A stretch of 64,000 nt of DNA from an uncultured Thermoanaerobaculia bacterium (GTDB lineage Bacteria > Acidobacteriota > Thermoanaerobaculia > Multivoradales > Multivoraceae), in assembly GCA_951812325.1 (NCBI GenBank), contig OX638294.1, positions 1,278,859 to 1,342,858 on the forward strand. The letters are read 5' to 3'. Positions 1 to 64,000 of the stretch are shown piece by piece. The notes beneath the pieces were generated by a model. It searched no databases. It was not told where the DNA came from and saw only the letters and a list, made by a program, of their open reading frames with translations. A program made the position numbers and the translations under genes. Each line of letters begins with the position of its first letter. Within the stretch, counting starts at the first letter, position 1.

Positions 1-557
1 GCGCCGTCGCGAAGCACCTCGACCTGGCGCAGCGCGATTGCCGGAATCACCGCCAGGTCCGGGCCCTGGGCGCCGATCGAGACGGCGTCTCCGTGCCAGT
101 GGATCACTGCGGCCCGGTGCCGGCGCCTGCCGTTGACCAGCACCAGGGTGTGGTCGGGCGCCAGGTTGCGGAGATAGGCCGGCCGAACGATCGACGACGC
201 GTCGCTGATCGGCTGCATGCTCACGTTGTAGGAGGGCGCGAGGTTGCGCACCAGGTTCGCCACGTCCGTATCGCCCTGGGAGAGGAAGTCCTCGCCGGTC
301 AGCACGTCGACCGGCACCATCGACTCGGCGACGGACCGACCCTCGCCGCGGCTGCCGACGACGACGATCGCCTCGTTGAAGGTGGCCGTCTCTGCGCCCT
401 CGCCGTCCGCGGGTTCCTCGGCCTGGGCTTCCTGGGCCGAAACAGGCGCCGCAGCCAGCGCCACCGCCGCGGCTGCGGCCAGCAGCAGGCCGGGGATCGA
501 CTTCCACGGTTGGTCGGGTCCCGAACGGACCTGCCTGATCGTGACCGCCTGATTCAT
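1..557 (-). CDS. TonB-dependent outer-membrane receptor, 5' part (gene runs off the left edge); paralog of the 1164..3851 receptor
   Basis: Reverse-complement translation from ATG at 555-557: MNQAVTIRQV...signal peptide...ATFNEAIVVVGSRGEGRSV...PISDASSIVRPAYLRNLAPDHTLVLVNGRRRH...QVEVLRDGA. TonB box, plug domain and N-terminal region closely match the plus-strand receptor. GAAGGAAG SD upstream. Confidence 0.8.
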   Translation of the reverse strand, partial: MNQAVTIRQVRSGPDQPWKSIPGLLLAAAAAVALAAAPVSAQEAQAEEPADGEGAETATFNEAIVVVGSRGEGRSVAESMVPVDVLTGEDFLSQGDTDVANLVRNLAPSYNVSMQPISDASSIVRPAYLRNLAPDHTLVLVNGRRRHRAAVIHWHGDAVSIGAQGPDLAVIPAIALRQVEVLRDG

Positions 558-745
558 GCTTCCTTCAATTTCCATCCCGATCCTCCATCCCGACAAGAAA
601 GTGATCTTTCCGCAGCCAGACCCGCCCCCGCACGCCGGCGGACGGCATGGCGGGCGCGGAACCTACACACGTCGGTTGAAAGACGCAAGCCTCCCTGGCC
701 CAGGAGAAGTGTCCGCCGGCAGACTACGTGCCCGAGCCACGGTCT

Positions 746-957
746 GCGCACCTGTGCACGCCCGGAATCTGCGTGACCCCGACCTGGAGCCACATGTCGA
801 ACGTCGCGCGCCTGCGCACGCCGGGAATCTGCATTCTTGCTCCGGCTGGTACACGGACAGCGCACCGCGCACCTGCGCACGCCCGGAATCTGCTGGCACT
901 ACGGCGAGGCCGCCGGGGGGGGGCTGCGCGCGCACCTGTGCACGCCCGGAAATCTGC
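746..957. repeat. Four copies of an imperfect 27-bp direct repeat GCGCACCTG(T/C)GCACGCCCGGAATCTGC at ~61-bp period (746-772, 806-832, 867-893, 929-957), in the divergent intergenic region between the two TonB-receptor genes
   Basis: Read directly in the sequence. Repeat-to-repeat spacing 60-62 bp with ~34-bp unique spacers. Confidence 0.85.
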
Positions 958-1163
958 TACAGTCCGGGAGGCGGGAAGCGGCCCAATGCGAAGTCTCACT
1001 TCACGATGGTTCCCCGGCAGCCGGCGGCAGAAGTCCGCGTCGAACCTGGAGCAGCGCCGGGAACGGTCGGGTATACTGCCGCCTTCAGCCACGGGGCGCC
1101 AAACCGGCCTCGCTGGTACACGCTGACGCACGGCCATATCAACTGATCCCTTAGGAGTCACTC

Positions 1164-3851
1164 GTGAAGAAACCTCAATCCGGTTTGCCCCTGCTGTTGT
1201 CCCTTGCTTTTATCCTGCTCGCCCTCTGTATGGGCGCGCCGCTTCCGGCCCAGGAAGCGGAATCTCAGGACGAGAGCGAAGCGGCTGAAGAAACACCCGC
1301 GTTCGGCGAGGCGATCGTCGTTGTCGGCACCCGCACCGAGGGCCGCACCGTCACCGCATCTCCGGTGCCGGTCGACGTGATTCCCTCGACCGAGCTGGTC
1401 AGCCAGGGAAACAACGACCTGACGAACCGGATCAGGTCCGTCGTCCCGTCCTACAACGTCGGCACACAGCCGATCAGCGATGCGGCGACCCTGGTCCGGC
1501 CGGCCAACCTGCGCGGTCTGGCGCCGGACCACACCCTGATTCTCGTCAACGGCAAGCGTCGCCATCGCGCCGCGGTCATCGCCTGGCTCGGGAACGGGAT
1601 CTCGGACGGCTCCCAGGGGCCGGACATTTCCGTCATCCCGGCCATCGCCCTGCGACAGGTCGAGGTGCTTCGAGACGGCGCCTCCGCCCAGTACGGCTCC
1701 GACGCAATCGCCGGCGTGCTCAACTTCCAGCTCAAGGACGCGAGTTCCGGCGGCAGCATCGAGATCCGTTCCGGGCAGTTCCAGGACTCGAACCCCGGCT
1801 CAGACTCGGGCTTCGGCGGCCAGTACACCTTCGCCGGCGACAAGGGCATGTCCTACGCCGTGGCTGCGAACCTCGGCATGCCGATGGGCGACAACGGCTT
1901 CTTCAACCTGAGCATGGAGTACGGCGCCGCCGACCCGACCAGCCGCAGTGTGCAGCGGAACGATGCAATCGCGATCATCAACGCCGGCAACTCGATGATC
2001 CGCAACCCGGCCCAGGTCTGGGGTTCGCCCCTGCTCGAGGATGACATCAAGCTGTTCGCCAACTTCGGCAGCCTGTTCGACAACGGCACCCAGTTCTACG
2101 GTCACGCGAACTACGCCAGCCGGACGACGACGGGCGGCTTCTACTTCCGCAACCCGCACACGCGGTCCGGCGTCTTCAGCAATGACGGCGGAGGCTCCAT
2201 CCTGGTCGGCGACCGGCTGTGGGCCAGCACCGGTATGCCGAACGCCGGAGGCTGTCCCGCGCTCGGGGTCACCGGCCACGTGCCGGATCCGGCGGCCCTC
2301 GCCGCTATCGAGGCGGATCCGAACTGCTTCACCCTCTACTCGCGCTTCCCCGGCGGTTTCACGCCCCAGTTCGGAGGCGACCTGACGGACTCGTCGATCG
2401 TCGCCGGCCTCCGCGGCTATCTCGACAGCGGGATGACGTGGGACCTCAGCGTCAACGTCGGCAACAGCGAGGTCGACCAGTTCATCTACAACACGGTGAA
2501 CGCATCCCTCGGCTACGACACGCCAACCTCGTTCAACCCCGGCATCTACGAGCAGACGGACACGAACGTCAACTTCGACATCACATATCCGGTCAGGGAC
2601 AACGTGAGCCTCGCCGCGGGGGTCGAGTGGCGGAACGAGCAGTTCCGGATCGGCGCCGGCGATCCGGCTTCCTGGGAGATCGGTCCCTATGCCGTGCAGG
2701 GGTTCGGCTCCGGCTCGAACGGCTTCAACGGCTACCGGCCCGAGAACTCGGGAACCTGGGACCGCGCGAACGTCGCGATCTACGGCGACGTCGAGGTCGA
2801 CTCGCCGGATGAAAGGGGAACCTTCACCGCGGCGCTCAGGGTCGAGGACTTCGACGGCTTCGGCAACACGATCAACGCGAAGGTGTCCGGCCGCCGTCAG
2901 GTTTCCGACGTCGTGTCGCTGCGCGCCGCGGCCAGCACCGGCTTCCGGGCGCCGACACCCGGCCAGCAGAACGCGTTCAATGTGACGACGGCCTTCGATC
3001 CGGAGACGGGCGGTCTGTCGAACAGCGGCACCGTGCCTTCGACCTCGGCGCCGGCGGCTCTGCGAGGCGGCGAGGACCTTCAGCCCGAAGATGCGATGAA
3101 CTTCTCGGCCGGTCTGGTCGTCGACAGAGGCGAGTTCACCCTGACGGCCGACATCTTCCACATCGCCGTGGACGACCGGCTCGCCGTGTCCGAGACGTTC
3201 CGTCAGTGCGCCCTCATCCAGGAAGCGAACTGCGTGACGGACGCGGAGATCGAGGAGTTGCTTGCGGGCGGCTTCGTCGAGGCGCGGAACCTGAAGAACT
3301 TCCGGTTCTTCGTCAACGACTTCGCGACCGAGACGCAGGGTCTCGACGTGGTGGGCACCTGGGCGCCGCCGGAGCTCGGCGGCGACACGACCTTCAGCCT
3401 CGTGTTCAACTACACGAAGACGGAGGTCACGGACCACAACCCCGACACCGTCGGTCCGTTCCGTATCGCGACGATCGAGCAGGGCCTGCCGGAGTTCCGC
3501 TACAACATCTCGATGAACCACAGCGCCGAGCGCTGGTCCCTGATGACCCGCGTGAACTACTTCGACGGCTGGTGGGACAGCGAGGACGCGCAGAACCTCC
3601 TCGGGCGGAACGACGCGCCGATGTACCCGGACTACAGCGGCGAGTTCCTGCTCGACGTCGAATTCGGCATTCCGCTGCCGCACTCCACTTCGATCGCCAT
3701 CGGCGTGCAGAACCTGTTGAACACCTACCCGGACGTGAACCCCGGCGGCGCCGACGCAGTCGGCAACCAGTACGGCCAGTTCTCACCGTTCGGCTTCAAC
3801 GGGGCCTACTACTACGTTCGCTTCAACTACGCCTGGGGCCAGAACTTCTAG
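1164..3851 (+). CDS. TonB-dependent outer-membrane receptor (895 aa), GTG start
   Basis: Signal peptide MKKPQSGLPLLLSLAFILLAL. TonB-box/plug region (AIVVVGTRTEG, DTLILVNGKRRH, RQVEVLRDGASAQYGSDAIAGVLNF). Beta-barrel with C-terminal ...YAWGQNF ending in aromatic F. AGGAG SD 7 nt before GTG. Confidence 0.9.
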   Translation: MKKPQSGLPLLLSLAFILLALCMGAPLPAQEAESQDESEAAEETPAFGEAIVVVGTRTEGRTVTASPVPVDVIPSTELVSQGNNDLTNRIRSVVPSYNVGTQPISDAATLVRPANLRGLAPDHTLILVNGKRRHRAAVIAWLGNGISDGSQGPDISVIPAIALRQVEVLRDGASAQYGSDAIAGVLNFQLKDASSGGSIEIRSGQFQDSNPGSDSGFGGQYTFAGDKGMSYAVAANLGMPMGDNGFFNLSMEYGAADPTSRSVQRNDAIAIINAGNSMIRNPAQVWGSPLLEDDIKLFANFGSLFDNGTQFYGHANYASRTTTGGFYFRNPHTRSGVFSNDGGGSILVGDRLWASTGMPNAGGCPALGVTGHVPDPAALAAIEADPNCFTLYSRFPGGFTPQFGGDLTDSSIVAGLRGYLDSGMTWDLSVNVGNSEVDQFIYNTVNASLGYDTPTSFNPGIYEQTDTNVNFDITYPVRDNVSLAAGVEWRNEQFRIGAGDPASWEIGPYAVQGFGSGSNGFNGYRPENSGTWDRANVAIYGDVEVDSPDERGTFTAALRVEDFDGFGNTINAKVSGRRQVSDVVSLRAAASTGFRAPTPGQQNAFNVTTAFDPETGGLSNSGTVPSTSAPAALRGGEDLQPEDAMNFSAGLVVDRGEFTLTADIFHIAVDDRLAVSETFRQCALIQEANCVTDAEIEELLAGGFVEARNLKNFRFFVNDFATETQGLDVVGTWAPPELGGDTTFSLVFNYTKTEVTDHNPDTVGPFRIATIEQGLPEFRYNISMNHSAERWSLMTRVNYFDGWWDSEDAQNLLGRNDAPMYPDYSGEFLLDVEFGIPLPHSTSIAIGVQNLLNTYPDVNPGGADAVGNQYGQFSPFGFNGAYYYVRFNYAWGQNF

Positions 3852-4003
3852 CTCTAGCGCTTCAACCACGCCCGGGGCCGGAGCTTCCAGGTTCCGGCCT
3901 CAACGGCCACCCTTCACCCGGCGGCGGTCCTTGACCCCGCCGGGTGAACTGTTTCCGGACCGCGGACAAAGCCGGCCCGGACCGATCCGGGGAGAAGGCC
4001 GGC

Positions 4004-4150
4004 TCACCCGGCAGCAGGTTGGAAGACCTCTGCCGGTCGCTCCCGCTCCAGGCTCTGCAACAGCCAGTACCGCCGGTAGAGCTCGTTCGTCTCGTACAGT
4101 TCCTCGTGGCTGCCCGCGGTGACCAGCCGGCCCTGGTCGAGCACCTGGGA
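4004..4150 (-). pseudogene. Orphan C-terminal fragment (~45 aa) of an ABC exporter ATP-binding protein
   Basis: Minus-strand translation VLDQGRLVTAGSHEELYETNELYRRYWLLQ... matches the conserved C-terminal end of MsbA-type ABC ATPases (LDxGRIVEqGTHeEL...GlYarlwqlQ). Upstream in-frame sequence is low-complexity with no Walker motifs. Confidence 0.5.
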
Positions 4151-4275
4151 TGCCCGGCCAGAAGCAGGACGGTTCCGGCGCCCAAGGGCCGTGGATATGG
4201 CCGTGCCAGCCCCACCCGTCGACGGAACGGAACCCGCGCGGAGGAGCTTTCCTCCTCCATTCCGCCTCTTCGCTC

Positions 4276-5748
4276 TCACTTCCCGACCGAAAGCGTGATC
4301 ACGAGGTCGGGCCGTTCAGGATCCGCCGCGACGGCGTTGAAGACCTCCACGTCCATCGACAGTCTCACCGTGACGGCCACCGAGCCGTACTGAACCTGTT
4401 CCGGGATGCTCCGCCCGACGCGGCCAGAAGCAGCTCCCGACGCCACGACGGCCTCGGCGGGGGTTTGCCCGGACCGGTGCAGAGCGATGCCAACGTTCAC
4501 CGCTCTGCTGACCTGGCGACCGTGCATCGCAAGCTCCACCTCGAGTTCGACCTGGCCGCGCCGCCGGCGCCGCGCCACTTCCAGGCGCTCGATCGTCACT
4601 CCTTCGCACAGGTACGGCGCCGTGTCCCGGGTGATCCAGGCGTAGTCCCTGGGCAGCGCCTCGACCGGCCCCAACGGCAGGCGCAGCACCATGGGCGATG
4701 CCATGGCGATCCGCTCGATCCGATCCGCATCGCTTGCGCGCGCCGAAGCCGCCGTCACCTCGCCCGCGGCTGGAGCCGGCCCCTCGGGACCCGCAGTCGC
4801 GGGCTCAGCCGCTGCCAGGGCCGCCTCGCGTTCGACGGCTGCGGGTTCCGGCGCGTCAGCGGGCTCAGCCGCCGCCAGGCCCGCCGCGCGTTCGGGGGCT
4901 GTCGGTTCCGGCGCGTCAGCAGGCTCAGACGCTGCCGGGACCGTCGCGGGTTCGGGGGCTGCGAGCTCCGGCGCCGGTGCGACCGGCGCGCGCACCGGCG
5001 CCGAGGCCGTCGCCAGTGCCGCAGGTTCCTCCGAGGCAGACGGTGATTCGACCAGGGCCGTCTCCAGTTCCGCCGGCGAACCCGGGCTGGACGAGTCCGA
5101 CACGCCGCGCCCCATCGGATCGTAGTAGTACTCGGAGAACCCCTCGATGGTCATCGACCGGTCGTCCGCTTCACCCTGCAGGGAGAAGCCGCCGACGTGG
5201 GCCACTCGGCCACCCGCAACCGGAGTCAGGCGCTCACTCCAGGACGCCGGCGGTCCGTTGGCGGTGACGCGCTCGCCCCTGAGGACGAGGGCGCCCCCTT
5301 CGACGCTTCCCGACGATCGGACCACCATGCCCCGATTCGAAACGCTGAACCGCCGCCACACGCCCGCCGCCCGATCGAACGTACTGTAGGTGCGGCCCGA
5401 CTCGCCCCCTTCGAGCGCCCAGGTCTCGGCGACCAGGCAACCCCCTTCGAGCTTCTCCACCCGGCTGCGGCCGAACACGGCGCCGCCGGTCTCGTCCGCG
5501 GCCCCATCGCCGCCGGACACGAGCCTCCATTCGCCGAGCAGAAAGTCCAGGGCGCGATAGGCCTCGTCCTCGCAGGCGCCCCGGGTCTGCGCCGCGAGCG
5601 GCCACGTCACAGTGAACCCGGTGACACCCAGCACCAGCGCCAACACCCACCGGGCGGGTTTCGTTGGTCGGCGCCCATCGCCATCTTCGGCCGTGACTTC
5701 GTCGCGCGGCGCGAGGGCCCACCGGCCCGGATTCGTCGGTCGTTTCAT
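4276..5748 (-). CDS. Hypothetical secreted protein (490 aa) with Ala/Pro/Glu-rich tandem repeats, co-operonic with the NCS2 permease
   Basis: ATG at 5746-5748 with GAAGGAGGT SD. Signal-peptide-like WVLALVLGVTGFTVTWPLAAQ. Three exact-period 60-bp tandem units at 4801-4980 encode APEPA/AAAEPA repeats. No recognisable family. Confidence 0.6.
   Translation of the reverse strand: MKRPTNPGRWALAPRDEVTAEDGDGRRPTKPARWVLALVLGVTGFTVTWPLAAQTRGACEDEAYRALDFLLGEWRLVSGGDGAADETGGAVFGRSRVEKLEGGCLVAETWALEGGESGRTYSTFDRAAGVWRRFSVSNRGMVVRSSGSVEGGALVLRGERVTANGPPASWSERLTPVAGGRVAHVGGFSLQGEADDRSMTIEGFSEYYYDPMGRGVSDSSSPGSPAELETALVESPSASEEPAALATASAPVRAPVAPAPELAAPEPATVPAASEPADAPEPTAPERAAGLAAAEPADAPEPAAVEREAALAAAEPATAGPEGPAPAAGEVTAASARASDADRIERIAMASPMVLRLPLGPVEALPRDYAWITRDTAPYLCEGVTIERLEVARRRRRGQVELEVELAMHGRQVSRAVNVGIALHRSGQTPAEAVVASGAASGRVGRSIPEQVQYGSVAVTVRLSMDVEVFNAVAADPERPDLVITLSVGK
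4801..4980. repeat. 3 x 60-bp tandem repeat inside the hypothetical protein gene
   Basis: Units 4801-4860, 4861-4920, 4921-4980 are near-identical (gggctcagccgc(t/c)gccag...ggcgcgtcagc). Confidence 0.8.
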
Positions 5749-5760
5749 CCACTACCTCCT

Positions 5761-7056
5761 TCAAGTGCCGAGAAGAACCACCTTGGCGACGAACAGAACG
5801 GCAAGGACCGCAACGGCCGGACGAATCTCGCTGAACCGGCCGGAAAGCAGCTTGATCGCGGTGTAGGTGATGAAGCCCGCCGCGATGCCGTGGGCGATCG
5901 AGAAACTGAAGGGAATCGTGATCGCCAGTACGACCGCGGGCACGTATTCCGTCGCGTCGCTCCAGTCGATCCCTGTCATGTTCCGGATCATCACGCTGGC
6001 CACGAAGAGCAGGGCGGCCGCGGCGGCGAACGACGGGATCGTTGCCGCAAGAGGCGACAGGAACAGGGTCAGCAGGAAGAGGGCCGAGACCGTGACCGCC
6101 GTCAGGCCGGTGCGCCCACCAGCCTTCACCCCTGCCGCGCTTTCGATGTAGCTCGTGACCGACGACGTGCCCAGGACCGCACCGGCCACCGAAGCGCCGG
6201 AATCCACGATCACCGCCCGCCGGAGCCGGGGCAGGTTGCCCGCCCGGTCGAGCATGCCGCCCTCCCTGGCCACCGCGATCAGAGTGCCCGAGGTGTCGAA
6301 GACATCGGTGAACAGGAAGGCGAGGACGATTCCGAAGAATGCGGCGTCGAACGCGGCGACGACGTCCAACTGTCCGAACGTGGGGGCCAGCGAGGGAACG
6401 GTCGCCACCGCTCCCTGCCAGCTGGTCTCACCGATGAGGATGCCGACCAGGGTCACGGCGAGCATGCCGATCAGCACCGCTCCGGCCTTCTTCAGGGCGT
6501 CCAGGGCCGCGATGAGCACCAGCCCGCTGATCGCGAGCACGACGCTCCAGGAGGTCACGTCCCCGAGTCCGACGAGAGTCGCGTCGTCGGCGACGACGAG
6601 TCCGGCGTTCTCCATCGCGACGAGGGCGAGAAAGTAGCCGATGCCGGCCGCCGTCGCCATCTTCAGCGATCGCGGAAAGGCGTTGACGATCCAGGCCCGG
6701 ATCGGCAGTACGGAGATGATCAGGAAGCAGACGCCCGAGATGAACAGCGCGCCCAGGGCGACCTCCCAGGAATGCCCCATCCCCAACACGACGCCGTAGG
6801 TGAAAAACGCATTGATGCCCATGCCGGGCGCGAGCGCGATCGGGTAGTTCGCGTACAGCCCCATCGCCGCGCTGGCGATCGCCGCCGATAGACAGGTGGC
6901 GACGAACACCGCCCCGCGGTCCATCCCCGCCTCGCCGAGAATCTGCGGGTTGACGACGGCGACATAGGCCATCGTCATGTAGGTCGTCACGCCGGCAACG
7001 ATCTCCCGCCTCGCCGTTGTCCGGTGCTGGTCGAGGCGGAAGAGGCGGTTCAGCAT
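5761..7056 (-). CDS. NCS2-family nucleobase permease (adenine/guanine/hypoxanthine, AzgA/PbuG-like), ~431 aa from ATG 7054-7056; the track ORF extends to 7167 but that part is unlikely to be coding
   Basis: MLNRLFRLDQHRTTARREIVAGVTTYMTMAYVAVVNPQIL... multi-TM protein with the typical AzgA-family N-terminus and motifs. Stop overlaps the RBS of the downstream hypothetical gene. Confidence 0.85.
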   Translation of the reverse strand: MLNRLFRLDQHRTTARREIVAGVTTYMTMAYVAVVNPQILGEAGMDRGAVFVATCLSAAIASAAMGLYANYPIALAPGMGINAFFTYGVVLGMGHSWEVALGALFISGVCFLIISVLPIRAWIVNAFPRSLKMATAAGIGYFLALVAMENAGLVVADDATLVGLGDVTSWSVVLAISGLVLIAALDALKKAGAVLIGMLAVTLVGILIGETSWQGAVATVPSLAPTFGQLDVVAAFDAAFFGIVLAFLFTDVFDTSGTLIAVAREGGMLDRAGNLPRLRRAVIVDSGASVAGAVLGTSSVTSYIESAAGVKAGGRTGLTAVTVSALFLLTLFLSPLAATIPSFAAAAALLFVASVMIRNMTGIDWSDATEYVPAVVLAITIPFSFSIAHGIAAGFITYTAIKLLSGRFSEIRPAVAVLAVLFVAKVVLLGT

Positions 7057-7253
7057 CGTGGCGTGGCCCGGGGGCCGGTTCCGGGCTGGGTCGGCCAGAC
7101 GGCAAACTATCAGCACGAACCGGCCGCCGCCGGTCGTCCGCCGCCTCCTGGTCGGCATCCGCTCCAACTCCCGGCCCTGGATTTCGTCAAGGTCCAGTAG
7201 AGACCCGACCGGGACCAGCCCATCAAGGACCAGGCGAAAGGGAGTTCAGTACA

Positions 7254-7760
7254 ATGCAGAGGACCGTAGTAGAGTCGGACCTGGCAGCCACGAGGCGGAG
7301 CTTGACGGAGGCCGGCTTCGATGACAGACAGGCTCAAACGTTGGTCGACGTGACCGGGACCGCCGCTCAGCAGCGCACGCTCCAGGCCGACGTCGCCGGG
7401 TTGAAGAACGAGGTGGCGCTGCGCAACGAGCGCGTCGACGGTCTCCGAGGCGAGTTCAAGGCCTTTCGCGGCGAGATCGTCGCACGCCTTGAAGCCTCGG
7501 AGGAACGCGTCAAGAACGAGATCGCCGAACTCCGCACGGACATGCAGAGCGGAATCACCGAACTCCGCGCGGAAACGCAGAGCGATATCGCCGAACTACG
7601 CACGGAAATGAGAAGCGGGTTCGCCGCAGTGCACGGGCGGATCGACAGCCTGGAGGAGCGGTTGAAGCTGATGCTCTGGTTCCTCGGAATCGGCCTGACG
7701 CTCTACACGGGCACGACCATCTCCCTGATGGTCCTCCTGTTCCGCAACGTTCTGTCGTGA
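7254..7760 (+). CDS. Coiled-coil protein with C-terminal transmembrane anchor, DUF1640-like (168 aa)
   Basis: ATG 7254 preceded by AAAGGGAG SD. N-terminal LTEAGFDDRQAQTLVDV motif typical of DUF1640, repeated AELRTxMxSGIxELR heptads, C-terminal LMLWFLGIGLTLYTGTTISLMVLLF helix. Confidence 0.6.
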   Translation: MQRTVVESDLAATRRSLTEAGFDDRQAQTLVDVTGTAAQQRTLQADVAGLKNEVALRNERVDGLRGEFKAFRGEIVARLEASEERVKNEIAELRTDMQSGITELRAETQSDIAELRTEMRSGFAAVHGRIDSLEERLKLMLWFLGIGLTLYTGTTISLMVLLFRNVLS

Positions 7761-7844
7761 GCTCCGTTGCCGACCTCAAAGGGGGTTAGCTCCAGGTTTC
7801 CTGTGCGTGCGTACCGGGCGTGCCCACCGGCCAACTGGCGCCGC

Positions 7845-10800
7845 TCACTCCCTGACCGGCCTGACCACGAACAGGAGATCTCCCTGGTTCACCACCTGGC
7901 CGTTCACCGCGTTGACCCGCATCACCTCGTACCGGGCGCCGCGGGCAAACAGATCGCCGCCGGCATCGATCGACGCCAGGGACACCGGACGGAAGAGCTT
8001 CATCGCCTCGATCAGGCACAGCGTCTTCTCCGTCCCCAGAATGTCCCCGACGCGGACGAAGGGCGGATCGTTCGGCGACGACGCGGCATAGAAGAGCCCG
8101 CCGGACGGCGCCCCGACCTTCAACTCGTCACTGCCCTCGATCTCGACCTCGGCGCGGTCCATCGTCGCGGCCACGCCGGCGGAACGTTCGACTTCGCGCA
8201 CCAGTTCGTCGGCTCGAGTGCGGGACAGGAAGCCCGGCAGGTACCGCGTGTCGTACTCCCCGGTGCGGAACTGCTCGTCGTCGAGCACGCGCCGTAGCAA
8301 CGGGAGGTTCGTGCATACGCCCTCGACGGTGACCTCTTCCAGGTAGGAGCGCAGGCGATCGATCGTGTCCGCGCGGTCCCTGCCGTGACAGACGACCTGC
8401 GCCACCAGACTGTCGTAGTACGGCGAGACCACCGTTCCCGTGTCGATCGCTGCCAGGACGTCGATGTCGGAGCGTCGCGGGAACTCGCAGCGGCTCACCG
8501 TCCCCGGCGACGGCAGCAGATCGAGCCCGCCCGGCGTGACGACGACGCGCTCGGCATTGATCCGGACCTCCATCGCATAGCCGTCCTCGGCATCCGGAGC
8601 TTCGGCGATCCGCGCCCCGCCGGCAATCTCGAACTGCGCCTTGACGATGTCCGTTCCACTGACCAGCTCGGTCACCGGGTGCTCGACCTGAAGCCGCGTG
8701 TTCATCTCCATGAAGTAGAGCTTCCGGTCCTCGAGGTCGAAGATGAACTCCACGGTGCCCGCCCCGACATAGCCGATCTCCGCGGCGATCGCCGCGGCAT
8801 GGCGGAAGCTCTGGTCGCGCAGCGCCTCCGGCAACGCCGTCGATCCCGACTCCTCGATCAGCTTCTGGTTGTTCCGCTGCACGCTGCAGTCGCGCAGGCC
8901 CAGCACGCGCACCGTACCGTGCTGGTCGCAGAGCACCTGCACCTCGACATGGCGCAGCGACACGATGCACTTCTCGAGATAGCAATCCGCATTGCCGAAG
9001 GCGCTCTCCGCCTCGATCCGGATGCGGGCGAAGGCCTCCCGAAAGTCCTCCGCCCGGTCGACGCGGCGAATACCCTTGCCTCCGCCCCCGTGAACCGCCT
9101 TGAGCATCACCGGGAAGCCGATCGACTCGGCCACCTCGAGCGCCGTATCGGCGTCGGTCAGGATCCCCTCGCTGCCGGGAACAACCGGTACACCGACCTG
9201 CACGGCGGTCTGGATCGCGTTCGACTTGTTGCCCATCCGCCGCATCGCCTCGCCGGTCGGGCCGATGAAGTTCAGACCGTGGCCCCGGCACAGATCCGCG
9301 AAGGAAGCGCTCTCGGACAGGAAGCCGATCCCCGGATGCAGCGCGTCGACCGCTTCTCGCTCCGCGACACGGATTACCGAGTGGCCGTTCAGGTAGCTCT
9401 CGTCGGGTGTGCTGCCGCCGATGCAGACCAGGCTGTCGCGTTCCCGCAGCATCGCCGCCGCCGGCGACTCGACATCCGGGTCCGACTGGACCAGAACCAC
9501 TTCGATGCCGGACCGCTGAGCGACGCGAACCAGCTTGACCGCGGTGCAACCCCGGGCGTGGATCAAGGCACGGCGCACCGGACGCGGCGCCACAGCCGGC
9601 GCCGGCTGGACGACCTCCGTCTCGCGGCGACGCCGGCGCCCGGACAGGAACTCGACCCGCCGCTCCTCCTCCAGCAGGCGCCGGAGAATGTCCTCGACCG
9701 TCTCCTCCGGCACCGGGATCTGCGAATCGACCTGCCGCAACTGATCGTCCAGTTCCTCGCCGAAGGGATGCTGCACGAGGCCGTGCATCGAGCCCTCGAT
9801 CTCGCTCAGGTAGTTCGAGAGAGTCGAAGCCATCGGCAGATGGGAGGGAACGACGATCTGCCCGGCGAAAGGCATGTTCGTGCCCGAGAAGTAGTAGGTC
9901 TGGACCAGGGGATGGGTGACCAGACTTGCCTGGGCGCCGCCGGTGCAGTCGCCGTAGCCGAAGCAGATCACCGGCAGGTCGTTGTCCCGAACGAAGCGCG
10001 TGATCCGATCATTGACGATCGGCATCGAGAACAGGGCGCCGGCGCCTTCCTTGGTGAGCATGCCGCCCGAGGAAATGAAACAGACGACAGGCAGACGCTC
10101 CTCCGCGGAGCGGAGCAGGAGCTTGCAGAACTTCTCCGCGCTCGCCATGTCGAACGAACCGGCCTGGAACGCGAGGTTGGAAACCAGGACGCCGACCCGG
10201 TTCCCCGCGGCGCCGCCGTCTTCTCCGTCGGCCAGGGCGCCGGTCCGGATCCGGGCCAGAGCCGCCACCGTCCCGCAGGGAGTGACTCCCTGAGCGAGCG
10301 CCCGCTCGATCGACACCCGTAGTCCCGGGAAGCTCACCGGATCGGCCGTCATCCGGTCCGCTTCGAGCTCCTGCACGTCGTGGAAGAACCGATCCAGGAT
10401 CGCCTGAGGCCGGCGCGGCGTGTTCCGCTTCTGCTCGGCCAGTACGTCCTCGAGCAACAGGTCGCGGTAGGCCGCGTCGAGACGGTTCCAGAAGTCCTTG
10501 ATGCCGATGTTGCGCGGCGAGATGCGGCCGTCGTAGCTGCGGATTCCCTGCTCGTCCTCGTAGAAGTTCGGCAGCAGGCGTTCGAACAGGAAGGTCACCA
10601 GGCCGAAGAGCGGCTCCGAGATTCGAGGCATCTGGAGCCGCTTCCACTCGGCCACCGCCTTGAGCTGACGGCCGCGCCGCGGGTGCCGGGCAAAGTGTCT
10701 CAACCAGTAGCGGAACTGCCTGCGCAGACGCGCCTCGGCCTCCTCCGCCGCTTCACCCTCGAGGCCCGCCGTCAGCTCCCCCATCGCCGCGTCCAGCGAG

Positions 10801-12503
10801 TGACGCAGGAGGAGGCGGACCGACTCGCGCGCAATCACGTTCTCTTCGCGCGCCTCGCTGGCAATCTCGCGCAGGTGCAGGAAGATGTGGTCGTAGAGCC
10901 GGTCGAAGCAGATGAAGTTCTCGGACTCGCGCCGGAACAGCCGCAGAAGCTGCGGCTCGAGGATCACGTCGAGCACAGTGAGGTCGGCGGCCTGGGAAAC
11001 CGGCCCCGGTCCGGAGGCCGCGCGCCCTCCTTCGAGCCCCTCCTCCTCGACCGTCCGAATGACCGTCAGCAGTCGCCCGAAGTTGTCCTCCGCCCCGTCC
11101 TTCCACTGGTTGTACAGATGGAATCCGTACTCCAGCAGCAGTTCGTCCCGGGCGCGGTTGAAGCTGTACTCGCGGCTGCCGAGCAGGAGGGAGGCGAGCC
11201 TGCCCCGTGCTTCGTGCAGCGAGTCCCGCGCGGCCGCGTACCGCTTGTAGGTCCGGCTCAGGACGCCGTCGTAGCGAACCGCCAGTGGATTGTCGAACCA
11301 GCGTTCGAACGAGACCCGGCGCTGCCGCTCCCGGCGCGCCCGGGCCGCTCCGGCCGGCACTTCAGCCGCGGCCAGCCGGCCGTAGCCCGACACCGTCTTC
11401 GAGCTCAGGCGGCGGCGCAGTCCCAGGTAGCGCAGGTAACGGAAGGCGACGCCGAACACGTTCGCCTGCTCGGCCGGGCTGTGCAGGCGCGACAGAGGGG
11501 CGAACTCCTCGAGCAGGGACAGACTGCGGGAGGGGTCGACGTACCGCCGGGTGTTGCGGCGGTAGTGCTCGAACACCGCCGGTTCGTCACGCACGAACAC
11601 CTTCGCCCGCTGCTCGACCAGCGCGATCGACGACGTGACCGCAGCCTCGAAGCAGGCCAACCGGTCGCCGCCCTCGCCGGGAACGAAGTCGATCACGCCG
11701 TCGAGATAGCCCTGCTCGTAGAGCTCGTACGCCGACACGCCGACCGCTTTCGCGCACTCCTGCCAGGAAAGGTCGTAACGGCGGACAATATTCGCCAGGC
11801 CGCGGGGCTGGATCGTGTTGAAGACGCCGTCCCGCACCGACAGCAGCACGTTCGTCGTCGCCAGCGGGATGGCGCCGCCCGAGTAGCCGTTGCCGAGCAC
11901 GACGCCGACGGTCGGCGCGTGAAGCTGCGCCATCTCGGCGATCAACCGCGAAATCGCGTGGGCCTGGTTGCCGCGGTTCGCCATCTCGCCCGCGTCCGCT
12001 CCCGGTGTGTCCATCAGGGCAACGATCGGCAGGTTCCGCGCCGCCCAGGAGCGGATCACGTCCACCGCCAGACCGTGGTGCTCCGGCGTCCACACGCCGT
12101 TCTGCACCGAGCGTTCCTGCGCCAGCACGCCGAACCGCCGTGTGTGACCGTCGATCCCGGCCTCGAACACGGCTGCGTAGAGCGGCCCATGGTGACGCTC
12201 TTCGACCAGATCCCAGCTCGTCGCGGCCAGGACTGCACGGGTACCGACACGGCTCGGGTCCTCGGCCGGGGCCACCGTTCGGCGAACGTACTCGTCGACC
12301 TCCAGTCCGGCGAGTCGCTTGAGTGTCTGGCGAATGCGCCGCTTGGAGATCAGACCGCCGATCCGCCCGCTGCCGGCGGCGACATGCGGATCGCGGGACT
12401 CCGGAAACAGCGAGAAGGCCCGCGCCCGCTGCTCCGCGTCGCGGAACAGGGGGTCGACCGCTCCCCGCGAAGGTTCCGCCTGACTCTTGAGCAGAATCGT
12501 CAT
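7845..12503 (-). CDS. Single-polypeptide biotin-dependent (acyl-/acetyl-CoA) carboxylase, 1552 aa. Domain order: CT-alpha-like (AccA), long helical linker, CT-beta-like (AccD), biotin carboxylase (AccC), biotin carboxyl carrier domain (AccB)
   Basis: AccA-like LMDTPGADAG...GNGYSGGAIP. AccD-like LPVVCFISSGGMLTKEG...CFGYGDCTGGAQAS. BC motifs MLKAVHGGGGKGIRRV and EMNTRLQVEHPVTE. C-terminal biotinyl motif EAMKLF. Confidence 0.9.
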   Translation of the reverse strand: MTILLKSQAEPSRGAVDPLFRDAEQRARAFSLFPESRDPHVAAGSGRIGGLISKRRIRQTLKRLAGLEVDEYVRRTVAPAEDPSRVGTRAVLAATSWDLVEERHHGPLYAAVFEAGIDGHTRRFGVLAQERSVQNGVWTPEHHGLAVDVIRSWAARNLPIVALMDTPGADAGEMANRGNQAHAISRLIAEMAQLHAPTVGVVLGNGYSGGAIPLATTNVLLSVRDGVFNTIQPRGLANIVRRYDLSWQECAKAVGVSAYELYEQGYLDGVIDFVPGEGGDRLACFEAAVTSSIALVEQRAKVFVRDEPAVFEHYRRNTRRYVDPSRSLSLLEEFAPLSRLHSPAEQANVFGVAFRYLRYLGLRRRLSSKTVSGYGRLAAAEVPAGAARARRERQRRVSFERWFDNPLAVRYDGVLSRTYKRYAAARDSLHEARGRLASLLLGSREYSFNRARDELLLEYGFHLYNQWKDGAEDNFGRLLTVIRTVEEEGLEGGRAASGPGPVSQAADLTVLDVILEPQLLRLFRRESENFICFDRLYDHIFLHLREIASEAREENVIARESVRLLLRHSLDAAMGELTAGLEGEAAEEAEARLRRQFRYWLRHFARHPRRGRQLKAVAEWKRLQMPRISEPLFGLVTFLFERLLPNFYEDEQGIRSYDGRISPRNIGIKDFWNRLDAAYRDLLLEDVLAEQKRNTPRRPQAILDRFFHDVQELEADRMTADPVSFPGLRVSIERALAQGVTPCGTVAALARIRTGALADGEDGGAAGNRVGVLVSNLAFQAGSFDMASAEKFCKLLLRSAEERLPVVCFISSGGMLTKEGAGALFSMPIVNDRITRFVRDNDLPVICFGYGDCTGGAQASLVTHPLVQTYYFSGTNMPFAGQIVVPSHLPMASTLSNYLSEIEGSMHGLVQHPFGEELDDQLRQVDSQIPVPEETVEDILRRLLEEERRVEFLSGRRRRRETEVVQPAPAVAPRPVRRALIHARGCTAVKLVRVAQRSGIEVVLVQSDPDVESPAAAMLRERDSLVCIGGSTPDESYLNGHSVIRVAEREAVDALHPGIGFLSESASFADLCRGHGLNFIGPTGEAMRRMGNKSNAIQTAVQVGVPVVPGSEGILTDADTALEVAESIGFPVMLKAVHGGGGKGIRRVDRAEDFREAFARIRIEAESAFGNADCYLEKCIVSLRHVEVQVLCDQHGTVRVLGLRDCSVQRNNQKLIEESGSTALPEALRDQSFRHAAAIAAEIGYVGAGTVEFIFDLEDRKLYFMEMNTRLQVEHPVTELVSGTDIVKAQFEIAGGARIAEAPDAEDGYAMEVRINAERVVVTPGGLDLLPSPGTVSRCEFPRRSDIDVLAAIDTGTVVSPYYDSLVAQVVCHGRDRADTIDRLRSYLEEVTVEGVCTNLPLLRRVLDDEQFRTGEYDTRYLPGFLSRTRADELVREVERSAGVAATMDRAEVEIEGSDELKVGAPSGGLFYAASSPNDPPFVRVGDILGTEKTLCLIEAMKLFRPVSLASIDAGGDLFARGARYEVMRVNAVNGQVVNQGDLLFVVRPVRE

Positions 12504-12759
12504 AAACCGCTTACTCTACTCGCTTTCCGGTCGCTCTTCCGCTCGGGTCGGGCCGATTTCCGCCAGCGTCGCCGGGCTCGGCGCCCTGTAGCGGTAGCGG
12601 TTCGCGAGCAGTTCGCGCTGGAGGTCGGCGTCGAGCCCGGCATCCCGCGGAAACGACTCGGCGATCGTCCTCGCCCCACCGGCGGCTGCCGGCGCGAATG
12701 CGAAGCGTACGTCCATCCCGGCCTCCCCTCTGTCGATTCCGCCCGCGACTGCCTACACT

Positions 12760-13698
12760 ATGCCTCCGAAGGCCCCCGAAGGCCCCCAAGGCCCGCCGGG
12801 ACATGAACGTCCTGCCAACCATCGAGTATCTCCTGTATCTCCTGACTGCATTGTGGACTTTCTTCCAGGCATCGTCGGTTCCTTCGCCGACCCGGCGGCC
12901 GAGAACCCGACGGTGGAGATGGTCGAGGCGGCATTCCGCCATCACGGCCTGCACTGGCGCTACCTGAACTGCGAAGTGCCGCCCGATCTGCTGGCCGACG
13001 CGGTCGCTGGCGCCCGCGCGATGGGCTGGGCAGGCTTCAACTGCTCGCTCCCGCACAAGGTCGCCGTGATCGAGCACCTCGACGGCCTCGGCGAGTCGGC
13101 CCGCCTGATCGGGGCGGTGAACTGCGTCGTCCGTGACGACGAAAGCCGCTTCATCGGCCAGAACACGGACGGCAAGGGCTTCCTCCGCTCCCTCGAGGAG
13201 ATCACGCCAGCGGCCGGAAAGCGGGCGTTGATCTTCGGCGCCGGCGGCGCCGCGCGGGCGATCGCGGTGGAACTCGCCCTGGCTGGGGCCAGCTCGATCA
13301 CTGTCGTCAATCGGACGAGCGAACGCGGCGAGGAACTCGCGGCCCACATCGGCAGCCACACCGCGACCCGCGCCCGGTTCGAACCCTGGCGCGGCGTCTA
13401 CCGGATCGCCGCGGCGGTCGACATCCTGATCAACGCGACCTCGATCGGTCTGTTCCCGCATGTCGACGAGGAACTGCCGTTCGACCCAGGCACGCTCCTG
13501 CCCGCGATGGTGGTCGCCGACGTGATTCCGAATCCCCCGAAGACGCGCCTGCTCCAGGCGGCGGCGAAGCGCGGCTGCACGGTGCTCGACGGCCTCGGCA
13601 TGCTGGTCAACCAGGGAGTCGACGGGATCCGCTACTGGACGGGAGTCGACGTCGACCCTCGGGTCATGCGAGCCCGCCTGGAGGCGATCTTCGGCTGA
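12760..13698 (+). CDS. aroE: Shikimate/quinate dehydrogenase family protein (AroE-like); start uncertain (ATG 12760 or GTG ~12853)
   Basis: NTDGKGF...ALIFGAGGAARAIAVELALAGASSITVVNRTSERGEEL (NADP-binding GAGGA Rossmann) and the substrate-domain N/D motifs of the AroE family. Confidence 0.75.
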   Translation: MPPKAPEGPQGPPGHERPANHRVSPVSPDCIVDFLPGIVGSFADPAAENPTVEMVEAAFRHHGLHWRYLNCEVPPDLLADAVAGARAMGWAGFNCSLPHKVAVIEHLDGLGESARLIGAVNCVVRDDESRFIGQNTDGKGFLRSLEEITPAAGKRALIFGAGGAARAIAVELALAGASSITVVNRTSERGEELAAHIGSHTATRARFEPWRGVYRIAAAVDILINATSIGLFPHVDEELPFDPGTLLPAMVVADVIPNPPKTRLLQAAAKRGCTVLDGLGMLVNQGVDGIRYWTGVDVDPRVMRARLEAIFG

Positions 13699-15029
13699 AG
13701 CCGGTCGAGCAGCACGGCGGCCAAAATCAGGGCCCCGAACACGACCTTCTGCTCGTAGGACGCGACCCCCGCGATGTTCAGGCCGTTCTGGATGACGGCG
13801 ATGATCATCGCGCCGATCAGGGTGCCCGAGATGCGGCCTCGACCGCCCGCCAGACTCGCTCCGCCGACCACGACGGCCGCGATCACCTGGAGTTCGTAGA
13901 GCTCGCCCGCGTTGGGCCGGCCGCCTTCGAACCGGGAAGCGTCGACGATGCCTGCCAGCCCGGCGAACGCTCCGCACAGACAGTAGACGGCGAGCAGGAC
14001 CGCGGTCACTGGCACACCCGACAGCCGCGCCGCTTCCGGGTTGCCGCCCACGGCGTAGACGTAGCGCCCGAACATGGTCCGCGTCATCAGCAGGTGAGCG
14101 GCCACGAAGAGGAAGAGCATCAGCAGGATCGGATTCGGCACGCCCAACGCGGAACCGTTGCCAAGCCAGGCGAAGGCGGGCGCTCCAACGCGCACCGCCT
14201 CGGGCGTGCCCTCGGCGCCGCCGCCCACGAGGCGTCGCTGGTGACCGACAGCGAGAATCAGGGCCAGGCCGCGCGCCAGCATCATCAGACCCAGAGTGGC
14301 GACGAAGGGCGGCACCCGGAAGGCGGCGACCATCGTCCCGCTCAGCAGACCGCCCAGGGCAGCGGCCGCCACGCCAAGAAGCATCGCCGCCAGCAGGCCG
14401 GCCGGCGAGGCCGCGGCGCCGCCGAACCACTCCTGCGCCGTCACCGCGGCGATCACGCCGGCCAGCGCCAGCAGGCTGCCGACCGAGAGGTCGATGCCCG
14501 CGGTCAGGATCACCAGGGTCATGCCGAGCGCGATGATCGCGATGTCCGCGTTCTGGTTCACCACGTTGAGCAGGTTGCGCGGGGTCAGGAAGGTTGGCCA
14601 GGAGTAGCTCCCCGGCGCCACGACCGGCGCTCCGGCCGACCGCACCGGGCCCCACTCCGACGCGATCCGGTGGGTGGCGATCGCGTCGACCGAACCGCCG
14701 GCGCGGGCAATCCGCTCGAACTCCAGCCGCACATCCCGCGGCTGGCCAAACACCCGGCCGGCGATCGGGGCGCCGGCGGCCGCGAGGCCACGCTCGATCG
14801 CCGCCGCGAACGCCCGGTCGACCGCCGTGTCCCGCACGACGACGAGCACCTCGCACGGGACGGGGCACACCTCCAGTACCTGGCGGGCGACCGCGGCGCC
14901 GGCGCGCTTCGTGATCGGATTCTGTTCACGCCAGGTCGCCGCGCTCGATATCAGGCAGAGGAGAAGCAGCACGACGACCGAGAGTCGGCGGCCCGCCAGG
15001 TCGACCAGACCCGACAACAGGCGACGCAT
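13632..15029 (-). CDS. Sugar ABC transporter permease (RbsC/AraH family) with an N-terminal ~190-aa extension; likely start MRRLLSG at 15027-15029, not the track start at 15185
   Basis: NLLNVVNQNADIAIIALGMTLVILTAGIDLSVGS... ten-TM branched/ribose-type permease core. Last gene of the SBP-ATPase-permease operon. Confidence 0.8.
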   Translation of the reverse strand: MRRLLSGLVDLAGRRLSVVVLLLLCLISSAATWREQNPITKRAGAAVARQVLEVCPVPCEVLVVVRDTAVDRAFAAAIERGLAAAGAPIAGRVFGQPRDVRLEFERIARAGGSVDAIATHRIASEWGPVRSAGAPVVAPGSYSWPTFLTPRNLLNVVNQNADIAIIALGMTLVILTAGIDLSVGSLLALAGVIAAVTAQEWFGGAAASPAGLLAAMLLGVAAAALGGLLSGTMVAAFRVPPFVATLGLMMLARGLALILAVGHQRRLVGGGAEGTPEAVRVGAPAFAWLGNGSALGVPNPILLMLFLFVAAHLLMTRTMFGRYVYAVGGNPEAARLSGVPVTAVLLAVYCLCGAFAGLAGIVDASRFEGGRPNAGELYELQVIAAVVVGGASLAGGRGRISGTLIGAMIIAVIQNGLNIAGVASYEQKVVFGALILAAVLLDRLQPKIASRRARMTRGSTSTPVQ

Positions 15030-15054
15030 CCGGCCACGGACCGGCTGGGCCGTC

Positions 15055-15108
15055 TCCTCAGGCAACGGAGGCTCCTCAGGCAACGGAGGCTCCTCAGGCA
15101 ACGGAGGG
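15055..15108. repeat. 3 x 18-bp tandem repeat CTCCTCAGGCAACGGAGG in the ATPase-permease intergenic spacer
   Basis: Three perfect consecutive 18-mers read directly. They overlap the last 13 nt of the ATPase gene and the leader of the permease gene. Confidence 0.85.
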
Positions 15109-16632
15109 CTCCTCCGACGGACCGACACCCGCCGCGATCCGCAGAACGCCGGCCGGATCGGCGCCCGCCGGGTCCGCGATCTCACCCCGGATCCGCCCCT
15201 CGTGCATGACCAGGACGCGGTCGCTCATGCCCAGAACCTCCTCCAGCTCCGAGCTGATCAGCAGCACGGCCTTGCCTTTCGACGCCATGCGGCGGATCCA
15301 CTCGTGGATCTCGTACCGGGCCCCGACATCGATTCCCCTGGTCGGTTCGTCGCAGAGCACGACCTTCGCGCCGCGTTCGAGCCACTTGGCGATCACGACC
15401 TTCTGCTGATTGCCGCCCGACAGGGTGGCCACCCGCTGGCCGGATCGAGCGAGCCGGATGTCGAGCTGCCCCCGCCATCGGTCGAAGGCGCGCCCCTCGC
15501 GACGGCGATCGACCATGCCTCGAAAGCGACGGAAGCGATCCAGATTGGGAAGCGCGAAGTTGGCCCGCGCACTTTCCGTCAACACCAGGCCGTGGCCTCT
15601 GCGATCCTCCGGCAGCAAGCAGATACCGGCGGCGATCGCCTGGCGCGGCGACCGCGGGTCGAGCCGCCTGCCGTCGAGCCAGACCTCGCCGCGGTCGCGC
15701 GCTGCGGCGCCGAAGACCAGGCGCGCGACCTCGCTGCGGCCGGCGCCCACCAGGCCCGCGAGCCCCAGGACTTCGCCGCGGCGGATGCTGAAGGACACGT
15801 CGCGGACACGGTGTCCCGCCGACAGCCCCTTGATCTCGAGCCGGGGTTCCCCGAGCTCCTCGTGGAGACGAGGCGGAAACTCCGCGCTCAGGCGCCGGCC
15901 CACCATCGCCTCGATCAGCGCATCGCGATCGAGCGGCGCGAGGCCGCCGCCGCCCGCGGCCGGGAGGCGCCGGTCGATGCTGTGCACGAGTTCGCCGTCG
16001 CGCAGCACGGCGACCCGGTCGGCGACCGCCTCGATCTCCTCCAGTCGGTGGCTGACGTAAATCGCGGCCGCTCCGCGACCCGCGAGTTCGCGCACCTGGC
16101 GCAGCAGAGCGCGCGCCTCGCGCGGAGACAGCGCCGCAGTCGGCTCGTCCAGGATCAGCAGCCGGGGTCCCAGCGCCAGCGCCTTCGCGATCTCCACCGC
16201 CTGGCGCGCGCCGAGCGACAGCCCAAAGCAGGAGGCGCCCGGGTCGATGTCGATCTCCAGCAATCCGAGCAGCCGGCGCGCCTCGCGCTCTTCCCGGCGC
16301 CGGCGGACCAGGCCTCGCCGGGACCAGCCGGCGCCGAGAAAGAGATTCTCGCGGACACTCAACTGCGGGATCAGACTGAGTTCCTGGTGGATCACCGCGA
16401 TCCCCCGCCGGCGCGCCTCCGCCGGCGAATCGAACGCCGCGGGTTCGCCATCAAGCTCGATCCAACCGCCGTCCGGACGTTCGGCGCCCGAGACGACCCG
16501 GATCAGGGTGCTCTTGCCGGCGCCGTTCTCTCCGACCAGGCCCAGCACCTCGCCGGCGCCCACGGCAAGGCTGACGCCGCGAAGGGCGTCCACGCCCGGA
16601 TAGCTCTTCGAGGTCCGGTGAAGTTCGAGCAA
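15094..16632 (-). CDS. Sugar ABC transporter ATP-binding protein with two nucleotide-binding domains (RbsA/MglA type)
   Basis: GENGAGKSTL and second Walker A GLVGAGRSE, LSGGNQQKV signature, two Walker B DEPT motifs. Confidence 0.9.
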   Translation of the reverse strand: MLELHRTSKSYPGVDALRGVSLAVGAGEVLGLVGENGAGKSTLIRVVSGAERPDGGWIELDGEPAAFDSPAEARRRGIAVIHQELSLIPQLSVRENLFLGAGWSRRGLVRRRREEREARRLLGLLEIDIDPGASCFGLSLGARQAVEIAKALALGPRLLILDEPTAALSPREARALLRQVRELAGRGAAAIYVSHRLEEIEAVADRVAVLRDGELVHSIDRRLPAAGGGGLAPLDRDALIEAMVGRRLSAEFPPRLHEELGEPRLEIKGLSAGHRVRDVSFSIRRGEVLGLAGLVGAGRSEVARLVFGAAARDRGEVWLDGRRLDPRSPRQAIAAGICLLPEDRRGHGLVLTESARANFALPNLDRFRRFRGMVDRRREGRAFDRWRGQLDIRLARSGQRVATLSGGNQQKVVIAKWLERGAKVVLCDEPTRGIDVGARYEIHEWIRRMASKGKAVLLISSELEEVLGMSDRVLVMHEGRIRGEIADPAGADPAGVLRIAAGVGPSEEPSVA

Positions 16633-16640
16633 CTGGCTGC

Positions 16641-17633
16641 TTACGGGCCCTGGTCGAGCGTCGGGTCCCGCTCCGCGTCCGCCTGCCGGTAGAGCCGGGT
16701 GGGGATCAGGTGGACGCGCTCGAAGTCCTCGCCGTCGAGATAGCTCACGATGTTCTGCACCGTCATGAGCCCCATTTGATCCGGATACTGGATCGGATCG
16801 GCGTAGATCTTCCCCTCCCGGATCGCCTGCCTGCCCGCCAACTCGCCGTCGAAACCCACGATCCTCACCTGGTCCGCCCGTCCCGCCTGCTCGAGCGCGG
16901 TCCGGGCCCCAAGCGCGGAGGGGTCGTTGATCGCGAACACGCCGGCGAGGTCCGGGTGGGCCTGGATGCCGTCCGCCATCGCCCGGTACCCCTCGTCACG
17001 AAGGCCGCCGCCCTCGAGTTCGGCGACGATCTCGATCCGGCCGTCCGAGCGGTCGCTGTTGTACTCCTCGATCGCCCGGCGGAAGCCGTCCACGCGCAGC
17101 ACGCAGGAGTTTGCCTGCTTGAAGTGCAGGATCAGGACTTCGCCGCCCGCCTCGCCGAGCGCTTCGATCATCGCCTCGCCCGCGAGCAGACCGCCCTGGT
17201 AGTTGTCCGTGCCGACGTGACCCGCGATCTCGACGCCCTCGGCGACGGCCTGCAGGTCGGACGTGAACACCGGCACACCCGCTTCGTTGGCCCTCCGCAC
17301 CGCCGGACCGATCGCGATCCGGTCGACGGGATTGAGCACGATCGCGGCCACGCCGGAGGCCAGGAAGTTGTCGACCTGCTGCGACTGGAGATTCACGTCC
17401 CGATCGGCATCGGACACGACGACCTCGAAGCCGTGGCGTTCGGCCTCCTCGGTCATCGTGTCCGCGATGATCTTGAAGAACGGGTTCGTCAGCGTCATCG
17501 CCGAAAAGCCGATCGTGCCGCGAGCGGCGACGCCGTCGCGCCCTTCGACCGCGCCCGTTTCCGCGCCGCCCCCGCACCCGCCGAGCACAAAGAAGAGCGC
17601 CACCGCCGCGACCCCGGTCAGCGCACGCTTCAC
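16641..17633 (-). CDS. Sugar ABC transporter periplasmic substrate-binding lipoprotein (RbsB-like); GTG start at 17631-17633
   Basis: (V)KRALTGVAAVALFFVLGGCGG lipobox. PBP type-I fold motifs (AIVLNPVD..., VGFDG...). GGAGAGGGGA SD before GTG. Confidence 0.85.
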   Translation of the reverse strand: MKRALTGVAAVALFFVLGGCGGGAETGAVEGRDGVAARGTIGFSAMTLTNPFFKIIADTMTEEAERHGFEVVVSDADRDVNLQSQQVDNFLASGVAAIVLNPVDRIAIGPAVRRANEAGVPVFTSDLQAVAEGVEIAGHVGTDNYQGGLLAGEAMIEALGEAGGEVLILHFKQANSCVLRVDGFRRAIEEYNSDRSDGRIEIVAELEGGGLRDEGYRAMADGIQAHPDLAGVFAINDPSALGARTALEQAGRADQVRIVGFDGELAGRQAIREGKIYADPIQYPDQMGLMTVQNIVSYLDGEDFERVHLIPTRLYRQADAERDPTLDQGP

Positions 17634-17823
17634 GATCCCCTCTCCATCATTCCGACCTCCCCGCATCTGACGGCAACTGGTGAACGACAGATTGTGACAC
17701 GCGTCCCCGGCCGAATCGGCCCGGGTCGGGCCGATCCCGTCGTTGCCATTGACTTACGCCCTGTTCCCGCTTAGAGTCAGGAAGACGAGCGCGAGCCCCG
17801 ATGCCGGGGGGAGCGGAGACGCG

Positions 17824-18558
17824 ATGGCCGACCACAGCACGATCGAATGGACCGATGCCACCTGGAACCCCGTGATCGGCTGCACCAGGGTCAGCGCCGG
17901 CTGCGCCCACTGCTACGCGGAACGGTTCACCGAACGGTTCCGCGGCGTACCCGGGCACCCCTTCGAGCACGGCTTCGACCTTCGTCTCGTGCCGGCCCGG
18001 CTCGATCAGCCGCGACGCTGGCGGCGGCCGCGCCGTATCTTCGTCAACTCGATCAGCGATCTCTTCCATCCGAACGTCCCGGAAACCTACATCGCCGAGG
18101 TCGGCCACGTCATGCGCGATGTCGAGCGGCATACCTACCAGGTCCTGACCAAACGCCACGACCGGATGCGTCGTCTCCTGGCCGGAGAACTCTCCTGGAT
18201 GGGAGACCTGCCGAACGTCTGGTTCGGAGTCAGCGTCGAGAACCGCCGCCAGGGCCTGCCGCGGCTGGACGCCCTCCGCGCGACGCCGGCCGCCGTCCGG
18301 TTCGCCTCCATCGAACCGCTACTCGAGGACCTGGGCGACTTCGACCTCAGCTCCATCGACTGGGTCATCGCCGGCGGCGAGAGCGGCCCCGGCGCCCGCC
18401 CGATGCGCGAGGACTGGGTTCTGGGCATCCTCCATCAATGCCGCCGCCAGGGTGTGCCGTTCTTCTTCAAGCAATGGGGCGGCGTCCGCAAGAGCCGCAA
18501 CGGCCGTCTGTTGCAGGGCAGGACCTACGACGAGATTCCCGGGCAACTGGCCGGTTGA
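17824..18558 (+). CDS. Three-Cys-motif protein of the phage Gp37/Gp68 family (PF07505/DUF5131), copy A, 244 aa from ATG 17824
   Basis: MADHSTIEWTDATWNPVIGCTRVSAGCAHCYAERF... (C-x6-C-x2-C). ~80% identical to the minus-strand copy at 35591..36316. Confidence 0.8.
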   Translation: MADHSTIEWTDATWNPVIGCTRVSAGCAHCYAERFTERFRGVPGHPFEHGFDLRLVPARLDQPRRWRRPRRIFVNSISDLFHPNVPETYIAEVGHVMRDVERHTYQVLTKRHDRMRRLLAGELSWMGDLPNVWFGVSVENRRQGLPRLDALRATPAAVRFASIEPLLEDLGDFDLSSIDWVIAGGESGPGARPMREDWVLGILHQCRRQGVPFFFKQWGGVRKSRNGRLLQGRTYDEIPGQLAG

Positions 18559-18575
18559 AGTCAGGGTCAGGGGCG

Positions 18576-18815
18576 ATGAGTCAAGAACGCTTCGGCGGCA
18601 GCTGGACCAGGACGAAGCTCAACGTCCTGCAGCAATACCTGCAGGCGTACACGACCGCCCTCAAGAACCAGCCCTTTCGACTCTGGTACGTCGACGCCTT
18701 CGCAGGAACCGGCACCGTTCATCTGACTTCGGTCCGAGACTCCTTGCAGAGTCCGCGGAGCTCAAACTCGTGCAAGACGTCCATCGCCCTCCGCCGCAAG
18801 TTCCGTCGTTGCTAG
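18576..18815 (+). pseudogene. Truncated N-terminal fragment (80 aa) of the three-Cys-motif partner protein TcmP
   Basis: MSQERFGGSWTRTKLNVLQQYLQAYTTALKNQPFRLWYVDAFAGTGTV... aligns with the N-terminus of the full-length partner at 34483..35577 (WKGYGPFQQVKHELIDAYLKAW...VVYFDTHAGRGSY), then terminates after 80 codons. Confidence 0.6.
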
Positions 18816-18894
18816 CGCCAGCATCCGTGTCCAGTTCTCTTGACGAGACTCTAGCAGCCGCAGCCCTCCGGCCTGGCCGGATAGAGTCGCGGCA

Positions 18895-20787
18895 ATGACC
18901 GAGACCGGAACGACCTCGCAACCGGCTGCGGCGCCGCCCCTGCTTCAGATCCGGGAGCTGCGCACGTACTTCCACGGCAAGCGGGAAACCGTCCGCGCGG
19001 TCGACGACATTGACCTCACGATCGAGGAGGGCGAAACGCTCGGGCTGGTCGGCGAGTCGGGCTCGGGCAAGTCGGTCACCTCGCTGTCGGTCATGCGCCT
19101 GCTCGAGAGCACGGCGAACATCGAGAGCGGCGAGATCTCCTACTTCGGGCGCGACCTGGTCCACCTCCCCAGCCGGGACATGCGCGACCTGCGCGGCAAG
19201 GACATCGGGATGATCTTCCAGGAGCCCGGCACCTCGCTGAACCCGGTCTTCCGGGTCGGCGACCAGGTGGGCGAAGCGCTCCGGGTCCATCTTGGAATGA
19301 GCCGGAAGGAGGCGCGACAACGGACGATCGGGCTGTTCGAGGAGGTCGGCATCCCGGAACCCGAGCGCCGCATCGACAGCTATCCGCACGAGATGTCGGG
19401 CGGCCAGAAGCAGCGCGTGATGATCGCGATGGCCCTGTCCTGCAATCCGAGACTGCTGATCGCCGACGAGCCGACGACCGCCCTCGACGTCACGATCCAG
19501 GCGCAGATCCTCGACCTGATCCGGCGCCTTCGCGACGAGCGCGGCATGTCCATCCTCTTCATCAGCCACGACCTGGGCGTGATCGCGGAGATCGCGGACC
19601 GGATCGCGGTCATGTTCCGGGGCCGGATCGTCGAGCGCGGATCCGTCACCGGGGTGTTCAACAACCCGCAGCACCCCTACACGAAGGGGCTGCTTGCCTG
19701 CCGCCCCCACCTCGACCGGGACTTCCGGCGTCTGCCGACCGTCGCCGATTTCATGGACGTCGACGAGGTCGGCGACGGCGGCGAGATCCGGATCACCGAG
19801 CGCGACCTGAGCGCGGAGGCTCTGGGCGATCTCGTCGGACGCGGACGCGGACGCCTGCTCCACCCGCAGCCCGCCCTGGAGAGCCTCGGGTACGCGGAGG
19901 ATCCCGGGCCCGGAGACGTGATCGACCAGGACGCGGCGCCGCTGCTGACGGTGCGCGACCTCAAGGTCTACTACCCGATCAAGAGCGGTTTCCTGCGCCG
20001 TCAGGTCGGCGAGGTCAAGGCGGTCGACGGCATCTCCTTCGACGTCTACTCGGGCCAGACGCTGGGCCTCGTCGGCGAGTCCGGCTGCGGCAAGACGACC
20101 ACCGGGCTGGCGCTGCTGCGGCTGATCGACATCACCGGCGGCAGGGTCCATTTCGACGACCAGGATGTGACCGGAATTCCCGCCAGCCGCCTGCGCGCCC
20201 TCCGCGGGCAGATGCAGATCATCCTCCAGGATCCCTACTCGTCGCTGAATCCCCGGATGACGGTCGAGGCGATGCTCACCGAAGCGATGGCGATCCACAA
20301 GATCGGCGCCGGGCGGCGCGACCGCCGCGACCGCGCCGCCCGTCTGCTGGAAGAAGTCGGCATGGAAGCCGATCACCTGCGCCGCTACCCGCACGAGTTC
20401 TCCGGCGGCCAGCGCCAGCGCGTATCGGTGGCACGGGCGCTGGCGGTGCAGCCGGAGCTGATCATCTGCGACGAATCCGTGTCGGCGCTGGATGTCTCGG
20501 TGCAGGCACAGGTGCTCAACCTGCTCAAGGACCTCCAGGAAGAGCACGGCCTGACCTACATCTTCATCAGCCACGACCTGTCCGTGGTCAAGTTCATGTC
20601 CGACATGATGGCGGTGATGCTCGACGGCAAGATCGTCGAGCAGGGGCCGTCCGAGGCGATCTACAGGACGCCACGGGAGGAGTACACCCGCAGCCTGATC
20701 GAGGCCGTGCCGGACGACACGATCGCCAACATCGAACGCCGGCAGCACGAACGCCGGGAAGCCCGCACCCTCCGTCACGCGAATTGA
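18895..20787 (+). CDS. ABC transporter ATP-binding protein with duplicated ATPase domains (oligopeptide/dipeptide DppD-DppF/GsiA type)
   Basis: Two Walker A sites ([16 protein letters not shown]), two LSGGQ(K/R)QRV signatures, peptide-transporter C-terminal tails. Confidence 0.9.
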
Positions 20788-20809
20788 CACCCAGCCGGCG
20801 ACAACGGTC

Positions 20810-22195
20810 ATGACGACCAGCAGCACGAGCCGTTTCCCAGAGGCCCTGGTGCTGATCTTCGCCATGATCGTGGCGGCGCAGGTCCTCACTTACGTCCTGC
20901 CCGCCGGCGAGTACGAGCGCGATGGCCGGCAGGTGCTGGCCGGCACCTACCACGCCGTCGAAGCAGCGTCCTTGCCTTGGCACGCCGCCCTGACCAAGGT
21001 GCCCAGGGGCCTCGAGGCGGCCGGCGAGATCATCTTCTTCGTCTTCCTGGTCGGCGGCGCGATCGGGGTCATCCGCGCCACGGGCGCAATCGACGCGGCG
21101 ATCGGGCGCGCAATCAGCACGCTCGGGGGCCGACCGATCCTGCTGGTCGGCGGGATGACGGCCCTGTTCGCGGTCGGCTCGTCGACGATCGGCATGGCCG
21201 AGGAGTACATGCCCTTCGTGCCCATCCTGGTCGCGATGTGCATCGCCCTGAAGATGGACGCCGTGGTGGCCTTGGGCATGGTCTACCTCGGCGCCGGGAT
21301 CGGCTACGGCGCCGCGGCAATCAACCCGTTCACGGTGATGATCGCCAAGGACATCGCCGGCCAGGATCCGGGTACCGGTTTCGGGCTCAGGTGGGCGCTG
21401 TTGGCGGTCATGCTCCTCGTCGCCGTCCACCACCTGCTCCGGTACGCGCGGCGCATCGCCGCCGATCCCGAACGGAGCCTGGTCCGGGACGTCGACTACG
21501 GCGGCGGCGGCCACGAACTGACCGCGGCCGAGCTGACGCCGGCACGACTCGGCATCCTCGCCGCGTTCACCGCGATGATCGGCATCTTCATCTGGGGCGT
21601 GAACGTCCACGGCTGGTACCTGGTCGAACTCGCCGCGCTGTTCCTCGGCGTGACGATCATCGCCGCCGCCCTCGGCCGCGTGTCGCCGAACCGCACCGCG
21701 CGAGCGTTCACGACCGGCGCCGCCGAACTGACCGGCACGGCGCTGCTGATCGGTTTCGCGCGCACGATCGAGGTCGTGCTCTCCGACGCGCGGGTCATCG
21801 ACACCGTGATCCACGGCATCGCCTCGTTGCTACAGAAGGCCGAGGGCCTGGGCGCGGGCGCCGCGGTCGTCTCGGCCTGGGGCATGCTCTTGGTCCAGAG
21901 CGTGTGCAACTTCCTGATCCCCTCGGGCAGCGGGCAGGCCTACGTCACGATGCCGATCATGGCGCCGCTCGCGGACCTCACGGGGGTCGGCCGCGAGACC
22001 TCGGTGCTCGCCTACCAGCTCGGCGACGGCCTGATGAACCTGATCGTGCCGACGAACGCCCTGCTGATGGGCATGCTGCTCCTGGCCCGCATCCCGTACC
22101 AGCGCTGGCTGCGCTTCATCCTGCCCGCCATCGTCAAGCTCTATCTGGTCGCGATGGCCGTGCTGGCGGTCGCCGCCCTGATGCGCTTCGAGTAG
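20810..22195 (+). CDS. YfcC/DcuC-family integral membrane transporter (461 aa)
   Basis: Multi-TM protein with YfcC-family motifs (IFFVFLVGGAIGVI..., NFLIPSGSGQAYVTMPIMAPLADL). Confidence 0.75.
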   Translation: MTTSSTSRFPEALVLIFAMIVAAQVLTYVLPAGEYERDGRQVLAGTYHAVEAASLPWHAALTKVPRGLEAAGEIIFFVFLVGGAIGVIRATGAIDAAIGRAISTLGGRPILLVGGMTALFAVGSSTIGMAEEYMPFVPILVAMCIALKMDAVVALGMVYLGAGIGYGAAAINPFTVMIAKDIAGQDPGTGFGLRWALLAVMLLVAVHHLLRYARRIAADPERSLVRDVDYGGGGHELTAAELTPARLGILAAFTAMIGIFIWGVNVHGWYLVELAALFLGVTIIAAALGRVSPNRTARAFTTGAAELTGTALLIGFARTIEVVLSDARVIDTVIHGIASLLQKAEGLGAGAAVVSAWGMLLVQSVCNFLIPSGSGQAYVTMPIMAPLADLTGVGRETSVLAYQLGDGLMNLIVPTNALLMGMLLLARIPYQRWLRFILPAIVKLYLVAMAVLAVAALMRFE

Positions 22196-22257
22196 TCGCC
22201 GGGCGCGCCTGCGGTCTCCTTGGCTCGCACGGCTACGACCCGCTACGCTCGCGCCAA

Positions 22258-25200
22258 GTGACGCCCCACGCGACGACTTCGTCAACCTACGGCGACGAAC
22301 TCCCGGAACACGACCCGGAGGTCGGTCAACTCGTCCATGTCCGTAGCCGCCGCTGGCTGGTCGAGCACGTCCGGCCCGGCGAGAGGCCCGGCGAATCCTC
22401 GATCGTCCGCCTCGCCTGCGCCGAAGACGACGCCCAGGGCGAGGAGATCGAGGTCTTCTGGAAGGTCGAGATCGACCGGCGCATCCTGAAGCAGGAAGGC
22501 TGGGGCGAACTCGCCGCGAGAGGCTTCGACACGCCGCCCCGGTTCGCCGCCTTCCTCCACACGCTGCGCTGGAACTGCGTCACCGCCACCGACCCCGACC
22601 TGTTCCAGGCGCCCTTCCGTGCCGGCATCAAGCTGGACGCCTACCAGATGGAGCCGCTGCGCAAGGCGCTCCGAATGCCGCGGGTCAACCTCTTCATCGC
22701 CGACGACACCGGCCTGGGGAAGACGATCGAGGCCGGCCTGATCGCCCGCGAACTCCTGCTCCGCAAGAAGGTCCGGACGATCGTCGTCTCCGCGCCGAGT
22801 TCCGTCCTCGAACAGTGGCAGGCCGAGATGGAGGAGCGCTTCGGACTGCTGTTCGAGATCCTCGACCGCGCGTACTTCACCCGCATTCGGCGCGAGCGCG
22901 GCTTCGGCGTCAACCCCTGGAAGACCCACAGCCGCTTCCTGGTCTCCCACAACCTGCTCCGGGATCCGACGTACGCCGATCCGATGCGGGCCTGGCTCGG
23001 CCCGGTGCTCCGCGGCAGCCTGTTTATTCTCGACGAAGCACACCACGCGGCGCCTTCGAGCGGCGGACGATACGGCATCGAGTCGAAGTTCACTCGCGCG
23101 ATTCGGGACCTGAGCCACCGCTTTGAGCACCGCCTCTTCCTCTCCGCGACGCCGCACAACGGCCACTCGAACAGCTTCTCCACCCTCCTGGAGCTGCTCG
23201 ACCCCCATCGATTCACACGCGGCGTCGGCGTACGCAGCGAGTCGCTGGATGCGGTCATGGTGCGCAGGCTCAAGGAGGACATCCGCGAAGTCCAGGGCGG
23301 GTTCCCGCAGCGCAACGTCGTGCCCGTCCGAATCGACAATCTGCCCGCCAATCAGCCGGAGCTCGAACTGTCTCGTCTGCTCGACGAGTATCGGACGGCC
23401 CGCGCTGAGAGATTCAGGAAGGCGACCAGCAGCGTCCAGGCTGCCTCCGGCCTGCTCGTCGTCGGCCTGCAGCAGCGCCTGCTGTCGTCCATCGAGGCGT
23501 TCGCGGTCAGCCTGCGGACCCACCGCCAGACGGTCGCTCGGCAGCGCGACCAGGAACTCCAACAACAGGCCGGCGCCGCCACGACCACCCGCGCCAGGAC
23601 GGAAGCTCAACTCTTCGTCTCGGCATCCGGGGCAACCGGCGCCGACGGCGACCAGGAGGACGAAGCAGCGTGGACCTCGGAGGAAGCCGAACGGGAAGAA
23701 GCGCGCCAGATCGAGACGATCACCGCCGCGACGGAAGCCGCCGCGACCTCGCTCGTTGGCGCCGCAACCGCCGAAGCGCCGGACGAGAGGCTCTGGCTAC
23801 GCGAGAAGGCCCTCCTGGACCGCATGGAGCAGGTCGCCGCGCAAGCCCGTGGCCGGCCCGACGCCAAGACGCGCCGCCTCGTCGACTGGATTCGCGAGAA
23901 CCTCTGCCCCGACCTCCCGCCGCTCGGAACGGCGTTGCCGCCAGGTACGCCGCCACCGCGCTGGAACAACCGGCGGCTGCTGATCTTCACGGAGAACCGC
24001 GTGGGCACGAAGCGCTACCTCCGCAACATGCTGGAGAGCGCCATCGCCTGCTCCGACCGAGCCGAGAATCGCATCGTCACCATCGACGGCCACACCCGCG
24101 GCGCCGCCCGGCGCGAGATCCAGCGCCGGTTCAACGCCGAGCCCGAAAACGACCCGCTGCGCATCCTCCTGGCGACCGACGCCGCCCGCGAGGGACTGAA
24201 CTTCCAGGCCCACTGCACGGACCTGTTCCACTTTGACCTGCCATGGAATCCCGGCCGCATCGAGCAGCGGAACGGTCGCATCGACCGGAAGCTCCAGCCG
24301 GCCAGCGAAGTCAACTGCCACTACTTCGTTCTGCCTCAGCGGGCCGAGGACCGCGTACTGGAGGTCCTCGTCGAGAAGACGGAGACGATCCGAAAGGAAC
24401 TCGGAAGCCTGTCCAGGGTGATCGACGACCGGATCGAACGTCGCCTGAAGAGCGGCGGCATACCCCACGGCACGGTCGACCGACTCGCGGCCCGGATCGC
24501 GGCAGCCGATCTCCAGGTCGAGCGCAAACGCGTCGCCGCCGAGGAACTGGAGAGCGCCCGCCAGCGCCGAAGCGACCTCCAGGGCCAGATCAACCGCTGC
24601 CAGACCCTGCTCCAGAACTCGCGAAAGTGGGTTCAGTTCGACGTCGAGCCGTTCCGGGATGCACTTTCCTGTTCACTCGAGCTGCTGGGCGCAAAGCCGC
24701 TGCAAGCGACGCGGAACGAGAGGCGCGAAACGAGGTGGACCTTCCCCGCCCTCGACGGCCAGACCTCCGCCGACCCCACCTGGGCACGTACGCTCGACTC
24801 CCTGCGCCGGCCGCGGCGGCGCAATCAGAAGCTCACCGACTGGCGCAAGGAGGAGCCGCCCCGCCCCATCGTGTTCGAAGACGCCGGCGTACTGACCGAC
24901 GAGACGGTCCACCTGCATCTCGAACAACGGGTAGCGCAGCGGCTCCTCGCGCGCTTTCGCTCCCAGGGCTTCCTTCACCACGACTTGTCGCGCGCCTGTC
25001 TCGCCCAGGCCGTCGACTCGATCCCCAGAGTCGTCCTTCTCGCCCGGCTGTCTCTCTACGGCAGCGGCGCCGAGCGCCTGCACGAGCAGGTCATCACCGT
25101 GGCCGCCCGCTGGGTCGAGCCGTCGCGCCGCACGGCGCCGCTTAAGGCCTACGCCCGTCACGCGGAACAACGGACGCTCGACCTGCTTGAAGTGTCCCTT

Positions 25201-25635
25201 GCCGGAACGAGTGGACGACCGGTGAACGAGGTGGTAGCGCAGAGGCTCCTGAACGCCGCAGCGCGCGACATCGAGGAACTGCGTCCTCAGCTCGAACCAC
25301 GAAGCCGGGAACTCGCCGCAGTCGCGACGAAGCGGCTCCAGGAGCGCGGCGAGCGAGAGTCTCGTGAACTGCGCGCGATTCTGAAACAGCAGCGCCAGCG
25401 GGTCCGCGACGAACTGCAACTGAGAGACAACCAGTTCGTTCAGCGCACACTCGCCTTCAACCGCGGCGAAGAGCGGCAGTTGCGGGCCGACATGCGTTCC
25501 TGGCGCACGCGACTGGAGCAATTCGACTGCGACTTGGAGCACGAACCCCAACGCATTCGCAACTTCTACGAGGTCCGCGTAGCGCCGCCCGTCGAACCGC
25601 TGGGCATCGTCTACCTATGGCCGGAGACGAACTGA
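22258..25635 (+). CDS. drmD: SNF2-family helicase, DISARM drmD-like (~1125 aa; start tentative GTG 22258)
   Basis: SNF2 N-terminal motifs LDAYQMEPL, ADDTGLGKTIEAG, DEAHHAA, SATPHNG. Helicase C motifs LLATDAAREGLNFQ...FDLPWNPGRIEQRNGRIDR. Long C-terminal coiled-coil extension. Directly upstream of the methyltransferase. Confidence 0.8.
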   Translation: MTPHATTSSTYGDELPEHDPEVGQLVHVRSRRWLVEHVRPGERPGESSIVRLACAEDDAQGEEIEVFWKVEIDRRILKQEGWGELAARGFDTPPRFAAFLHTLRWNCVTATDPDLFQAPFRAGIKLDAYQMEPLRKALRMPRVNLFIADDTGLGKTIEAGLIARELLLRKKVRTIVVSAPSSVLEQWQAEMEERFGLLFEILDRAYFTRIRRERGFGVNPWKTHSRFLVSHNLLRDPTYADPMRAWLGPVLRGSLFILDEAHHAAPSSGGRYGIESKFTRAIRDLSHRFEHRLFLSATPHNGHSNSFSTLLELLDPHRFTRGVGVRSESLDAVMVRRLKEDIREVQGGFPQRNVVPVRIDNLPANQPELELSRLLDEYRTARAERFRKATSSVQAASGLLVVGLQQRLLSSIEAFAVSLRTHRQTVARQRDQELQQQAGAATTTRARTEAQLFVSASGATGADGDQEDEAAWTSEEAEREEARQIETITAATEAAATSLVGAATAEAPDERLWLREKALLDRMEQVAAQARGRPDAKTRRLVDWIRENLCPDLPPLGTALPPGTPPPRWNNRRLLIFTENRVGTKRYLRNMLESAIACSDRAENRIVTIDGHTRGAARREIQRRFNAEPENDPLRILLATDAAREGLNFQAHCTDLFHFDLPWNPGRIEQRNGRIDRKLQPASEVNCHYFVLPQRAEDRVLEVLVEKTETIRKELGSLSRVIDDRIERRLKSGGIPHGTVDRLAARIAAADLQVERKRVAAEELESARQRRSDLQGQINRCQTLLQNSRKWVQFDVEPFRDALSCSLELLGAKPLQATRNERRETRWTFPALDGQTSADPTWARTLDSLRRPRRRNQKLTDWRKEEPPRPIVFEDAGVLTDETVHLHLEQRVAQRLLARFRSQGFLHHDLSRACLAQAVDSIPRVVLLARLSLYGSGAERLHEQVITVAARWVEPSRRTAPLKAYARHAEQRTLDLLEVSLAGTSGRPVNEVVAQRLLNAAARDIEELRPQLEPRSRELAAVATKRLQERGERESRELRAILKQQRQRVRDELQLRDNQFVQRTLAFNRGEERQLRADMRSWRTRLEQFDCDLEHEPQRIRNFYEVRVAPPVEPLGIVYLWPETN

Positions 25636-25693
25636 TGAGCGGCGTGCGACAGGTGGCAGGGTTCGCGTCATCAGCACGGCGCCGCCCGTAGCG

Positions 25694-28600
25694 ATGCCGA
25701 AGCTCGACGCGAACACAAGAGCCCACCTCGAGTGGCTCGGCTTCGTCCGGCCGACCGGCCTCGTGGTGTCGCCGCCGGCGCTCAACAAGGCCGGCGCCGT
25801 GCTGGAACGGGCCGATCGGGAGGGCCAGCGGCTGCTTCGCGACGCGGTATCCGAGCGGGAGTTCAAGCCCGGCGAAGGTCGCCAGCCCTGGCTGCCCGCC
25901 TTCGAGGACTTCGCCCGCTCGGTCCTCGGCTGGCGCTTCTCTCCCGAGGGCTACGCGGGCGGGAGCGCGGCGCCGATTCCCGACGAACTGAGCCTTCACC
26001 TTCCGGACTGCGGCGAGACCCTGAGACCCGACTTCGCGGTCCGCGAACGAAGCCCGAACGAGGATGGCTCGCGCTGGCAACTGCTCGTGCAGACCGTCGA
26101 ACCGGGCCTGAGCTTCGACCGCGCGGTCTCCGGCGCCGGCAAGCTGGAAGCCTCCCCGCACAGCCGCATGGAACGCCTTCTGCGAGCGAAGGCGGTTCCC
26201 GCCGGGCTGCTGTTCAACGGCCGCGCCTTGCGCCTCGTCTCGGCGCCGCGCGGCGAGACTTCCGGCTGGACCGACTTCCAACTCGCCGACATGCTGCTTG
26301 TGGCGGGCCGCCCGATCTGCACCGCCCTGCGCCTGCTCCTGAACGAGCAGCGGCTGCTCGCCTTGCCCAGGCGCCAACGACTGGCCGCGCTCCTGGCGGA
26401 CAGCCGCAAGTACCAGAACGAGGTCAGCGAACGCCTGGCCGAGCAGGTCCTGCATGCCCTCTACGAACTGCTGCGCGGCTTCCAGGCGGCGCACGACGCG
26501 TCGAGAAAGGAACTCCTGGGCGACCAGTTGCGCGAGGATCCGGGCGGCATCTACCACGGCCTTCTCACCGTGGTGCTGCGCCTGGTTTTCCTGCTCTACG
26601 CCGAAGAGCGCGATCTCCTCTCCGAAGAGGCAACCTTCGTCCGCCACTACTCCCTGGCCAGTCTCCACGACCGGCTGCGGGCCGACGCGGCGCTCCACCC
26701 CGACACGATGGACCAGCGCTACGGCGCCTGGGCCCAGTTGCTGGCGCTGTTTCGCATGATCCACAACGGCGCCGCAGCCGCCGACCTCCGCCTTCCGCCC
26801 CGGCACGGCGTGCTCTTCGATTTCGACCGCTTTCCGTTCCTGGAAGGTCGGCCCCCGGGAAGCGTGGCCCAGAACCACGAGCGCGTCGCGGCGCCGCTCG
26901 TGTCCGACGGCACGGTCCATCGCGCTCTGGAGAAGCTCCTCGTGCTCGACGGCGACCGCCTCTCCTACCGCGCGCTGGACGTCGAGCAGATCGGCTCCGT
27001 CTACGAAACGATGATGGGCTTCCGCCTCGAACGCGCCGAGGGACCTTCGTGCGCGATCAAGCCAGCCAAAAGGCACGGCGCGCCCGCCACGGTGAACCTG
27101 GCAGCGCTGCTCGAAAAACCAGTCGATCGGCGCGTCCGCTGGTTTCGCGAACGGACCGACCGCAGGCTGACCGACAAGGCCGCGAAGGCGCTACGGAACG
27201 CCCGGACGATCGACGAACTTCACGCCGGCCTCGACCGCGTGATCGACCGCGCCGCGACCCCCGACCTGGCGCCGAAGGGCCACATGATCCTCCAACCGAG
27301 CGATGAACGCCGACGCTCGGGCTCGCACTACACGCCGCGCGAACTCACCGAACCGATCGTCCGGGACACCCTGGAACCGATCCTCGACCGGCTGCGAGAG
27401 CAAGCCGCGGGAAGCGCGGGCCAGGAACCGGCAACACCGCCAGACCTGTCGGCGCCCGCTGAACACGGATCGCGAGTACGTAGCCCACGTCATCAGGGAC
27501 CGGCAACAGCGCCCGACCTGTCGGCGCGCGGGCCTTCCGGCCCGCATCCAGCTCCGACGACAAAAGCGCCTCGGCCGGAACAGATCCTCGGACTCAAGGT
27601 CTGCGACCCGGCGATGGGCTCCGGCGCCTTCCTCGTCGAATCCTGCCGTCAACTCGGCGACGCCCTGGTCGACTCCTGGCACGCCCACGACGCGGCGCCG
27701 CCCATCCCGCCCGACGAAGACGAAGCCGTCCACGCCCGGCGTCTCGTCGCCCGCAACTGCCTCTACGGCGTGGATCGGAACGCCGTCGCCGTGGACCTGG
27801 CGAAGCTCTCGCTCTGGCTGACGACGCTCGCCAGGGACCATCCCCTGACGTTCCTCGACCACGCGCTTCGCCACGGCGATTCCCTGGTCGGCCTGGCGCC
27901 GGAACAGATCCAGGCCTTCCACTGGAAGGGCAAGGAGAAGCGCTTCCAGGCCGGCATCGAGACGACCTGGATTCGAGAGCAGGTCGAGAAGGCGTTGCGC
28001 CTGAGACGGGCGATCCAGGAGGCGCGCGACGACACGCCGGACTGGGTACTGCGCGATCGGCTGGACCAGGCGGAGGACGAACTGGCTCGGGTCAAGCGGA
28101 ACGGCGACCTCGTCGTTGCGGCCTTCTTCGAACGCCAGAAGCCCGGCGAGCGTGAAGCCCTGCGCCGGTCGTTCGCCGCCGAACTTCAGTTCGAGACTGC
28201 GAGCGGCTCAGGGGGCAAGCCATCGTCCCGGCCGGGCGAAGACGAACAAGCATCCGTTCCGGCTTCCGTCTCGGGTCACTCCGGCAGTTCCGGCAGCATC
28301 CGCGCCTCCCCCTCGAACGCGATCTCGACGATCGGTTGGCTGGAGGAATTCCGAAACGGCGACCCGCCACTGGCGCCGTTTCACTGGGCAATCGAGTACC
28401 CCGAGGTCTTCCTGCTTGAAGAGCGCGAGAATTCCGGCTTCGACGCGGTCGTGGGGAACCCGCCGTTCGCCGGCAAGAACACGATCGGCAACGCGAACGT
28501 ACCGGGCTACAAGGCTTGGCTGAAGCAGCTCCACGAAGAAAGCCACGGCAACGCGGACCTTGTCGCCCACTTCTTCAGGCGCGCGTTCACGCTGGTTCGC

Positions 28601-29977
28601 GAAGGCGGCGCCTTCGGCCTGATCGCCACGAACACGATCGCCCAGGGCGACACGCGCTCGACCGGATTGCGCTTCATCTGCAAGCACGGCGGGGAGATCT
28701 TCCGCGCCCGAAGACGGGTCAAGTGGCCCGGTCTGGCCGCCGTCGTCGTCAGCGTCGTGCATCTGCACCGCGGTCCCTGGCATGGTCCGCGGATGCTCGA
28801 CGGCGTGACGCAACCGAAGATCACGGCCTTCCTGTTTCACCGCGGCGGGCACGAGGATCCTGCGCGGCTCACCGAGAACGCCGGCAAGAGCTTCCAGGGC
28901 AGCATCGTCCTCGGCATGGGTTTCACCTTTGACGACACGGACACGAAGGGCGTGGCGACGCCGCTTGCCGAGATGAACCGCCTGATCGAACAGGACCCGA
29001 AGAACCGGGAGGCGATCTTCCCGTACATCGGCGGTAAAGAGGTCAACGCCAGTCCGATTCACGCTCACCATCGGTACGTCATCAACTTCCACGACTGGCC
29101 GCTGCGCCGCGAGGACCGCGGTGACCGAAGCCAGCGCTGGGCAACCGCTCCGAAGGAGCAACGCAAACAGTGGCTGCGCGAAGGAGGCGTGCCGGTCGAC
29201 TATCCGGATCCGGTTGCGGCGGACTGGCCGGAGCTGCTGGCGATCGTTGAGGAGCGGGTCAAGCCTGAGAGAGCCGAGAAGAACGACGCCGTGGCCAGGA
29301 GGCTATGGTGGCAGTTCCTTCGGCCCCGCCCGGAACTCCAGGGTGCCATCGCCGGCCTCGACCGCGTGTTGGCGATCTCGCGCGTCACCCAGCATGTGGG
29401 TTTCGCCTACCTACCAGCCGGCAAGGTCTATGCCGACCGTCTCATCATCTTCCCCTCCCCCACCCACGCCGCGTTCTGCGCCCTCCAGTCCCGCCCCCAC
29501 GAACTCTGGGCGCGCTTCTTCGGTTCCTCTCTGGAGGACCGACTCACGTACACGCCCTCCGACTGCTTCGAGACCTTCCCCTTCCCAGAGAACTGGGAGA
29601 CTCACTCCGACCTTGAAGTCGCCGGCGCCGCGTACCACGGTTTCCGAGCCGACCTGATGCTCCGGAGCGACGAGGGCCTGACGAAGACGTACTACCGCTT
29701 TCATGACCCCGAGGAGCAGAGTTCGGGCATCACCCGGCTCCGCGAGCTCCACTCGGCCATGGACCGTGCCGTCCTCGCCGCCTACGGCTGGACCGACATC
29801 GGCACGGCCTGCGAGTTCCTCCTCGACTACGAGATCGACGAAGAGACCTGGGGCAAAAGGAAGAAGCCCTACCGCTACCGCTGGCCCGACGAAGTCCGCG
29901 ACGAGGTGCTCGCCCGCCTCCTCGAACTCAACGCCCAACGCGCCGCCGAGGAGAAGCGCAGCGGTTCCCGCCGATGA
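25694..29977 (+). CDS. drmMI: Eco57I/PglX-type N6-adenine DNA methyltransferase, DISARM drmMI-like (1427 aa)
   Basis: HYTPRELTEPIV (motif X), ILGLKVCDPAMGSGAFLVE (motif I), NCLYGVDRNAVAVDLAKLSLWL, VVGNPPFAGK (motif IV NPPF), C-terminal KKPYRYRWPDEVRDEVLARLLELN typical of this family. Confidence 0.85.
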   Translation: MPKLDANTRAHLEWLGFVRPTGLVVSPPALNKAGAVLERADREGQRLLRDAVSEREFKPGEGRQPWLPAFEDFARSVLGWRFSPEGYAGGSAAPIPDELSLHLPDCGETLRPDFAVRERSPNEDGSRWQLLVQTVEPGLSFDRAVSGAGKLEASPHSRMERLLRAKAVPAGLLFNGRALRLVSAPRGETSGWTDFQLADMLLVAGRPICTALRLLLNEQRLLALPRRQRLAALLADSRKYQNEVSERLAEQVLHALYELLRGFQAAHDASRKELLGDQLREDPGGIYHGLLTVVLRLVFLLYAEERDLLSEEATFVRHYSLASLHDRLRADAALHPDTMDQRYGAWAQLLALFRMIHNGAAAADLRLPPRHGVLFDFDRFPFLEGRPPGSVAQNHERVAAPLVSDGTVHRALEKLLVLDGDRLSYRALDVEQIGSVYETMMGFRLERAEGPSCAIKPAKRHGAPATVNLAALLEKPVDRRVRWFRERTDRRLTDKAAKALRNARTIDELHAGLDRVIDRAATPDLAPKGHMILQPSDERRRSGSHYTPRELTEPIVRDTLEPILDRLREQAAGSAGQEPATPPDLSAPAEHGSRVRSPRHQGPATAPDLSARGPSGPHPAPTTKAPRPEQILGLKVCDPAMGSGAFLVESCRQLGDALVDSWHAHDAAPPIPPDEDEAVHARRLVARNCLYGVDRNAVAVDLAKLSLWLTTLARDHPLTFLDHALRHGDSLVGLAPEQIQAFHWKGKEKRFQAGIETTWIREQVEKALRLRRAIQEARDDTPDWVLRDRLDQAEDELARVKRNGDLVVAAFFERQKPGEREALRRSFAAELQFETASGSGGKPSSRPGEDEQASVPASVSGHSGSSGSIRASPSNAISTIGWLEEFRNGDPPLAPFHWAIEYPEVFLLEERENSGFDAVVGNPPFAGKNTIGNANVPGYKAWLKQLHEESHGNADLVAHFFRRAFTLVREGGAFGLIATNTIAQGDTRSTGLRFICKHGGEIFRARRRVKWPGLAAVVVSVVHLHRGPWHGPRMLDGVTQPKITAFLFHRGGHEDPARLTENAGKSFQGSIVLGMGFTFDDTDTKGVATPLAEMNRLIEQDPKNREAIFPYIGGKEVNASPIHAHHRYVINFHDWPLRREDRGDRSQRWATAPKEQRKQWLREGGVPVDYPDPVAADWPELLAIVEERVKPERAEKNDAVARRLWWQFLRPRPELQGAIAGLDRVLAISRVTQHVGFAYLPAGKVYADRLIIFPSPTHAAFCALQSRPHELWARFFGSSLEDRLTYTPSDCFETFPFPENWETHSDLEVAGAAYHGFRADLMLRSDEGLTKTYYRFHDPEEQSSGITRLRELHSAMDRAVLAAYGWTDIGTACEFLLDYEIDEETWGKRKKPYRYRWPDEVRDEVLARLLELNAQRAAEEKRSGSRR

Positions 29978-30121
29978 GAAGCCGGGACCGCCCCAGGTCC
30001 AGGGCCGATCACGTCGCGGGCCCGCTTTGCAGTCACCGCTGCCCGTGTGAGAGAGTTGTCCGCAGCAAGCCGACCGGCCCACCAGCGCCGACTCCTCCCC
30101 CACCTTCCCGCGCACCCCGCC

Positions 30122-31117
30122 ATGACTAGCGGCAAGCTCTTGCGCCAACTCATCGTCTCGGGCGCCGATGGCGACCTCGCTGCATTCCGTGCCGCCGCGG
30201 ACGACGTGATCGCCGACGAGCGGCAGAAGCAACACCACCTCCTGGCGAACGACCTCGAGTCCATTCTCTATGGCCGCACTCTCGCTCCCACGTCGCCTGG
30301 CCTGCGGAGGCTCGCCCAGGCGGTGCCCGAAGATCGAGAGCGTGGTTTGGCCTTGCTGTCACTGCGCGAGCCCGTCCGTGGAATGGAGGACGTTGTTCTC
30401 TCAAGCTCAAACCGCACCATCGTCCGGGCCGTCCTTCACGAGCAGAACCGCGAGGAACTGCTTCAAGCGCACGGGCTCCGGCCCGTCGATCGTCTCCTGT
30501 TGTGCGGACCGCCCGGCTGCGGCAAGACGCTGACCGCAGAGGTCATCGCAAATGAGCTCGGCAGACCTCTCGCCATCGTCCGGGTCGACAGCGTCGTGTC
30601 TTCTTTCCTCGGTGAAACCGCAGCCAATCTACGTCGCGTCTTTGACTTCATCGAAACGACGCCGACAGTAGCAGTCTTCGACGAGTTCGACGCCTTGGGC
30701 AAGGAGCGGGACGACTCCTCGGAACACGGCGAGCTGCGCCGGGTTGTCAACGCGGTGCTGCAGATGCTTGACGCATACGACGGCCGCAGCCTCATCGTCG
30801 CCGCCACCAATCACCAATCCATGCTCGACTCGGCCGTCTGGCGCCGTTTTGAGGAGATCCTCTATCTGAGGCTGCCGACCGCAACGCAGATTCGGGAGCT
30901 CCTCCGCGTCAAGCTGCGCGGCGTACGCCGAGCCTTCGACATCGACACGGTCGCCGTTGAGTCGCTCTTCCCTAATAGTACGCACGCCGACGTCGAGCGC
31001 GTGCTTCGCCGAGCCGTCAAGGAAATGGTCCTGAGCGGTGAAGGTCGCCTTGGCCTGAACCACATCCGCGGGGCCGTGCGCCGAGAGAAGGCGCGGCGTC
31101 AACCTGGGCGCATTTGA
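30122..31117 (+). CDS. ietA: AAA+ ATPase, IetA-like (332 aa from ATG 30122)
   Basis: LLCGPPGCGKT Walker A, VAVFDEFDAL Walker B, AATN sensor 1. Immediately followed by an S8 peptidase gene (IetAS architecture). Confidence 0.75.
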   Translation: MTSGKLLRQLIVSGADGDLAAFRAAADDVIADERQKQHHLLANDLESILYGRTLAPTSPGLRRLAQAVPEDRERGLALLSLREPVRGMEDVVLSSSNRTIVRAVLHEQNREELLQAHGLRPVDRLLLCGPPGCGKTLTAEVIANELGRPLAIVRVDSVVSSFLGETAANLRRVFDFIETTPTVAVFDEFDALGKERDDSSEHGELRRVVNAVLQMLDAYDGRSLIVAATNHQSMLDSAVWRRFEEILYLRLPTATQIRELLRVKLRGVRRAFDIDTVAVESLFPNSTHADVERVLRRAVKEMVLSGEGRLGLNHIRGAVRREKARRQPGRI

Positions 31118-31126
31118 GTCAGGCCA

Positions 31127-33490
31127 TTGCAGCAGCGCCTCTTCGACCACACACAAATGCGCCCGCACCTGCGCCTCAACCGAGAGCGACCAACCACGGA
31201 GCGCCGCCGGCCTGGCGGATTCCCTCCTTCCCCGCCTCCGCCACAGGATCCGCAGGTCCACGGAGCCTCGCTGCACCAGAAACTGCGTTCCGCACGCGAA
31301 AAGGCCGCCGCGGCTCTCGGCGGCTACGACCAGCGACGATTGATCAAGCTCAAGCTGGCAACGCAAGTATCGCCGGAGGCTCTCGCCCGGATTTCGCCCG
31401 GGATGGAGGCAGTAAGCCAGGAGGGCGAGAAGCTGATTCTCTACTTTGCGACCGACGATGCGCTGGAGACGTTTGAGGCGAAACTCTCAAGTCTCAGCCA
31501 GGGCGAGGCGGTAACGCGCAAGGACCTGCTCTACGCTCTCAGCGACATCGATCATTGGAGCGAGGACGACCGCACTGGCCGGAGCCTCAAGCAGCACGGT
31601 CTGCCACCGGGCAAATCGGTAACGCTCGATGTGGAGCTATGGCCGTTGGACAGCCCGCAGGCCCCAACGCTTGCCACTTTCTCCGAGTGGTTGAAGGAAC
31701 GTGGCGGCAAGGTCCTGGACAAGGTGAAGAAGGCCTACCTTGTGCTGTGCCGTGTCCGTTGCGACCGCGCTGTTGCCAGCGACCTGCTTCGACACCGGGA
31801 CGTTCGCACAATCGAACTTCCTCCGCGTCTGGCCCTGCCCCGGGAGATTCTCAGCGCCGATGTCCAGAACATTCCCGAGGTTGAAGCGCCACTGACCGAT
31901 GCACCCGCTATCGTGGTTCTCGACTCCGGCCTCGCTTCCGGACACCCTCTGCTCGCACCCGCCGTGGGAGATTCCCAGAGCTTCCTGCCGGGCAGGTCGG
32001 CAGCCGACGAACACGGCCACGGTACGCTGGTCTCGGGCATCGCCCTGTACGGCGACGTAGCGAAAGGACTGCGCGCCCAGAACCTTGTCCCGGAACTGCG
32101 TCTCTTCAGCGGACGGATACTGGACGAAAAGAACCAGAGCAACGAGCCCCTCGTCGAGAACCAGATCGAAGACGCGGTCCGCTACTTCGCGGATCACTAC
32201 GGCTGCCGCGTGTTCAACCTCTCCTACGGCGATCCCAACAGGTCCTACGAAGGCGGCAGGATCACGGGCCTTGCTGTGACGCTGGATGCGCTGAGTCGAG
32301 AACTCGGTGTGCTGTTCGTTGTACCCACCGGCAACTACGAAGGCGGCCCTGCGGGGCCGGGAGACTGGCGAGAAGACTACCCTGACTATTTGTCTGAGTC
32401 GAGTGCCCGCCTTCTCGACCCGGCCCCCGCCTTGAATGCCCTCACCGTCGGAAGTCTGGCACGTTGGGAGAAAACGATTCAGGCCGAAAGCTATTCAGAC
32501 GATCCCGCCTACCAGCCCATAGCGCGAACCGACGAACCGTCCCCGTTTACCAGAAGCGGCCCTTCGGTGAGAGGCGCGATCAAACCGGATCTCGTCGACT
32601 ACGGTGGCAATCGAGCCGTTGATCTGCGGACGGGAAGCGAACTCACCGTCGGCAGGGCCGGCATCGGCGAACGCTCGACATCTCGCGACTTCGCGGCCGG
32701 CTCGCCATTCGCCGAGGGCTGCGGAACAAGCTTCGCCGCTCCGCGAGTCGCGCATGTTGCCGCGCGCCTGCTGAGGGAGCTTCCAGGCGCAAGCGCCAAT
32801 CTCTGCCGCGCTCTCCTCGTCGCGCACGCGCGGACTCCGCTCGCCTGCGCTGAGCTCTTCTCAGATGACCGCGCCGCCCTCCGCCGAATCACCGGCTACG
32901 GTCTGATCGACCGCTCCGCTCTCTACCGTTCGCCCGACGATTGCGTCTCGCTCTGGGCGACGGAGTCGATGACCAACAATCGGCACCACTTCTACGAGCT
33001 GCCGGTCCCGGATGAGTTCTGGTCTTCAGGTCGCCGCGAGCGGAGGATCACCGTTGCTCTTGCCTACTTTCCCGCTGTGAGGACGACGCGCATCGACTAC
33101 CGCGCGGCGAAAATCAGCTTCAAGTTGGTACAGGCTCAGTCGCTCGACGAAGTCGCCAGCTGGTTCAGCGCGGTGGAAGACAATCCGGGAGCAGCACCGG
33201 TTGCCGAGCTGCCCACGGGAAGGAACATCACGGAGCAAAACCGCTCAAAGGGAACAGTGCAGGCTTCGAGTTGGACCTTTACTGTAGCGAACCGATCCAG
33301 AAAGGAAGGAGCCTGGTTCGTGGTCGTCACGCGCAACGATCCCGCGTGGGGGCAGAACATCTCCAACGAACATGAAGAATACGCTCTCGTAGCCACGATC
33401 GCGGATCGGCAATTTGCCGAGGCGCGACTCTATTCGCAGATCCAGGTCAGACTCCGACAACGCGCTCGAGCTCGAGCGAGCGACCGTTGA
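31127..33490 (+). CDS. ietS: Subtilisin-like S8 serine peptidase, IetS-like (787 aa)
   Basis: Catalytic triad motifs VVLDSG (Asp), HGHGTLVSG (His), GTSFAAPRVAH (Ser). Large N- and C-terminal non-catalytic domains. Confidence 0.8.
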   Translation: MQQRLFDHTQMRPHLRLNRERPTTERRRPGGFPPSPPPPQDPQVHGASLHQKLRSAREKAAAALGGYDQRRLIKLKLATQVSPEALARISPGMEAVSQEGEKLILYFATDDALETFEAKLSSLSQGEAVTRKDLLYALSDIDHWSEDDRTGRSLKQHGLPPGKSVTLDVELWPLDSPQAPTLATFSEWLKERGGKVLDKVKKAYLVLCRVRCDRAVASDLLRHRDVRTIELPPRLALPREILSADVQNIPEVEAPLTDAPAIVVLDSGLASGHPLLAPAVGDSQSFLPGRSAADEHGHGTLVSGIALYGDVAKGLRAQNLVPELRLFSGRILDEKNQSNEPLVENQIEDAVRYFADHYGCRVFNLSYGDPNRSYEGGRITGLAVTLDALSRELGVLFVVPTGNYEGGPAGPGDWREDYPDYLSESSARLLDPAPALNALTVGSLARWEKTIQAESYSDDPAYQPIARTDEPSPFTRSGPSVRGAIKPDLVDYGGNRAVDLRTGSELTVGRAGIGERSTSRDFAAGSPFAEGCGTSFAAPRVAHVAARLLRELPGASANLCRALLVAHARTPLACAELFSDDRAALRRITGYGLIDRSALYRSPDDCVSLWATESMTNNRHHFYELPVPDEFWSSGRRERRITVALAYFPAVRTTRIDYRAAKISFKLVQAQSLDEVASWFSAVEDNPGAAPVAELPTGRNITEQNRSKGTVQASSWTFTVANRSRKEGAWFVVVTRNDPAWGQNISNEHEEYALVATIADRQFAEARLYSQIQVRLRQRARARASDR

Positions 33491-33775
33491 CCAATATGCC
33501 GCCCTCAACCTCGCCCTTCCCGTTCAACCGCCACCGTCTCGCCGCCTCTGATCTTCTCGGAGTCCGTTCCGGCACAACATCGAGGCCCGGGCCGACAAGC
33601 GCGGGCAAGTGACGGCGTTCATTTTCGACAGCCTGACCGTCATGCCGCGCCCCGTCCCCCACAGCGAACTCAAGAGGCTGGATTGCGTCGGTCCCGCGAA
33701 CTACGTTGCGGCAGAACCGATTTCACACGATCAACTCCTGAGGATCGTTCAGGCGGGCTTCGGAGAATCGGGCTC

Positions 33776-34264
33776 ATGATCGACATCCTCATGTCGATCA
33801 AGCCGCCGTACGTCGACATGATCGTCTCCGGCTCCAAGACGGTCGAGATCCGGAAGCGAGCTGTCCGGGTACCAGCCGGAGCAAGAATCTGGATCTACGC
33901 AACCAGTCCACGGCGGCAGGTAGTCGCATCCGCCCGGCTCGAAGAAGTCGCCCTCGACACGGGGGGCGAGATCTGGCGCACCTTCGGCGACCGGGCCGGC
34001 ATCGACCGCCTCGACTTCAACGCCTACGTTGGAGACAGCAGACTCGTCGCCGCACTATCCCTGACCGACGTCACCGCACTCGCCGCGCCACTATGCCCTC
34101 GCAGCGAGACGCCGGCATTCCGCCCGCCGCAGTCCTACTCGTTCCTTCGTGATGCCGAACTTCTGGCAGCCTTGGAGGCAAGGCATAGCACAGAGCGTTC
34201 AGCAGACGAGAACCAGATCAGTCCTCCGGCGCAACCAACCGAAACGGCCTTCGCAACCCCGTAG
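33776..34264 (+). CDS. ASCH (PUA-like) domain protein, ~162 aa from ATG 33776
   Basis: MIDILMSIKPPYVDMIVSGSKTVEIRKRAV...IWIYAT matches the ASCH beta-barrel N-terminus. Confidence 0.6.
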   Translation: MIDILMSIKPPYVDMIVSGSKTVEIRKRAVRVPAGARIWIYATSPRRQVVASARLEEVALDTGGEIWRTFGDRAGIDRLDFNAYVGDSRLVAALSLTDVTALAAPLCPRSETPAFRPPQSYSFLRDAELLAALEARHSTERSADENQISPPAQPTETAFATP

Positions 34265-34482
34265 ATCGGGCCGTGGACTCCCGGTCCACGAGGTCCGGCG
34301 CAACTCCTCACGCTCCGCCGTCGTGCTACCGTCGCTCCGACAGCCATCGTCCCCCGGTCCGCCTGGGCCACACAGTTGCGGATCGACTGCGCTGCCGGCT
34401 CGAACTCGCGAGCCAGTTGGTCCGGGGTTGACTGCCGAGATCTTTTCGAACAATGAAGCCGCTGGAAATTCCAAGAAACTCC

Positions 34483-35577
34483 CTAATGAAACAAGGCCTC
34501 CTGCTTCGGGAGAAGCGACAGTGAGCCTCCGCGCCGCCTGAGCCGCTTTTGCTGCTTTAGTTCCGCCTCTACATCTCCAAGGTGCTTCCACCTCCAGATC
34601 TTCGAGCGCAGCTCCTCCTTCAGGACGTCCCTCAAGACCGGCCCCGCCTGGAGCCTGGCCACCAACCACTGACGCAGCGGCGCCAGATCGGGCTTCTCTT
34701 CGATCAAAAGGAACTGGTTCGGGTTCTCGGATCGCCGCACGCTCATGCTGCCGCCGGGGCAAACCGTCCAGACACACTCCTTCATCAGGTCCCGTCCGTC
34801 ATCGTGATTCGTCAGATGGAGCAGAAAGAAGCGCACCGCATCGCCACCCGAGACCATCCGCACATGGGTCCACCACTTCGCGCCTACTCGATCAGCCAGC
34901 AGCTTCGCGCCCTGGTCGGCCCTCTCAACCATCGTTTCGCCCCGGATGTTCCGCCACGCATCGCCTCCGAAGAGCCGGTCGAGATTCTCGGCCTGACCGT
35001 GTCCAGCTTTGAGCTCCTGGTGCATCGCCATGTCGAGTTCGCGCCACATCACGTTGACGAAGAGCTCGACGCGCTCAAACTCCATGATCTCCGCGAGCAG
35101 GTCGCCCGGCAAACTGAAGCCATACGGATCCACGAAGAAAAAGGCAGGCGCCATTTGTTGACCCGCTGACTTCAGGGCATCGACCCCCCGGCGCAACACC
35201 TCGAACGCGTCGCCCGGCTCGACATCGACGACGATCCGGCGGGGCAGATCTTCAATCCGCTCAACCTCTCCCCTCAGCTCGGACGCATTCTGTTCATCCA
35301 GCTCCAGAAACACGAACCGGAACTCGGAGTTCTCCAAGAGCTGGTCTCTCGCCGTGTGGTCAAGCAGCGTCCTCAGCGCCACGAGTGGCGAACCGGGATT
35401 GTCGCCTGCATAGCTACCACGCCCGGCGTGAGTGTCGAAGTACACGACTTTGCCGGACCACAAGCCGAGTTTGGGAAACCAGGCTTTCAGGTAGGCGTCA
35501 ATCAGCTCGTGCTTGACCTGCTGGAAAGGACCGTAGCCTTTCCAATGATCCGGCCGTGGATCGCCGACTCCGTTCAC
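34483..35577 (-). CDS. Three-Cys-motif partner protein TcmP (full length, ~364 aa), probable GTG start at 35575-35577, 12 nt after the upstream gene's stop
   Basis: N-terminus HWKGYGPFQQVKHELIDAYLKAW...VVYFDTHAGRGSYAG and FFFVDPYGF motif. Located directly downstream of the Gp37/Gp68 gene (the pairing that defines this family). Confidence 0.7.
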   Translation of the reverse strand: MNGVGDPRPDHWKGYGPFQQVKHELIDAYLKAWFPKLGLWSGKVVYFDTHAGRGSYAGDNPGSPLVALRTLLDHTARDQLLENSEFRFVFLELDEQNASELRGEVERIEDLPRRIVVDVEPGDAFEVLRRGVDALKSAGQQMAPAFFFVDPYGFSLPGDLLAEIMEFERVELFVNVMWRELDMAMHQELKAGHGQAENLDRLFGGDAWRNIRGETMVERADQGAKLLADRVGAKWWTHVRMVSGGDAVRFFLLHLTNHDDGRDLMKECVWTVCPGGSMSVRRSENPNQFLLIEEKPDLAPLRQWLVARLQAGPVLRDVLKEELRSKIWRWKHLGDVEAELKQQKRLRRRGGSLSLLPKQEALFH

Positions 35578-35590
35578 AGCCCTCGGGTCC

Positions 35591-36316
35591 TCAGTTCGCC
35601 GGGAACTCGTCGTAAGTCCTACCCTTGAGCAGGCGCCCATTCAGATGCTTCCGCGGCCCTCCCCACTGCTTGAAGAAGAAGGGGACGTCATCTCGCCGGC
35701 ACTGAAGCAGGACATTGATCACCCACGCTTCCAGCATGGGCCGCGCTCCGGGACCGCTCTCGCCGCCGACGATGACCCAGTCGATGCCCGTCAGGTCGAA
35801 CTTCTCCAGATCCTCAAGGAGCGGTTCGATTGAGGCAAAGCGAACCGCTGCCGGCGTCTGCCGTAACGCCTGCAGCCGCGGCAAGCCCTGCCGTCGGTTC
35901 TCGACGCTCACTCCAAACCAGACGTTCGGCAACTCACCCATCCAGGAAAGAGGCCCCACAAGAAGCTCGTGCATTCGCTCGTGTCTCTTCGTGAGCACCT
36001 GGTAGGTGTGCCGCTGGACTTCGCTCATCACCCGGCCCACCTCGGCGATGTAGCTCACGGGAACCTGCGGATGGAAGAGGTCGCTCATCGAGTTCACGAA
36101 CACGCGGCGAGGCAGACGCCAGCGACGCGGCTGATCGAGCTTGGCCGGTACCAGGCGAAGGTCGAAACCCTGCTCGAAGGGGTGCCTCGGGACGCCACGG
36201 AAGCGCTCCGAGAAGCGCTCTGCGTAGCAATGTGCGCAGCCTGCACTGACCTTCGTGCAGCCGAGCACCGGGTTCCAGGTCGCGTCGGTCCATTCGATCG
36301 GACTCTTCTCTGACAT
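35591..36316 (-). CDS. Three-Cys-motif protein of the phage Gp37/Gp68 family (PF07505/DUF5131), copy B, 241 aa
   Basis: MSEKSPIEWTDATWNPVLGCTKVSAGCAHCYAERF...FFFKQWGG. Full-length paralog of copy A. Confidence 0.85.
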   Translation of the reverse strand: MSEKSPIEWTDATWNPVLGCTKVSAGCAHCYAERFSERFRGVPRHPFEQGFDLRLVPAKLDQPRRWRLPRRVFVNSMSDLFHPQVPVSYIAEVGRVMSEVQRHTYQVLTKRHERMHELLVGPLSWMGELPNVWFGVSVENRRQGLPRLQALRQTPAAVRFASIEPLLEDLEKFDLTGIDWVIVGGESGPGARPMLEAWVINVLLQCRRDDVPFFFKQWGGPRKHLNGRLLKGRTYDEFPAN

Positions 36317-36483
36317 GCAGGCTCTCCAGGTGCCGGGCCTAACGCATCGCCAAGCCCAGCCCGTTATACAGGATCATGCATGAAAGCGCAAATCGGGCGT
36401 AAACGGAGCCGCACCATCTTCACCCGTCAACCTCGACCAACTCTGGCCTTTTCGCTTCACTATCCGCCTGCGCTCGGGCCGAA

Positions 36484-36790
36484 TCAGTGCCCGAGCCTTC
36501 TCGACAGGGAGTCCCGCTCGACCGTCAACTCCCCGATCCTCGCGTGCGAGTCCCTGATCCTTTCCTCGTGGTCACGGCGACGCTCCGGCCCCGGCCGAGA
36601 AGGTCTCCTGCATCCCCTCGACCGCCGTCCCCTTCCAACTGCCGACCTGGTCCGGGTGAACGCCGTGCCGCGACGCAATCGCCGAAATCGGCTTCCCCTC
36701 GCGCAGCGCCTCAAGCGCCACCTTCGACTTGAAAGCCGCCGTGAACTTCGGACGCTTCCTCTTCCTCCTGGCTACTCCTCTCGGTTGAGG
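36484..36790 (-). mobile_element. Remnant of an IS3-family transposase orfA (HTH part), frameshifted, no start codon and no orfB
   Basis: Minus-strand translation RPKFTAAFKSKVALEALREGKPISAIASRHGVHPDQVGSWK... then frameshift, then ...ERIRDSHARIGELTVERDSLSRRLGH (IS3 OrfA C-terminal leucine-zipper motif LHAKIGQLTVENDFL). Confidence 0.6.
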
Positions 36791-36910
36791 AGTACACCTT
36801 AGCCACCTGTCCAGTTCTTCGGGACCACCTCATCGTTCAGGTTCGGACGCGAAGAGTGAGGTGGTGAGCGCGGTTGACGCCCGCCGCACCAATGTGTGAC
36901 ATTCGTGCAC

Positions 36911-37150
36911 ATGGAACAGATCGGCATTCGCGAACTCCATCTGAAGACCGGCGAGTGGGTGCGGCGAGCCGCCAGAGGACGGGGCGTCGTCGTCACGGAG
37001 CGTGGCCGCCCGGTGGCTTCGCTTGTACCGTTCCGCGACGACGCACTGGGGGTTTCCTTCGCCGACCGTCAACTGCTGCCCGAGTTCGAGGCCCTGCCGG
37101 AGATCCGCGGCGACTCGGCCGCCGGTATCTCGGAGGACCGGGACCGCTAG
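36911..37150 (+). CDS. Phd/YefM-family type II antitoxin (79 aa)
   Basis: MEQIGIRELHLKTGEWVRRAARGRGVVVTERGRPVASLVPF classic Phd/YefM N-terminus. Stop TAG overlaps the GTG of the downstream PIN fragment (taGTG). Confidence 0.8.
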   Translation: MEQIGIRELHLKTGEWVRRAARGRGVVVTERGRPVASLVPFRDDALGVSFADRQLLPEFEALPEIRGDSAAGISEDRDR

Positions 37151-37268
37151 TGGCGTACTTCGACACCGCCTATCTGGTCAAGTGCTACGTGAAGGAGGAA
37201 GGGTGGGACAGCGTCCGAGCGTTGGCTGCCGAGCGCGGATGGGTTGCCTGCTCGGTGTTTGGGCGCCC
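37150..37268 (+). pseudogene. Truncated VapC (PIN-domain) toxin, N-terminal ~35 aa only
   Basis: VAYFDTAYLVKCYVKEEGWDSVRALAAERG matches the VapC N-terminus including the first catalytic Asp (FDT). Downstream sequence in this frame is low-complexity and ends at 37374 (75 codons, versus ~130 for an intact PIN toxin). Confidence 0.5.
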
Positions 37269-37397
37269 GACGCTCTCAAGGTCGACCTCGTCGGCCCCGG
37301 CGCCGGCCACGAACTCGCTCGCGAGCGGCTGCCCGCAAGCGAAGCGCCCTCGAAGTGGTCTCGCCGCTTCCTGATTCCATCCCGCACGCCGCCGGTT
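37269..37397 (+). pseudogene. Decayed 5' fragment of a second drmA allele (43 codons)
   Basis: Frame +1 of 37002 reads DALKVDLVGPGAGHELARERLPASEAPSKWSRRFLIPSRTPPV, compared with DrmA residues 20-63 EAIELDLIGPWRGHELARERLPIFEAPSNWYLTGFLIPTGTPPE (about 24/43 identical; nucleotide identity ~70%). Confidence 0.55.
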
Positions 37398-37591
37398 ACG
37401 CGGGCTCAACTCCTGCCGCCAACCGTCAGACAGCCATCGTTGCTGCCCCCCAACGACTAGACTCGCCGCATGAGCGGGCGAGACCTCAGGAGCCCCAAGC
37501 CGACTGTGAGGCGCCTGGTTCACCGCACCGCCTCCAGTCAGTCGGTCGTCAGAGCCCGGCGGTCCCGCCAGCGCGGCCCCAGAGAGCCAGC

Positions 37592-38797
37592 GTGACCGCC
37601 GACCGCCGCCTGTTGACTCGCGTTGCGCTCCGCAACTACAAGAGCATCGCCGCATGCGACGTGTCACCAGCGAAGCTGTGCTTCCTCGTGGGTCCGAACG
37701 GCTCCGGCAAGAGCAACTTCCTCGACGCGCTTCGGTTCATCGCCGAGTCTCTTCGGTCTTCGATGGATCAGGCGCTGCTCGCACGCGGAGGCATCAACGA
37801 GGTGCGGCGGCGCTCTGGTGGCCACCCGACGCACTTCACCATCCGTGTCGAGTTCGCCCTCGACGCATCGCGAGGCCACTATGCGTTCACTGTCGGGTCC
37901 AAACGCCAGGCCCGCTACCAGGTCCAGCGCGAAGAGTGTCTCGTCGTACCGACGAACGGGCAGAGCGCTCACTTCTTCAAGGTCGAGAGCGGGCGGGTTA
38001 CCAAGACGACCCTCTCGCCAGCGCCAGCGGCACTGCCCGATCGCCTGTACCTTGTCAATGTCTCCGGTCTTGAGGCGTTTCGGCCCGTCTACGACGCCCT
38101 CTCGAGGACTGGCTTCTACAACCTGAACCCGGCAGCCATACGCGACCTTCAGCCGCCCGACACGGGCGAACTCCTCAAGCGGGACGGGAGCAACATCGCA
38201 AGTGTCCTGGCCAACCTCGCCACCAGTTCGCCTCCGTCGATGCGGAGGATCGAGGAGTACCTCGGGACCGTCGTTCCTGGCATGGCGGGCGTCGGTCGTC
38301 ATCGGCTCGGTCCCAGAGAGACGCTCGAGTTCCGGCAGGAGGTGCGCGGTGCCGAGCATCCCTGGCGCTTCCTCGCCAACAACATGTCCGACGGAACGCT
38401 TCGCGCACTCGGCCTGCTCGTCGCGCTCTTTCAGGGCGCGAGCAACGGCGCCGCAGGGCCCGGACTGGTGGGCATCGAAGAGCCGGAAGTCGCGCTTCAC
38501 CCCGCAGCCGTGGAAGTCCTCATCGATGCGCTGCTTGACGCTGCTGAACACGCCCAGATACTTGTCACGAGCCACAGCACCGAACTGCTCGATCACCCGG
38601 AAATTCGGGACGACTCCATCCTTGCCGTGGTAGCAGAGCACGGCGAGAGCCGCATCGGTCCGCTGGACGAGGTCGGGCGGTCGGCGTTGAAGAAGCACCT
38701 CTTCACCGCCGGCGAACTGCTCAGAATGCACCAACTCGATCCGGATCCAGTGCTCTCGAAACCCGGGCAAATCAGGCTCTTCGGCCCCGAGCCCTGA
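37592..38797 (+). CDS. Solitary AAA_21/ABC-type ATPase (OLD/PtuA/AriA-like), ~401 aa from GTG 37592
   Basis: LTRVALRNYKSI...FLVGPNGSGKSNFLDALRFI Walker A, LVGIEEPEVALHP Walker B, ILVTSHS D-loop/H-loop. No nuclease partner gene adjacent. Confidence 0.75.
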   Translation: MTADRRLLTRVALRNYKSIAACDVSPAKLCFLVGPNGSGKSNFLDALRFIAESLRSSMDQALLARGGINEVRRRSGGHPTHFTIRVEFALDASRGHYAFTVGSKRQARYQVQREECLVVPTNGQSAHFFKVESGRVTKTTLSPAPAALPDRLYLVNVSGLEAFRPVYDALSRTGFYNLNPAAIRDLQPPDTGELLKRDGSNIASVLANLATSSPPSMRRIEEYLGTVVPGMAGVGRHRLGPRETLEFRQEVRGAEHPWRFLANNMSDGTLRALGLLVALFQGASNGAAGPGLVGIEEPEVALHPAAVEVLIDALLDAAEHAQILVTSHSTELLDHPEIRDDSILAVVAEHGESRIGPLDEVGRSALKKHLFTAGELLRMHQLDPDPVLSKPGQIRLFGPEP

Positions 38798-38937
38798 CCG
38801 TGCTCAAGATCGCCTCCATACCAGGCCAGATTCACCGCTGCCTTCGACCTGAGCGCCGCGCGGTCGGCGCCCTCGTTCGACAAGCTGTGGCGTGACGTAA
38901 CCTCCCTGCTCGTTCCGCCGGCAACGATCATCTCCGA

Positions 38938-41900
38938 ATGAGCGAACCGAACAACCACGACGCTGCGGCCGTGACGTCTCTCGATGTCCGCCGGACCCTC
39001 GTCGAAGCGATCGAACTCGACCTCATCGGCCCATGGCGAGGTCACGAGCTTGCGCGGGAGCGGCTGCCGATCTTCGAGGCGCCATCCAACTGGTACCTCA
39101 CCGGCTTCCTGATTCCGACCGGAACGCCGCCGGAACTGAGCCGGGACGACGAGCAGGACGACGGCGGGCCTGACGAGACGCCCGAGCGACCCGGCCTCGC
39201 CGAGGAATCGACGGAGGGCCGGATGGCAGCGAAGAAGCTCTTCTTCCCTTCCTCGATGGGGCTGAGCTTCCTCGCAACCGCGGACAGCCGGCTCGATGTC
39301 TCCGTTCGCTGGGGCGACTACGAACTGGTCGCAACCGCCACCGATGCTGTGGAAGGCGACGGCGGCAACGACAAGGCCGGGGCGCAATACTGGCAGCGGA
39401 GCGCCAGGGAGGAAGCCGTAGAGATCGCCCCGCAGACGGCGGAGCGGCCTGTCCACGACGTGCCCGGCTCGGGCGGGCTGAGGCTTCACGTCGAGCAGAG
39501 GCCCATCTCCGAGATCGCCTCCATCCCCGAAGGCACGCGGGCTGTCAGCGTGTTCCTCGTGAACGAGCGGGAGCCTGCGACTTCGCTCCAGGACACCGAG
39601 CCGACCTACGCGTTCCAGGCCGAAGTCGAGATCCGCAGCGAACAGCCGTTCGTGCCGAGACCGGACCCACGCTCGGCGGAGACCGATGACTGGGATGAAC
39701 AGGTCGCGGCCCTTCACTACCTGGACGCCCCGAGCTACGCCACCGGTCACAACGTCGGCGCCACCTGGGACGTCGACAGCGACGGGAAGTGCCGGAAGAT
39801 CCGCACGACCTGGATGCCCCGGGCGGAGGTCGAGAAGACGGAGACCAGCCAACCGGACGGGGTCGACCTGTCGATGGACCGGCTCGGCCAGCTTGCCGGC
39901 GCCGACGATGCGGACAGGACCCTGCGACCGCTCGTCGCCGCTTACCGCGAGTGGATCAACGAACAGCGCAGGGCGCTCGAGGAAGTTCCCGAAGAGCACG
40001 CGGAGACCGCGGTCGAACTCCTCGATCAGGCTGAGTTCGCCGCCTCGCGGATGGAGCGAGGGATCGCGACGCTTCAAGGCGACGAACAGGCGCTCGACGC
40101 CTTCCGCCTGGCGAATCGCGCCGTGGCCCAGGCTCTTCGGCGCCGAACCCCTGAGGTCTTCGAAGATGCGGCGCCCCGATGGCGGGCATTCCAGCTCGCC
40201 TTCATCCTGCTGAACCTCGCGCCGCTCGCGGACCCCGCCGACCCGCACCGGGAGATGGTCGACCTGCTCTTCTTTCCCACCGGCGGCGGCAAGACGGAGG
40301 CCTACCTGGGTCTCGCCGCCTTCGCGATCGTGCTGAGGCGGCTCCGGAACCCGGAGGCGGGCGGGCGGGCAGGCGCGGGCGTCTCTGTTGTCATGCGCTA
40401 CACGCTGAGGCTGCTGACCCTCGATCAACTCTCGCGCGCCGCGGGCCTGATCTGCGCGCTGGAACTGGAGCGGGCCGACGCGCCCGAGCGCTACGGCGAG
40501 TGGCCGTTCGAGATCGGCCTGTGGGTCGGCAGGGCGGCGACACCGAACCACATGGGGCGAAAGGGCGCCGAACCGCCCGGTTCCGCCCGCCAGAAGGTGC
40601 GGCGCTTCCAGGCGAAACCCTGCTACGAGCCGTCACCCGTCCCCATTGAGGACTGCCCCTGGTGCGGTACGAAGTTCAAGCCCGGCTCCTTCACGCTGCA
40701 ACCGAACGACGACACGCCGACCAACCTGCGCGTGATCTGCGCAAACTGGGAGTGCGAGTTCTCCGGCGACCGCGCGCTCCCCATCGTCGCCGTCGACGAG
40801 CCGTTGTACCGCCGCCTGCCCTGTTTTCTCGTTGCCACGGTGGACAAGTTCGCGGCCCTGCCGTGGGAGGCCCGCGCCGGCGCGCTCCTCGGCGGCGCCG
40901 ACCGACACGATGCGGAGGGCTTCTACGGCGCGGCGGCGCCGAGCCGGGGCCGGCCGCTGCCCTCGCCCCTGCCGCCGCCCGACCTCATCGTCCAGGACGA
41001 ACTCCACCTGATCTCCGGACCCCTGGGATCGATGGCCGGCCTCTACGAGACGGCGGTCGAGGCGCTGGCGCTCCGCGGTTCCGGCAGCCGCGGCGCGAAG
41101 CCGAAGATCGTCGCCTCGACCGCGACCACCCGGCGGGCGCAGGAACAGATCCGGGCCCTCTTCGGCCGTCAGATGACCCGCGTCTTCCCGCCGCCCGGGC
41201 CCTCGCGGCGCGACTCGTTCTTCTCCCAGGTCGTGCCGGCGAGCATGAAGCCGGCTCGGCTATACCTCGGCATCGCGTCGCCGGGCAGGAATGCGAAGGT
41301 CCAGATGCGGCGCGTTCTGCTGCCGCTGATGGCGGCGGCGCAGCAGGCCTTCCGGAACGCGGGCGGCCACGACAACGAGAACAACGCCGCCGACCCGTAC
41401 ATGACGGTGCTTGCCTACTTCAACAGCCTTCGCGAACTCGGCGGTGCGCGGCGCATCGTCGAGGAGGAGGTCCAGAACACGCTGGGCCGCTACGGAGCAA
41501 GGCGCAGACTGAACCAGGAGAGGAGGTACTTCCGCGATCGCGGGCGTCTCTACGAGCCGCTGGAGTTGACCTCCCGGGTCTCGACGGCCCAGGTTGCCGC
41601 TGCGCGACGGCGGCTTGGTCAGCCTTTCCATGCGACGGACCGGGTCGACGTGGCCCTGGCGACGAACATGATCTCCGTCGGCCTCGACATCCAGCGACTC
41701 GGGCTCATGGTCGTCATGGGTCAGCCGAAGACGACCGCCGAGTACATCCAGGCGACCAGCCGGGTCGGCCGCGCAGACGCGAAGCCCGGTCTCGTCATCA
41801 CCCTGCTCAACGCCCACAAGCCGCGCGACCGCTCCCACTACGAACGCTTCCGGCACTACCACGAGACCTTCTACCGCGCGGTCGAGGCTGGAAGCGTCAC

Positions 41901-42360
41901 GCCGTTCGCGGCCCGGGCGTTGGACCGGGGAATGGCCGGAACCCTCGTCGCGCTCGCTCGGCACGCGGAACCGTCTCTGACGCCGGCCACCGCTCCGCCA
42001 GGGCTCGCCGAGGTCCGCGCGCAGCTCGAGGCACTGCTCCTCGATGCGTTCTCCGAGCGGCTCAGCCGCCAGAACATGCCGGAAGCCGAGCGGGAAGAGA
42101 AGCTCGGCTCGGTTCGTCGGCGCGTAGGCGACCTGCTCGACTCCTGGCAGTACGTCGTGGACGACTATCGGGACACCGGCACCGCGGTGAAGTACCAGCA
42201 GTACGAGCGGGAGCAGGGCAAACCACTGCTCCGCGAGATGTTGGACACGGACTTCGAGTCACCCCATCACAAGAAGTTCCGAGTCAACCGCTCGCTTCGT
42301 GACGTGGAGCCCCAAGTGAACCTGTTCATCACGAAGCCGGCCGGCGGCGGAGCGGATTGA
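38938..42360 (+). CDS. drmA: DISARM drmA-like helicase (1140 aa)
   Basis: Helicase motif I LLFFPTGGGKTEAYLG, motif II VQDELHLISGP (DExH), zinc-ribbon DCPWCGTKFKP, helicase C motifs (QATSRVGRADAKPGLVI). 4-nt overlap with the following DUF1998 gene. Confidence 0.8.
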   Translation: MSEPNNHDAAAVTSLDVRRTLVEAIELDLIGPWRGHELARERLPIFEAPSNWYLTGFLIPTGTPPELSRDDEQDDGGPDETPERPGLAEESTEGRMAAKKLFFPSSMGLSFLATADSRLDVSVRWGDYELVATATDAVEGDGGNDKAGAQYWQRSAREEAVEIAPQTAERPVHDVPGSGGLRLHVEQRPISEIASIPEGTRAVSVFLVNEREPATSLQDTEPTYAFQAEVEIRSEQPFVPRPDPRSAETDDWDEQVAALHYLDAPSYATGHNVGATWDVDSDGKCRKIRTTWMPRAEVEKTETSQPDGVDLSMDRLGQLAGADDADRTLRPLVAAYREWINEQRRALEEVPEEHAETAVELLDQAEFAASRMERGIATLQGDEQALDAFRLANRAVAQALRRRTPEVFEDAAPRWRAFQLAFILLNLAPLADPADPHREMVDLLFFPTGGGKTEAYLGLAAFAIVLRRLRNPEAGGRAGAGVSVVMRYTLRLLTLDQLSRAAGLICALELERADAPERYGEWPFEIGLWVGRAATPNHMGRKGAEPPGSARQKVRRFQAKPCYEPSPVPIEDCPWCGTKFKPGSFTLQPNDDTPTNLRVICANWECEFSGDRALPIVAVDEPLYRRLPCFLVATVDKFAALPWEARAGALLGGADRHDAEGFYGAAAPSRGRPLPSPLPPPDLIVQDELHLISGPLGSMAGLYETAVEALALRGSGSRGAKPKIVASTATTRRAQEQIRALFGRQMTRVFPPPGPSRRDSFFSQVVPASMKPARLYLGIASPGRNAKVQMRRVLLPLMAAAQQAFRNAGGHDNENNAADPYMTVLAYFNSLRELGGARRIVEEEVQNTLGRYGARRRLNQERRYFRDRGRLYEPLELTSRVSTAQVAAARRRLGQPFHATDRVDVALATNMISVGLDIQRLGLMVVMGQPKTTAEYIQATSRVGRADAKPGLVITLLNAHKPRDRSHYERFRHYHETFYRAVEAGSVTPFAARALDRGMAGTLVALARHAEPSLTPATAPPGLAEVRAQLEALLLDAFSERLSRQNMPEAEREEKLGSVRRRVGDLLDSWQYVVDDYRDTGTAVKYQQYEREQGKPLLREMLDTDFESPHHKKFRVNRSLRDVEPQVNLFITKPAGGGAD

Positions 42361-44204
42361 TGGCCAAGGCCAAGGGAACAGGTGCGCCTACCGGCAGCAT
42401 TCGCCGCAGTCAGGTCATCACGACCTACGGACCGGGCGCACTGATCGACCTGCCCCACGACTCCGCCATCGTCGGCGGGCTGGATTTCTGGCCATGGCAT
42501 GGTTCTCTCGAGCCCATCGACGAACCCAGGCTGAGCACCAGGCTGCGCAGCCTGACGGGCGGCGCGCTGCCGGCCCTCCACGCCCCGCCCGCCGCTTCGG
42601 ACCGGCCCGGCGACGTCTCGGCCGGCATCGAGGCGCCCCGGTTTCCCGAGTGGTTCGTCGTGCAGCGGGAGGAGTCCTCAACCGACCATGAGGGCGGCCG
42701 CCGTTCGCGCCGCCTGGTTCACCGCAAGTCGCTCGACGAACGACGTAGACACAAGAACCTGGTCCATGGCGGCCAGCCGGTCGTCGCGATCCGCTTCGTG
42801 CGCGGCTGCCCGCGCGGCCATGTCGACGACATCGACTGGTGGAGCTTTGTCCACCGCGGCGTCAGGGACTGCCAGGGCGAACTGGGAATCGAGGAACAGG
42901 GCACCGGCGGAGACCTCTCGAACCTCTTCGTTCGCTGCAGTTGCGGCAACTCGCGGGGTCTGCACGAAGCCAAGGAGATGGACGACCGGCCGCTCGGTCA
43001 CTGCAGCGGCGCCCGACCGTGGCTGGGCCGACACGCCAACGAGGAGTGCGGCGAGCCGGCGCGGCTGCTGATCCGGACCGCGACGAACGCGTGGTTTCCG
43101 CAGATCGTCACGGTGCTGTCGCTGCCGAAGCCGAGCGAGGCGGTCGACGGCATCGTCGCCGAACTGTGGGACGACCTGGAGATCGTCACCGAGCCGGGCG
43201 AACTTCGGTTCCTGAAGAAGAAGCCGAGAATCGCGGCCGCCCTGCACGGCGTCGACGACGCCGACGTGTTGGCGGCAATCGAACGCCGGAAGGCGGGCGA
43301 CCTGGACGACCGACCAGTCAAGTTCGCCGAACTGGACGCCCTGCTGACGGCGCCGGAAGGCTACGACGACGACGTGCCGATCGACGACCGATTCCACGCC
43401 CGGCGCCTGCCGGAGTCAGTATGGAGGGAGGGCGCACGGTCCTTCGCGGACCGGATAGCTGCCGTCGTGCAGGTTCACCGCCTGCGCGAGGTTTCGGCAC
43501 TCACCGGTTTCACCCGCTTCGAGGCGCCGACACCGGACATCCTGGGGGAGGTCGACACGGATGTGGAGCGCGCCGCGCTCGCGCTGGAGCCCGCCTGGTT
43601 CCCGGCCGTGGAGAACCGCGGCGAAGGCGTCTTCGTCCAGTTGGCGACCACAGCCGTTGCGGAGTGGTGCGGCCGCGAGGATGTCCGGACGCGCTGCGCC
43701 ACTCTGGCCGCGGGCCACGAGCGCCGTGAAGCGGAACGACCGCCGGGTGCGAAGCGGCGGCCGTTTCCGGGCGGCCCCTACATTCTCCTGCACACGCTGT
43801 CCCACCTGCTGATCACGTCCCTGGCGCTGCGCTGCGGCTATCCCGCGGCATCGATTCGGGAGCGCGTCTACGTCGACGAAGCCGAGAAGAGGTACGGACT
43901 CCTCCTCTACACCGCGAGCGCCGACGCCGAGGGAACGCTGGGCGGCCTCGTACAGCAGGCCCGGAGCATCAAAGAGCATCTCCGCCACGCTCTCCTCCTC
44001 GGCCAACTCTGTTCGAACGACCCGGTCTGTGCCCACCACCGACCCGACCACAGCGCCGAGAAACGGTGGCTTCACGGCGCCGCCTGCCACGGCTGCACGC
44101 TGATCGCCGAGACCTCCTGCGAGATGCGCAACGACCATCTCGACCGCAGCCTGGTGGCGCGGATCATCGGCGGCGGCGCGGGCTTCTTCGGTCCGATCGA
44201 GTGA
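42357..44204 (+). CDS. drmB: DISARM drmB-like DUF1998 protein (615 aa)
   Basis: C-terminal DUF1998 signature LLHTLSHLLI...ACHGCTLIAETSCEMRNDHLDRSLV (Cys cluster plus N-x2-LDR) and internal Cys-rich zinc-binding region (RGCPRGH...CSCGNSRGLHEAKEMDDRPLGHC). Confidence 0.85.
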   Translation: MMAKAKGTGAPTGSIRRSQVITTYGPGALIDLPHDSAIVGGLDFWPWHGSLEPIDEPRLSTRLRSLTGGALPALHAPPAASDRPGDVSAGIEAPRFPEWFVVQREESSTDHEGGRRSRRLVHRKSLDERRRHKNLVHGGQPVVAIRFVRGCPRGHVDDIDWWSFVHRGVRDCQGELGIEEQGTGGDLSNLFVRCSCGNSRGLHEAKEMDDRPLGHCSGARPWLGRHANEECGEPARLLIRTATNAWFPQIVTVLSLPKPSEAVDGIVAELWDDLEIVTEPGELRFLKKKPRIAAALHGVDDADVLAAIERRKAGDLDDRPVKFAELDALLTAPEGYDDDVPIDDRFHARRLPESVWREGARSFADRIAAVVQVHRLREVSALTGFTRFEAPTPDILGEVDTDVERAALALEPAWFPAVENRGEGVFVQLATTAVAEWCGREDVRTRCATLAAGHERREAERPPGAKRRPFPGGPYILLHTLSHLLITSLALRCGYPAASIRERVYVDEAEKRYGLLLYTASADAEGTLGGLVQQARSIKEHLRHALLLGQLCSNDPVCAHHRPDHSAEKRWLHGAACHGCTLIAETSCEMRNDHLDRSLVARIIGGGAGFFGPIE

Positions 44205-44561
44205 CGATGTACCGGGCCGCACAAAACAGCAATCCAGGAGGTTGCCGGATCCGCCTGCCTTCTCGCGGAAACCGCCTGGCCGCAAACCGACAGGCGTGAA
44301 GGACCAGGCATTCAACGCTCAGGTCGAACTTCCGGCGCATTTCCGGAACTCGCTCGCGGCCGCGCTGGACGCCGGTTTGCTCCGGTTCGACTTCACCGCG
44401 GCTCCAGGTAGAGTTCCGCCACGAAGTTGTCCCGGTCGTCGAGTCGTTCGAGCGGCGTCACGGCCGCTACGCCAACAGCCCGGCCGCCGCCGACGCGCGC
44501 CGCGAACGGAGGGAAGGCCGCGGGACCGGCCCGGAACACGACCAGGGAACAAAGGAGAACG

Positions 44562-44930
44562 ATGTCCTATCTCGCCTACAAACTGCTGCATGTACTGGGA
44601 GCTCTGCTCGTTCTGGCAGCGGCCGGCGGCGTCGCCGTTCATGCCGCGACGGGCGGTCGGCGCGAAGACAACGACCTGCGCGGCGTCCTCGCTTCCATGC
44701 ACGGCGTCGGCCTGCTCCTGAGCGTCGTCACCGGCTTCGGGCTGCTTGCCTCGCTTGGAGCAGGCATGCCGCCCCCCTGGGCCTGGGCGAAGCTCGTCAT
44801 CTGGCTGTTCTTCGGGGCCGCGCTCACCCTGCCCTACCGGAACACGTCGCTGGCCCGGGCACTGGTCGTGGCCCTGCCGCTGCTGGCCGCGATCGCCTCC
44901 TACCTGGCGCTCTACAAGCCATTCCAGTAG
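44562..44930 (+). CDS. Small membrane protein (122 aa), unknown function
   Basis: ATG 44562 with AAAGGAGA SD. Four predicted TM helices (LLHVLGALLVLAAAGGV..., LLLSVVTGFGLLASL..., LVIWLFFGAALTL..., LVVALPLLAAIASYLAL). Confidence 0.55.
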   Translation: MSYLAYKLLHVLGALLVLAAAGGVAVHAATGGRREDNDLRGVLASMHGVGLLLSVVTGFGLLASLGAGMPPPWAWAKLVIWLFFGAALTLPYRNTSLARALVVALPLLAAIASYLALYKPFQ

Positions 44931-45194
44931 CCCGCGCGCCCAGAGCCCTGGTCACCCCTTCGTCAGCGACTCGTCGGACCGACATCCGCTGTCGATTGCG
45001 GAATAGCCGCCAAGACGAACCAGCCCGGGAATCCGACCGTAACCCTGGTTGTTGGCTAGCGTACACAAGGTCGGGTCCGTGCCCTAAAGGGGCAAGGCAC
45101 GAATCCGGTCGGCGCCGGGCGGAGCGAGCGTGTCGCACCGCCCGGCGCCATTCTGGGCCGGCGGATCGGGAACCGCAGTTCAGGCTCAGCGGAA

Positions 45195-46091
45195 TCAGAG
45201 GAAGACGCAGGTCGGACACCCACCCCTGTCCTGCGCAAGCCGACGGTCCGTCTCACTCTGGTAGACGGGCTCAGCGGAACGCTCTGTCCGCGCATCGCCG
45301 CCGAGCATCGCCTCCCGCTTCCACTCGTCGTCATCCGACCAGCGCCAGGGCAGAATCTTCACGGCCCCCGGCCTGTCCAGCTCCTCGACCGCGGCGAGCG
45401 CCGCGGCCACGATCTCCCGCTGCAGGACAACATCCCGCGGCTTGCCGGCCGTGTGACCCAACGGGTAGTCGAGAAACGCCGCGCGAGGCGGATTGACCGC
45501 CCGCGTGATCGAGAGCGCCGAACTCATCGACAGGGTCGGAATGCCGTCCGCCTCGACCTGGCGCGCGATCAGTCCCACGGACTGATGGCAAACCGGTCAC
45601 ACCGGGACCAGCAGGGCCAGGTCGACCTGGTCCGCGGCCAGGCGGCGGCTGATCTCCGGCGCCAGCGTCTCGCGCACCCGGCGCGCCGAGTAGATGCCGC
45701 CCATGAACGCGTAGGCGCGCGGCGACACGTCCCCGATCACGCCCGCTGTCGCCAGCGAGCGCAGTGGGTCGACCGGGAAGACGACGTTCGGATCGATCCG
45801 CGCGTCCGTCCGGTCGTAGGCGAAGTGACTCGTCCGCAGTTCGGCCGCCGGCACGCTGCTGTCGATCACCCGCAGCGACACATCGTCGCGATGGTGGAAG
45901 GCGATCTGTCCCGCCCGGTAGACGCCGCCCGAAGCCACCAGGCCGACCCGGCACTCCCTGAGCGGTCTCGCCAGCCGCGTCCACGGCGGCGGCGTCCCAT
46001 GGTGAACCCATCGGTAGGGTTCGTGTCCCAGGCTCGAGTACAGGTCGCGCGTGCGGACGATGTGGTCGACCGGCGGTCTTCGTGTTCCCAT
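45195..46091 (-). CDS. Putative selenoprotein of the glycine/sarcosine/betaine/D-proline reductase protein B family (GrdB/PrdB-like), ~298 aa with in-frame UGA (selenocysteine) at 45597-45599
   Basis: Track ORFs 45597..46091 and 45195..45578 are in the same frame, separated only by TGA plus 6 codons. Joined product reads ...FPVDPLRSLATAGVIGDV...AFMGG...ALLVPV-U-PVCHQS...VEADGIPTLSMSSALSITRAV... with a U-x-x-C redox motif and PrdB/GrdB-family blocks on both sides of the UGA. Stable hairpin 11 nt 3' of the UGA. Confidence 0.65.
45568..45586 (-). ncRNA. SECIS-like mRNA hairpin 11 nt downstream of the in-frame UGA (mRNA AUCAGUCC-GUG-GGACUGAU, 8-bp stem)
   Basis: Reverse complement of 45561-45602 reads GUG UGA CCGGUUUGCC AUCAGUCC GUG GGACUGAU CGCG. 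Confidence 0.5.
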
Positions 46092-46249
46092 GCTCCGGAT
46101 TCTGCCTCACTCCGGCCGCGGCGACCAACCGAAGTCATGGCGATGCGCGGCGGGTCGGCCATCCCGGTCCTTACCGCCTCGCTGTTGCGGGTGCTGTTGC
46201 GAGTGCGCGAGAACCGGCTGGAACCCGCAGCGACCGATAGGATGCCTGC

Positions 46250-46819
46250 ATGCACACGAAAAACAGGACCCAGCAGCAGGAGAACCCGGATCCGGGCTCT
46301 CCACCGGTGGCCGGACAGTCCGCGGAAGAAGTCACGCAACCCTCGAGCGGTGCGGCGCGGACTTCGGCTCCGGGCCGCGAGGACGAAGTGTTCACTCGTT
46401 CGGAGTCCGCGTGGCGCGACCGACTCGGCGAGACCGGGTTCCGCGTCCTGCGCAAGGAGGCGACCGAGCCCGCCTTCACCTCGCCACTGAACGGGGAACA
46501 TCGGAACGGCGTCTTCGTTTGCGCCGGTTGCGGCGCCGAGCTGTTCCGGTCGGAGTCGAAGTACGACAGCGGCACCGGCTGGCCGAGCTTTTTCGACCCG
46601 ATCCCCGGCGCGGTCGCAACGAAACGCGACTTCAAGATGCTCGTGCCCCGAACCGAGTACCACTGCTCCCGATGCGGCGGACATCAGGGACACGTGTTCG
46701 GCGACGGTCCGGCGCCGACGGGCCTGCGCTACTGCAACAACGGGGTCGCCCTGCGCTTCCGGCCGACGGAGGAAGAGGGCGACCCGGCCAGCGCTCCCGA
46801 CCCTGGCAAGGAGGACTGA
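46250..46819 (+). CDS. msrB: Peptide-methionine (R)-S-oxide reductase MsrB with N-terminal extension
   Basis: GVFVCAGCGAELFRSESKYDSGTGWPSF...EYHCSRCGGHQGHVFGDGP...RYCNNGVALRF (zinc CxxC pairs and catalytic Cys of SelR/MsrB). Confidence 0.85.
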   Translation: MHTKNRTQQQENPDPGSPPVAGQSAEEVTQPSSGAARTSAPGREDEVFTRSESAWRDRLGETGFRVLRKEATEPAFTSPLNGEHRNGVFVCAGCGAELFRSESKYDSGTGWPSFFDPIPGAVATKRDFKMLVPRTEYHCSRCGGHQGHVFGDGPAPTGLRYCNNGVALRFRPTEEEGDPASAPDPGKED

Positions 46820-46822
46820 ACC

Positions 46823-48436
46823 ATGTCGACTATCGCAAACACCCGCCTCGGCACAGCCGGGGCTCTGGCGGCCCTCGCACTGACGCTGGCCTGCAGCGCC
46901 GGCGAGTCGGTCGAGCCCCTGACTCCGACGGTGGCGACGGAACCCGGAGTCGTCGAAGGAACCCGGCTCGACTCGGGAATCCTCGCGTTCAGGGGCATTC
47001 CCTACGCCGCCCCTCCGGTCGGCGAGCTGCGTTGGCAAGCGCCCCGACCTGTCCCGGCCTGGGAAGGATCCCGCGACGCGACCGGATTCTCCCCGACCTG
47101 CTGGCAACCGCTGTCACCGCCGGGCTCCTTCTACGCCTCCGGCCAGATCGAGCGCAGCGAAGACTGCCTCTACCTGAACGTCTGGACCGGCGCGGACCAC
47201 GCTGAAGCCGCCCTTCCCGTCATGGTCTGGATACACGGCGGAGGTCTCCGGACGGGCGCCGGCAGCACGGTGCTCTACGACGGCGAGAGTCTGGCCAGCC
47301 GCGGTGTCGTCCTGGTGACGATCAACTACCGGCTCGGACCGATGGGCTTTCTCGCTCATCCGGAATTGTCGGCCGAGAACGAAGCGGGAGTGTCGGGAAA
47401 CTACGGCATCCTCGACCAGATCGCGGCACTGCGGTGGGTGCAGGCGAACATCGCCGGCTTCGGCGGCGACCCCGCCCGGGTGACGATCTTCGGCGAGTCC
47501 GCCGGTTCCTGGAGTGTGAACTACCTGACCGCGACCCCTCTCGCGGCAGGCCTCTTCCAGCGCGCGATCGGCCACAGCGGCGGCATCTTCTGGCCCATGC
47601 CGAAGCTCGCTGACGCGGAATCCGAAGGCGCCGGCGTGGCCGAGCGGCTCGGCGCCAGCGACCTGGCAGCGATGCGGGCGGCCTCCGTCGAGGAAGTCTA
47701 TCGGGCGGCCAACGAGTCCGAAGCGATCCAGTTCGTCGGCTTGAACGACGGTCACGTGTTCCCGCGCGACATCTACGACCTGTTCGCTGCCGGCGAGCAG
47801 AACGACGTGGACACGATCGTCGGCTTCAACAGCGACGAAGGCACGGCGCTGTTCGCCGGCGCCGGCGGCACGACGATCGACGGGTACCGCGAGACTCTCG
47901 CCGCGACCTACGGTGACCACGCGGACGCGATGTTCGCGGTCTATCCGGCCGCCAGCGACGAGGAGGCTCACGAAGCGGCCTACCAGAACCAGGCCGACCG
48001 CTTCTTCGCGTGGCAGATGCGAACCTGGGCCCGGCTGCAGAGCAGCACCGGCTCCAGACCTGTCCGCATGTACTTCTTCTCCCGCGTCCCGCCCTGGGAC
48101 GAAGCCGACCAGTACGGCTCGTACCACGCGGCCGAGATCATCTACGCCTTCGACAACCTCCGGAAGAGCGGCGAGACCCGTGACGAGATCGGTCCCTTCA
48201 ATCACGCATGGGACGACACCGACCGGGCGCTCGCCAGCACGATGGCGGACTACTGGGTGAACTTCGCCGGCACCGGCGACCCGAACGGCGACAGCCTGCC
48301 CCACTGGCCGGTCTACGACCCGGACGCCGACGGAGTGCTCGAACTGGGAGACGAGATCGGCGTCATCCAGGGACTCCTGAAGGACCGCCTGGACACGTTC
48401 GACGCCTACTACGAAGACCTGCGCAGCGACGGCTGA
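46823..48436 (+). CDS. Type-B carboxylesterase/lipase family protein (para-nitrobenzyl esterase-like), secreted/lipoprotein
   Basis: Signal peptide with LTLAC lipobox-like site, EDCLYLNVW, VMVWIHGGGL oxyanion hole, GESAGS nucleophile elbow. Confidence 0.9.
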   Translation: MSTIANTRLGTAGALAALALTLACSAGESVEPLTPTVATEPGVVEGTRLDSGILAFRGIPYAAPPVGELRWQAPRPVPAWEGSRDATGFSPTCWQPLSPPGSFYASGQIERSEDCLYLNVWTGADHAEAALPVMVWIHGGGLRTGAGSTVLYDGESLASRGVVLVTINYRLGPMGFLAHPELSAENEAGVSGNYGILDQIAALRWVQANIAGFGGDPARVTIFGESAGSWSVNYLTATPLAAGLFQRAIGHSGGIFWPMPKLADAESEGAGVAERLGASDLAAMRAASVEEVYRAANESEAIQFVGLNDGHVFPRDIYDLFAAGEQNDVDTIVGFNSDEGTALFAGAGGTTIDGYRETLAATYGDHADAMFAVYPAASDEEAHEAAYQNQADRFFAWQMRTWARLQSSTGSRPVRMYFFSRVPPWDEADQYGSYHAAEIIYAFDNLRKSGETRDEIGPFNHAWDDTDRALASTMADYWVNFAGTGDPNGDSLPHWPVYDPDADGVLELGDEIGVIQGLLKDRLDTFDAYYEDLRSDG

Positions 48437-48744
48437 AGGCGAGCGGACGAGTCGGGAACGACACCACGCCACGGGCCTGACGGCTCCGCCCGCCCGGGCG
48501 CCGCCGTCGGTCGCTGTTGGCGGCGTTCCCGCTCGAAGGCGGCGAGCCGGGCCTCCCGATTCATCGCGTCGGGATGGCCGAGAAGAGCCGAAACTCCGGT
48601 GTCGCCGCCCCCCGGCGTGCTGTTTGTGCTAGCGTTCCGCTTCCATGGCAGTGGGTGCAGAGCTCACGCAGCGAACCAGGATGCGCCTGTAGTTCTCGAG
48701 CGTTGATTGATGTGGAACCCCGAAGCCGAGACCAGGAGCAGCAG

Positions 48745-49008
48745 ATGGCAGTGAGAATCTACGTGGGCAACCTGCCCTTCGACACAACGGAAGAGGCGGT
48801 GCGCAACCTTTTTTCCTCACACGGCGACGTTTCCGAAGTTTCGCTGATCAACGACCGCGAGACAGGACGCCCCCGGGGTTTCGGGTTCGTGGAGATGGCG
48901 AGCGGCGGACAGGAGGCGATCGCAGCATTGGATCAGCAGCAGTTCGGCGGCCGAACTCTCCGCGTCAACGAGGCGAGACCTCGCGAGGAGCGCCGGCCCC
49001 GCTGGTAG
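48745..49008 (+). CDS. RRM-domain RNA-binding protein (87 aa)
   Basis: MAVRIYVGNLPFDTTEEAVRNLF (RNP2), RPRGFGFVEM (RNP1). AGGAG SD 7 nt upstream of ATG 48745. Confidence 0.85.
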   Translation: MAVRIYVGNLPFDTTEEAVRNLFSSHGDVSEVSLINDRETGRPRGFGFVEMASGGQEAIAALDQQQFGGRTLRVNEARPREERRPRW

Positions 49009-49030
49009 CAGCTACGCCAGATCACTGAGG

Positions 49031-49068
49031 CCGCGCCACACCGAGGGTGTGGCGCGTCGCCTCGCTTT
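49031..49068 (+). terminator. Rho-independent terminator-like hairpin after the RRM protein gene (11-bp GC-rich stem CGCGCCACACC/GGTGTGGCGCG, GAG loop, followed by a TTTT run)
   Basis: Read directly at 49031-49055, with CGCTTTTCGG at 49059-49068. Confidence 0.6.
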
Positions 49069-49347
49069 TCGGTGCGCCGCCTCGCCTTTGGTGCGCCATC
49101 GGCGCGCCGGGGGCGTCGCTACTAACCTTGGTGTCCTGACTCACCGGGTTGATCTGCGGTACCCGGCGTGCGGTACCCGGCGTGGCGCCCCATCGGGGAA
49201 CCACTCGGGAACCTGGCTCTCGCGGGGCGCTGTGCCGCCTCTGCGGGGCGGCGCCGTCGCCACTTCCCGGTTGGGTGCGGCGCCGCCGGCCACCCGCGTG
49301 CGTGCCCTGCCCGCATCGCTTGCGTGCGCCTGCCCGCTCCGGGTGCG

Positions 49348-50076
49348 CTACATCACCGGGTTGAAGACCTGCGTCACGGCAAGATCGGGCTGGGGCGAAG
49401 CCCTCAGTTCGAGGATCTGGTCCCGGACGCCGCCCTTCGTCATCTCGAAGGAGGCGTTCACCCGCTCCGGCGCGTCCCAGAGCACCACCGCGAATTCCCC
49501 GTTCTTCTCGACGACGCCGGTCGCCGAGAAGGAGCCGTCGCCTGAGGTGAACAGGGCCTCGCCTCCCCCCTTGACCGGCTTGCCCCGCTTGTTCTCGACC
49601 CGGCCGACAAGCACGGTGCGAACGCCCTTGGCCTCCATCGACTCGCCCTCCCGGAAAAGGATCGGGAAGACCTGCTGTGCGCCGTCCCGCTGGACCGCGA
49701 CACGGGCAACGACCGACCGATAGCCCTCGCGCTCGAAGGTGATGCGAAGCACGATCCCCTCATAGTCGTCGCGACTGAGGACCCGTCCCATGTTCCGCAG
49801 CAGGTAGGTGCCGGTCTTGCGTCCCTTGGCGCGCAGCCTGGGCGCCGGCATGTTGTCGTTCTGGTACCAGATGTCCACATCCGACATCGGGTTGCCGCTC
49901 GAATCGAGGATCGTGCCGAGCACGCGCGTGTTGTCCCGGCCGCCCACCGCGCCCGTGACATCGCCGCCACGAAGGTCGGCGCCCACGTTGGCCGCGCCCG
50001 GGTCCTGCCCCAGCGTCGGGCCGGCGATGAACAGCGTCGGAACGAGCAGCATCCCAAACAGGCCCTTCTTGATCAT
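49348..50076 (-). CDS. Secreted hypothetical protein with carboxypeptidase-regulatory-like beta-sandwich domain (242 aa from ATG 50074-50076)
   Basis: MIKKGLFGMLLVPTLFIAGPTLGQ signal peptide. GGAGG SD 8 nt upstream. GTILDSSGNPMSDVDIW resembles CarbopepD_reg-like domains. Confidence 0.55.
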   Translation of the reverse strand: MIKKGLFGMLLVPTLFIAGPTLGQDPGAANVGADLRGGDVTGAVGGRDNTRVLGTILDSSGNPMSDVDIWYQNDNMPAPRLRAKGRKTGTYLLRNMGRVLSRDDYEGIVLRITFEREGYRSVVARVAVQRDGAQQVFPILFREGESMEAKGVRTVLVGRVENKRGKPVKGGGEALFTSGDGSFSATGVVEKNGEFAVVLWDAPERVNASFEMTKGGVRDQILELRASPQPDLAVTQVFNPVM

Positions 50077-50310
50077 TGCGTAGCACCTCCGAGGCAGGTT
50101 TCCGATGTCCACGGGAATGAGCCGTGCAGCTTATCAGCACCATTCCGGTACGCCGGGAGCCAGGCGCCGGCCGTCGCGCAGCAGGCGGCGCGGCGCGAGG
50201 TCCCGGTCAGGTGGAGGCTCGCTTCCGCGGCTGCGGAGCAGCCTGCGCCAGGTGCGCCGCCGACCTGCCCGCCGGTGCGCGGCGGCTTCCGGCGGCGTTA
50301 GGATGACCCG

Positions 50311-51765
50311 ATGCCGGCACCCGAACCCGATCCGGCTGCGTGGCCGCGGCCGCGGCAGATGCTGGCAGTGGCCGCGATCGGCATCGCGGCGGCACTGCTC
50401 GTTCTGCGCTGGACGACGCCGGCAGAGCCCGCCGGGATGGCGCACAGTCCTGCCGCCCCCGCGCCGCCGGCCCTGCCACCAAGATCGGAGCCGACGCCCG
50501 TCGCTCCACTCCCGACCCGGCTCAGCGAGGCGCTCGATCTGATGGCGGACGGCAGACTGCGCGAGGCCCAGCGCCTGATGGTGGATTTCCGTCGCGGACC
50601 GGACGCCGCGGCGCTGCCCCCCGAGCACCGCGAGACGATGGCGGCCGTGCTCGCCAGGCTCGCCGACGACCCGGTTCTCGCGGCCGCGCTGGAACTGGAG
50701 AGGGGCTTCGCCGATGCGGACCTGAAGCGCCTGCGACTCACTCTCGGTTCTCTCACGCGCCAGCAGATGATCGCCCTGCGGCGCGATCCGCAGGCAGCTC
50801 GCCGGATCGACGACGCACGCCGTCTGGCAGCCGAAGTCGATGCGATCGAAGCCCGACTCGGCAGCGACCGGTTGGCGGCCCTGCGTCTGGCCCAGGATTT
50901 CCGGCGCCGTCACCCCCGGTTTGCCGCCGCCCTCGACTTCGAACGCCGGGCCGTCACTGCGATCGACGAAACGGCCGGGCGCCTGATCGCGGCGAATCGC
51001 CTCGACGAGGCCAGGGCTCTGCTGCTGGAACTCAAGCTTCTACGTCCCGGCGACGCGGCTGAGAGCCCCCGCGTCGAGGCCAGGCTGGCAGCCATCGACG
51101 AGGTGTTCAAGCGGCGCAACGATCTCGAGGCCACGGTCCGGGAGCTCGAGATCCTGGGTTGGGAACGGCCGCACGAGGCGCTGGACCTTCTGGCCGGCAT
51201 GGAGCGCACCGCGGCGAACCGGGACCGTTTCGCCCAGCTGGAGTCCACCCTGACCATGTTGATGGAGGACCTCGACGCGAGCGGACCCGAAGTCGAGGTC
51301 CTGGTCCCGGAGCGACCGGAGGCAACCGCGGGCGTCTACGAACGTGACGAGGACGTCGTCGTTCGGGTCCGCGCCAGTGACGACTACGAAGTGGTCACGG
51401 TGCGGTTCCTCTGGCGCTGGTTCGATCGGGATGCCGCCGGCGAGGTCGTCGAGGCGCCGCTCAGGGCGGCCGCCCGGATACCCTCGTCGGAAGCGGCGGC
51501 AGCAATCCCGTCGGGTGCAACCGGTCCGCGCTCGGGGGCAGCTGCCGGGGCGCCCTCGGCGGAGGCGACAGGCACGGTCGGCACGCAGCCGGCCCCGCTC
51601 GAGCTGGAGGCCAGGATCACCGTCGCCCAGCACCAGGGAAGGAACCTGCAGTTCTGGGCCGAGGCGGTCGACCGCGGCGGGCGCACGGCAAGAAGCGACG
51701 AGATTGAGCTCCGGCCGGAGCGACGCGGTTTTCTGCGCCGCCTCGGCCTCCGCCGCAACCGGTGA
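50311..51765 (+). CDS. Hypothetical membrane-anchored protein (484 aa), unknown function
   Basis: N-terminal TM helix MLAVAAIGIAAALLVL, Arg/Ala/Leu-rich helical repeats, consistent GC3 codon bias. No recognisable family. Confidence 0.5.
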   Translation: MPAPEPDPAAWPRPRQMLAVAAIGIAAALLVLRWTTPAEPAGMAHSPAAPAPPALPPRSEPTPVAPLPTRLSEALDLMADGRLREAQRLMVDFRRGPDAAALPPEHRETMAAVLARLADDPVLAAALELERGFADADLKRLRLTLGSLTRQQMIALRRDPQAARRIDDARRLAAEVDAIEARLGSDRLAALRLAQDFRRRHPRFAAALDFERRAVTAIDETAGRLIAANRLDEARALLLELKLLRPGDAAESPRVEARLAAIDEVFKRRNDLEATVRELEILGWERPHEALDLLAGMERTAANRDRFAQLESTLTMLMEDLDASGPEVEVLVPERPEATAGVYERDEDVVVRVRASDDYEVVTVRFLWRWFDRDAAGEVVEAPLRAAARIPSSEAAAAIPSGATGPRSGAAAGAPSAEATGTVGTQPAPLELEARITVAQHQGRNLQFWAEAVDRGGRTARSDEIELRPERRGFLRRLGLRRNR

Positions 51766-52008
51766 CTCCCGCTGCCGGGACAACCCGGATCGCGCTTCCA
51801 CCCATCTCTGAATCGTGCGCCCGATGACTCGCACCCGCCCGCCGCGCAGCCTCGTCGCGCCCTGCCGGACGGGCGCCTGACCAGCTGCCGGCCGAAGAGG
51901 AAGCCCACTGGGCCGCCACCGTCAAGGCGCAAACGCGCGATCGGCGCCAAACGGTGCGACACGGACGGCTTCCGGGGACTGCTCAGCGGCAGCCCCTCGG
52001 ACGCTGGT

Positions 52009-53274
52009 ATGCTCGCGCCCGTGGCCGACGGAACCAGGACGGGAGAGGATCTCGATGAGCCGGCTGCCCTGGCGGGAATCCCGCAACATCCGGTCGAGAC
52101 GACGGACCGGGATTTCCGCGGTCTCGGCCTCGAACCGGCGATTCTCGAAGTAGTCGCCCGCATCGGTTTCGAGCACCCGACGCCAATCCAGGCTGCGGTG
52201 ATTCCGGACGCCGTCGCCGGTACGGATCTGATCGGTCTGGCCGAAACCGGCTCGGGCAAGACGGCCGCCTTCGTGCTGCCGATCGTGCAGCGCCTGGGAC
52301 GCGGCAACGGCGTGCGGGCGTTGATCGTCTCTCCCACCCGCGAGATCGCCCTGCAGACGAAGGCCTTCCTGGACCTGTTCCGGAAGAGTCGACTGCGCGT
52401 GAACTCCGCCTGTCTGATCGGCGGCGTGAAGATCGGCCCCCAGTTCGACCAGCTCCGCAGCGACCCCGACGTGCTCGTGGTCACGCCGGGACGGTTGCTC
52501 GACCACGTGGAGCGCGGTACGGCGAGCCTGAGCGGAGTCGAGGAGCTGGTCCTGGACGAGGCCGACCACATGCTGGACCTCGGATTCATGCCCCAGATCC
52601 AGCGCATCGTGAACCAACTGCCGAAGAAGCGGCACACGATGCTCTTCTCAGCCACCATGCCGCCGCCGATCGAGCGGCTGGCGCAGCGCTACATGAACGA
52701 TCCGGTCCGCATGGACCTGTCGCCGAAGGGCGCCGCATCGGGGATTGAACATCGCCTCTACCTGGTCGACGAGAGGGACAAGAAGAGCTGCGCCCTGGCC
52801 CTTCTCGACACGGTGCCCGGCTCGACCCTGGTGTTCACCAAGCGCAGATCCGACGCCGAGTGGCTCTGCAGGGTTCTGGAGCGCGGAGAGCACAGCGTCG
52901 CGCGCATCCACTCCGACCGCTCGCAGAGCCACCGGGTCGCGGCTCTCGAGAGCTTCCGGGCCGGGCGGCACCGCATCCTGGTGGCCACGAACATCGCGGC
53001 CCGCGGCATCGATGTCCAGGGCATCGAGCACATCCTGAACTACGACCTCCCCGACACGCCCGAGGACTACATCCACCGCGCCGGGCGCACCGCCCGCGGC
53101 GCCGCCGAAGGCGTCGTGTCGTCCATCGGCACCTGGCTCGACAAGTCGCTCGTCAGGCAGATCGAGACCGCGCTCGGACACCCCCTGCCCCGATGCGAGG
53201 CGGACGGAGTGGCCCCCTACCGCGAAATGCGTTCCCTCCAGGAACGCCGCAAGCGTTCGCCGCTGCGCCGGTAG
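52009..53274 (+). CDS. DEAD-box ATP-dependent RNA helicase (RhlE-like)
   Basis: PTPIQAAVIP (Q motif/Ia), AETGSGKTAAF (I), DEADHMLD (II), SAT (III), HRAGRTARG (VI). Confidence 0.85.
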   Translation: MLAPVADGTRTGEDLDEPAALAGIPQHPVETTDRDFRGLGLEPAILEVVARIGFEHPTPIQAAVIPDAVAGTDLIGLAETGSGKTAAFVLPIVQRLGRGNGVRALIVSPTREIALQTKAFLDLFRKSRLRVNSACLIGGVKIGPQFDQLRSDPDVLVVTPGRLLDHVERGTASLSGVEELVLDEADHMLDLGFMPQIQRIVNQLPKKRHTMLFSATMPPPIERLAQRYMNDPVRMDLSPKGAASGIEHRLYLVDERDKKSCALALLDTVPGSTLVFTKRRSDAEWLCRVLERGEHSVARIHSDRSQSHRVAALESFRAGRHRILVATNIAARGIDVQGIEHILNYDLPDTPEDYIHRAGRTARGAAEGVVSSIGTWLDKSLVRQIETALGHPLPRCEADGVAPYREMRSLQERRKRSPLRR

Positions 53275-53384
53275 AGAGCCGCCCAACCCGTCGCAGACTC
53301 CGTGTTCGGCCCCGGCCCCCACCTCACCGGGACCTCGCGCCGCCGCGCCCGCCCGGCTGCGCTCGGCGGCGCAGGCTCCCGGCC

Positions 53385-55010
53385 GTGATTCCCATCCCGG
53401 ACCTCCTCAACCGGGAGCCCTTCCTCGGCATCGACGAGAAGGCCCTGTCCGACCTGCTGGGTCTCGCCATTCTCGGTCGCGAGATCGGCACCGAGTTCCA
53501 CGATCTGATGGCGGAGGCCGAAGTCACGCCTGAAGCCGCCTGGCGGCCGGAGTTCTTCGAAGACGATCTGTTCGTCGACCGCCTGATCGACGAGAGTTTC
53601 GAGCTGCGCATCGACGGCGTCCACTACCCGATCAACGAGCGTTTTCTGCGCCGCGCCCTGACCGCCGCGCCGACCGACCCGGAGACGACCCTGTTCCGCC
53701 AGCAGGTGCTGCGCGAACTGGACAGCGACGAGAATGTGCTCGCCGCGGCCGAACGTCTCTACCGCGAGCTGTTCGGTCTCCTCTCGCTGCACCGCATGCC
53801 CCGCTACCAGAGCGTCCTCGATACGGCCTCCCACAACCTGGACATCCTCAAGCAGAGCCGACTGGTCATCGACCTGATGCACGACCTCTTCGAGACCGCG
53901 CGCTCCGGACTCCGGCGACTGCACGAAGGCGCCGCCGCGATCCGCGAAACGGAAGAGTACGCGACCCTGGCCGCCCTGCTCGACTACGAAAGTCGGCTCG
54001 CCGAACTGAACCTCGACATCACGGTCGGCGGCGACGGGCGCATCCGCGGCCTCGAGGTGCGGTCGCTCGAGGAGTGTCGCGACAACCCCTTCTGGACCCG
54101 GCCGATCAACCGACTCTGGAGCCGAGTGCGACTCGGCATCGGCGGCCACTCGATGAGCAACCGGGAACTCCTGAACCGCGTCGTCGAGCGGGTCTACGTC
54201 TCCCTGTCGCCCGCCCTGATTCCCCTGGTCCAGATGCTCGGCCAACTGGAGCTGTATCTCGCCGCCCGGGCTCTTAGGGACCGCGCCGCCGAACGCGGCC
54301 TGTCGATGTGCATTCCCGAGATCAGGCCGGATCACGACGGCGGCCCCGCCCTCGAGTGCGAAGACCTGTTCAACCCGCTGCTGTTGAGCCAGGAGCAGGC
54401 GCCCGTGCCGTGTACCGTGCGAACGGCCGGCAGAGTGCCGATCACGGTAGTCACCGGACCCAACTCGGGCGGCAAGACACGGTTGATCCAGGCCATCGCG
54501 CTGGCTCAACTGCTGGGCCAGTCCGGCCTCTACGCACCGTGCAGACGCGCGCGGCTGCGCGTTCAGCAGGGTCTGTTCGTGTCCCTGATCGAGCGCGAGA
54601 GCGCGGATCAGGTCGAGGGCCGCCTGGGGCGTGAACTCGTGCGGATCAGGACCCTGTTCGAGGAGATGGAGCATGGCTCGATGGTGGTCCTCGACGAACT
54701 GTGCTCGGGCACCAACCCCTCGGAGGGCATCGAGGTCTTCACCCTGGTGCTCCAGCTCCTCCGGCGGGTCCAGCCCGTGGCCTACGTGACCACCCACTTC
54801 CTGGACCACGCCCGCGCTCTCCAGGACAACCACGCGGAACTGGGGCTCGAGTTCCTCCAGGTGCAACTCGACGATGAGCGCCGGAGCACCTATCAGTTCG
54901 TCGAAGGCGTCGCCCGCACCTCCCTGGCCGCCCTCACCGCGGAACGGCTCGGCGTCACCTTCGAGAACCTGTCGGCCGCCGTGGACGATCGGCAGGCCGT
55001 GGCCGGTTAG
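53385..55010 (+). CDS. MutS-related ABC ATPase domain protein lacking the mismatch-recognition domains (~541 aa, start tentative GTG 53385)
   Basis: TGPNSGGKTRLIQAIALAQLLGQSGLYAP (MutS Walker A region), MVVLDELCSGTNPSEG (Walker B), TTHF. N-terminal 300 aa is unique helical sequence. Confidence 0.6.
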   Translation: MIPIPDLLNREPFLGIDEKALSDLLGLAILGREIGTEFHDLMAEAEVTPEAAWRPEFFEDDLFVDRLIDESFELRIDGVHYPINERFLRRALTAAPTDPETTLFRQQVLRELDSDENVLAAAERLYRELFGLLSLHRMPRYQSVLDTASHNLDILKQSRLVIDLMHDLFETARSGLRRLHEGAAAIRETEEYATLAALLDYESRLAELNLDITVGGDGRIRGLEVRSLEECRDNPFWTRPINRLWSRVRLGIGGHSMSNRELLNRVVERVYVSLSPALIPLVQMLGQLELYLAARALRDRAAERGLSMCIPEIRPDHDGGPALECEDLFNPLLLSQEQAPVPCTVRTAGRVPITVVTGPNSGGKTRLIQAIALAQLLGQSGLYAPCRRARLRVQQGLFVSLIERESADQVEGRLGRELVRIRTLFEEMEHGSMVVLDELCSGTNPSEGIEVFTLVLQLLRRVQPVAYVTTHFLDHARALQDNHAELGLEFLQVQLDDERRSTYQFVEGVARTSLAALTAERLGVTFENLSAAVDDRQAVAG

Positions 55011-55131
55011 CGCTGGCACGGTACGCCCGGCGCGGGCAGGATGCCGCGAACGTCTGTCGCCGCGGCCCGGGTGCAACCCCTGCCGGTGCAGGGTGTATTG
55101 TCGAACCCGCTCAAGACAAGGAGGATCCGAA

Positions 55132-55881
55132 TTGGACATCTTCGTCGCCGAACTGGTCGGCACCGCGCTCTTGATCATCCTCGGCGATGGCGTGGTCGCC
55201 AACGTCGTGCTCGCCCGCACGAAGGGGAACGACAGCGGCTGGATCGTCATCGCGACGGGCTGGGGTCTGGCCGTCGCGCTCGCGGTCTACTGCGTCGGCC
55301 GGATCAGCGGCGCTCACATCAACCCGGCGGTGAGCACCGGGTTGTGGGCCATCGGCGAACTCGACGCCGCCCTGCTGCCGACCTACATCGGCGCTCAGAT
55401 GCTCGGCGCCTTCCTCGGCGCGGTCGTCGTCTGGCTCACCTACCGCCCGCACTGGAGCGCCACCTCCGACCAGGCGGCCAAGCTGGGCGTGTTCTGCACG
55501 GCGCCGGAGATCCCCGGGCGCCGCGGCGCGAACTTCATCACCGAGGTGGTGGGCGCCGCGGTGCTGGTGTTCGGCGTGCTCGCGATAGCCGCCAACGCCT
55601 CGGAGCTCTCAGGCGGCGGAATCGACCTTTCGGCCGTCTTCGCCACCGGCATCAACCCGTTGCTGGTCGGTTTCCTGGTCTGGGCGATCGGCCTGTCCCT
55701 GGGCGGCCCCACGGGCTACGCGATCAACCCGGCACGCGACCTCGGACCGCGCATCGCCCATGCCGTGCTGCCGATCCCCGGCAAGGGCGGCTCCGACTGG
55801 GGCTACGCGTGGGTACCGATCCTGGGTCCGTTGACCGGGGGCATCCTCGGCGCGCTGGCCTTCCAGGGCCTCGGCTGGTAA
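55132..55881 (+). CDS. glpF: Aquaglyceroporin GlpF (MIP family), TTG start after AAGGAGGA SD
   Basis: Two NPA boxes (HINPAVS, AINPARD), six TM helices. Confidence 0.85.
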   Translation: MDIFVAELVGTALLIILGDGVVANVVLARTKGNDSGWIVIATGWGLAVALAVYCVGRISGAHINPAVSTGLWAIGELDAALLPTYIGAQMLGAFLGAVVVWLTYRPHWSATSDQAAKLGVFCTAPEIPGRRGANFITEVVGAAVLVFGVLAIAANASELSGGGIDLSAVFATGINPLLVGFLVWAIGLSLGGPTGYAINPARDLGPRIAHAVLPIPGKGGSDWGYAWVPILGPLTGGILGALAFQGLGW

Positions 55882-55896
55882 GCGGGCCGCAGTCAG

Positions 55897-57384
55897 ATGA
55901 GCTACATCCTCGCCCTGGACCAGGGCACCACCTCCAGCCGCACCATCCTGTTCGAGCGCCGGGGAACCGCCGCTTCCTCCGCCCAGGAAGAATTCCCGCA
56001 GCTCTACCCCTCCCCCGGCCATGTCGAGCACGATCCGGAGGCGATCTGGAGCACCCAGCTCGCCACGGCGCGCGCCGCCATCCGGAAGGCCGGTGCGGAG
56101 GCCTCGGACCTCGAAGCGATCGGCATCGCCAACCAGCGCGAGACCGTCGTGCTCTGGGAGCGCGACAGCGGCAAGCCGGTCGCCAACGCGATCGTCTGGC
56201 AGAGCCGCATCACCGCGCCGCTCTGCGAGCAGCTCAAGGAGAAGGGCCACGAGGACCTGTTCCGCGCCAGAACCGGCCTCGTGCTCGACCCCTACTTCTC
56301 CGGCACCAAGATCGCCCACCTGCTGGACGAGCACGACCTGCACGCGCGGGCGGCGCGGGGCGAGATCCTGGCCGGCACGATCGACAGCTTCCTGCTCTGG
56401 CGGCTGACCGGCGGCGAGGTCCACGCCACGGATGCGAGCAACGCCTCCCGCACCCTGCTGTTCGACATCCACAAGCTGGACTGGGACGACGAGTTGCTCG
56501 AGATTCTGCGGGTGCCGCGGGCCATGCTGCCCGAGGTCCGGGATTCGAGCGGCGACTTCGGTCACACGGAGGAGAGCCTGTTCGGTCGGCGGATCCCGAT
56601 CGCCGGCATCGCGGGCGACCAGCAGGCTGCGACCTTCGGGCAGGGCTGCTTCGAGCCCGGAACGTGCAAGAACACCTACGGCACCGGCTGCTTCATCCTG
56701 ATGAACACGGGCAGCCGGGCCGTGGCCTCCGACAACGGTCTGCTCTCGACCGTCGGCTGGGTGCTCGACGGGCAGCCCACCTACTGCCTCGAGGGCTCGG
56801 TCTTCGTCGGCGGCGCGGCGGTGCAGTGGTTGCGGGACGGCCTCGGCCTGATCGAGAGTTCCGAGCAGATCGAGAAGCTCGCCGCGAGCGAGGAGGACAG
56901 CGGCGGGGTCTACCTCGTGCCCGCCTTCGTCGGCCTCGGCGCGCCGTACTGGGATCCCTACGCGAGGGGCCTCCTGATCGGCCTGGAGCGGTCCACCACT
57001 GCCGGCCATGTGGCCCGGGCCACAGTCGAATCGATGGCGTATCAGAGCCTCGACGTCGTCCGCGCGATGGAAGCCGACGCTGGCGCCAGCATGACCGGTC
57101 TGCGGGTCGACGGAGGCGCCGCGGTCAACAACGCACTGATGCAGTTCCAGGCCGACCTGCTGGGTACCGGGGTCCAGCGGCCAGTGGTCGGCGAAACGAC
57201 GGCGCTGGGCGCCGCCTACCTGGCCGGCCTGGCGGTCGGCTTCTGGGCCGACCAGGACGACGTGTCCAGGAACTGGGCGCTCGACCGCGAGTTCGAACCG
57301 CGGTCCACGCCGGAAGAGCGCGAACGCCTCGCCGCCGGCTGGCAACGGGCGGTCGAGAGGTCGCGCGGCTGGGCCGAGCCGTAG
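55897..57384 (+). CDS. glpK: Glycerol kinase GlpK
   Basis: [19 protein letters not shown]..., [20 protein letters not shown], full-length FGGY carbohydrate kinase. Directly downstream of glpF. Confidence 0.95.
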
Positions 57385-57485
57385 CTGCGGTACGCTCTCG
57401 CTCTTTCGACAATCCCGGACCGGCTTCGTCGCGGGCAGCACCCGGCGGCGCCACAAGAGCACCGGACAAGCGCCCGGAGAACCTG

Positions 57486-58313
57486 ATGACCGATGTAGCC
57501 GCTCGCCCCCGCCTGACCGTCGACATCGAGGCCGGCGTCGCCGACGTGCGTCTTGACCGCGCCGACAAGCTGAACGCGCTCGACCATGCGATGTTCGACG
57601 GTCTGGCCGCCACCGCCCGCGAACTTGCCGACGATTCATCGGTGCGCGCGGTCGTGCTCTCCGGCAACGGCCGCGCCTTCTGCGCCGGCCTCGACTTCGG
57701 CAGCTTCCGCGCCATGCAGCAGAGCGGCAGCGGAGAGTCCTCCACGCGCGAACTGGTCCAGCGGACCGACGAGAACCCCGCCAATCGCGCTCAGTTCGCG
57801 GCCTGGGGCTGGCATGCGCTGCCGGTTCCGGTCATCGCGGCGGTCCACGGCGTGACCTACGGCGGCGGCTTCCAGATCGCGCTTGGCGCCGATCTGCGCA
57901 TCGTCCATCCGGAAGCCCGGCTCTCCGTGCGCGAGATCGTCTGGGGTCTGATCCCCGACATGGCCGGCCCGCAGTTGCTGCGGCACGTCGTGCGCTCCGA
58001 CATCGCCAAGGAGCTGACCTTCACCGGCCGCGTGATCAGCGGCGTCGAGGCCGCCGAACTCGGACTCGTCACCCGGCTGTCCGAACAGCCGCTCGATGAC
58101 GCTCTCGACCTCGCGCGGGAGATCGCGGGCAACTCGCCGCACGCGATCCGCGCGGCAAAGCAGGTCCTCGACAGGGCAAGGACGGTTGGCGTCCGCGAGG
58201 GACTCGAGACCGAGGAGCGGCTGCAGCTCGGCCTGATCGGCTCGCCCAATCAGGTCGAGGCGGTGACCGCCAACATGGAGAAGCGAGCACCCGGCTTCGC
58301 CGACGTCGACTGA
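57486..58313 (+). CDS. Enoyl-CoA hydratase/isomerase (crotonase) family protein
   Basis: VVLSGNGRAFCAGLDF, AAVHGVTYGGGFQIALGADLRI, EIVWGLIPDMAG crotonase-fold signatures. Confidence 0.85.
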   Translation: MTDVAARPRLTVDIEAGVADVRLDRADKLNALDHAMFDGLAATARELADDSSVRAVVLSGNGRAFCAGLDFGSFRAMQQSGSGESSTRELVQRTDENPANRAQFAAWGWHALPVPVIAAVHGVTYGGGFQIALGADLRIVHPEARLSVREIVWGLIPDMAGPQLLRHVVRSDIAKELTFTGRVISGVEAAELGLVTRLSEQPLDDALDLAREIAGNSPHAIRAAKQVLDRARTVGVREGLETEERLQLGLIGSPNQVEAVTANMEKRAPGFADVD

Positions 58314-58326
58314 CCCGGGCGCCGGG

Positions 58327-60567
58327 CTACGACTCCAGGTGCCAGCTGTGGTGGGGCTGGAGCAGCTCCCGCTGCGAGTCGCGCGGCGCCTCGCCGCTCG
58401 CCGGTCGGAGCCGGGTGTAGGTGCCGTCCGACTCCAGGCGCCGGCAGTTCGCGGTATCCGCCAGAAGCGGCGCCAGGATGTCGCGCAGCGCGCACCGGCG
58501 CAGGCGCTGATCGAGGATCGGGCACAACAGCTCGACCCGTCCGTTCAGATTGCGCGGCATGATGTCCGCGCTGCCGGTAAACAGCTCCTCGTCGCCGCCG
58601 TTCCGGAAGTAGTAGAAGCGCGAGTGCTCCAGGAAACGGCCTACGATCGAGGTCACCGAGATGTTCTCGGACAGGCCCGGCACACCTGGTCTCAGACAAC
58701 AGATCCCCCGCACCTGGAGGAGGACCTCGACGCCCGCCTGTGACGCGCGATAGAGCGCGTCGATGCACTCGCGGTCGACCAGCGAGTTCATCTTGAAGAT
58801 GAGCCGACCGCCGCCCTCGCGGCGATGGCTCTCGATCTCCCGGTCGATCCGGCGGATCAACTCCGGCCGCATCTGCACCGGCGCCACCAGCAACCGGCTG
58901 TAGCTCTGCTCGCGGGCATAGCCGGTGATCGAGTTGAAGAGCTTCGCCACGTCCGAGGCGATCTCGGCGTCGTCGGTCAGCAGGCCGATGTCGGTGTAGA
59001 TGCGCGCCGTGACCGGGTTGTAGTTCCCGGTCGCGAGATGCACGTAGGAGTGCAGCCTGCCGGACTCCCGGCGCACCACGAGACACATCTTGGCGTGGGT
59101 CTTGAGTCCCATCACGCCGTACACGACGTGGACGCCGGCGGCTTCCAGCGCCCGGGCCCAACCGATGTTGTGCTCCTCGTCGAAGCGGGCCTTCAACTCG
59201 ACCAGAACCGAGACCTGCTTGCCGTTATCGCGCGCCTCCATCAGCGCCTCGACGACGGGTGAGTTGGCGCCCACCCGGTAGAGCGTCTGCTTGATCGCGA
59301 TCACATCGGGGTCGGCGGCCGCTTCCCGCAGCAGCCGCACAACCGGCGAGAAGCTGTCGTACGGGTGGTACAGCAGATGGTCGCGGCGCCGGATCGCGCG
59401 GAACACGGATTCGTCCCCCAGCAGCGACGCCTGGCGGAACGGCGCGCCGTCGCGCAGTTCCGGACGATCGAGGAAGGCGATCTCGCTCAGGTCCGCCAGG
59501 CCCAACGGCGAGGGAAGGGTGTCGACCTGGAATGGGGCCAGCCCCATGTTCCGCTCCAGGATCGATCGGATCTTCTTGGGCGTATCCTCCCGCACCTCGA
59601 GCCGCACGACGGAGCCGAAGTGCCGCTGGCCAACGACCTCCACGATCGCGGTCAACAGATCGTCCGCCTCGTCCTCCTCGATCTCCAGGTCGGCATCGCG
59701 CGTGACCCGGAAGGTGTAGGCGGCCGCGATCTCGAGGCCCGGGAAGAGCAGGTCGAGATTCGCCGCGATCAGCTCCTCGATCCAGACGAACTTGCCGCGG
59801 CTCGACTCATCCAGGCCGAGCTCGTCCCGGCCGCCGCCCGGCGCCCTGACCAGGCGCGGCAGGAGCGGCGGAACCTTGACGCGGGCGAAGCGCTGGCCCT
59901 GGTTCCCGTCGTCGATGACCACCGCCAGGTTCAGGCTCAGGTTCGAGACGTGCGGAAAGGGGTGGCCGGGATCGAACGCGAGCGGAGTCAGAACCGGGAA
60001 GATCTCGCGGTCGAAGTAGGCGCGCAGTTTGCGTTGCTTCTTGTCGGAGAGGTCATCATGGGAGATGATCTCGATGCCGGCGTCCCGGAGCTTGGGCAAC
60101 AGGTCGTCATGCCAGCAGCTGTAGGCCAGTTCGCGTTCACGCCGGAGGTGCGTACGGATGCCGGCCAACTGCTCGGAAGGCGTCATGCCGTCCGGCGGCG
60201 CTTCCAGGGCCCCGCGCTCCAACTGCCGGCACAGCCCCGAGACCCGCACCATGAAGAACTCGTCCAGATTGCTGCCGTAGATCGACAGGAACTTGACCTG
60301 TTCCAGCAGCGGATGACGAGGATCGCACGCTTCCTCCAGCACCCGGCTGTTGAACTGCAGCCAGCTCAACTCCCGGTTGATGTAGTGCTCGGGCAACCCC
60401 GGCGTGACCGCCGGCGGCCTCGCCTCCGGCGGCCTCTCCGGTTCCACCGCGCCAGCGGGCGCGCACGCCGGCGGATGCGAACAGCGCGCCGCGGCGGGCG
60501 TCTCCGGAACCGCCGCAAGCGGCGGCTCAGTCAGATTCCCAGCTGCTGCAGACCCCGGATTCGCCAC
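58327..60567 (-). CDS. ppk: Polyphosphate kinase 1 (PPK1); annotated start gives ~60-aa N-terminal extension, true start may be internal
   Basis: YINRELSWLQFNSRVLEEA N-terminal motif, two PLD-like HKD catalytic motifs (GLKTHAKMCLVVRRE / LATGNYN). Full-length PPK1 architecture. Confidence 0.9.
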   Translation of the reverse strand: MANPGSAAAGNLTEPPLAAVPETPAAARCSHPPACAPAGAVEPERPPEARPPAVTPGLPEHYINRELSWLQFNSRVLEEACDPRHPLLEQVKFLSIYGSNLDEFFMVRVSGLCRQLERGALEAPPDGMTPSEQLAGIRTHLRRERELAYSCWHDDLLPKLRDAGIEIISHDDLSDKKQRKLRAYFDREIFPVLTPLAFDPGHPFPHVSNLSLNLAVVIDDGNQGQRFARVKVPPLLPRLVRAPGGGRDELGLDESSRGKFVWIEELIAANLDLLFPGLEIAAAYTFRVTRDADLEIEEDEADDLLTAIVEVVGQRHFGSVVRLEVREDTPKKIRSILERNMGLAPFQVDTLPSPLGLADLSEIAFLDRPELRDGAPFRQASLLGDESVFRAIRRRDHLLYHPYDSFSPVVRLLREAAADPDVIAIKQTLYRVGANSPVVEALMEARDNGKQVSVLVELKARFDEEHNIGWARALEAAGVHVVYGVMGLKTHAKMCLVVRRESGRLHSYVHLATGNYNPVTARIYTDIGLLTDDAEIASDVAKLFNSITGYAREQSYSRLLVAPVQMRPELIRRIDREIESHRREGGGRLIFKMNSLVDRECIDALYRASQAGVEVLLQVRGICCLRPGVPGLSENISVTSIVGRFLEHSRFYYFRNGGDEELFTGSADIMPRNLNGRVELLCPILDQRLRRCALRDILAPLLADTANCRRLESDGTYTRLRPASGEAPRDSQRELLQPHHSWHLES

Positions 60568-60639
60568 GATAACCGCTGACTCTACAACACTTCCGGCTCC
60601 AACCCGACAGCCGGACGCGCCCCCCCGGTCGGGCCGCGG

Positions 60640-62631
60640 TCAGGAAGCGGGGCGCCTCCTGACCACGACGAACGTCACGTCATCGGCCGGGACGCCGCCC
60701 GGGGAGAGTTCCTCGACCCAGCTCTCGAACTCGGCCATCGCGGCGGCAGCGGGGCGCTGGCCGACCTCGCGCCAGCGATCCGCGACAGCCGGATAGCCCA
60801 CCGGCTCGTCGCCCGCATCCAGCATCTCGGGAAGACCGTCACTCATCAGGAGCGCCGCGTCGCCGGGATCGAGCCGGACCTGCCGCGCCTCGTAGGAGGC
60901 ACGCGCCATCGTGCCCAGCGGCACGCCGGCACTCATGATCTCCTCGACCGCGCCGGAAGGAGAACGACTCACGAGGACCGGCGGCATGCCGGCGGAAGCC
61001 AGGTCGAGCACTCCCTCGTGATATCGCGCCAGGACCAGCGCCATCGCCCGCCGGCCGAGGTTCATCGACCGGATGGTCGCCGTCGCATGGGACAGGAACG
61101 CCGCCAGATCAAGACCCAGGTCCGCCGACGCGAGCAACGTCTTGACCACCGTGACCATGGTGCCCGCGCGCGCGCCGTGGCCGGTGGCGTCGCCCACCGC
61201 GATGATCAGGGAACCGTCGTGCCGGGGCCTGAAGTCGTAGTAGTCGCCCCCAACCTCGGACGCCGTGCGCAGGAACACCGCGATCTCGAGGTCGGAATGC
61301 TCCGGCAGCGCCCCGGGCAGCAACGAGAGCTGGAATCGCCGGGCTTCCTCCAACTCCACCGTCTGCCTCTCGTTCTCCGCTTCCAGCAGACGCCGGCCCA
61401 CCTCCTGCTGACGACGGAGCCGTTCCTGGTCGAGCAACTGCCGACGGCTCTTCTCCTGGTCGCGAGCCATCCGGTTGAAGGCTTCGCCGAGCTTGCCCAC
61501 TTCGTCACGCCCACCCAGGCGCGCCCGCGCCGCCGCGTCGCCCCGGGCCAGACGGTCGACCTGTCTGGTCAGGTGGCTGAGCCGGCGCGTGAGGCGATTG
61601 GCGAGCGGGGCGGCAGCAAGCAGGGACAGGCTCATCAGGCCGACGCCCATGCCGAAGTTGCGGAGCGAGGCAGCGCGCATCTCGGCCAGGGAGGCGCCGA
61701 TCGGACGCGCGATGCCATAGGTGAGATCACCTTCCGCGGCGGCCTGGATGACCACCACCCAGTCGGACATGCCCCGCCAGAGTTCCTCGTCCCCCTGGGC
61801 CAGCGCTTCAAGGAGCCGCTGTCCCCCGGGACACCGCACTTCCCGGAGCAAATCCAGCTCCTCGGGCTCGGAGGTGTAGACCTCGCCTTCCGCGTCGGTC
61901 GCGAACGGAACCGCGCCATCACGACGCGGGATCCGGCGCAGGACATCCCGCATCAGGCGCTCAGGCCGGACGGCGGCCTCCAGGTGGCCAACCAGGCGAC
62001 CGTCCCGATGTACGGGGGTCGAGATCGCGCCGCCGAGCGTTCGAGCCAGCCTGTCCCGTGCTTCGCGCGCCCGCTCGACATCCTCCACGACCCTCGCTGC
62101 CGTCGCCTCGCGCGCCGATTGCGGTTCGCCGGAAGCGCGACCACCCGGCAACCGATCCGGGCGGTCTCGCCGCGACCAGAAGATCCGGGCTTCCCGCGCA
62201 CCCGACCCGGGCGCGCCGCGGCCGCCGTCGGCCGAGTTCCCGGTCTCCTTCCCGGTCTCCCGCTGGTCCTGGCCGGGAGCCAACGGAGCCGACGGCGCCA
62301 TCGGGACGAGCTCGAGCGCATCGAAGAAGTCCGCGTCAGCGCCCAGGCTGCCCTGGATGAGCTCGGCGAGCGCGTCCCGGTCGACGTACCGGGGGTCGTC
62401 GAAGGGCAGCAGCGTGCCAAGTCGTCCCACGTCCAGGCGCAGGTCCTCGCGCGCGCGGGCCAGTCCGATCGAGATCTGCCTTGCGACTTCCACCGACTCG
62501 GCGCGCACCGCCGCGCGAAACGCCTTCGCCGAGGACACGTAGGAGTAGCCGACGATGCCTCCCAGGGGAAGAACCGCCAGCACCAGAAAGGCCAGAATGA
62601 GTTGGCTTCGCAGCTTCATCGTTCTCGTCAA
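60640..62631 (-). CDS. Membrane sensor with HAMP domain and PP2C/SpoIIE-type serine phosphatase domain (RsbU-like)
   Basis: N-terminal TM, HAMP (LTRQVDRLARGD...LGEAFNRMAR), SpoIIE/PP2C motifs (GGDYYDF, AVGDATGHGARAG, DGLPE). Confidence 0.85.
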   Translation of the reverse strand: MTRTMKLRSQLILAFLVLAVLPLGGIVGYSYVSSAKAFRAAVRAESVEVARQISIGLARAREDLRLDVGRLGTLLPFDDPRYVDRDALAELIQGSLGADADFFDALELVPMAPSAPLAPGQDQRETGKETGNSADGGRGAPGSGAREARIFWSRRDRPDRLPGGRASGEPQSAREATAARVVEDVERAREARDRLARTLGGAISTPVHRDGRLVGHLEAAVRPERLMRDVLRRIPRRDGAVPFATDAEGEVYTSEPEELDLLREVRCPGGQRLLEALAQGDEELWRGMSDWVVVIQAAAEGDLTYGIARPIGASLAEMRAASLRNFGMGVGLMSLSLLAAAPLANRLTRRLSHLTRQVDRLARGDAAARARLGGRDEVGKLGEAFNRMARDQEKSRRQLLDQERLRRQQEVGRRLLEAENERQTVELEEARRFQLSLLPGALPEHSDLEIAVFLRTASEVGGDYYDFRPRHDGSLIIAVGDATGHGARAGTMVTVVKTLLASADLGLDLAAFLSHATATIRSMNLGRRAMALVLARYHEGVLDLASAGMPPVLVSRSPSGAVEEIMSAGVPLGTMARASYEARQVRLDPGDAALLMSDGLPEMLDAGDEPVGYPAVADRWREVGQRPAAAAMAEFESWVEELSPGGVPADDVTFVVVRRRPAS

Positions 62632-63500
62632 CCCGATCGCGGTTCGCCGTCTTCCCGATTCGTTCCGGCCCCGGCAGTCGGCTGCCGCACCGGTCTGCCG
62701 TCCTTGCGCCGGCCCGCCAACGAACTGACGACGCCGTGAAGCGCCCTCACCTCGTGCTCCCTGAGCTCCGCACGGTGCAGGATACTCCGCAGGTTGCGGA
62801 CCATGATGCCGCGCTTCTCCACCACCCGCAGGAAGCCGGAGTCGTCGAGTTCCTGTTCAAGGTGCTCGAAGAGATTCACGAGCTGCGCCGCGGTGGCTGG
62901 CGGCGGCGTCGACTTCGGACCGGCCGCCGCCGCCCGCCGGCCTGCTTCCGCCTCGAACCAGGCGTGGCAGACCAGCAGCACGGCCTGCGCCAGGTTGAGC
63001 GACGAGTACGCCGGGTTCAGGGGAATGTGGACGATGTGCGACGCCAGGGCGACATCGTCGTTGTCGAGTCCGGCCCGCTCGGGACCGAACAGCACCCCGG
63101 TGCGGAGCCCCCGACTCGCGCAGTCCCGCATCCCGGCCGCCAGCTCACGTGGGCCGATCGCCGGCTTGAGCAGATCGCGGCGGCGCGCGGTCGTCGCGTA
63201 GACCCGGTGCAGATCGGCGACTGCGCCGGCCGTCGTCTCGAACACCGAGGCCCGGTCGACGAGTTCCCGCGAAGCTCCGGTCGCCATGGCCCGCGCGCGC
63301 TCGTTCGGCCAACCCTCGCGCGGCGCCACCAGGCGCAACCCGGTCAGTCCGCAGTTCAGCATCGCCCGGGCCGCCGCACCGATGTTCTCGCCCATCTGGG
63401 GACCCACCAGAACGATCACCGGTCGTGTTGAAGGCGCAGGAAGCCGCCGCCCGCCGGCAGCGGCTCCGACCCCCTTCGCGTCTGTTCCCCTGCCAGTCAT
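62628..63500 (-). CDS. trmJ: SpoU/TrmH-family RNA 2'-O-methyltransferase, TrmJ-like (~290 aa from ATG 63498-63500; track ORF extends further upstream but that part is not coding-like)
   Basis: VIVLVGPQMGENIGAAARAMLNCGL, GVLFGPERAGL, IPLNPAYSSLNLAQAVLLVCHA SPOUT motifs. 4-nt overlap with the downstream phosphatase gene start. Confidence 0.75.
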   Translation of the reverse strand: MTGRGTDAKGVGAAAGGRRLPAPSTRPVIVLVGPQMGENIGAAARAMLNCGLTGLRLVAPREGWPNERARAMATGASRELVDRASVFETTAGAVADLHRVYATTARRRDLLKPAIGPRELAAGMRDCASRGLRTGVLFGPERAGLDNDDVALASHIVHIPLNPAYSSLNLAQAVLLVCHAWFEAEAGRRAAAAGPKSTPPPATAAQLVNLFEHLEQELDDSGFLRVVEKRGIMVRNLRSILHRAELREHEVRALHGVVSSLAGRRKDGRPVRQPTAGAGTNREDGEPRSG

Positions 63501-63527
63501 CGCGCCTTCCCCGCGTAGGCTACACAG

Positions 63528-64000
63528 ATGACTGCAGCGCGCCTGGCGGACCGCCTTCCCGAAACCGCGGGGACGATCTCTCCCGACAACATCCTGGAAC
63601 GGTTCCTCGACCGGGTCGCCGAGCTCGGGTTCGAGCTCTTCCCCGCTCAGGAAGAGGCGCTGCTGGAACTCATCGCCGGACGCCACGTGGTCCTCGATAC
63701 GCCGACCGGTTCCGGCAAGTCCCTGGTCGCGATGGCTCTTCTGTTCAAGTGCCTCTGCGAAGGCCGCAAGGGCTTCTACACGGCGCCGGTCAAGGCCCTT
63801 GCCTCGGAGCAGTTCTTCCGCATGTGCGACGACTTCGGCGCCGAGCGGGTGGGCATGCTGACGGGCGACGCGAGCATCAACCCGGAAGCGCCGATCGTCT
63901 GCTGCACTGCCGAGGTGCTCGCCAACATGGCCCTCCGCCGGGGTGCGACGCTGCCGGTGGACTACGTGGTCATGGACGAGTTCCACTACTACTCGGATCC
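63528..64000 (+). CDS. Ski2/HelY/Lhr-like DEAD/DEAH-box helicase, N-terminal part (runs off the right edge)
   Basis: [10 protein letters not shown]...[34 protein letters not shown] (motif I), [12 protein letters not shown] (Ia), [12 protein letters not shown] (Ib), [11 protein letters not shown] (II, DEFH). Confidence 0.7.

Follow-up and report, generated by a model that had tools for sequence, protein, structure and literature searches.

Gene and domain organization

The window analysed here is a 64-kb stretch of DNA from a Thermoanaerobaculia acidobacterium. On its reverse strand, at 7845..12503, lies a complete coding sequence for a predicted AccS-type single-chain acetyl-CoA carboxylase (ACC) of 1552 residues, the stop codon of which occupies 7845..7847. 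In exact agreement with the first-pass annotation of the window, the ORF list and the translation give a single uninterrupted ORF with an ATG start; only four codons separate this ATG from the upstream in-frame stop. The composition of the ORF is of the coding type (GC3 of 0.88 versus GC2 of 0.46) and uniform along its length, and a protein in public data (P0001) is identical to its product. No promoter or terminator was predicted in 7000..13000, and tRNA and Rfam scans across the window gave no matches. The ORF at 20977..25635 also codes for 1552 residues. It was considered as a possible paralogue and rejected, as its product has no similarity to that of 7845..12503; it overlaps a DcuC transporter gene in its 5' part, and the remainder corresponds to the DISARM helicase DrmD.

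The first-pass annotation had proposed that four functions are fused in this protein, in the order carboxyltransferase (CT)-alpha, helical linker, CT-beta, biotin carboxylase (BC) and biotinyl domain (BCCP), and the domain positions from Pfam and NCBIfam agree with this. The N-terminal segment ahead of the CT-alpha core (residues 1-95; 12219..12503) is mostly helical, with helices at residues 18-93 in an AlphaFold model of residues 1-960 (pLDDT 80, pTM 0.76), and has a mean identity of 42% with distant family members. The CT-alpha half, which is AccA-like (residues 96-276; 11676..12218), was recognized by Pfam (ACCA at 136-272, 1e-24) and NCBIfam (AccA_sub at 129-276, 7e-29) and matches the AccA chains 9m70_B, 2f9i_A and 2f9y_A of the PDB. 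Its invariant glycine pair, G209-G210, sits in GNGYSGGAIPLA.

The AccD-like CT-beta half (residues 741-930; 9714..10283) harbours the motif SSGGM with G813-G814. Failure to detect a CT-beta fold at residues ~740-900 had been named beforehand as an observation that would overturn the domain assignment. The fold was detected through the PDB AccD chains 9m70_A (at 752-887, 5e-6) and 2f9i_B (at 766-863, 6e-6), through NCBIfam accD (at 767-862, 1.7e-7, covering model positions 119-213 only) and through the full-length match to PDB entry 9KKM described below; Pfam Carboxyl_trans matches in two stretches (3.5e-17). CT-beta is the most conserved domain of the AccS-type family, with a mean identity of 72%. 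The N-terminal Cys4 zinc ribbon found in AccD of heteromeric enzymes is missing ahead of this domain, C743 being the sole cysteine in residues 532-793. Both CT halves are of the AccA/AccD type, with matches to AccA at 1e-13 to 1e-17 versus 1e-9 to 1e-10 for PCC-beta.

The two CT halves are separated by an all-helical, family-specific linker or scaffold of ~460 residues (residues 277-740; 10284..11675), somewhat longer than the ~400 residues first estimated. Its helices span residues ~280-706 in the AlphaFold models of residues 1-960 and of the linker alone. Many of its residues are invariant, including W402, Y411, D412, W467, K468, F533, D534, W620 and K621. Among 1.84 billion cluster representatives, only 104 proteins match the linker; the long ones (~1400-1640 residues) have this domain architecture, with the match at an equivalent place along the chain, and short fragments make up many of the others. 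A Foldseek search of the PDB with the linker-only model returned 9kkm_A as the only significant match (7.9e-20), the next having E>0.5. We therefore rejected the idea that the linker corresponds to the central domain of eukaryotic ACCs or to another known fold.

The CT module is joined to BC by a poorly conserved hinge (residues 931-975; 9579..9713), whose mean identity with distant members is 22%; residues 952-960, the last of the modelled stretch, have pLDDT values below 50. BC itself, an AccC-like ATP-grasp domain (residues 976-1425; 8229..9578), was identified by Pfam (Biotin_carb_N at 977-1087, CPSase_L_D2 at 1093-1300 with 2.6e-60, Biotin_carb_C at 1312-1422), by NCBIfam (accC at 978-1423, 1.8e-137) and by matches to BC chains of the PDB at 1e-96 to 1e-105. 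It carries the glycine-rich loop HGGGGKG and MEMNTRLQVEHPVTE, both invariant in an alignment of 40 family members.

A tether of low conservation (39%; residues 1426-1460; 8124..8228) lies between the end of BC at 1422 and the start of Biotin_lipoyl at 1463, as defined by Pfam. The C-terminal BCCP domain (residues 1461-1552; 7848..8123) was delimited using NCBIfam TIGR00531 (at 1439-1547, 3.6e-12), a weak Pfam Biotin_lipoyl match (1463-1507) and the alignment with the BCCP of 9kkm_A. The biotinyl motif EAMKLF noted in the first annotation is present at residues 1499-1504, within IEAMKLFRP, and it aligns with EAMKMF of Shewanella oneidensis AccS. The predicted biotin attachment site is K1502 (codon at 7998..8000), and E1499, A1500, M1501 and K1502 are invariant in the 40 family members. 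These share just 52-59% identity, yet the motifs of BC, the glycine pairs of the two CT halves and EAMK do not vary; GYSGGA, SSGGM, HGGGGKG, MEMNTRLQVEHPVTE and EAMK are all invariant or nearly so.

Relationship to AccS of S. oneidensis

A phmmer search of the PDB aligned residues 16-1551 of the protein collinearly with residues 16-1516 of chain 9kkm_A (E=0, 1542 bits). Entries 9KKM and 9W4A, released on 2025-11-19, are described as 'Acetyl-CoA carboxylase multifunctional enzyme AccADCB' and correspond to the cryo-EM structure of the dimeric S. oneidensis holoenzyme. This protein is AccS (SO_0840). The fold of residues 1-960 is also shared, as Foldseek matched our model to 9kkm_A with an E value of 1.2e-69, a TM score of 0.79 and 45% identity. 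Literature searches found neither a paper describing the 9KKM structure nor one reporting biochemical substrate tests on AccS. The 9KKM map has been reused in a cryo-EM methods preprint.

In S. oneidensis, AccABCD homologues were not found and AccS, a protein of 1517 residues, replaces them, with an additional free-standing AccB, SO_0511, being kept (PMC4793157, 2016). AccS was later described as a single-polypeptide acetyl-CoA carboxylase with a domain order unlike that of the eukaryotic enzymes (PMC11602165, 2024). The same study attributed a biotinylated band of ~170 kDa in S. oneidensis to AccS and reported that reduced AccS expression causes a growth defect, which is rescued by accS or by accA, accD and accBC of Escherichia coli.

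The S. oneidensis and acidobacterial proteins thus have in common CT-alpha, the helical linker, CT-beta, BC and BCCP on one chain (1517 versus 1552 residues), the fold of residues 1-960, including that of the linker, and the biotinylation motif EAMK(L/M)F. They differ at roughly half of their residues (45% identity over residues 1-960, by Foldseek) and in their hosts, a gammaproteobacterium and an acidobacterium, respectively. The initial premise that known bacterial single-chain carboxylases all have a BC-BCCP-CT order is outdated in view of PMC4793157, PMC11602165 and PDB entries 9KKM and 9W4A, which document the AccS layout. Since the CT-first fused layout was already known from S. oneidensis AccS, the product of 7845..12503 is an ordinary new acidobacterial member of this family.

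Comparison with other biotin-dependent carboxylases

All four units are homologous to those of the heteromeric AccA/AccD/AccC/AccB enzymes of E. coli and Staphylococcus aureus (2F9Y, 2F9I, 1BNC, 8UXZ); the glycine pairs of CT-alpha and CT-beta, the ATP-grasp motifs of BC and the AMK biotinyl motif are common to both. However, the heteromeric enzymes are made of four polypeptides rather than one, and the helical scaffold has no counterpart in AccA or AccD. The matches to the NCBIfam ACC equivalog models are all below the curated cut-offs, which indicates that the domains have diverged from the canonical subunits.

Eukaryotic single-chain ACCs have the order BC-BCCP-central domain-CT, and in their CT the N (beta-like) half precedes the C (alpha-like) half. 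The acidobacterial protein resembles them in having all activities on a single chain and a swinging BCCP, and a dimer is probably the active form. In contrast, its order is reversed, with CT first and the alpha-like half ahead of the beta-like one, and it is devoid of the central domain; the Pfam and NCBIfam positions bear out the non-eukaryotic order proposed at the outset. BC-BCCP-CT single-chain carboxylases of bacteria include LCC of Mycobacterium avium subsp. paratuberculosis (PDB 5FIF for its CT domain) and SeACC of Saccharopolyspora erythraea (PMC6491548). These are likewise single-chain biotin-dependent acyl-CoA carboxylases, but in them BC comes first and the single CT is PCC-beta-like, whereas in the acidobacterial protein CT precedes BC and consists of an AccA-like and an AccD-like half. 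The Foldseek match of the 1-960 model to 5fif is weak (~7e-6, TM score of 0.19).

Family distribution and genomic context

We found more than 100 collinear full-length homologues of 1500-1650 residues in independent assemblies of several phyla, including complete chromosomes. The full-length members belong to Acidobacteriota, Planctomycetota, Verrucomicrobiota, Lentisphaerota, Desulfuromonadales, SAR324, Longimicrobiales and two separate gammaproteobacterial clades. The family is therefore spread far more widely than stated in PMC11602165, where AccS is said to occur in "a small group" of gammaproteobacteria. Relatives are named only "ATP-grasp domain-containing protein" by NCBI, and the product of 7845..12503 does not attain the cut-off of any NCBIfam model.

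The divergent neighbour of the gene in the window codes for shikimate dehydrogenase (12760..13698). It stands in place of AccR, the divergent LysR-type activator that accompanies accS in Shewanella-like gammaproteobacteria and is absent from this locus. Among the related loci, L046 and L048 have a divergent LysR gene upstream, as confirmed by Pfam, and L047 has an ORF homologous to it. Gene-neighbourhood clustering of 77 related loci revealed conservation within clades only and no neighbours conserved across clades, so that the context gives no pathway assignment. In one Hahellaceae locus (L066), the accS-type gene follows immediately after fabV in the same orientation, which fits a role in fatty-acid synthesis. 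The initial observation that no separate accABCD genes are present in the window held in a tblastn search, in which these 64 kb, a small part of the roughly 4.6-Mb genome, yielded no further paralogue of BC or CT; none was found in the flanks of the 77 loci either.

Proposed function

Taken together, the sequence comparisons suggest that 7845..12503 encodes an AccS orthologue, i.e. a single-polypeptide acetyl-CoA carboxylase, to which we give a probability of about 85%, the function being transferred across ~45-50% identity. The absence of AccR and the lack of neighbours conserved across clades count against this assignment. The enzyme most likely feeds fatty-acid synthesis in this Thermoanaerobaculia ("Ca. 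Multivorans"-like) acidobacterium, with acetyl-CoA as its probable substrate, probable biotinylation in vivo and a presumed housekeeping role in the host. Its C-terminal BC would use ATP and bicarbonate to carboxylate the biotin on K1502 of BCCP, and BCCP, on its flexible tether of ~35 residues, would then swing over to the N-terminal carboxyltransferase. The active form is probably a homodimer, as in the solved S. oneidensis holoenzyme. The earlier view that substrate specificity is unpredictable appears too pessimistic, because the CT halves are of the AccA/AccD rather than the PCC/MCC type and because the characterized orthologue behaves as the acetyl-CoA carboxylase of the cell.

If the genome also carries accABCD, the AccS protein need not be the housekeeping enzyme. 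It might then be a specialized second carboxylase beside canonical AccABCD, acting on another short acyl-CoA such as propionyl-CoA, or supplying malonyl-CoA to a dedicated pathway, for instance for polyketides or a 3-hydroxypropionate-type route, and not to fatty-acid synthesis in general. The sub-cut-off scores of the equivalog models, the JGI annotation of relatives as 'acetyl/propionyl-CoA carboxylase' and the extra AccB, SO_0511, that S. oneidensis retains are in line with such a role. We nevertheless consider it unlikely, given that CT differs from the PCC/MCC/LCC type, which serves larger acyl-CoAs, that the E. coli ACC is functionally interchangeable with the characterized orthologue (PMC11602165) and that neither in the window nor in any of the 77 related loci does the gene lie within a biosynthetic cluster.

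There is a very small chance that the protein, although catalytically intact, works mainly in the reverse direction, or is a transcarboxylase or decarboxylase, instead of being an ATP-dependent carboxylase. Decarboxylases and transcarboxylases do include CT domains of this superfamily, and Foldseek gave matches to 1on3 and 5vip at ~1e-5. However, such enzymes need no BC domain, and the protein has in cis a complete, conserved ATP-grasp BC with all the ATP- and bicarbonate-binding motifs. The odds that the long ORF is an artefact, either an assembly or annotation join of separate acc genes or a decaying, non-functional fusion, are close to nil. The unusual length of the protein and the existence of a 901-residue relative (P0079) spanning the CT half only might hint at it, but the coding composition is uniform, the linker and catalytic residues are invariant and the same single chain has a solved structure (9KKM). 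A misassembly joining two genes, which the first-pass annotation had envisaged, is excluded by the more than 100 collinear full-length homologues from several phyla.

The predicted AccS-type acetyl-CoA carboxylase of this acidobacterium adds little to enzymology, as the Shewanella enzyme has already provided the architecture, its genetics and a cryo-EM structure. We find it quite unlikely that acidobacterial AccS is more than a housekeeping enzyme, for instance that it coexists with AccABCD and has a specialized role or an altered acyl-CoA preference, for example to provide lipid or polyketide chemistry with extender units. A milder form of this idea would be that AccS is the sole ACC in many phyla and has been overlooked through its 'ATP-grasp domain-containing protein' label. 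With this generic name and with no NCBIfam cut-off reached, automated metabolic reconstructions may count these lineages as lacking acetyl-CoA carboxylase. If the milder form were true, metabolic reconstructions of AccS-bearing lineages would wrongly report that ACC is missing.

A single-chain carboxylase of the AccS type

The carboxylase gene at 7845..12503 (-) is one ORF with an ATG start and 1552 codons, according to the ORF listing and translation, and merely four codons separate its ATG from the 5' limit of the stop-to-stop frame. Its GC content by codon position (0.71/0.46/0.88) is typical of coding DNA in a genome of 68% GC, which indicates a real gene. Pfam and NCBIfam matches bore out the domain order proposed in the first-pass annotation, i.e. 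the alpha and beta halves of the carboxyltransferase (CT), biotin carboxylase (BC) and the biotinyl carrier domain (BCCP) in one chain. Pfam identified ACCA (residues 136-272, 1e-24), Carboxyl_trans in two stretches, three biotin-carboxylase domains (residues 977-1422; CPSase_L_D2, 2.6e-60) and, weakly, Biotin_lipoyl (residues 1463-1507). The NCBIfam matches were AccA_sub (residues 129-276, 7e-29), accD (767-862, 1.7e-7), accC (978-1423, 1.8e-137) and BCCP (1439-1547, 3.6e-12). The CT-beta-like fold at residues ~740-900, on which that annotation had made its reading depend, was detected by the accD model and, in a PDB sequence search, by the solved AccD chains 9m70_A (752-887, 5e-6) and 2f9i_B (766-863). 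The biotinyl motif EAMKLF of the C-terminal domain was likewise read in the translation, with K1502 encoded at 7998..8000.

The inverted, fully fused arrangement had been regarded as a novelty, but it is already known as AccS (SO_0840, 'AccADCB') of Shewanella oneidensis (PDB 9KKM/9W4A; PMC4793157, PMC11602165). In the PDB sequence search, residues 16-1551 of the window protein aligned to residues 16-1516 of 9kkm_A (E=0, 1542 bits; also 9w4a), a 1517-aa chain entitled "Acetyl-CoA carboxylase multifunctional enzyme AccADCB". The Foldseek description gives 9KKM as a cryo-EM holoenzyme dimer of the S. oneidensis E1238A mutant, released 2025-11-19. AlphaFold2 modelling of residues 1-960 from an alignment of 40 family members (pLDDT 80, pTM 0.76) gave a match to 9kkm_A at E 1.2e-69 and TM 0.79, with 45% identity across 934 columns, followed in the Foldseek ranking by ordinary AccA subunits at TM about 0.2. 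The window protein agreed with the AccS family in all sequence- and structure-level features tested and is therefore a further member of this described type. It is neither a eukaryotic-type enzyme nor of the LCC/SeACC type, whose order is BC-BCCP-CT.

In S. oneidensis, homologues of the E. coli AccABCD proteins are absent and AccS is found in their place, although SO_0511, a free-standing homologue of AccB, is retained (Luo et al. 2016, PMC4793157). A later study noted that AccS has another domain order than the eukaryotic enzymes and saw it as a biotinylated band of ~170 kDa. Loss of accR, the LysR-type regulator gene divergent from accS, lowers accS expression and thereby impairs growth, which either accS or E. 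coli accA+accD+accBC restores (Xu et al. 2024, PMC11602165). We consider that the window gene codes for an AccS-type acetyl-CoA carboxylase (probability about 0.85), its activity and biotinylation being predicted. The main alternative, a specialised paralogue acting alongside canonical AccABCD, appears unlikely. As the first-pass annotation had noted, no separate accABCD genes are present in the 64-kb window, and no other acc genes were found there or in the flanks of related loci, which make up a small share of the genome.

Conserved motifs and the helical linker

In biotin-dependent carboxylases, BC uses ATP and bicarbonate to carboxylate the biotin on BCCP, and a swing of BCCP brings this biotin to the active site of CT. 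By homology, the BC of the AccS-type window protein would carboxylate the BCCP biotin with the same substrates, BCCP would swing to a CT site at the interface of the alpha-like and beta-like halves, and the carboxyl group would be transferred there to acetyl-CoA. In the 40-sequence alignment, whose distant members are 52-59% identical to the window protein, mean identity to these members is highest in CT-beta (72%) and CT-alpha (67%), followed by BC (60%), BCCP (50%), the helical linker (44%), the BC-BCCP tether (39%) and the CT-BC hinge (22%). Invariant or nearly so are the glycine pairs G209-G210 of CT-alpha (within GYSGGA) and G813-G814 of CT-beta (within SSGGM), the BC glycine-rich loop HGGGGKG, the MEMNTRLQVEHPVTE segment and E1499-A1500-M1501-K1502. 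The MEMNTRLQVEHPVTE segment includes E1274, which aligns with E1238, the residue changed to alanine in 9KKM. Unlike canonical AccD, whose core is preceded by a Cys4 zinc ribbon, the window CT-beta has none, C743 being the sole cysteine between residues 532 and 793.

Structure models show the linker (residues 277-740) as entirely helical, and many of its residues are invariant in the alignment, which argues for a structured scaffold rather than a flexible spacer. The linker is specific to the family, with only 104 matching proteins among 1.84 billion cluster representatives. In the long matches (~1400-1640 aa) its relative position along the chain is the same, and many others are short fragments. 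With a linker-only model, 9kkm_A was the sole PDB match (Foldseek, 7.9e-20; next E>0.5).

Distribution of the family

Public sequence data include an identical protein, encoded on a contig of 4.63 Mb. The protein database search also yielded 15 cluster representatives with 81-90% identity and >100 further full-length relatives of 1500-1650 aa with 51-58% identity, and a scan of species-representative genomes found this gene, in collinear form, at 77 loci. These homologues exclude a misassembly joining two genes, which the first-pass annotation had envisaged. The closest loci (81-90%) belong to MAGs labelled Thermoanaerobaculia, Holophagales, Acidobacteriota or "Candidatus Multivorans", which places the window in the Thermoanaerobaculia/"Candidatus Multivorans" acidobacterial lineage. 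More distant loci of the scan come from Vicinamibacterales, Longimicrobiales, Pseudomonadales/"Azotimanducaceae", Cellvibrionales, HTCC2143, Hahellaceae and SAR324, and the protein search added, by name, AccS-type proteins of Planctomycetes, Verrucomicrobia, Lentisphaerae and Desulfuromonadales. The family thus spans many phyla, more broadly than the "small group of bacteria" to which it was said to be confined (PMC11602165).

Two distinct gammaproteobacterial clades carry the AccS architecture. Among the 77 loci, the window protein is 53-57% identical to the Pseudomonadales-like clade versus 47-49% to the Shewanella-like clade, and hence closer to the former than its taxonomy would predict. 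This sequence comparison hints at horizontal transfer between the acidobacterial lineage and the Pseudomonadales-like clade. The proteins of the latter clade (loci L056-L077; matches of 4806-4884 nt, ~1600-1630 aa) are ~70-110 residues longer than the acidobacterial and Shewanella-type ones.

Gene neighbourhood

The carboxylase gene stands alone, and no promoter-like or terminator-like sites were detected around it. Upstream and divergent is a shikimate dehydrogenase gene (12760..13698); downstream and convergent is a gene for a 247-aa coiled-coil protein (7017..7760, +; CCDC90-like/DUF1640, Pfam 1.4e-11), and beyond it one for a xanthine/uracil-family permease (5761..7167). The coiled-coil ORF fails the GC3 filter; it is probably a real gene, as convergent ORFs at the matching position cluster in 24 related acidobacterial loci. 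In the neighbourhood clustering of the 77 loci, the window neighbours are retained among close relatives, but different clades have no conserved neighbour in common.

Among the gammaproteobacteria, the marine loci nearest to the Shewanella enzyme have LysR-type genes upstream of accS in divergent orientation, which matches the published accR-accS layout. Those of L046 (8770-9702, -) and L048 (8892-9824, -) have Pfam HTH_1 and LysR_substrate domains, and the ORF of L047 (8655-9599, -) looks homologous by sequence. In contrast with Shewanella accS, the window gene has no such divergent gene, nor do those of the other clades. In a Hahellaceae MAG, a FabV-type enoyl reductase gene (L066:8601-9830, +; Enoyl_reductase, 5.5e-102) precedes accS by 171 bp in the same orientation; it is the sole direct fatty-acid-synthesis context link among the loci and fits such a role. 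Most L056-L077 loci (19) have a conserved divergent gene with a MoCF_biosynth domain (MoaB/Mog-like) upstream of accS.

Defence genes in the window

The window also harbours a DISARM class-1-like system (22198..44204, + strand genes) divided by inserted genes. It comprises DrmD (1.9e-300) within the ORF 20977..25635 (+), DrmMI (25694..29977, +; E=0), DrmA (38938..42360, +), after a ~9-kb stretch 3' of DrmMI, and DrmB (42357..44204, +). No DrmC was detected in this region, 44412..44930 being without a match. The DrmD helicase corresponds only to the portion of its ORF from about 22.2-22.3 kb on, the 5' part overlapping in a different frame the real DcuC transporter gene (20810..22195). This ORF is not a carboxylase paralogue; its equal length (1552 aa) is coincidental, with no sequence similarity. 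The DrmMI-DrmA interval (30047..38797; GC 0.62-0.66 versus ~0.68-0.70 around) looks like a defence islet nested within the operon. Its defence candidates are IetA (30047..31117), IetS (31127..33490), a PDC-M30A/M41A-like gene (34483..35640, -) paired with a DUF5131 gene (PDC-M30B/M41B; 35591..36316, -), and a HEC-01A-type ATPase (37244..38797). A second DUF5131 copy (17743..18558, +) lies outside the island next to sugar ABC-transporter genes, with no obvious partner gene (Pfam 4e-96 and 5e-94 for the two copies; padloc PDC-M41B/M30B).

Annotation of the family

Public annotation of the AccS family is uninformative. NCBI calls its members "ATP-grasp domain-containing protein" or "biotin carboxylase N-terminal domain-containing protein", JGI uses 'acetyl/propionyl-CoA carboxylase alpha subunit', and the window protein scores below the curated cut-off of every NCBIfam model. 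Because of these generic names and sub-cut-off scores, automated reconstructions may count acetyl-CoA carboxylase as missing in AccS-bearing genomes.

Follow-up and report, generated by a model that had tools for sequence, protein, structure and literature searches.

Adjacent genes encoding a DUF5131 protein and a TcmP protein make up PDC-M30 and PDC-M41, two candidate phage-defence pairs proposed in a guilt-by-embedding survey (Payne et al. 2024, bioRxiv 10.1101/2024.01.29.577857). The survey reports 145 candidates, described as untested, and 96.7% of its embedded genes are co-oriented. RadicalSAM.org lists DUF5131 as a subgroup of its own, Megacluster-5-2, within the same megacluster as spore photoproduct lyase (PMC9477430). 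In the literature, searches on DUF5131, PF07505 and TcmP turned up nothing beyond mentions in annotation tables and the RadicalSAM.org listing, and no paper found tests the pair experimentally. The module is very widespread, with more than 580 matches in species-representative genomes, 7880 close metagenome proteins and 181 phage records. Of 80 species loci, 61 have the two genes side by side, and the pair also occurs in Gordonia phages (for example, genes 38 and 39 of Easley). A fused DUF5131-TcmP protein exists as well (P0233; an ORF of 647 aa in locus L013), which supports functional coupling of the two components.

The window analysed here, a stretch of 64,000 nucleotides from an uncultured Thermoanaerobaculia bacterium, contains two such cassettes in opposite orientations, A with a broken TcmP gene and B with a complete one. 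The overall reading that we favour, with a probability of roughly 80%, is one of ordinary gene decay, in which a resident cassette A moved and its partner was deleted, and cassette B came with a DISARM island. The anatomy, synteny, divergence and pseudogene lesions described below are direct observations.

Divergence of the two cassettes

DUF5131-A (244 aa), an intact three-Cys, radical-SAM-like protein, is encoded at 17824-18558 on the plus strand, and DUF5131-B (241 aa) at 35591-36316 on the minus strand, where an earlier note on this DNA had placed them. Both are members of Pfam DUF5131/PF07505 (Gp37/Gp68), scoring 322.1 bits (residues 5-239) for A and 314.8 bits for B against a gathering cut-off of 28.9 bits. 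The earlier note gave about 80% identity at both the protein and the nucleotide level. The protein figure stands, with 193 of 241 residues identical (80%) in a gapless alignment; the DNA identity is lower, at 76% over 723 nt ungapped, with values of 87%, 90% and 52% for the three codon positions. The DNA similarity is limited to the DUF5131 ORF and ends at the start and stop codons. A repeat search returned the pair as an inverted repeat of 716 nt (17824-18539 and 35601-36316; 77% complementary, with 17,061 nt between), which is the only long repeat in the 12-46 kb region. The longest perfect match between A and B is 17 nt.

Copy A had been described as a second, diverged copy of the Gp37/Gp68 gene, its duplication to be dated by alignment with homologs. 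A recent intragenomic duplication, in which cassette B or its ancestor was copied in inverted orientation and copy A is now decaying, would explain the presence of two DUF5131 proteins 80% identical and 17 kb apart in one genome; a scan of species-representative genomes, where the best identity to A was at most 73% and thus below the 80% of B, is also consistent with it. A larger protein search, however, found orthologs of A at 85-90% amino acid identity and relatives of B at 84-94% (the closest being P0019 at 94% and P0012 at 90%) in other genomes. Each copy therefore has closer kin elsewhere (up to 90% for A and up to 94% for B) than its paralog here, which argues against A being a duplicate of the complete pair. 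The synonymous divergence between A and B, dS = 1.16, is as deep as the split between the A and B clades across different genomes, and third-position identity is 52%. The TcmP partners of A and B are 28% identical over 40 aa and belong to different PADLOC subtypes, PDC-M41A and PDC-M30A, respectively. The A orthologs also occupy a conserved chromosomal locus with the differing TcmP subtype, and the termination of DNA similarity at the ORF ends likewise speaks against a copied segment. These data already contradict a recent duplication, which we regard as extremely improbable. As judged from sequence, the window contains two non-orthologous, anciently diverged cassettes of one two-gene module.

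Proposed relocation of cassette A and decay of its partner

In seven related contexts, the A orthologs sit between a carboxylase-like gene and a shikimate dehydrogenase gene, and TcmP lies immediately downstream in all seven. The TcmP protein is 277-283 aa long in six of these contexts and 261 aa in L094, where it is ended by the contig end. This arrangement bears out the suggestion in the earlier note that a once-complete cassette has decayed, and cassette A, of PDC-M41 type with a short TcmP, appears from its synteny to be the resident, vertically inherited cassette of the lineage. In relatives, cassette A is flanked by a gene of ~310 aa, here termed gene X. Pfam scans assigned no family to gene X, to the 222- and 251-aa genes that adjoin TcmP in relatives, or to either TcmP subtype.

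At the ancestral site in the window (12519-12764, minus strand), DUF5131 and TcmP are gone and three scraps of gene X are left, with 93-99% identity to L087, L092 and L083 by blastn; the shikimate dehydrogenase gene follows from 12854. Residues 99-135 and 289-310 of gene X were recovered there by tblastn. Cassette A instead lies ~5 kb away, within a plus-strand insert of 1172 bp (17703-18874) between a sugar-binding protein gene (minus strand) and the dipeptide ABC ATPase gene (plus strand). The insert replaces 10 nt of the ancestral spacer, as L083 16305-16416 aligns up to window position 17702 and L083 16427 onward aligns from 18875. At its left end lies a scrap of 21 nt (17716-17736, plus strand) that is similar to the 3' terminus of gene X: 20 of its nucleotides match L083 8909-8929 (E = 0.002), and five other loci match at the equivalent site; a 14-nt copy of this scrap survives at 12544-12557. 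The insert also includes a promoter, a predicted sigma-70-like element (TTGACT, 17 nt, TAGAGT; 17749-17777, plus strand) that probably moved together with the cassette; the block containing it is also conserved ahead of the ortholog genes. No other promoter-like match occurs in 17600-18950, where shuffling predicts 0.1.

The partner gene begins 17 nt from DUF5131-A. Its 5' part (18576-18728, plus strand) covers ~51 codons from the start of the gene, among them those for methyltransferase motif I (DAFAGTG), and is 81% identical to residues 2-55 of the L087 TcmP. A 3' remnant (18728-18871, plus strand) extends to the position of the would-be stop codon, as seen in DNA alignments to L081, L083, L087 and L095. 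At its start, FGPRLLAESAELK (18728-18766) is a C-terminal TcmP remnant in a frame other than that of the 5' part; it corresponds to ortholog residues 236-248 and is 92% identical to those of L087. A 2-nt deletion and heavy divergence follow downstream. Some 180 codons (~540 nt) are absent between the two parts. The ORF at 18576-18815, described earlier as an 80-codon N-terminal fragment, encodes 79 aa, of which ~51 codons are TcmP and the following ~28 are the TcmP 3' region read out of frame. The partner is thus broken, as claimed, by an internal deletion and a frameshift with a surviving 3' remnant rather than by plain 3' truncation. The ORF scores 52.8 bits against TIGR04474 (profile positions 2-44 of 263, 16%), just under the TcmP cut-off of 53 bits, and 66.7 bits against PADLOC PDC-M41A (positions 3-61 of 298). 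Of the two genes of PDC-M41, cassette A retains the B component in full (330.8 bits) and the A component as a fragment. A search of the window for the missing TcmP-A C-terminus or for further DUF5131 fragments, like the one at the L100 island border, yielded none beyond the remnant at 18728-18766. These lesions identify TcmP-A, on sequence grounds, as a probable internally deleted pseudogene that lost ~540 nt and then acquired a frameshift and a further 2-nt deletion.

The deletion and the single orientation of the locus were read from one assembly, which raises the question of an assembly or sequencing artefact hiding a full-length partner. An exact-sequence look-up of the A and B proteins of the window gave no record in other assemblies or orientations, a cluster look-up placed each protein on a single contig, and the deletion junction had 0 matches in metagenome scans. 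Several MAG loci (L016, L023, L030, L043 and L075) have TcmP ORFs that are split, possibly through indel errors. Against an artefact, TcmP-A has lost ~540 nt internally with a change of frame, lacks 2 nt at a separate point and is degraded at its 3' end, and several independent defects are not explained by one indel. The same genome also has other deletions of ~270-1150 bp relative to the DISARM island of L103, which is 96-98% identical, as well as deletions at gene X and at the myo-inositol oxygenase gene MIOX relative to relatives. We consider an artefact very unlikely.

For the history of cassette A as a resident that moved, we infer the following order and mechanism. A segment starting at the 3' end of gene X and extending as far as the TcmP stop codon may have been copied ~5 kb rightward and landed in the spacer between the sugar-binding protein and dipeptide ABC ATPase genes, through either direct copy-insertion or a tandem duplication of 7.5 kb and subsequent reciprocal deletions. 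Deletions would then have erased the original cassette copy and most of gene X, and would also have taken ~540 nt from the new TcmP copy, which gained its frameshift and further 2-nt deletion. The outcome would be an intact, promoter-bearing DUF5131-A beside a dead partner. The case for duplicative relocation rather than separate acquisition is modest, since the piece of gene X found at the insert's left end spans just 21 nt (E = 0.002).

The DISARM island and the inverted arrangement

Matches to PADLOC, NCBIfam and Pfam delineate a plus-strand class 1 DISARM island of ~22 kb with embedded cassettes (22203-44368). Its left edge is the end of L083 homology at 22202. The right border is marked by a minus-strand remnant of MIOX (residues 4-41; 44369-44488), which is 52% identical to the L083 MIOX over 40 aa (E = 3e-6, tblastn); in L083, MIOX directly follows yfcC. 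The island contains drmD (22258-25635; PADLOC 998 bits), drmMI (25694-29977; 1298 bits), IetA/IetS-like genes (30047-33490), an ASCH gene (33683-34264), cassette B, a Phd antitoxin gene (36896-37150), an ORF for a HEC-01A-like ABC ATPase (37244-38797, with the profile match starting at ~37600), drmA (38938-42360; 914 bits) and drmB (42357-44204; 271 bits). The four genes drmA, drmB, drmD and drmMI of class 1 DISARM are all present. The ORF after drmB shows no PLD domain and no match to DrmC, the PLD nuclease; a possible drmC scrap at 44296-44352 is a 19-aa match to the L100 drmC (E = 0.2).

TcmP-B (364 aa; 34483-35577, minus strand) is full-length, with a predicted SAM-methyltransferase fold and a C-terminal extension, and its gene is 13 nt from that of DUF5131-B. 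The earlier note was right that this partner is complete; its length in the source annotation (P0121) is 364 aa, not 385 aa. TcmP-B scores 156.8 bits against TIGR04474 (positions 4-262 of 263), and both adjacent components of PDC-M30 are recognised (PDC-M30A, 64.1 bits; PDC-M30B, 326.9 bits). The island is colinear with those of L100 (74-85% identity) and L103 (92-98%). The cassette is likewise embedded in DISARM in three other contigs (L100, L103 and L013); in these and in the window it lies between drmMI and the drmA operon, and its transcription is divergent from that operon in three of the four (the window, L103 and L100). Elsewhere (L098 and L099), cassettes of the B clade are found by themselves at a lipase/acyl-CoA-dehydrogenase locus. 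Cassette B, of PDC-M30 type with a long TcmP, would have come with the ~22-kb island, inserted between yfcC and MIOX.

The earlier note saw inverted arms of ~730 bp bracketing a 17-kb block. An inverted repeat of nearly that size exists, as described above, but the block is not a unit: it consists of 3.3 kb of core genes and the left part of the 22-kb DISARM island, which runs past copy B to 44.4 kb. Were A and B the arms of an invertible segment, the intervening 17 kb could flip, for example switching the expression of the defence genes. The 716-nt repeat itself is present, and over evolutionary time DUF5131 genes have been substrates of recombination: cassette B and L098 share 95-97% identity along 1.35 kb, a tract whose breakpoint falls inside the gene, and L100 has a DUF5131 fragment at the island border. 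The arms, however, are only 76-77% identical, and their longest exact run of 17 nt falls short of the ~20-30 nt of identity needed for RecA-type recombination. Invertible segments have near-identical repeats or a dedicated recombinase, and occur in both orientations; here, the ORFs that were scanned between 17 and 46 kb included no invertase, integrase or recombinase. A sliding-window comparison revealed no conversion tract between A and B, with identity at 63-83% throughout. The core genes of the block are in their ancestral orientation, the order and orientation PBP (minus), dipeptide ABC (plus) and yfcC (plus) being the same in L083. Both halves of DISARM, drmD-drmMI and drmA-drmB, are on one strand, as they are in L100 and L103. 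Since gene order is as in relatives, there is no hint of inversion, and a switch built on these arms is highly improbable. With separate origins for A and B, one resident and the other DISARM-borne, the inverted arrangement is coincidental, and the arms are too diverged for efficient recombination.

The orphaned DUF5131-A and comparison with known systems

The resident DUF5131-A may still function in the absence of its own partner, either alone or with TcmP-B in trans. Its ORF is intact and preceded by a conserved predicted promoter of its own. Its omega of ~0.10 against orthologs equals the family-wide value, although such pairwise estimates average over the whole branch and are blind to recent relaxation. 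At 115 conserved columns, DUF5131-A has 3 substitutions, each of them conservative, which is slightly more than the median homolog (1). In a relative-rate comparison, its dN to outgroups was marginally, and inconsistently, above that of the sister orthologs. Of the 70 species-level loci flanked on each side by ~10 kb or more, 12 have DUF5131 with no detectable TcmP, and in L003 and L004 an intact DUF5131 gene lies beside TcmP remnants. No neighbour family recurs next to the solo DUF5131 genes as a shared alternative partner. B-clade DUF5131 proteins occur with either TcmP subtype, long in L098 and L099 and short in L100, which suggests that DUF5131-A could pair with the heterologous TcmP-B. 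Against this, partners of the TcmP-A and TcmP-B types share only ~28% identity, and the fusion protein and near-universal adjacency argue for joint action. Continued function of DUF5131-A is therefore possible, though we lean against it. More speculative, and in our view unlikely, is a scheme in which the DUF5131/TcmP pair is a working accessory of this DISARM variant, not an independent passenger, and adds or reads a second nucleic-acid mark, with DUF5131-A retained through pairing with TcmP-B. If so, the cell would keep two radical-SAM-like enzymes on one methyltransferase-like partner.

As a structural finding, the locus is a minor one, a worked example of a conserved two-gene cassette moved, orphaned and eroded by deletions, and the analysis disposes of inversion switching as a false lead. 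Of broader value is the DUF5131/TcmP module, a very widespread candidate that is repeatedly embedded in DISARM. Together with the remnants in L003 and L004, the window suggests that DUF5131 can outlast its partner under purifying selection, and this persistence is a testable hint as to whether the radical-SAM-like protein is active independently of its partner.

The module proteins resemble known enzyme superfamilies to different degrees. Like radical SAM enzymes, DUF5131 has three invariant N-terminal cysteines (C20, C27 and C30, invariant in 49 homologs and present in both A and B). Its invariant GGESG may be a counterpart of the GGE-type SAM-binding motif of that superfamily, and the DUF5131-B model (pLDDT 81.1) suggests a partial beta/alpha barrel. 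In contrast to the canonical CX3CX2C of that superfamily, the cysteine spacing is CX6CX2C, within GCT(R/K)VSAGCAHC, and the best Foldseek match, spore photoproduct lyase (4fhg), is weak (E = 4.6e-3, TMq 0.49, 12% identity); lipoyl synthase and MiaB are other near PDB matches of the model. For TcmP-B, the AlphaFold2 model (pLDDT 83.7) matches RlmJ best (6qe5, E = 1.9e-7) and has 79 PDB matches with E <= 0.001; the best 50 of the 79 are SAM-dependent or related Rossmann-fold enzymes, nearly all of them methyltransferases. T49-H-A-G-R-G54 and D150-P-Y152 are invariant in TcmP. By its predicted fold, motif I (xAGxG) and motif-IV-like DP(Y/F), TcmP-B is a predicted class I SAM-dependent methyltransferase. 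A PDB sequence search with DUF5131-B and TcmP-B gave no meaningful homolog. We infer that the module may act in SAM-dependent nucleic-acid modification or repair, with an accessory role in phage defence or self-marking.

The history proposed for cassette A recalls the duplication and reciprocal loss model of gene-order change, in that remains of one segment occur at two sites and the losses at these complement each other. It differs in that both TcmP copies and both gene X copies were lost, rather than one of each, and in that the duplication would be a reconstructed step. The island resembles class 1 DISARM in having drmD, drmMI, drmA and drmB in the usual order; in contrast to that system, its drmC is a doubtful 19-aa scrap and embedded cassettes of ~9 kb in total split the locus. 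The cassettes also resemble PDC-M30 and PDC-M41 of PADLOC. DUF5131-A and DUF5131-B match PDC-M41B and PDC-M30B at 324-332 bits, TcmP-B matches PDC-M30A, and the TcmP proteins of the A orthologs and the TcmP-A fragment match PDC-M41A. Cassette A departs from these candidates in that it is not embedded and is without a working A component. Cassette B resides within DISARM, the defining context of these candidates, but is encoded on the other strand from the DISARM genes, unlike the predominantly co-oriented embedded genes of Payne et al. (2024).

Divergence of the two DUF5131 genes and their partners

As the earlier note had it, two DUF5131 (PF07505, Gp37/Gp68) genes lie in inverted orientation, and both are full-length: DUF5131-A (17824-18558, + strand; 244 aa, 322 bits) and DUF5131-B (35591-36316, - strand; 241 aa, 315 bits). 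The proteins are 80% identical without gaps, the value previously given; the DNA identity, which had been put at the same level, is 76%, with 87%, 90% and 52% at codon positions 1, 2 and 3, respectively. The DNA likeness is limited to the DUF5131 ORF, the longest exact run common to both copies is 17 nt, and a sliding-window comparison of the copies detected no gene conversion tract. Nei-Gojobori estimates gave a dS of 1.16, a dN of 0.136 and an omega of 0.12. This dS is as deep as that of any A-clade/B-clade pair from different genomes, while copy A and its nearest orthologs are separated by a dS of ~0.6. A large protein search defined an A clade (P0002-P0010, 85-90% identical to A) and a B clade (P0011-P0023, 84-94% identical to B).

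The TcmP partners are split by PADLOC-DB into two phage-defence candidate labels. TcmP-B, downstream of copy B, is complete (TIGR04474, 156.8 bits; 364 aa in the source annotation) and is of the long form, PDC-M30A; the short form, PDC-M41A (277-284 aa), comprises the TcmP-A fragment and the TcmP proteins encoded beside A's orthologs. The identity between TcmP-A and TcmP-B is only 28% over 40 residues. The dS value, the different TcmP subtypes and the separate clades do not support the proposal that copy A is a duplicate of the complete pair. The cassettes are not recent duplicates; copies A and B are two old paralogous cassettes of a known candidate defence module.

A repeat search returned the two copies as the sole long repeat within 12-46 kb, an inverted repeat of 716 nt, 77% complementary, with arms 17,061 nt apart. 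Nothing supports the suggestion that these arms mediate inversion. The arms are too diverged; RecA-dependent exchange usually needs an exact match of ~20-30 nt, and their longest match falls short of this length. With respect to the left flank, the core genes inside the block keep their ancestral orientation, the two halves of the phage-defence system DISARM that flank copy B point the same way, as they do in relatives, no recombinase was found among the ORFs scanned, and junction scans of metagenomes gave no match.

Relocation and partial decay of the resident cassette

All seven A-clade contexts compared (loci L081-L097) share one gene order: a carboxylase-like 1552-aa gene (-), gene X (~310 aa, -), DUF5131 (+) and TcmP (+). 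TcmP comprises 277-283 aa in six of them; in L094 the contig stops after 261 aa of it. Several contexts continue with shikimate dehydrogenase and a sugar ABC operon, with variable insertions between, and in L083 a dipeptide ABC ATPase, yfcC and myo-inositol oxygenase (MIOX) lie beyond the operon. Downstream of the resident cassette, relatives share a hotspot of variable content, which also holds RelB, a TonB receptor and DUF5677. At the ancestral locus, A-type cassettes in L095 (13250-20741) and L092 (6940-9327) adjoin defence-like genes (SNF2 helicase, a 1748-aa DEAD/Helicase_C/MZB protein and a drmMI-like methyltransferase).

Apart from two differences, the window aligns colinearly with these contexts at 84-94% DNA identity. 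First, no cassette lies between the carboxylase gene and shikimate dehydrogenase, where three gene X scraps (12504-12860, 93-99% identity) mark the old site; a short tandem repeat, CCGAAGGCCCC, in about three copies at 12765-12800, is located at the scar of the deleted ancestral cassette. Second, a 1172-bp insert (17703-18874) replaces 10 nt of the 84-nt spacer between the binding-protein and dipeptide ABC ATPase genes. From left to right it carries a 21-nt piece of the gene X 3' end (E = 0.002), a promoter-like TTGACT-17-TAGAGT conserved upstream of orthologs, the intact DUF5131-A, TcmP codons 1-~51 and an out-of-frame TcmP 3' remnant. The presence of gene X sequence at both sites points to duplication of the X-DUF5131-TcmP segment followed by complementary deletions at the two sites, either by copy-insertion or by a 7.5-kb tandem duplication with later loss, routes that would fit equally. 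Cassette A is the native resident cassette, relocated and half-decayed.

The earlier note described the partner of copy A as truncated. It is indeed broken, but by internal deletion. The downstream ORF has 79 codons; over its first ~50 residues it aligns with the N-terminal part of TcmP profiles. The 3' remnant, in another frame, is 92% identical to ortholog residues 236-248 and is followed by a 2-nt deletion and a degraded tail reaching the expected stop-codon site. TcmP-A is therefore a pseudogene with an internal deletion of about 540 nt and not an N-terminal fragment cut short by the next gene. The TcmP-A remnant keeps motif I only and cannot form the fold. With orthologs carrying TcmP downstream, decay of a once-complete cassette, one of the readings offered earlier, is supported; duplication and inversion are not. 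The two-copy feature is real and has an ordinary explanation.

DUF5131-A may still be useful. It is intact, has its own predicted promoter, evolves at an omega of ~0.10 like the rest of the family, and carries only conservative changes (K to R twice and M to I) at 3 of 115 conserved columns, where homologs show a median of 1 and a maximum of 5. Of 70 species loci flanked by at least ~10 kb on each side, 12 have DUF5131 alone, and no common alternative partner was found beside these solo genes. In two closed Vicinamibacterales chromosomes (L003, L004), an intact DUF5131 (70-71% identical to copy A) adjoins C-terminal scraps only of a long-type TcmP (10581-10958 and 10726-10838, respectively); each is an independent instance in which the three-Cys gene has outlasted its partner. 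The state of DUF5131-A fits a recent partner loss as well as a function that is partner-independent or complemented in trans. TcmP is split into two ORFs in five MAG loci (L016, L023, L030, L043, L075), which may reflect frameshifts or long-read indel errors.

Cassette B within a DISARM island

Homology to L083 stops at 22202, just past yfcC, and a remnant of MIOX, the gene after yfcC in L083, marks the right border at 44369-44488. Between these borders PADLOC detected drmD, drmMI, drmA and drmB (271-1298 bits) and a HEC-01A-like ABC ATPase, NCBIfam detected IetA/IetS-like genes, and Pfam detected an ASCH protein (also PDC-M11B) and a Phd antitoxin; drmC was not found in the island, save a doubtful 19-aa scrap. 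From these borders and this content, the 17-kb block that the copies were said to bracket is made up of 3.3 kb of core genes and, next to them, the left-hand 14 kb of an island of 22 kb; the pairing of the inverted copies has no structural meaning. At the right border, a 167-aa ORF of high GC3 (44427-44930, +) overlaps the MIOX remnant on the opposite strand; it has no Pfam or PADLOC match and may not be a real gene.

Copy B was imported within the DISARM island. DUF5131 and TcmP also lie between drmMI and the drmA operon in L103 (island colinear, 92-98% identity), L100 (74-85%) and L013. In L013 (9962-11905) a single ORF, set between drmMI-like and drmA-like genes, encodes both as a fusion, and P0233 (634 aa) is a fusion too, which argues that DUF5131 and TcmP would act together. 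B-clade cassettes stand alone at a lipase/acyl-CoA-dehydrogenase locus in L098 and L099. At its island border L100 carries a 90-aa internal DUF5131 fragment (1081-1353) adjoining Phd and lipase genes, the flanks of the stand-alone cassettes in L098; it looks as if the island, bringing its own cassette, had displaced part of one already resident there.

Cassette B is a mosaic. It shares with the stand-alone L098 cassette (10157-11505) a ~1.35-kb tract of 95-97% identity (34810-36160), which takes in most of TcmP-B and all but the 5' quarter of DUF5131-B. Outside it, identity falls to ~80% over the first ~155 nt of DUF5131-B and 50-65% over the last ~330 nt of TcmP-B. This suggests that cassettes have exchanged DNA by homologous recombination, with a breakpoint in each of the two genes. 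Directly beside DUF5131-B lies a remnant of an IS3-type transposase OrfA (~36484-36755, -), with HTH_Tnp_1 in the L103 counterpart. Relative to the 96-98% identical L103 island, four stretches are missing (38819/38820, 37267/37268, 36418-36453, 29109-29148): ~460 nt of a DUF4276 gene behind the HEC-01A-like ATPase, ~400 nt of a PIN toxin gene, leaving Phd with a truncated toxin, a ~1.15-kb HNH gene adjoining DUF5131-B, and ~270 nt inside drmMI. When the losses in X, MIOX, drmC and TcmP-A are added, the source genome shows a marked pattern of few-hundred-base deletions in accessory genes.

Nature of the DUF5131/TcmP module

The value of the feature lies mainly in the biology of this candidate module and its recurrent embedding in DISARM. 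A literature search found no paper characterising it. The pair is present in Gordonia phages, whose TcmP carries the annotation 'methyltransferase'; in phages Easley (MH155867.1, 29191-31052) and Fairfaxidum (NC_048185.1, 32942-34853) the two genes are adjacent and convergent. Among 181 phage records with DUF5131, TcmP was detectable in 12. A SAM-dependent module for nucleic-acid modification or repair, serving defence or self-marking, is a tentative reading to which we give slightly less than even odds. Residues C20, C27 and C30 (CX6CX2C) and GGESG are invariant in DUF5131, as are motif I and the DPY motif in TcmP. The modelled fold of TcmP-B (pLDDT 84) is that of a class I SAM methyltransferase and comes nearest to the rRNA m6A methyltransferase RlmJ. 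The best matches of the DUF5131 AlphaFold2 model (pLDDT 81), all weak, are spore photoproduct lyase, lipoyl synthase and MiaB, and RadicalSAM.org places DUF5131 in subgroup Megacluster-5-2, beside spore photoproduct lyase (PMC9477430).

Follow-up and report, generated by a model that had tools for sequence, protein, structure and literature searches.

A putative class 1 DISARM system of a Thermoanaerobaculia-like acidobacterium with other defence genes nested between drmMI and drmA

The window, that is, the whole 64-kb stretch of DNA analysed here, contains between positions 22258 and 44400 four DISARM genes, a group of other, mostly defence-related genes lying between the second and the third of them, and several gene remnants. 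These features are given below with their strand and with the matches on which the cargo genes were assigned; L008 is the locus of a relative from an independent assembly, colinear with the window at 97-98% identity.

22258..25635, plus strand: drmD, class 1 DISARM SNF2-family helicase, GTG start
25694..29977, plus strand: drmMI, N6-adenine methyltransferase of the Eco57I/MmeI type
30047..31117, plus strand: IetA-like AAA ATPase (PADLOC IetA PDLC02196, E=1.5e-92; Pfam AAA, 7.7e-30)
31127..33490, plus strand: IetS-like S8 subtilase (PADLOC IetS PDLC02198, E=1.7e-256, full length; Pfam Peptidase_S8, 6.8e-37)
33776..34264, plus strand: ASCH-domain protein of the PDC-M11B family, ATG start at 33776 (PADLOC PDC-M11B, E=7e-29; Pfam ASCH, 4.4e-7)
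34483..35640, minus strand: TcmP, three-Cys-motif partner protein of the PDC-M30A/M41A family
35591..36316, minus strand: DUF5131 (Gp37/Gp68-like) protein, partner of TcmP, PDC-M41B/M30B (Pfam DUF5131, 5e-94; PADLOC PDC-M41B, 3.8e-100)
36484..36714, minus strand: degenerate fragment of an IS3-type transposase OrfA, by homology to L008:6722-7036(-)
36896..37150, plus strand: Phd/YefM-type antitoxin (Pfam PhdYeFM_antitox, 2.2e-5, under the gathering score)
37147..37267, plus strand: truncated VapC (PIN) toxin, first ~40 codons, by homology to L008:7350-7796
37268..37395, plus strand: scar, apparent 5' fragment of a different, earlier drmA allele, codons ~23-65, by tblastn and blastn to drmA
37592..38797, plus strand: HEC-01A ABC-type ATPase, GTG start set by homology to L008:8197-9402 (PADLOC PDLC04178, E=1.4e-159; Pfam AAA_21 and AAA_15; dN/dS 0.12)
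38800..38937, plus strand: remnant of HEC-01B (DUF4276/TOPRIM-like), destroyed by an out-of-frame 458-bp deletion
38938..42360, plus strand: drmA, DExH helicase of DISARM
42357..44204, plus strand: drmB, DUF1998/MZB protein, its start overlapping the drmA stop by 4 nt
44296..44400, plus strand: 5' stub of drmC, GTG start and 35 codons, joined straight to the chromosomal flank

Class 1 DISARM is set out as drmD-drmMI-drmA-drmB-drmC of Serratia sp. SCBI in the accounts of Ofir et al. 2018 given in 10.1101/2021.12.28.474362 and PMC9142583. The first four of these genes, recognised by the initial annotation from the letters and the reading frames, were all confirmed by strong profile matches: DrmD to PADLOC PDLC02621 (E=1.9e-300, profile positions 10-1036 of 1040) and to the Pfam models SNF2-rel_dom (PF00176, 1.3e-9) and Helicase_C (5e-13), with the motifs GLGKT and DEAH; DrmMI to PADLOC PDLC02643 (E=0) and to Eco57I (1.5e-20), MmeI_Mtase (8.6e-17) and MmeI_TRD (4.9e-8), with the motifs NPPF and DPAMGSG; DrmA to PADLOC PDLC02575 (E=1.5e-275) and Helicase_C (PF00271, 1.3e-7), with the motifs GGGKT and DELH; and DrmB to PADLOC PDLC02583 (E=8e-81) and Pfam PF09369 (3.5e-8). 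The profile search that had been proposed as a check on the proteins of 38938-44204 identified them as DrmA and DrmB, both above the curated NCBIfam cut-offs (NF038325, DISARM_DrmAS, 1157 bits against 950; NF038324, DrmB_fam, 545 bits against 240). PF13659, the model named for drmMI in the literature, was not among the Pfam matches of DrmMI. The four open reading frames are full length with zero internal stops, and the catalytic motifs of DrmD, DrmMI, DrmA and the embedded IetS are intact. The putative system shares with class 1 DISARM the four proteins, their order and orientation, the tight drmD-drmMI spacing and the overlapping drmA-drmB, but differs in having a drmC stub, no drmMII and, instead of one contiguous operon, a gap of 8,960 bp (29978-38937) between drmMI and drmA with seven intact foreign genes. 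The interruption of about 9 kb noted at first sight was thus measured, whereas the count of nine unrelated genes in it did not hold, the gap being occupied by seven intact genes and four gene fragments, with two of the genes antisense. Neither att-like repeats nor a tRNA, both of which were looked for, were present, and the scan of the locus for promoters and terminators gave results at chance level.

The supposition that the gap holds defence cargo was borne out by the matches to IetAS, HEC-01A, PDC-M11B and PDC-M30/M41. IetAS is reportedly a defence pair of an ATPase and an S8 protease (Gao et al. 2020), and the present pair resembles it in the adjoining AAA ATPase and S8 subtilase genes, the strong PADLOC matches, and the intact Walker A and D-H-S catalytic triad motifs; however, the scores of 234 bits for NCBIfam IteA and 142 bits for IteS lie under the equivalog cut-offs of 510 and 900, and therefore the two proteins are regarded as diverged relatives of IetAS, with a dN/dS of 0.71 in IetS. 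A PDC-M11A partner was not seen for the ASCH gene. TcmP scores 157 bits against a cut-off of 53 for NCBIfam TIGR04474 and matches PADLOC PDC-M30A at 2.8e-18, and the DUF5131 gene adjoins drmA or HEC-01 in a conserved manner in eight relatives (L001-L005, L007, L008, L050). The sole trace of mobility in the cargo is the IS3 OrfA, which in L008 is an intact 104-aa HTH_Tnp_1 frame (Pfam 6.8e-9) and in the window lacks the N-terminus and has zero family matches. The Phd antitoxin shares 98% identity with its L008 counterpart, which lies before an intact gene for a 148-aa PIN protein (Pfam 3.5e-6); in the window, the antitoxin is present and the toxin is cut, since 401 bp (L008 7471-7871, the 3' end of vapC and the start of the scar) are missing at the clean junction 37267|37268. 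Similarly, L008 9425-9882 is missing at the junction 38819|38820, so that of the two-gene HEC-01 system, whose second gene is intact at L008:9405-10004 (PDLC04196, 3.1e-67; Pfam DUF4276, 1.1e-9), the window retains HEC-01A. In view of these clean deletions in HEC-01B and vapC, the cargo is partly decayed, the IetAS genes and the TcmP/DUF5131 pair looking intact.

The gene drmC is unneeded for defence and often missing from DISARM operons (10.1101/2021.12.28.474362; PMC9142583). The first reading, that no drmC of the PLD family is nearby, stands in that an intact PLD (PF13091) or HxKx4D gene was not found in the whole 64 kb of the window, but it had overlooked the 35-codon stub. Positions 44225-44400 match L008 15372-15547 at 92.6%, and the stub is 80% identical to the L008 drmC frame by tblastn (E=7e-20), DrmC being intact both in L008 and in a further relative, L003 (PDLC02587, ~1e-69; PLDc_2). 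From 44399-44401 on, the window matches L003 from 16858 on, its right flank thus agreeing with L003 and differing from L008. Judged from these alignments, drmC was evidently lost through a recent deletion that left the stub; among the relatives it is full in 52 loci, truncated in 2 and lacking in 10 (~80% keep it).

The set used for comparison consisted of 79 relative loci with flanks limited to 10 kb, ~60 of them being informative for the drmMI-drmA spacing. Across the 79 loci, drmD and drmMI are separated by 2-83 bp, or by ~500 bp in four loci, and drmA and drmB by -7 to 62 bp except in six loci, while the distance from drmMI to drmA is up to 400 bp in 17 loci, 1.6-10 kb in ~36 and more than 10 kb in ~7. 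The suggested comparison of synteny accordingly gave adjacency of drmMI and drmA in 17 loci and separation in ~43, with an intervening cargo that varies even between near-identical alleles. The cargo of this DISARM clade lies mainly at a single junction, drmMI|drmA, which holds variable genes in ~43 of the ~60 informative relatives from many phyla, and its turnover is faster than the divergence of the DISARM genes: 204 protein clusters were found as cargo across 52 loci, many of them matching such PADLOC families as HEC-01AB, HEC-06, PDC-S28, PDC-M38 and a GajA-like family, and loci whose DrmA proteins are 98% or more identical mostly have only 21-40% of the cargo clusters in common. Therefore, of the three alternatives put forward initially, a functional split system, a system undergoing module swapping and a defence-island hotspot nested inside a defence system, the last one fits best.

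The degenerate second drmA 5' end that had been placed at 37269-37397 is real, with amino acids 23-65 of DrmA aligning to 37269-37394 at 63% identity (tblastn, E=6e-10) and the nucleotides at 76% over 118 nt (blastn, E=3e-15). It is closer to the drmA alleles of a sister clade (87-89%; 86-87% nucleotide identity to the drmA 5' ends of L006, L004 and L003) than to the resident drmA (75-77%), which agrees with the recombination already suspected; L008 bears the same scar in a longer version (aa 1-65). The alignments point to the scar being a relic of another drmA allele and to one past event of illegitimate recombination, in which either another drmA took the place of the resident one or the cargo block was imported with a piece of the donor's drmA. 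As a concrete footprint, the scar indicates a way for cargo, or for half of a DISARM system, to travel between loci. However, a general swapping of modules is not supported, in view of the occurrence of the scar only in the window/L008 lineage among the relatives and of the distances between the proteins, which correlate as tightly for DrmD and DrmA (r=0.94) as for DrmA and DrmB (r=0.95) over 17 loci, a sample biased toward short gaps because of the 10-kb limit of the flanks; therefore, the halves are taken to be inherited as one system.

Thus, the region 22258-44400 is read, with a probability of about 0.75, as one class 1 DISARM (drmD-drmMI...drmA-drmB) of a Thermoanaerobaculia-like acidobacterial genome, with other defence genes nested at the fast-turnover drmMI|drmA junction. 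By analogy with other DISARM systems, DrmMI would methylate the adenines of the host, the DrmA-DrmB helicase complex would load onto unmethylated invading DNA with 5' single-stranded ends, DrmD would assist, and DrmC would be dispensable. Unrelated defence cassettes would be gained and lost at the junction, the four DISARM genes staying intact and co-inherited. In the lineage of the window, the cargo may have arrived at least partly via recombination between different DISARM loci, when an illegitimate event would have fused a block of HEC-01A/B, drmA and drmB, probably with drmC, to codon 65 of the former resident drmA, of which the scar is the remnant. Later clean deletions would have taken from the window copy the greater part of HEC-01B and of drmC, as well as the 3' part of vapC.

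An unlikely alternative is that the island is a decaying relic, in which the DISARM halves no longer cooperate and the region is heading for loss. Such a decay would agree with the losses of the window against L008 (401 bp, the 458 bp in HEC-01B, the greater part of drmC, and 1.15 kb that include an HNH gene), with the two cargo genes on the strand opposite to the DISARM genes, as a possible interruption of read-through, and with the dN/dS against L008 of 0.50 in DrmB and 0.71 in IetS, which on small counts show only weak constraint on both. However, the dN/dS is 0.29 in DrmA, every deletion falls in the cargo or in the dispensable drmC and none in a core gene, the four core frames retain their full length and motifs, and the core genes are intact in most relatives despite the cargo.

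Quite unlikely as an extension of the preferred reading of a single nested DISARM is the proposal that the junction is a preferred docking site and not merely a passive sink, the flanking DISARM genes providing the homology that anchors an exchange of cassettes between DISARM loci, and that HEC-01AB may serve as a backup module dependent on DISARM/Hma, a role that would account for the absence of defence when HEC-01 was tested alone in E. coli (10.1101/2024.01.29.577857). The related reading, that the embedded genes and especially HEC-01AB serve DISARM as functional accessories, for instance as a PrrC-like backup firing upon DISARM inhibition, instead of being independent hitchhikers, is distinctly doubtful. 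It draws on the same result in E. coli, on the HEC-01A/B-type pairs being the commonest cargo (~17 of ~60 loci), on HEC-01B ending no more than 55 bp from the drmA start, or overlapping it, in 8 loci, and on an HEC-01AB-like pair between drmA and drmB in L045, with a weak HEC-01A-like match in that place in L065. Yet HEC-01 is missing from most loci, 17 loci are free of cargo, the DISARM of the window is intact though HEC-01B is lost, and the tight linkage comes largely from one related acidobacterial clade and may reflect shared ancestry.

It is improbable that two autonomous systems share the island, drmD-drmMI as an SNF2 protein with a methylase and DrmAB as a separate helicase module: deletion of drmABC from the Serratia class 1 DISARM left protection against some phages, as expected of partly separable halves (10.1101/2021.12.28.474362), and drmMI is absent within 10 kb upstream of drmA in 7 relatives, but the equally tight covariation of DrmD with DrmA and of DrmA with DrmB, and the order drmD-drmMI-[cargo]-drmA-drmB recurring across many phyla, speak for one system. 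That metagenome assembly, through a chimeric join or by collapsing a repeat, produced the split, the scar or the lack of drmC as an artefact is hardly credible, the relatives being MAGs, as the window probably is, and the right flank being unlike that of the 98% relative L008, but the independent L008 assembly having the identical gene order and scar, the breakpoints being clean non-homologous junctions instead of joins within shared sequence, and the right flank being common to L003, where DISARM has that position too.

Class 1 DISARM with nested defence genes is a published arrangement, common among the relatives, and the locus is a well-documented, ordinary example of it, by which the knowledge of how DISARM works is unchanged. 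Embedded genes are frequent in DISARM, BREX and type I RM systems ("genetic embedding", Payne et al. 2024, bioRxiv 10.1101/2024.01.29.577857). Such cases as PrrC in the EcoprrI type I RM system and BrxU in BREX are alike in that an unrelated defence gene lies inside an RM-like operon (10.1101/2024.01.29.577857), but there the functional link between host and cargo is established, whereas the DISARM cargo varies between loci. The standard tools for finding defence systems cap the number of foreign genes between system genes (three in the embedding survey), and therefore loci of this kind may escape detection or be reported in pieces. The comparison of 79 relatives extends the published embedding by placing the cargo at one junction, with a turnover exceeding the DISARM divergence and with halves co-inherited despite the split. 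In the survey of Payne et al., at most three embedded genes were allowed between system genes, 96.7% were co-oriented, and a "genomic sink" was proposed without a mechanism (10.1101/2024.01.29.577857); in contrast, the window has seven intact genes with four fragments, two genes are antisense, and the drmA scar points to recombination between DISARM loci. Common to both are the nesting of defence genes between the genes of a multi-gene system, with cargo here mainly defence-related and not of mobility or housekeeping type, and the scarcity of mobility genes. The same HEC and PDC families, which were defined from embedded genes (10.1101/2024.01.29.577857), recur as well: HEC-01A, PDC-M11B and PDC-M30/M41 in the window, and HEC-06, PDC-S28 and PDC-M38 in its relatives.

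The DISARM locus in the window is of class 1, and the identities given to its four core genes (drmD, drmMI, drmA and drmB) in the initial annotation were borne out by profile matches in PADLOC, Pfam and NCBIfam, with the helicase and methylase motifs of the core proteins intact; the split that it had described between drmMI and drmA was also found, at a distance of 8,960 bp. With the third-codon-position G+C (GC3) used as a filter for real genes against spurious ORFs, the core genes and the cargo embedded between drmMI and drmA are as follows:

22258-25635, DrmD (PADLOC DrmD E=1.9e-300; Pfam SNF2-related and Helicase_C domains)
25694-29977, DrmMI (PADLOC DrmMI E=0; Eco57I and MmeI methylase domains)
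30047-31117, IetA-like AAA ATPase (PADLOC 1.5e-92)
31127-33490, IetS-like S8 protease (PADLOC 1.7e-256)
33776-34264, ASCH protein (PDC-M11B 7e-29)
34483-35640, opposite strand, TcmP (TIGR04474 over the cut-off; PDC-M30A)
35591-36316, opposite strand, DUF5131 protein (PDC-M41B 3.8e-100)
36484-36714, degenerate IS3 OrfA fragment
36896-37150, Phd-type antitoxin
37147-37267, PIN toxin, initial ~40 codons only
37268-37395, drmA scar (5' fragment of another drmA allele)
37592-38797, HEC-01A (PADLOC 1.4e-159)
38800-38937, HEC-01B, destroyed
38938-42360, DrmA (PADLOC DrmA E=1.5e-275; NCBIfam NF038325 1157 bits, cut-off 950)
42357-44204, DrmB (PADLOC E=8e-81; Pfam PF09369; NCBIfam NF038324 545 bits, cut-off 240)

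The G+C content of the window is about 68% and falls to 62-65% at 30-37 kb. The scan for sigma-70 promoters and intrinsic terminators gave counts equal to the shuffle expectation, and a search of public assemblies for the exact sequence of DrmB returned no match.

Among the three alternatives offered by the initial annotation, the strongest support is for a defence hotspot nested in a defence system. The relatives comprised 79 loci from a DrmA scan, taken from one genome per species and oriented, with 10-kb flanks, onto all of which the window proteins were mapped. In the mapped relatives the gap from drmD to drmMI was tight in every case (2-83 bp, or about 500 bp for four of the loci) and that from drmA to drmB was -7 to 62 bp, six loci excepted; the gap from drmMI to drmA did not exceed 400 bp in 17 loci, measured 1.6-10 kb in about 36 others and was larger than 10 kb in about seven. 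Loci in the split state belong to Acidobacteriota, Latescibacterota, Gemmatimonadota, Spirochaetia, Binatia and Gammaproteobacteria. Within these gaps 318 ORFs were counted, which fall into 204 sequence clusters, the majority confined to a single locus, and the commonest were HEC-01A (14 loci), HEC-01B (12), DUF5131 (11), TcmP (5) and IetS (4). The sampled cargo of other loci matched the HEC-06, PDC-S28, PDC-M38AB and GajA-like models, and a PADLOC scan run as a batch on 115 cargo representatives, in which cross-hits between the ABC-type ATPase models prevailed, serves as a coarse summary only. The cargo turnover is fast: pairs of loci with DrmA at least 98% identical had mostly only 21-40% of their cargo clusters in common, and at 80-90% DrmA identity the mean cargo overlap was 0.045.

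Module swapping, which had been proposed as another alternative, was rejected as a general process, on the one hand by the correlation of pairwise distances and on the other by the presence of the drmA scar only in the window and one relative. Across the 17 loci that have complete copies of all four genes, a sample biased to short gaps, the DrmD and DrmA distances were correlated at r=0.94, as tightly as those of DrmA and DrmB (r=0.95), and the halves are, therefore, inherited together. The correlation for DrmMI was lower (~0.7), as expected from the variable target-recognition domain of the methylase.

The degenerate second drmA 5' end reported in the initial annotation is statistically real, with DrmA residues 23-65 matched at 37269-37394 by tblastn (E=6e-10) and 76% identity over 118 nt by blastn (E=3e-15). 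In L008, an uncultured Thermoanaerobaculia MAG locus that is 97-98% identical to the window and colinear with it from IetA to the drmC start, the scar is longer (DrmA residues 1-65, E=1.6e-19) and stands directly 3' of an intact Phd-VapC pair. The scar DNA is 87-89% identical to the 5' ends of drmA in L006, L004 and L003, which carry Ca. Multivorans-type alleles, against no more than 75-77% for the intact drmA that the window and L008 have; it is, therefore, the relic of a different allele. Between the window and L003 the intact drmA-drmB is only 74% identical, against 86% for the scar and 83-91% for the right chromosomal flank. The simplest reading of the scar is that the resident right half was displaced by a block of HEC-01AB, drmA and drmB whose source was a more distant DISARM lineage; homology would have anchored the incoming block at one end, and its other end would have been joined illegitimately to the old drmA, at codon 65. 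Alternatively, an imported cargo block may have brought a piece of its donor's drmA. A tandem duplication was ruled out by the identities of 75-77% versus 87-89%. No DISARM-gene scars were found in the gaps of any locus other than the window and L008, and the event that left the scar is thus a single one and not a general signature.

The absence of drmC stated in the initial annotation holds in so far as no credible PLD (HxKx4D) ORF was found in the entire 64-kb window, but the drmB-drmC spacer is kept and is followed by a stub of the gene at 44296-44400, made up of the GTG start and 35 codons; at 44400|44401 the stub meets the flank at the equivalent of L003 position 16858. In L008 and L003 a true DrmC directly follows drmB (PDLC02587 ~1e-69 and 1e-71, respectively; PLDc_2). 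Among the relatives, drmC was full-length in 52, truncated in 2 and absent in 10 by tblastn, on which the count was based since the HxKx4D regular expression on ORFs (~27/66) was shown by DNA comparison to undercount. Three further segments of L008 are missing from the window: one of 401 bp, which spans the vapC 3' end and scar codons 1-22; one of 458 bp, out of frame, which covers most of HEC-01B; and one of 1.15 kb, which carries an HNH gene and was either inserted in L008 or deleted from the window. The base-level junctions inspected at the 401-bp and 458-bp segments were clean, and all the losses fall in the cargo or drmC, with the core DISARM genes untouched. The HNH gene (L008:5986-6624, plus strand) encodes a 212-aa endonuclease (Pfam HNH 7e-7) whose tail matches DUF222 weakly.

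The dN/dS ratios between the window and L008, obtained from small counts, were 0.29 for DrmA, 0.50 for DrmB, 0.12 for HEC-01A, 0.25 for DUF5131, 0.28 for ASCH and 0.45 for TcmP. IetS (31127-33490), at 0.71 with 23 non-synonymous and 11 synonymous differences, looks to be under weaker constraint than the neighbouring genes, its catalytic triad motifs being intact.

In the survey of Payne et al. 2024 (bioRxiv 10.1101/2024.01.29.577857), in which no more than three embedded genes were allowed between the genes of a system, 62.7% of Hma systems had embedded genes, of which 96.7% ran in the orientation of the host system; these genes were the source of the HEC and PDC candidate families, and embedding was considered a possible 'genomic sink'. 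In the class 1 DISARM of Serratia, drmC is dispensable (10.1101/2021.12.28.474362). Thus, both oddities flagged in the initial annotation are documented properties of DISARM, and the modest additions made here are the single preferred junction, the turnover rate of the cargo set against the joint inheritance of the two halves, and the footprint of recombination that the allelic scar represents. HEC-01, an ABC ATPase with a TOPRIM-like partner, gave no defence in assays (10.1101/2024.01.29.577857), and a functional tie of HEC-01AB to DISARM-like systems is considered improbable.

The island consists of DISARM and its nested cargo only, because both outer flanks carry housekeeping genes: an ABC ATPase and a DcuC transporter on the left; a GRDB-like protein, MsrB and a carboxylesterase on the right. 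Neither a tRNA nor att-like or terminal repeats turned up in the scans around the window cargo, and insertion by an integrase or transposon is, therefore, unsupported. A metagenome scan with the left-flank DcuC, meant to reveal relatives with an empty site, gave no match above 70% identity and none whose neighbours were shared. The 167-aa ORF that directly adjoins the island on its right (44427-44930, plus strand; good GC3; 89% conserved at the same position in L003) had no match in Pfam, PADLOC and NCBIfam. The right flank of L008 (L008:16254-23423) differs from the window from 44401 onward despite the ~98% identity, and is common to L001, L002, L005, L006, L007, L050 and L069, the window flank being shared with L003 only. 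All four combinations of DISARM allele type and flank type occur, which suggests transfer of the island between chromosomal sites or rearrangement beside it.

An insert of 1.2-2 kb lies at the drmA-drmB junction, tight elsewhere, in L028 (13379-15378; PDC-M38A/B), L032, L036, L037, L045 (13445-15218; HEC-01A/B-like pair) and L065. The DrmA match stretches over ~5 kb in L077 (10001-15078) and the DrmMI match over 5.5 kb in L056 (4324-9828), which suggests internal insertions in both genes, and in L034 (8392-9828) no more than the final third of drmMI lies upstream of drmA. The locus L012 (CAYGYP010000009.1), labelled Candidatus Bathyarchaeia archaeon, has contiguous drmD-drmMI-drmA-drmB at 55-67% identity to the window proteins, which reflects inter-domain transfer or else an error of binning. 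Among transporter genes ~4 kb upstream of drmD, the window has a second DUF5131 gene (17743-18558, plus strand; Pfam 5.4e-96), a solo one with no TcmP partner seen beside it, and its DNA is 77-79% identical to the DISARM-embedded DUF5131 of L003 and L008. In the gammaproteobacterial locus L079 (8055-9947), HEC-01A is 69% identical to that of the window and DrmA just 61%, which hints that the HEC-01 cassette may travel from one DISARM locus to another separately from the host system.
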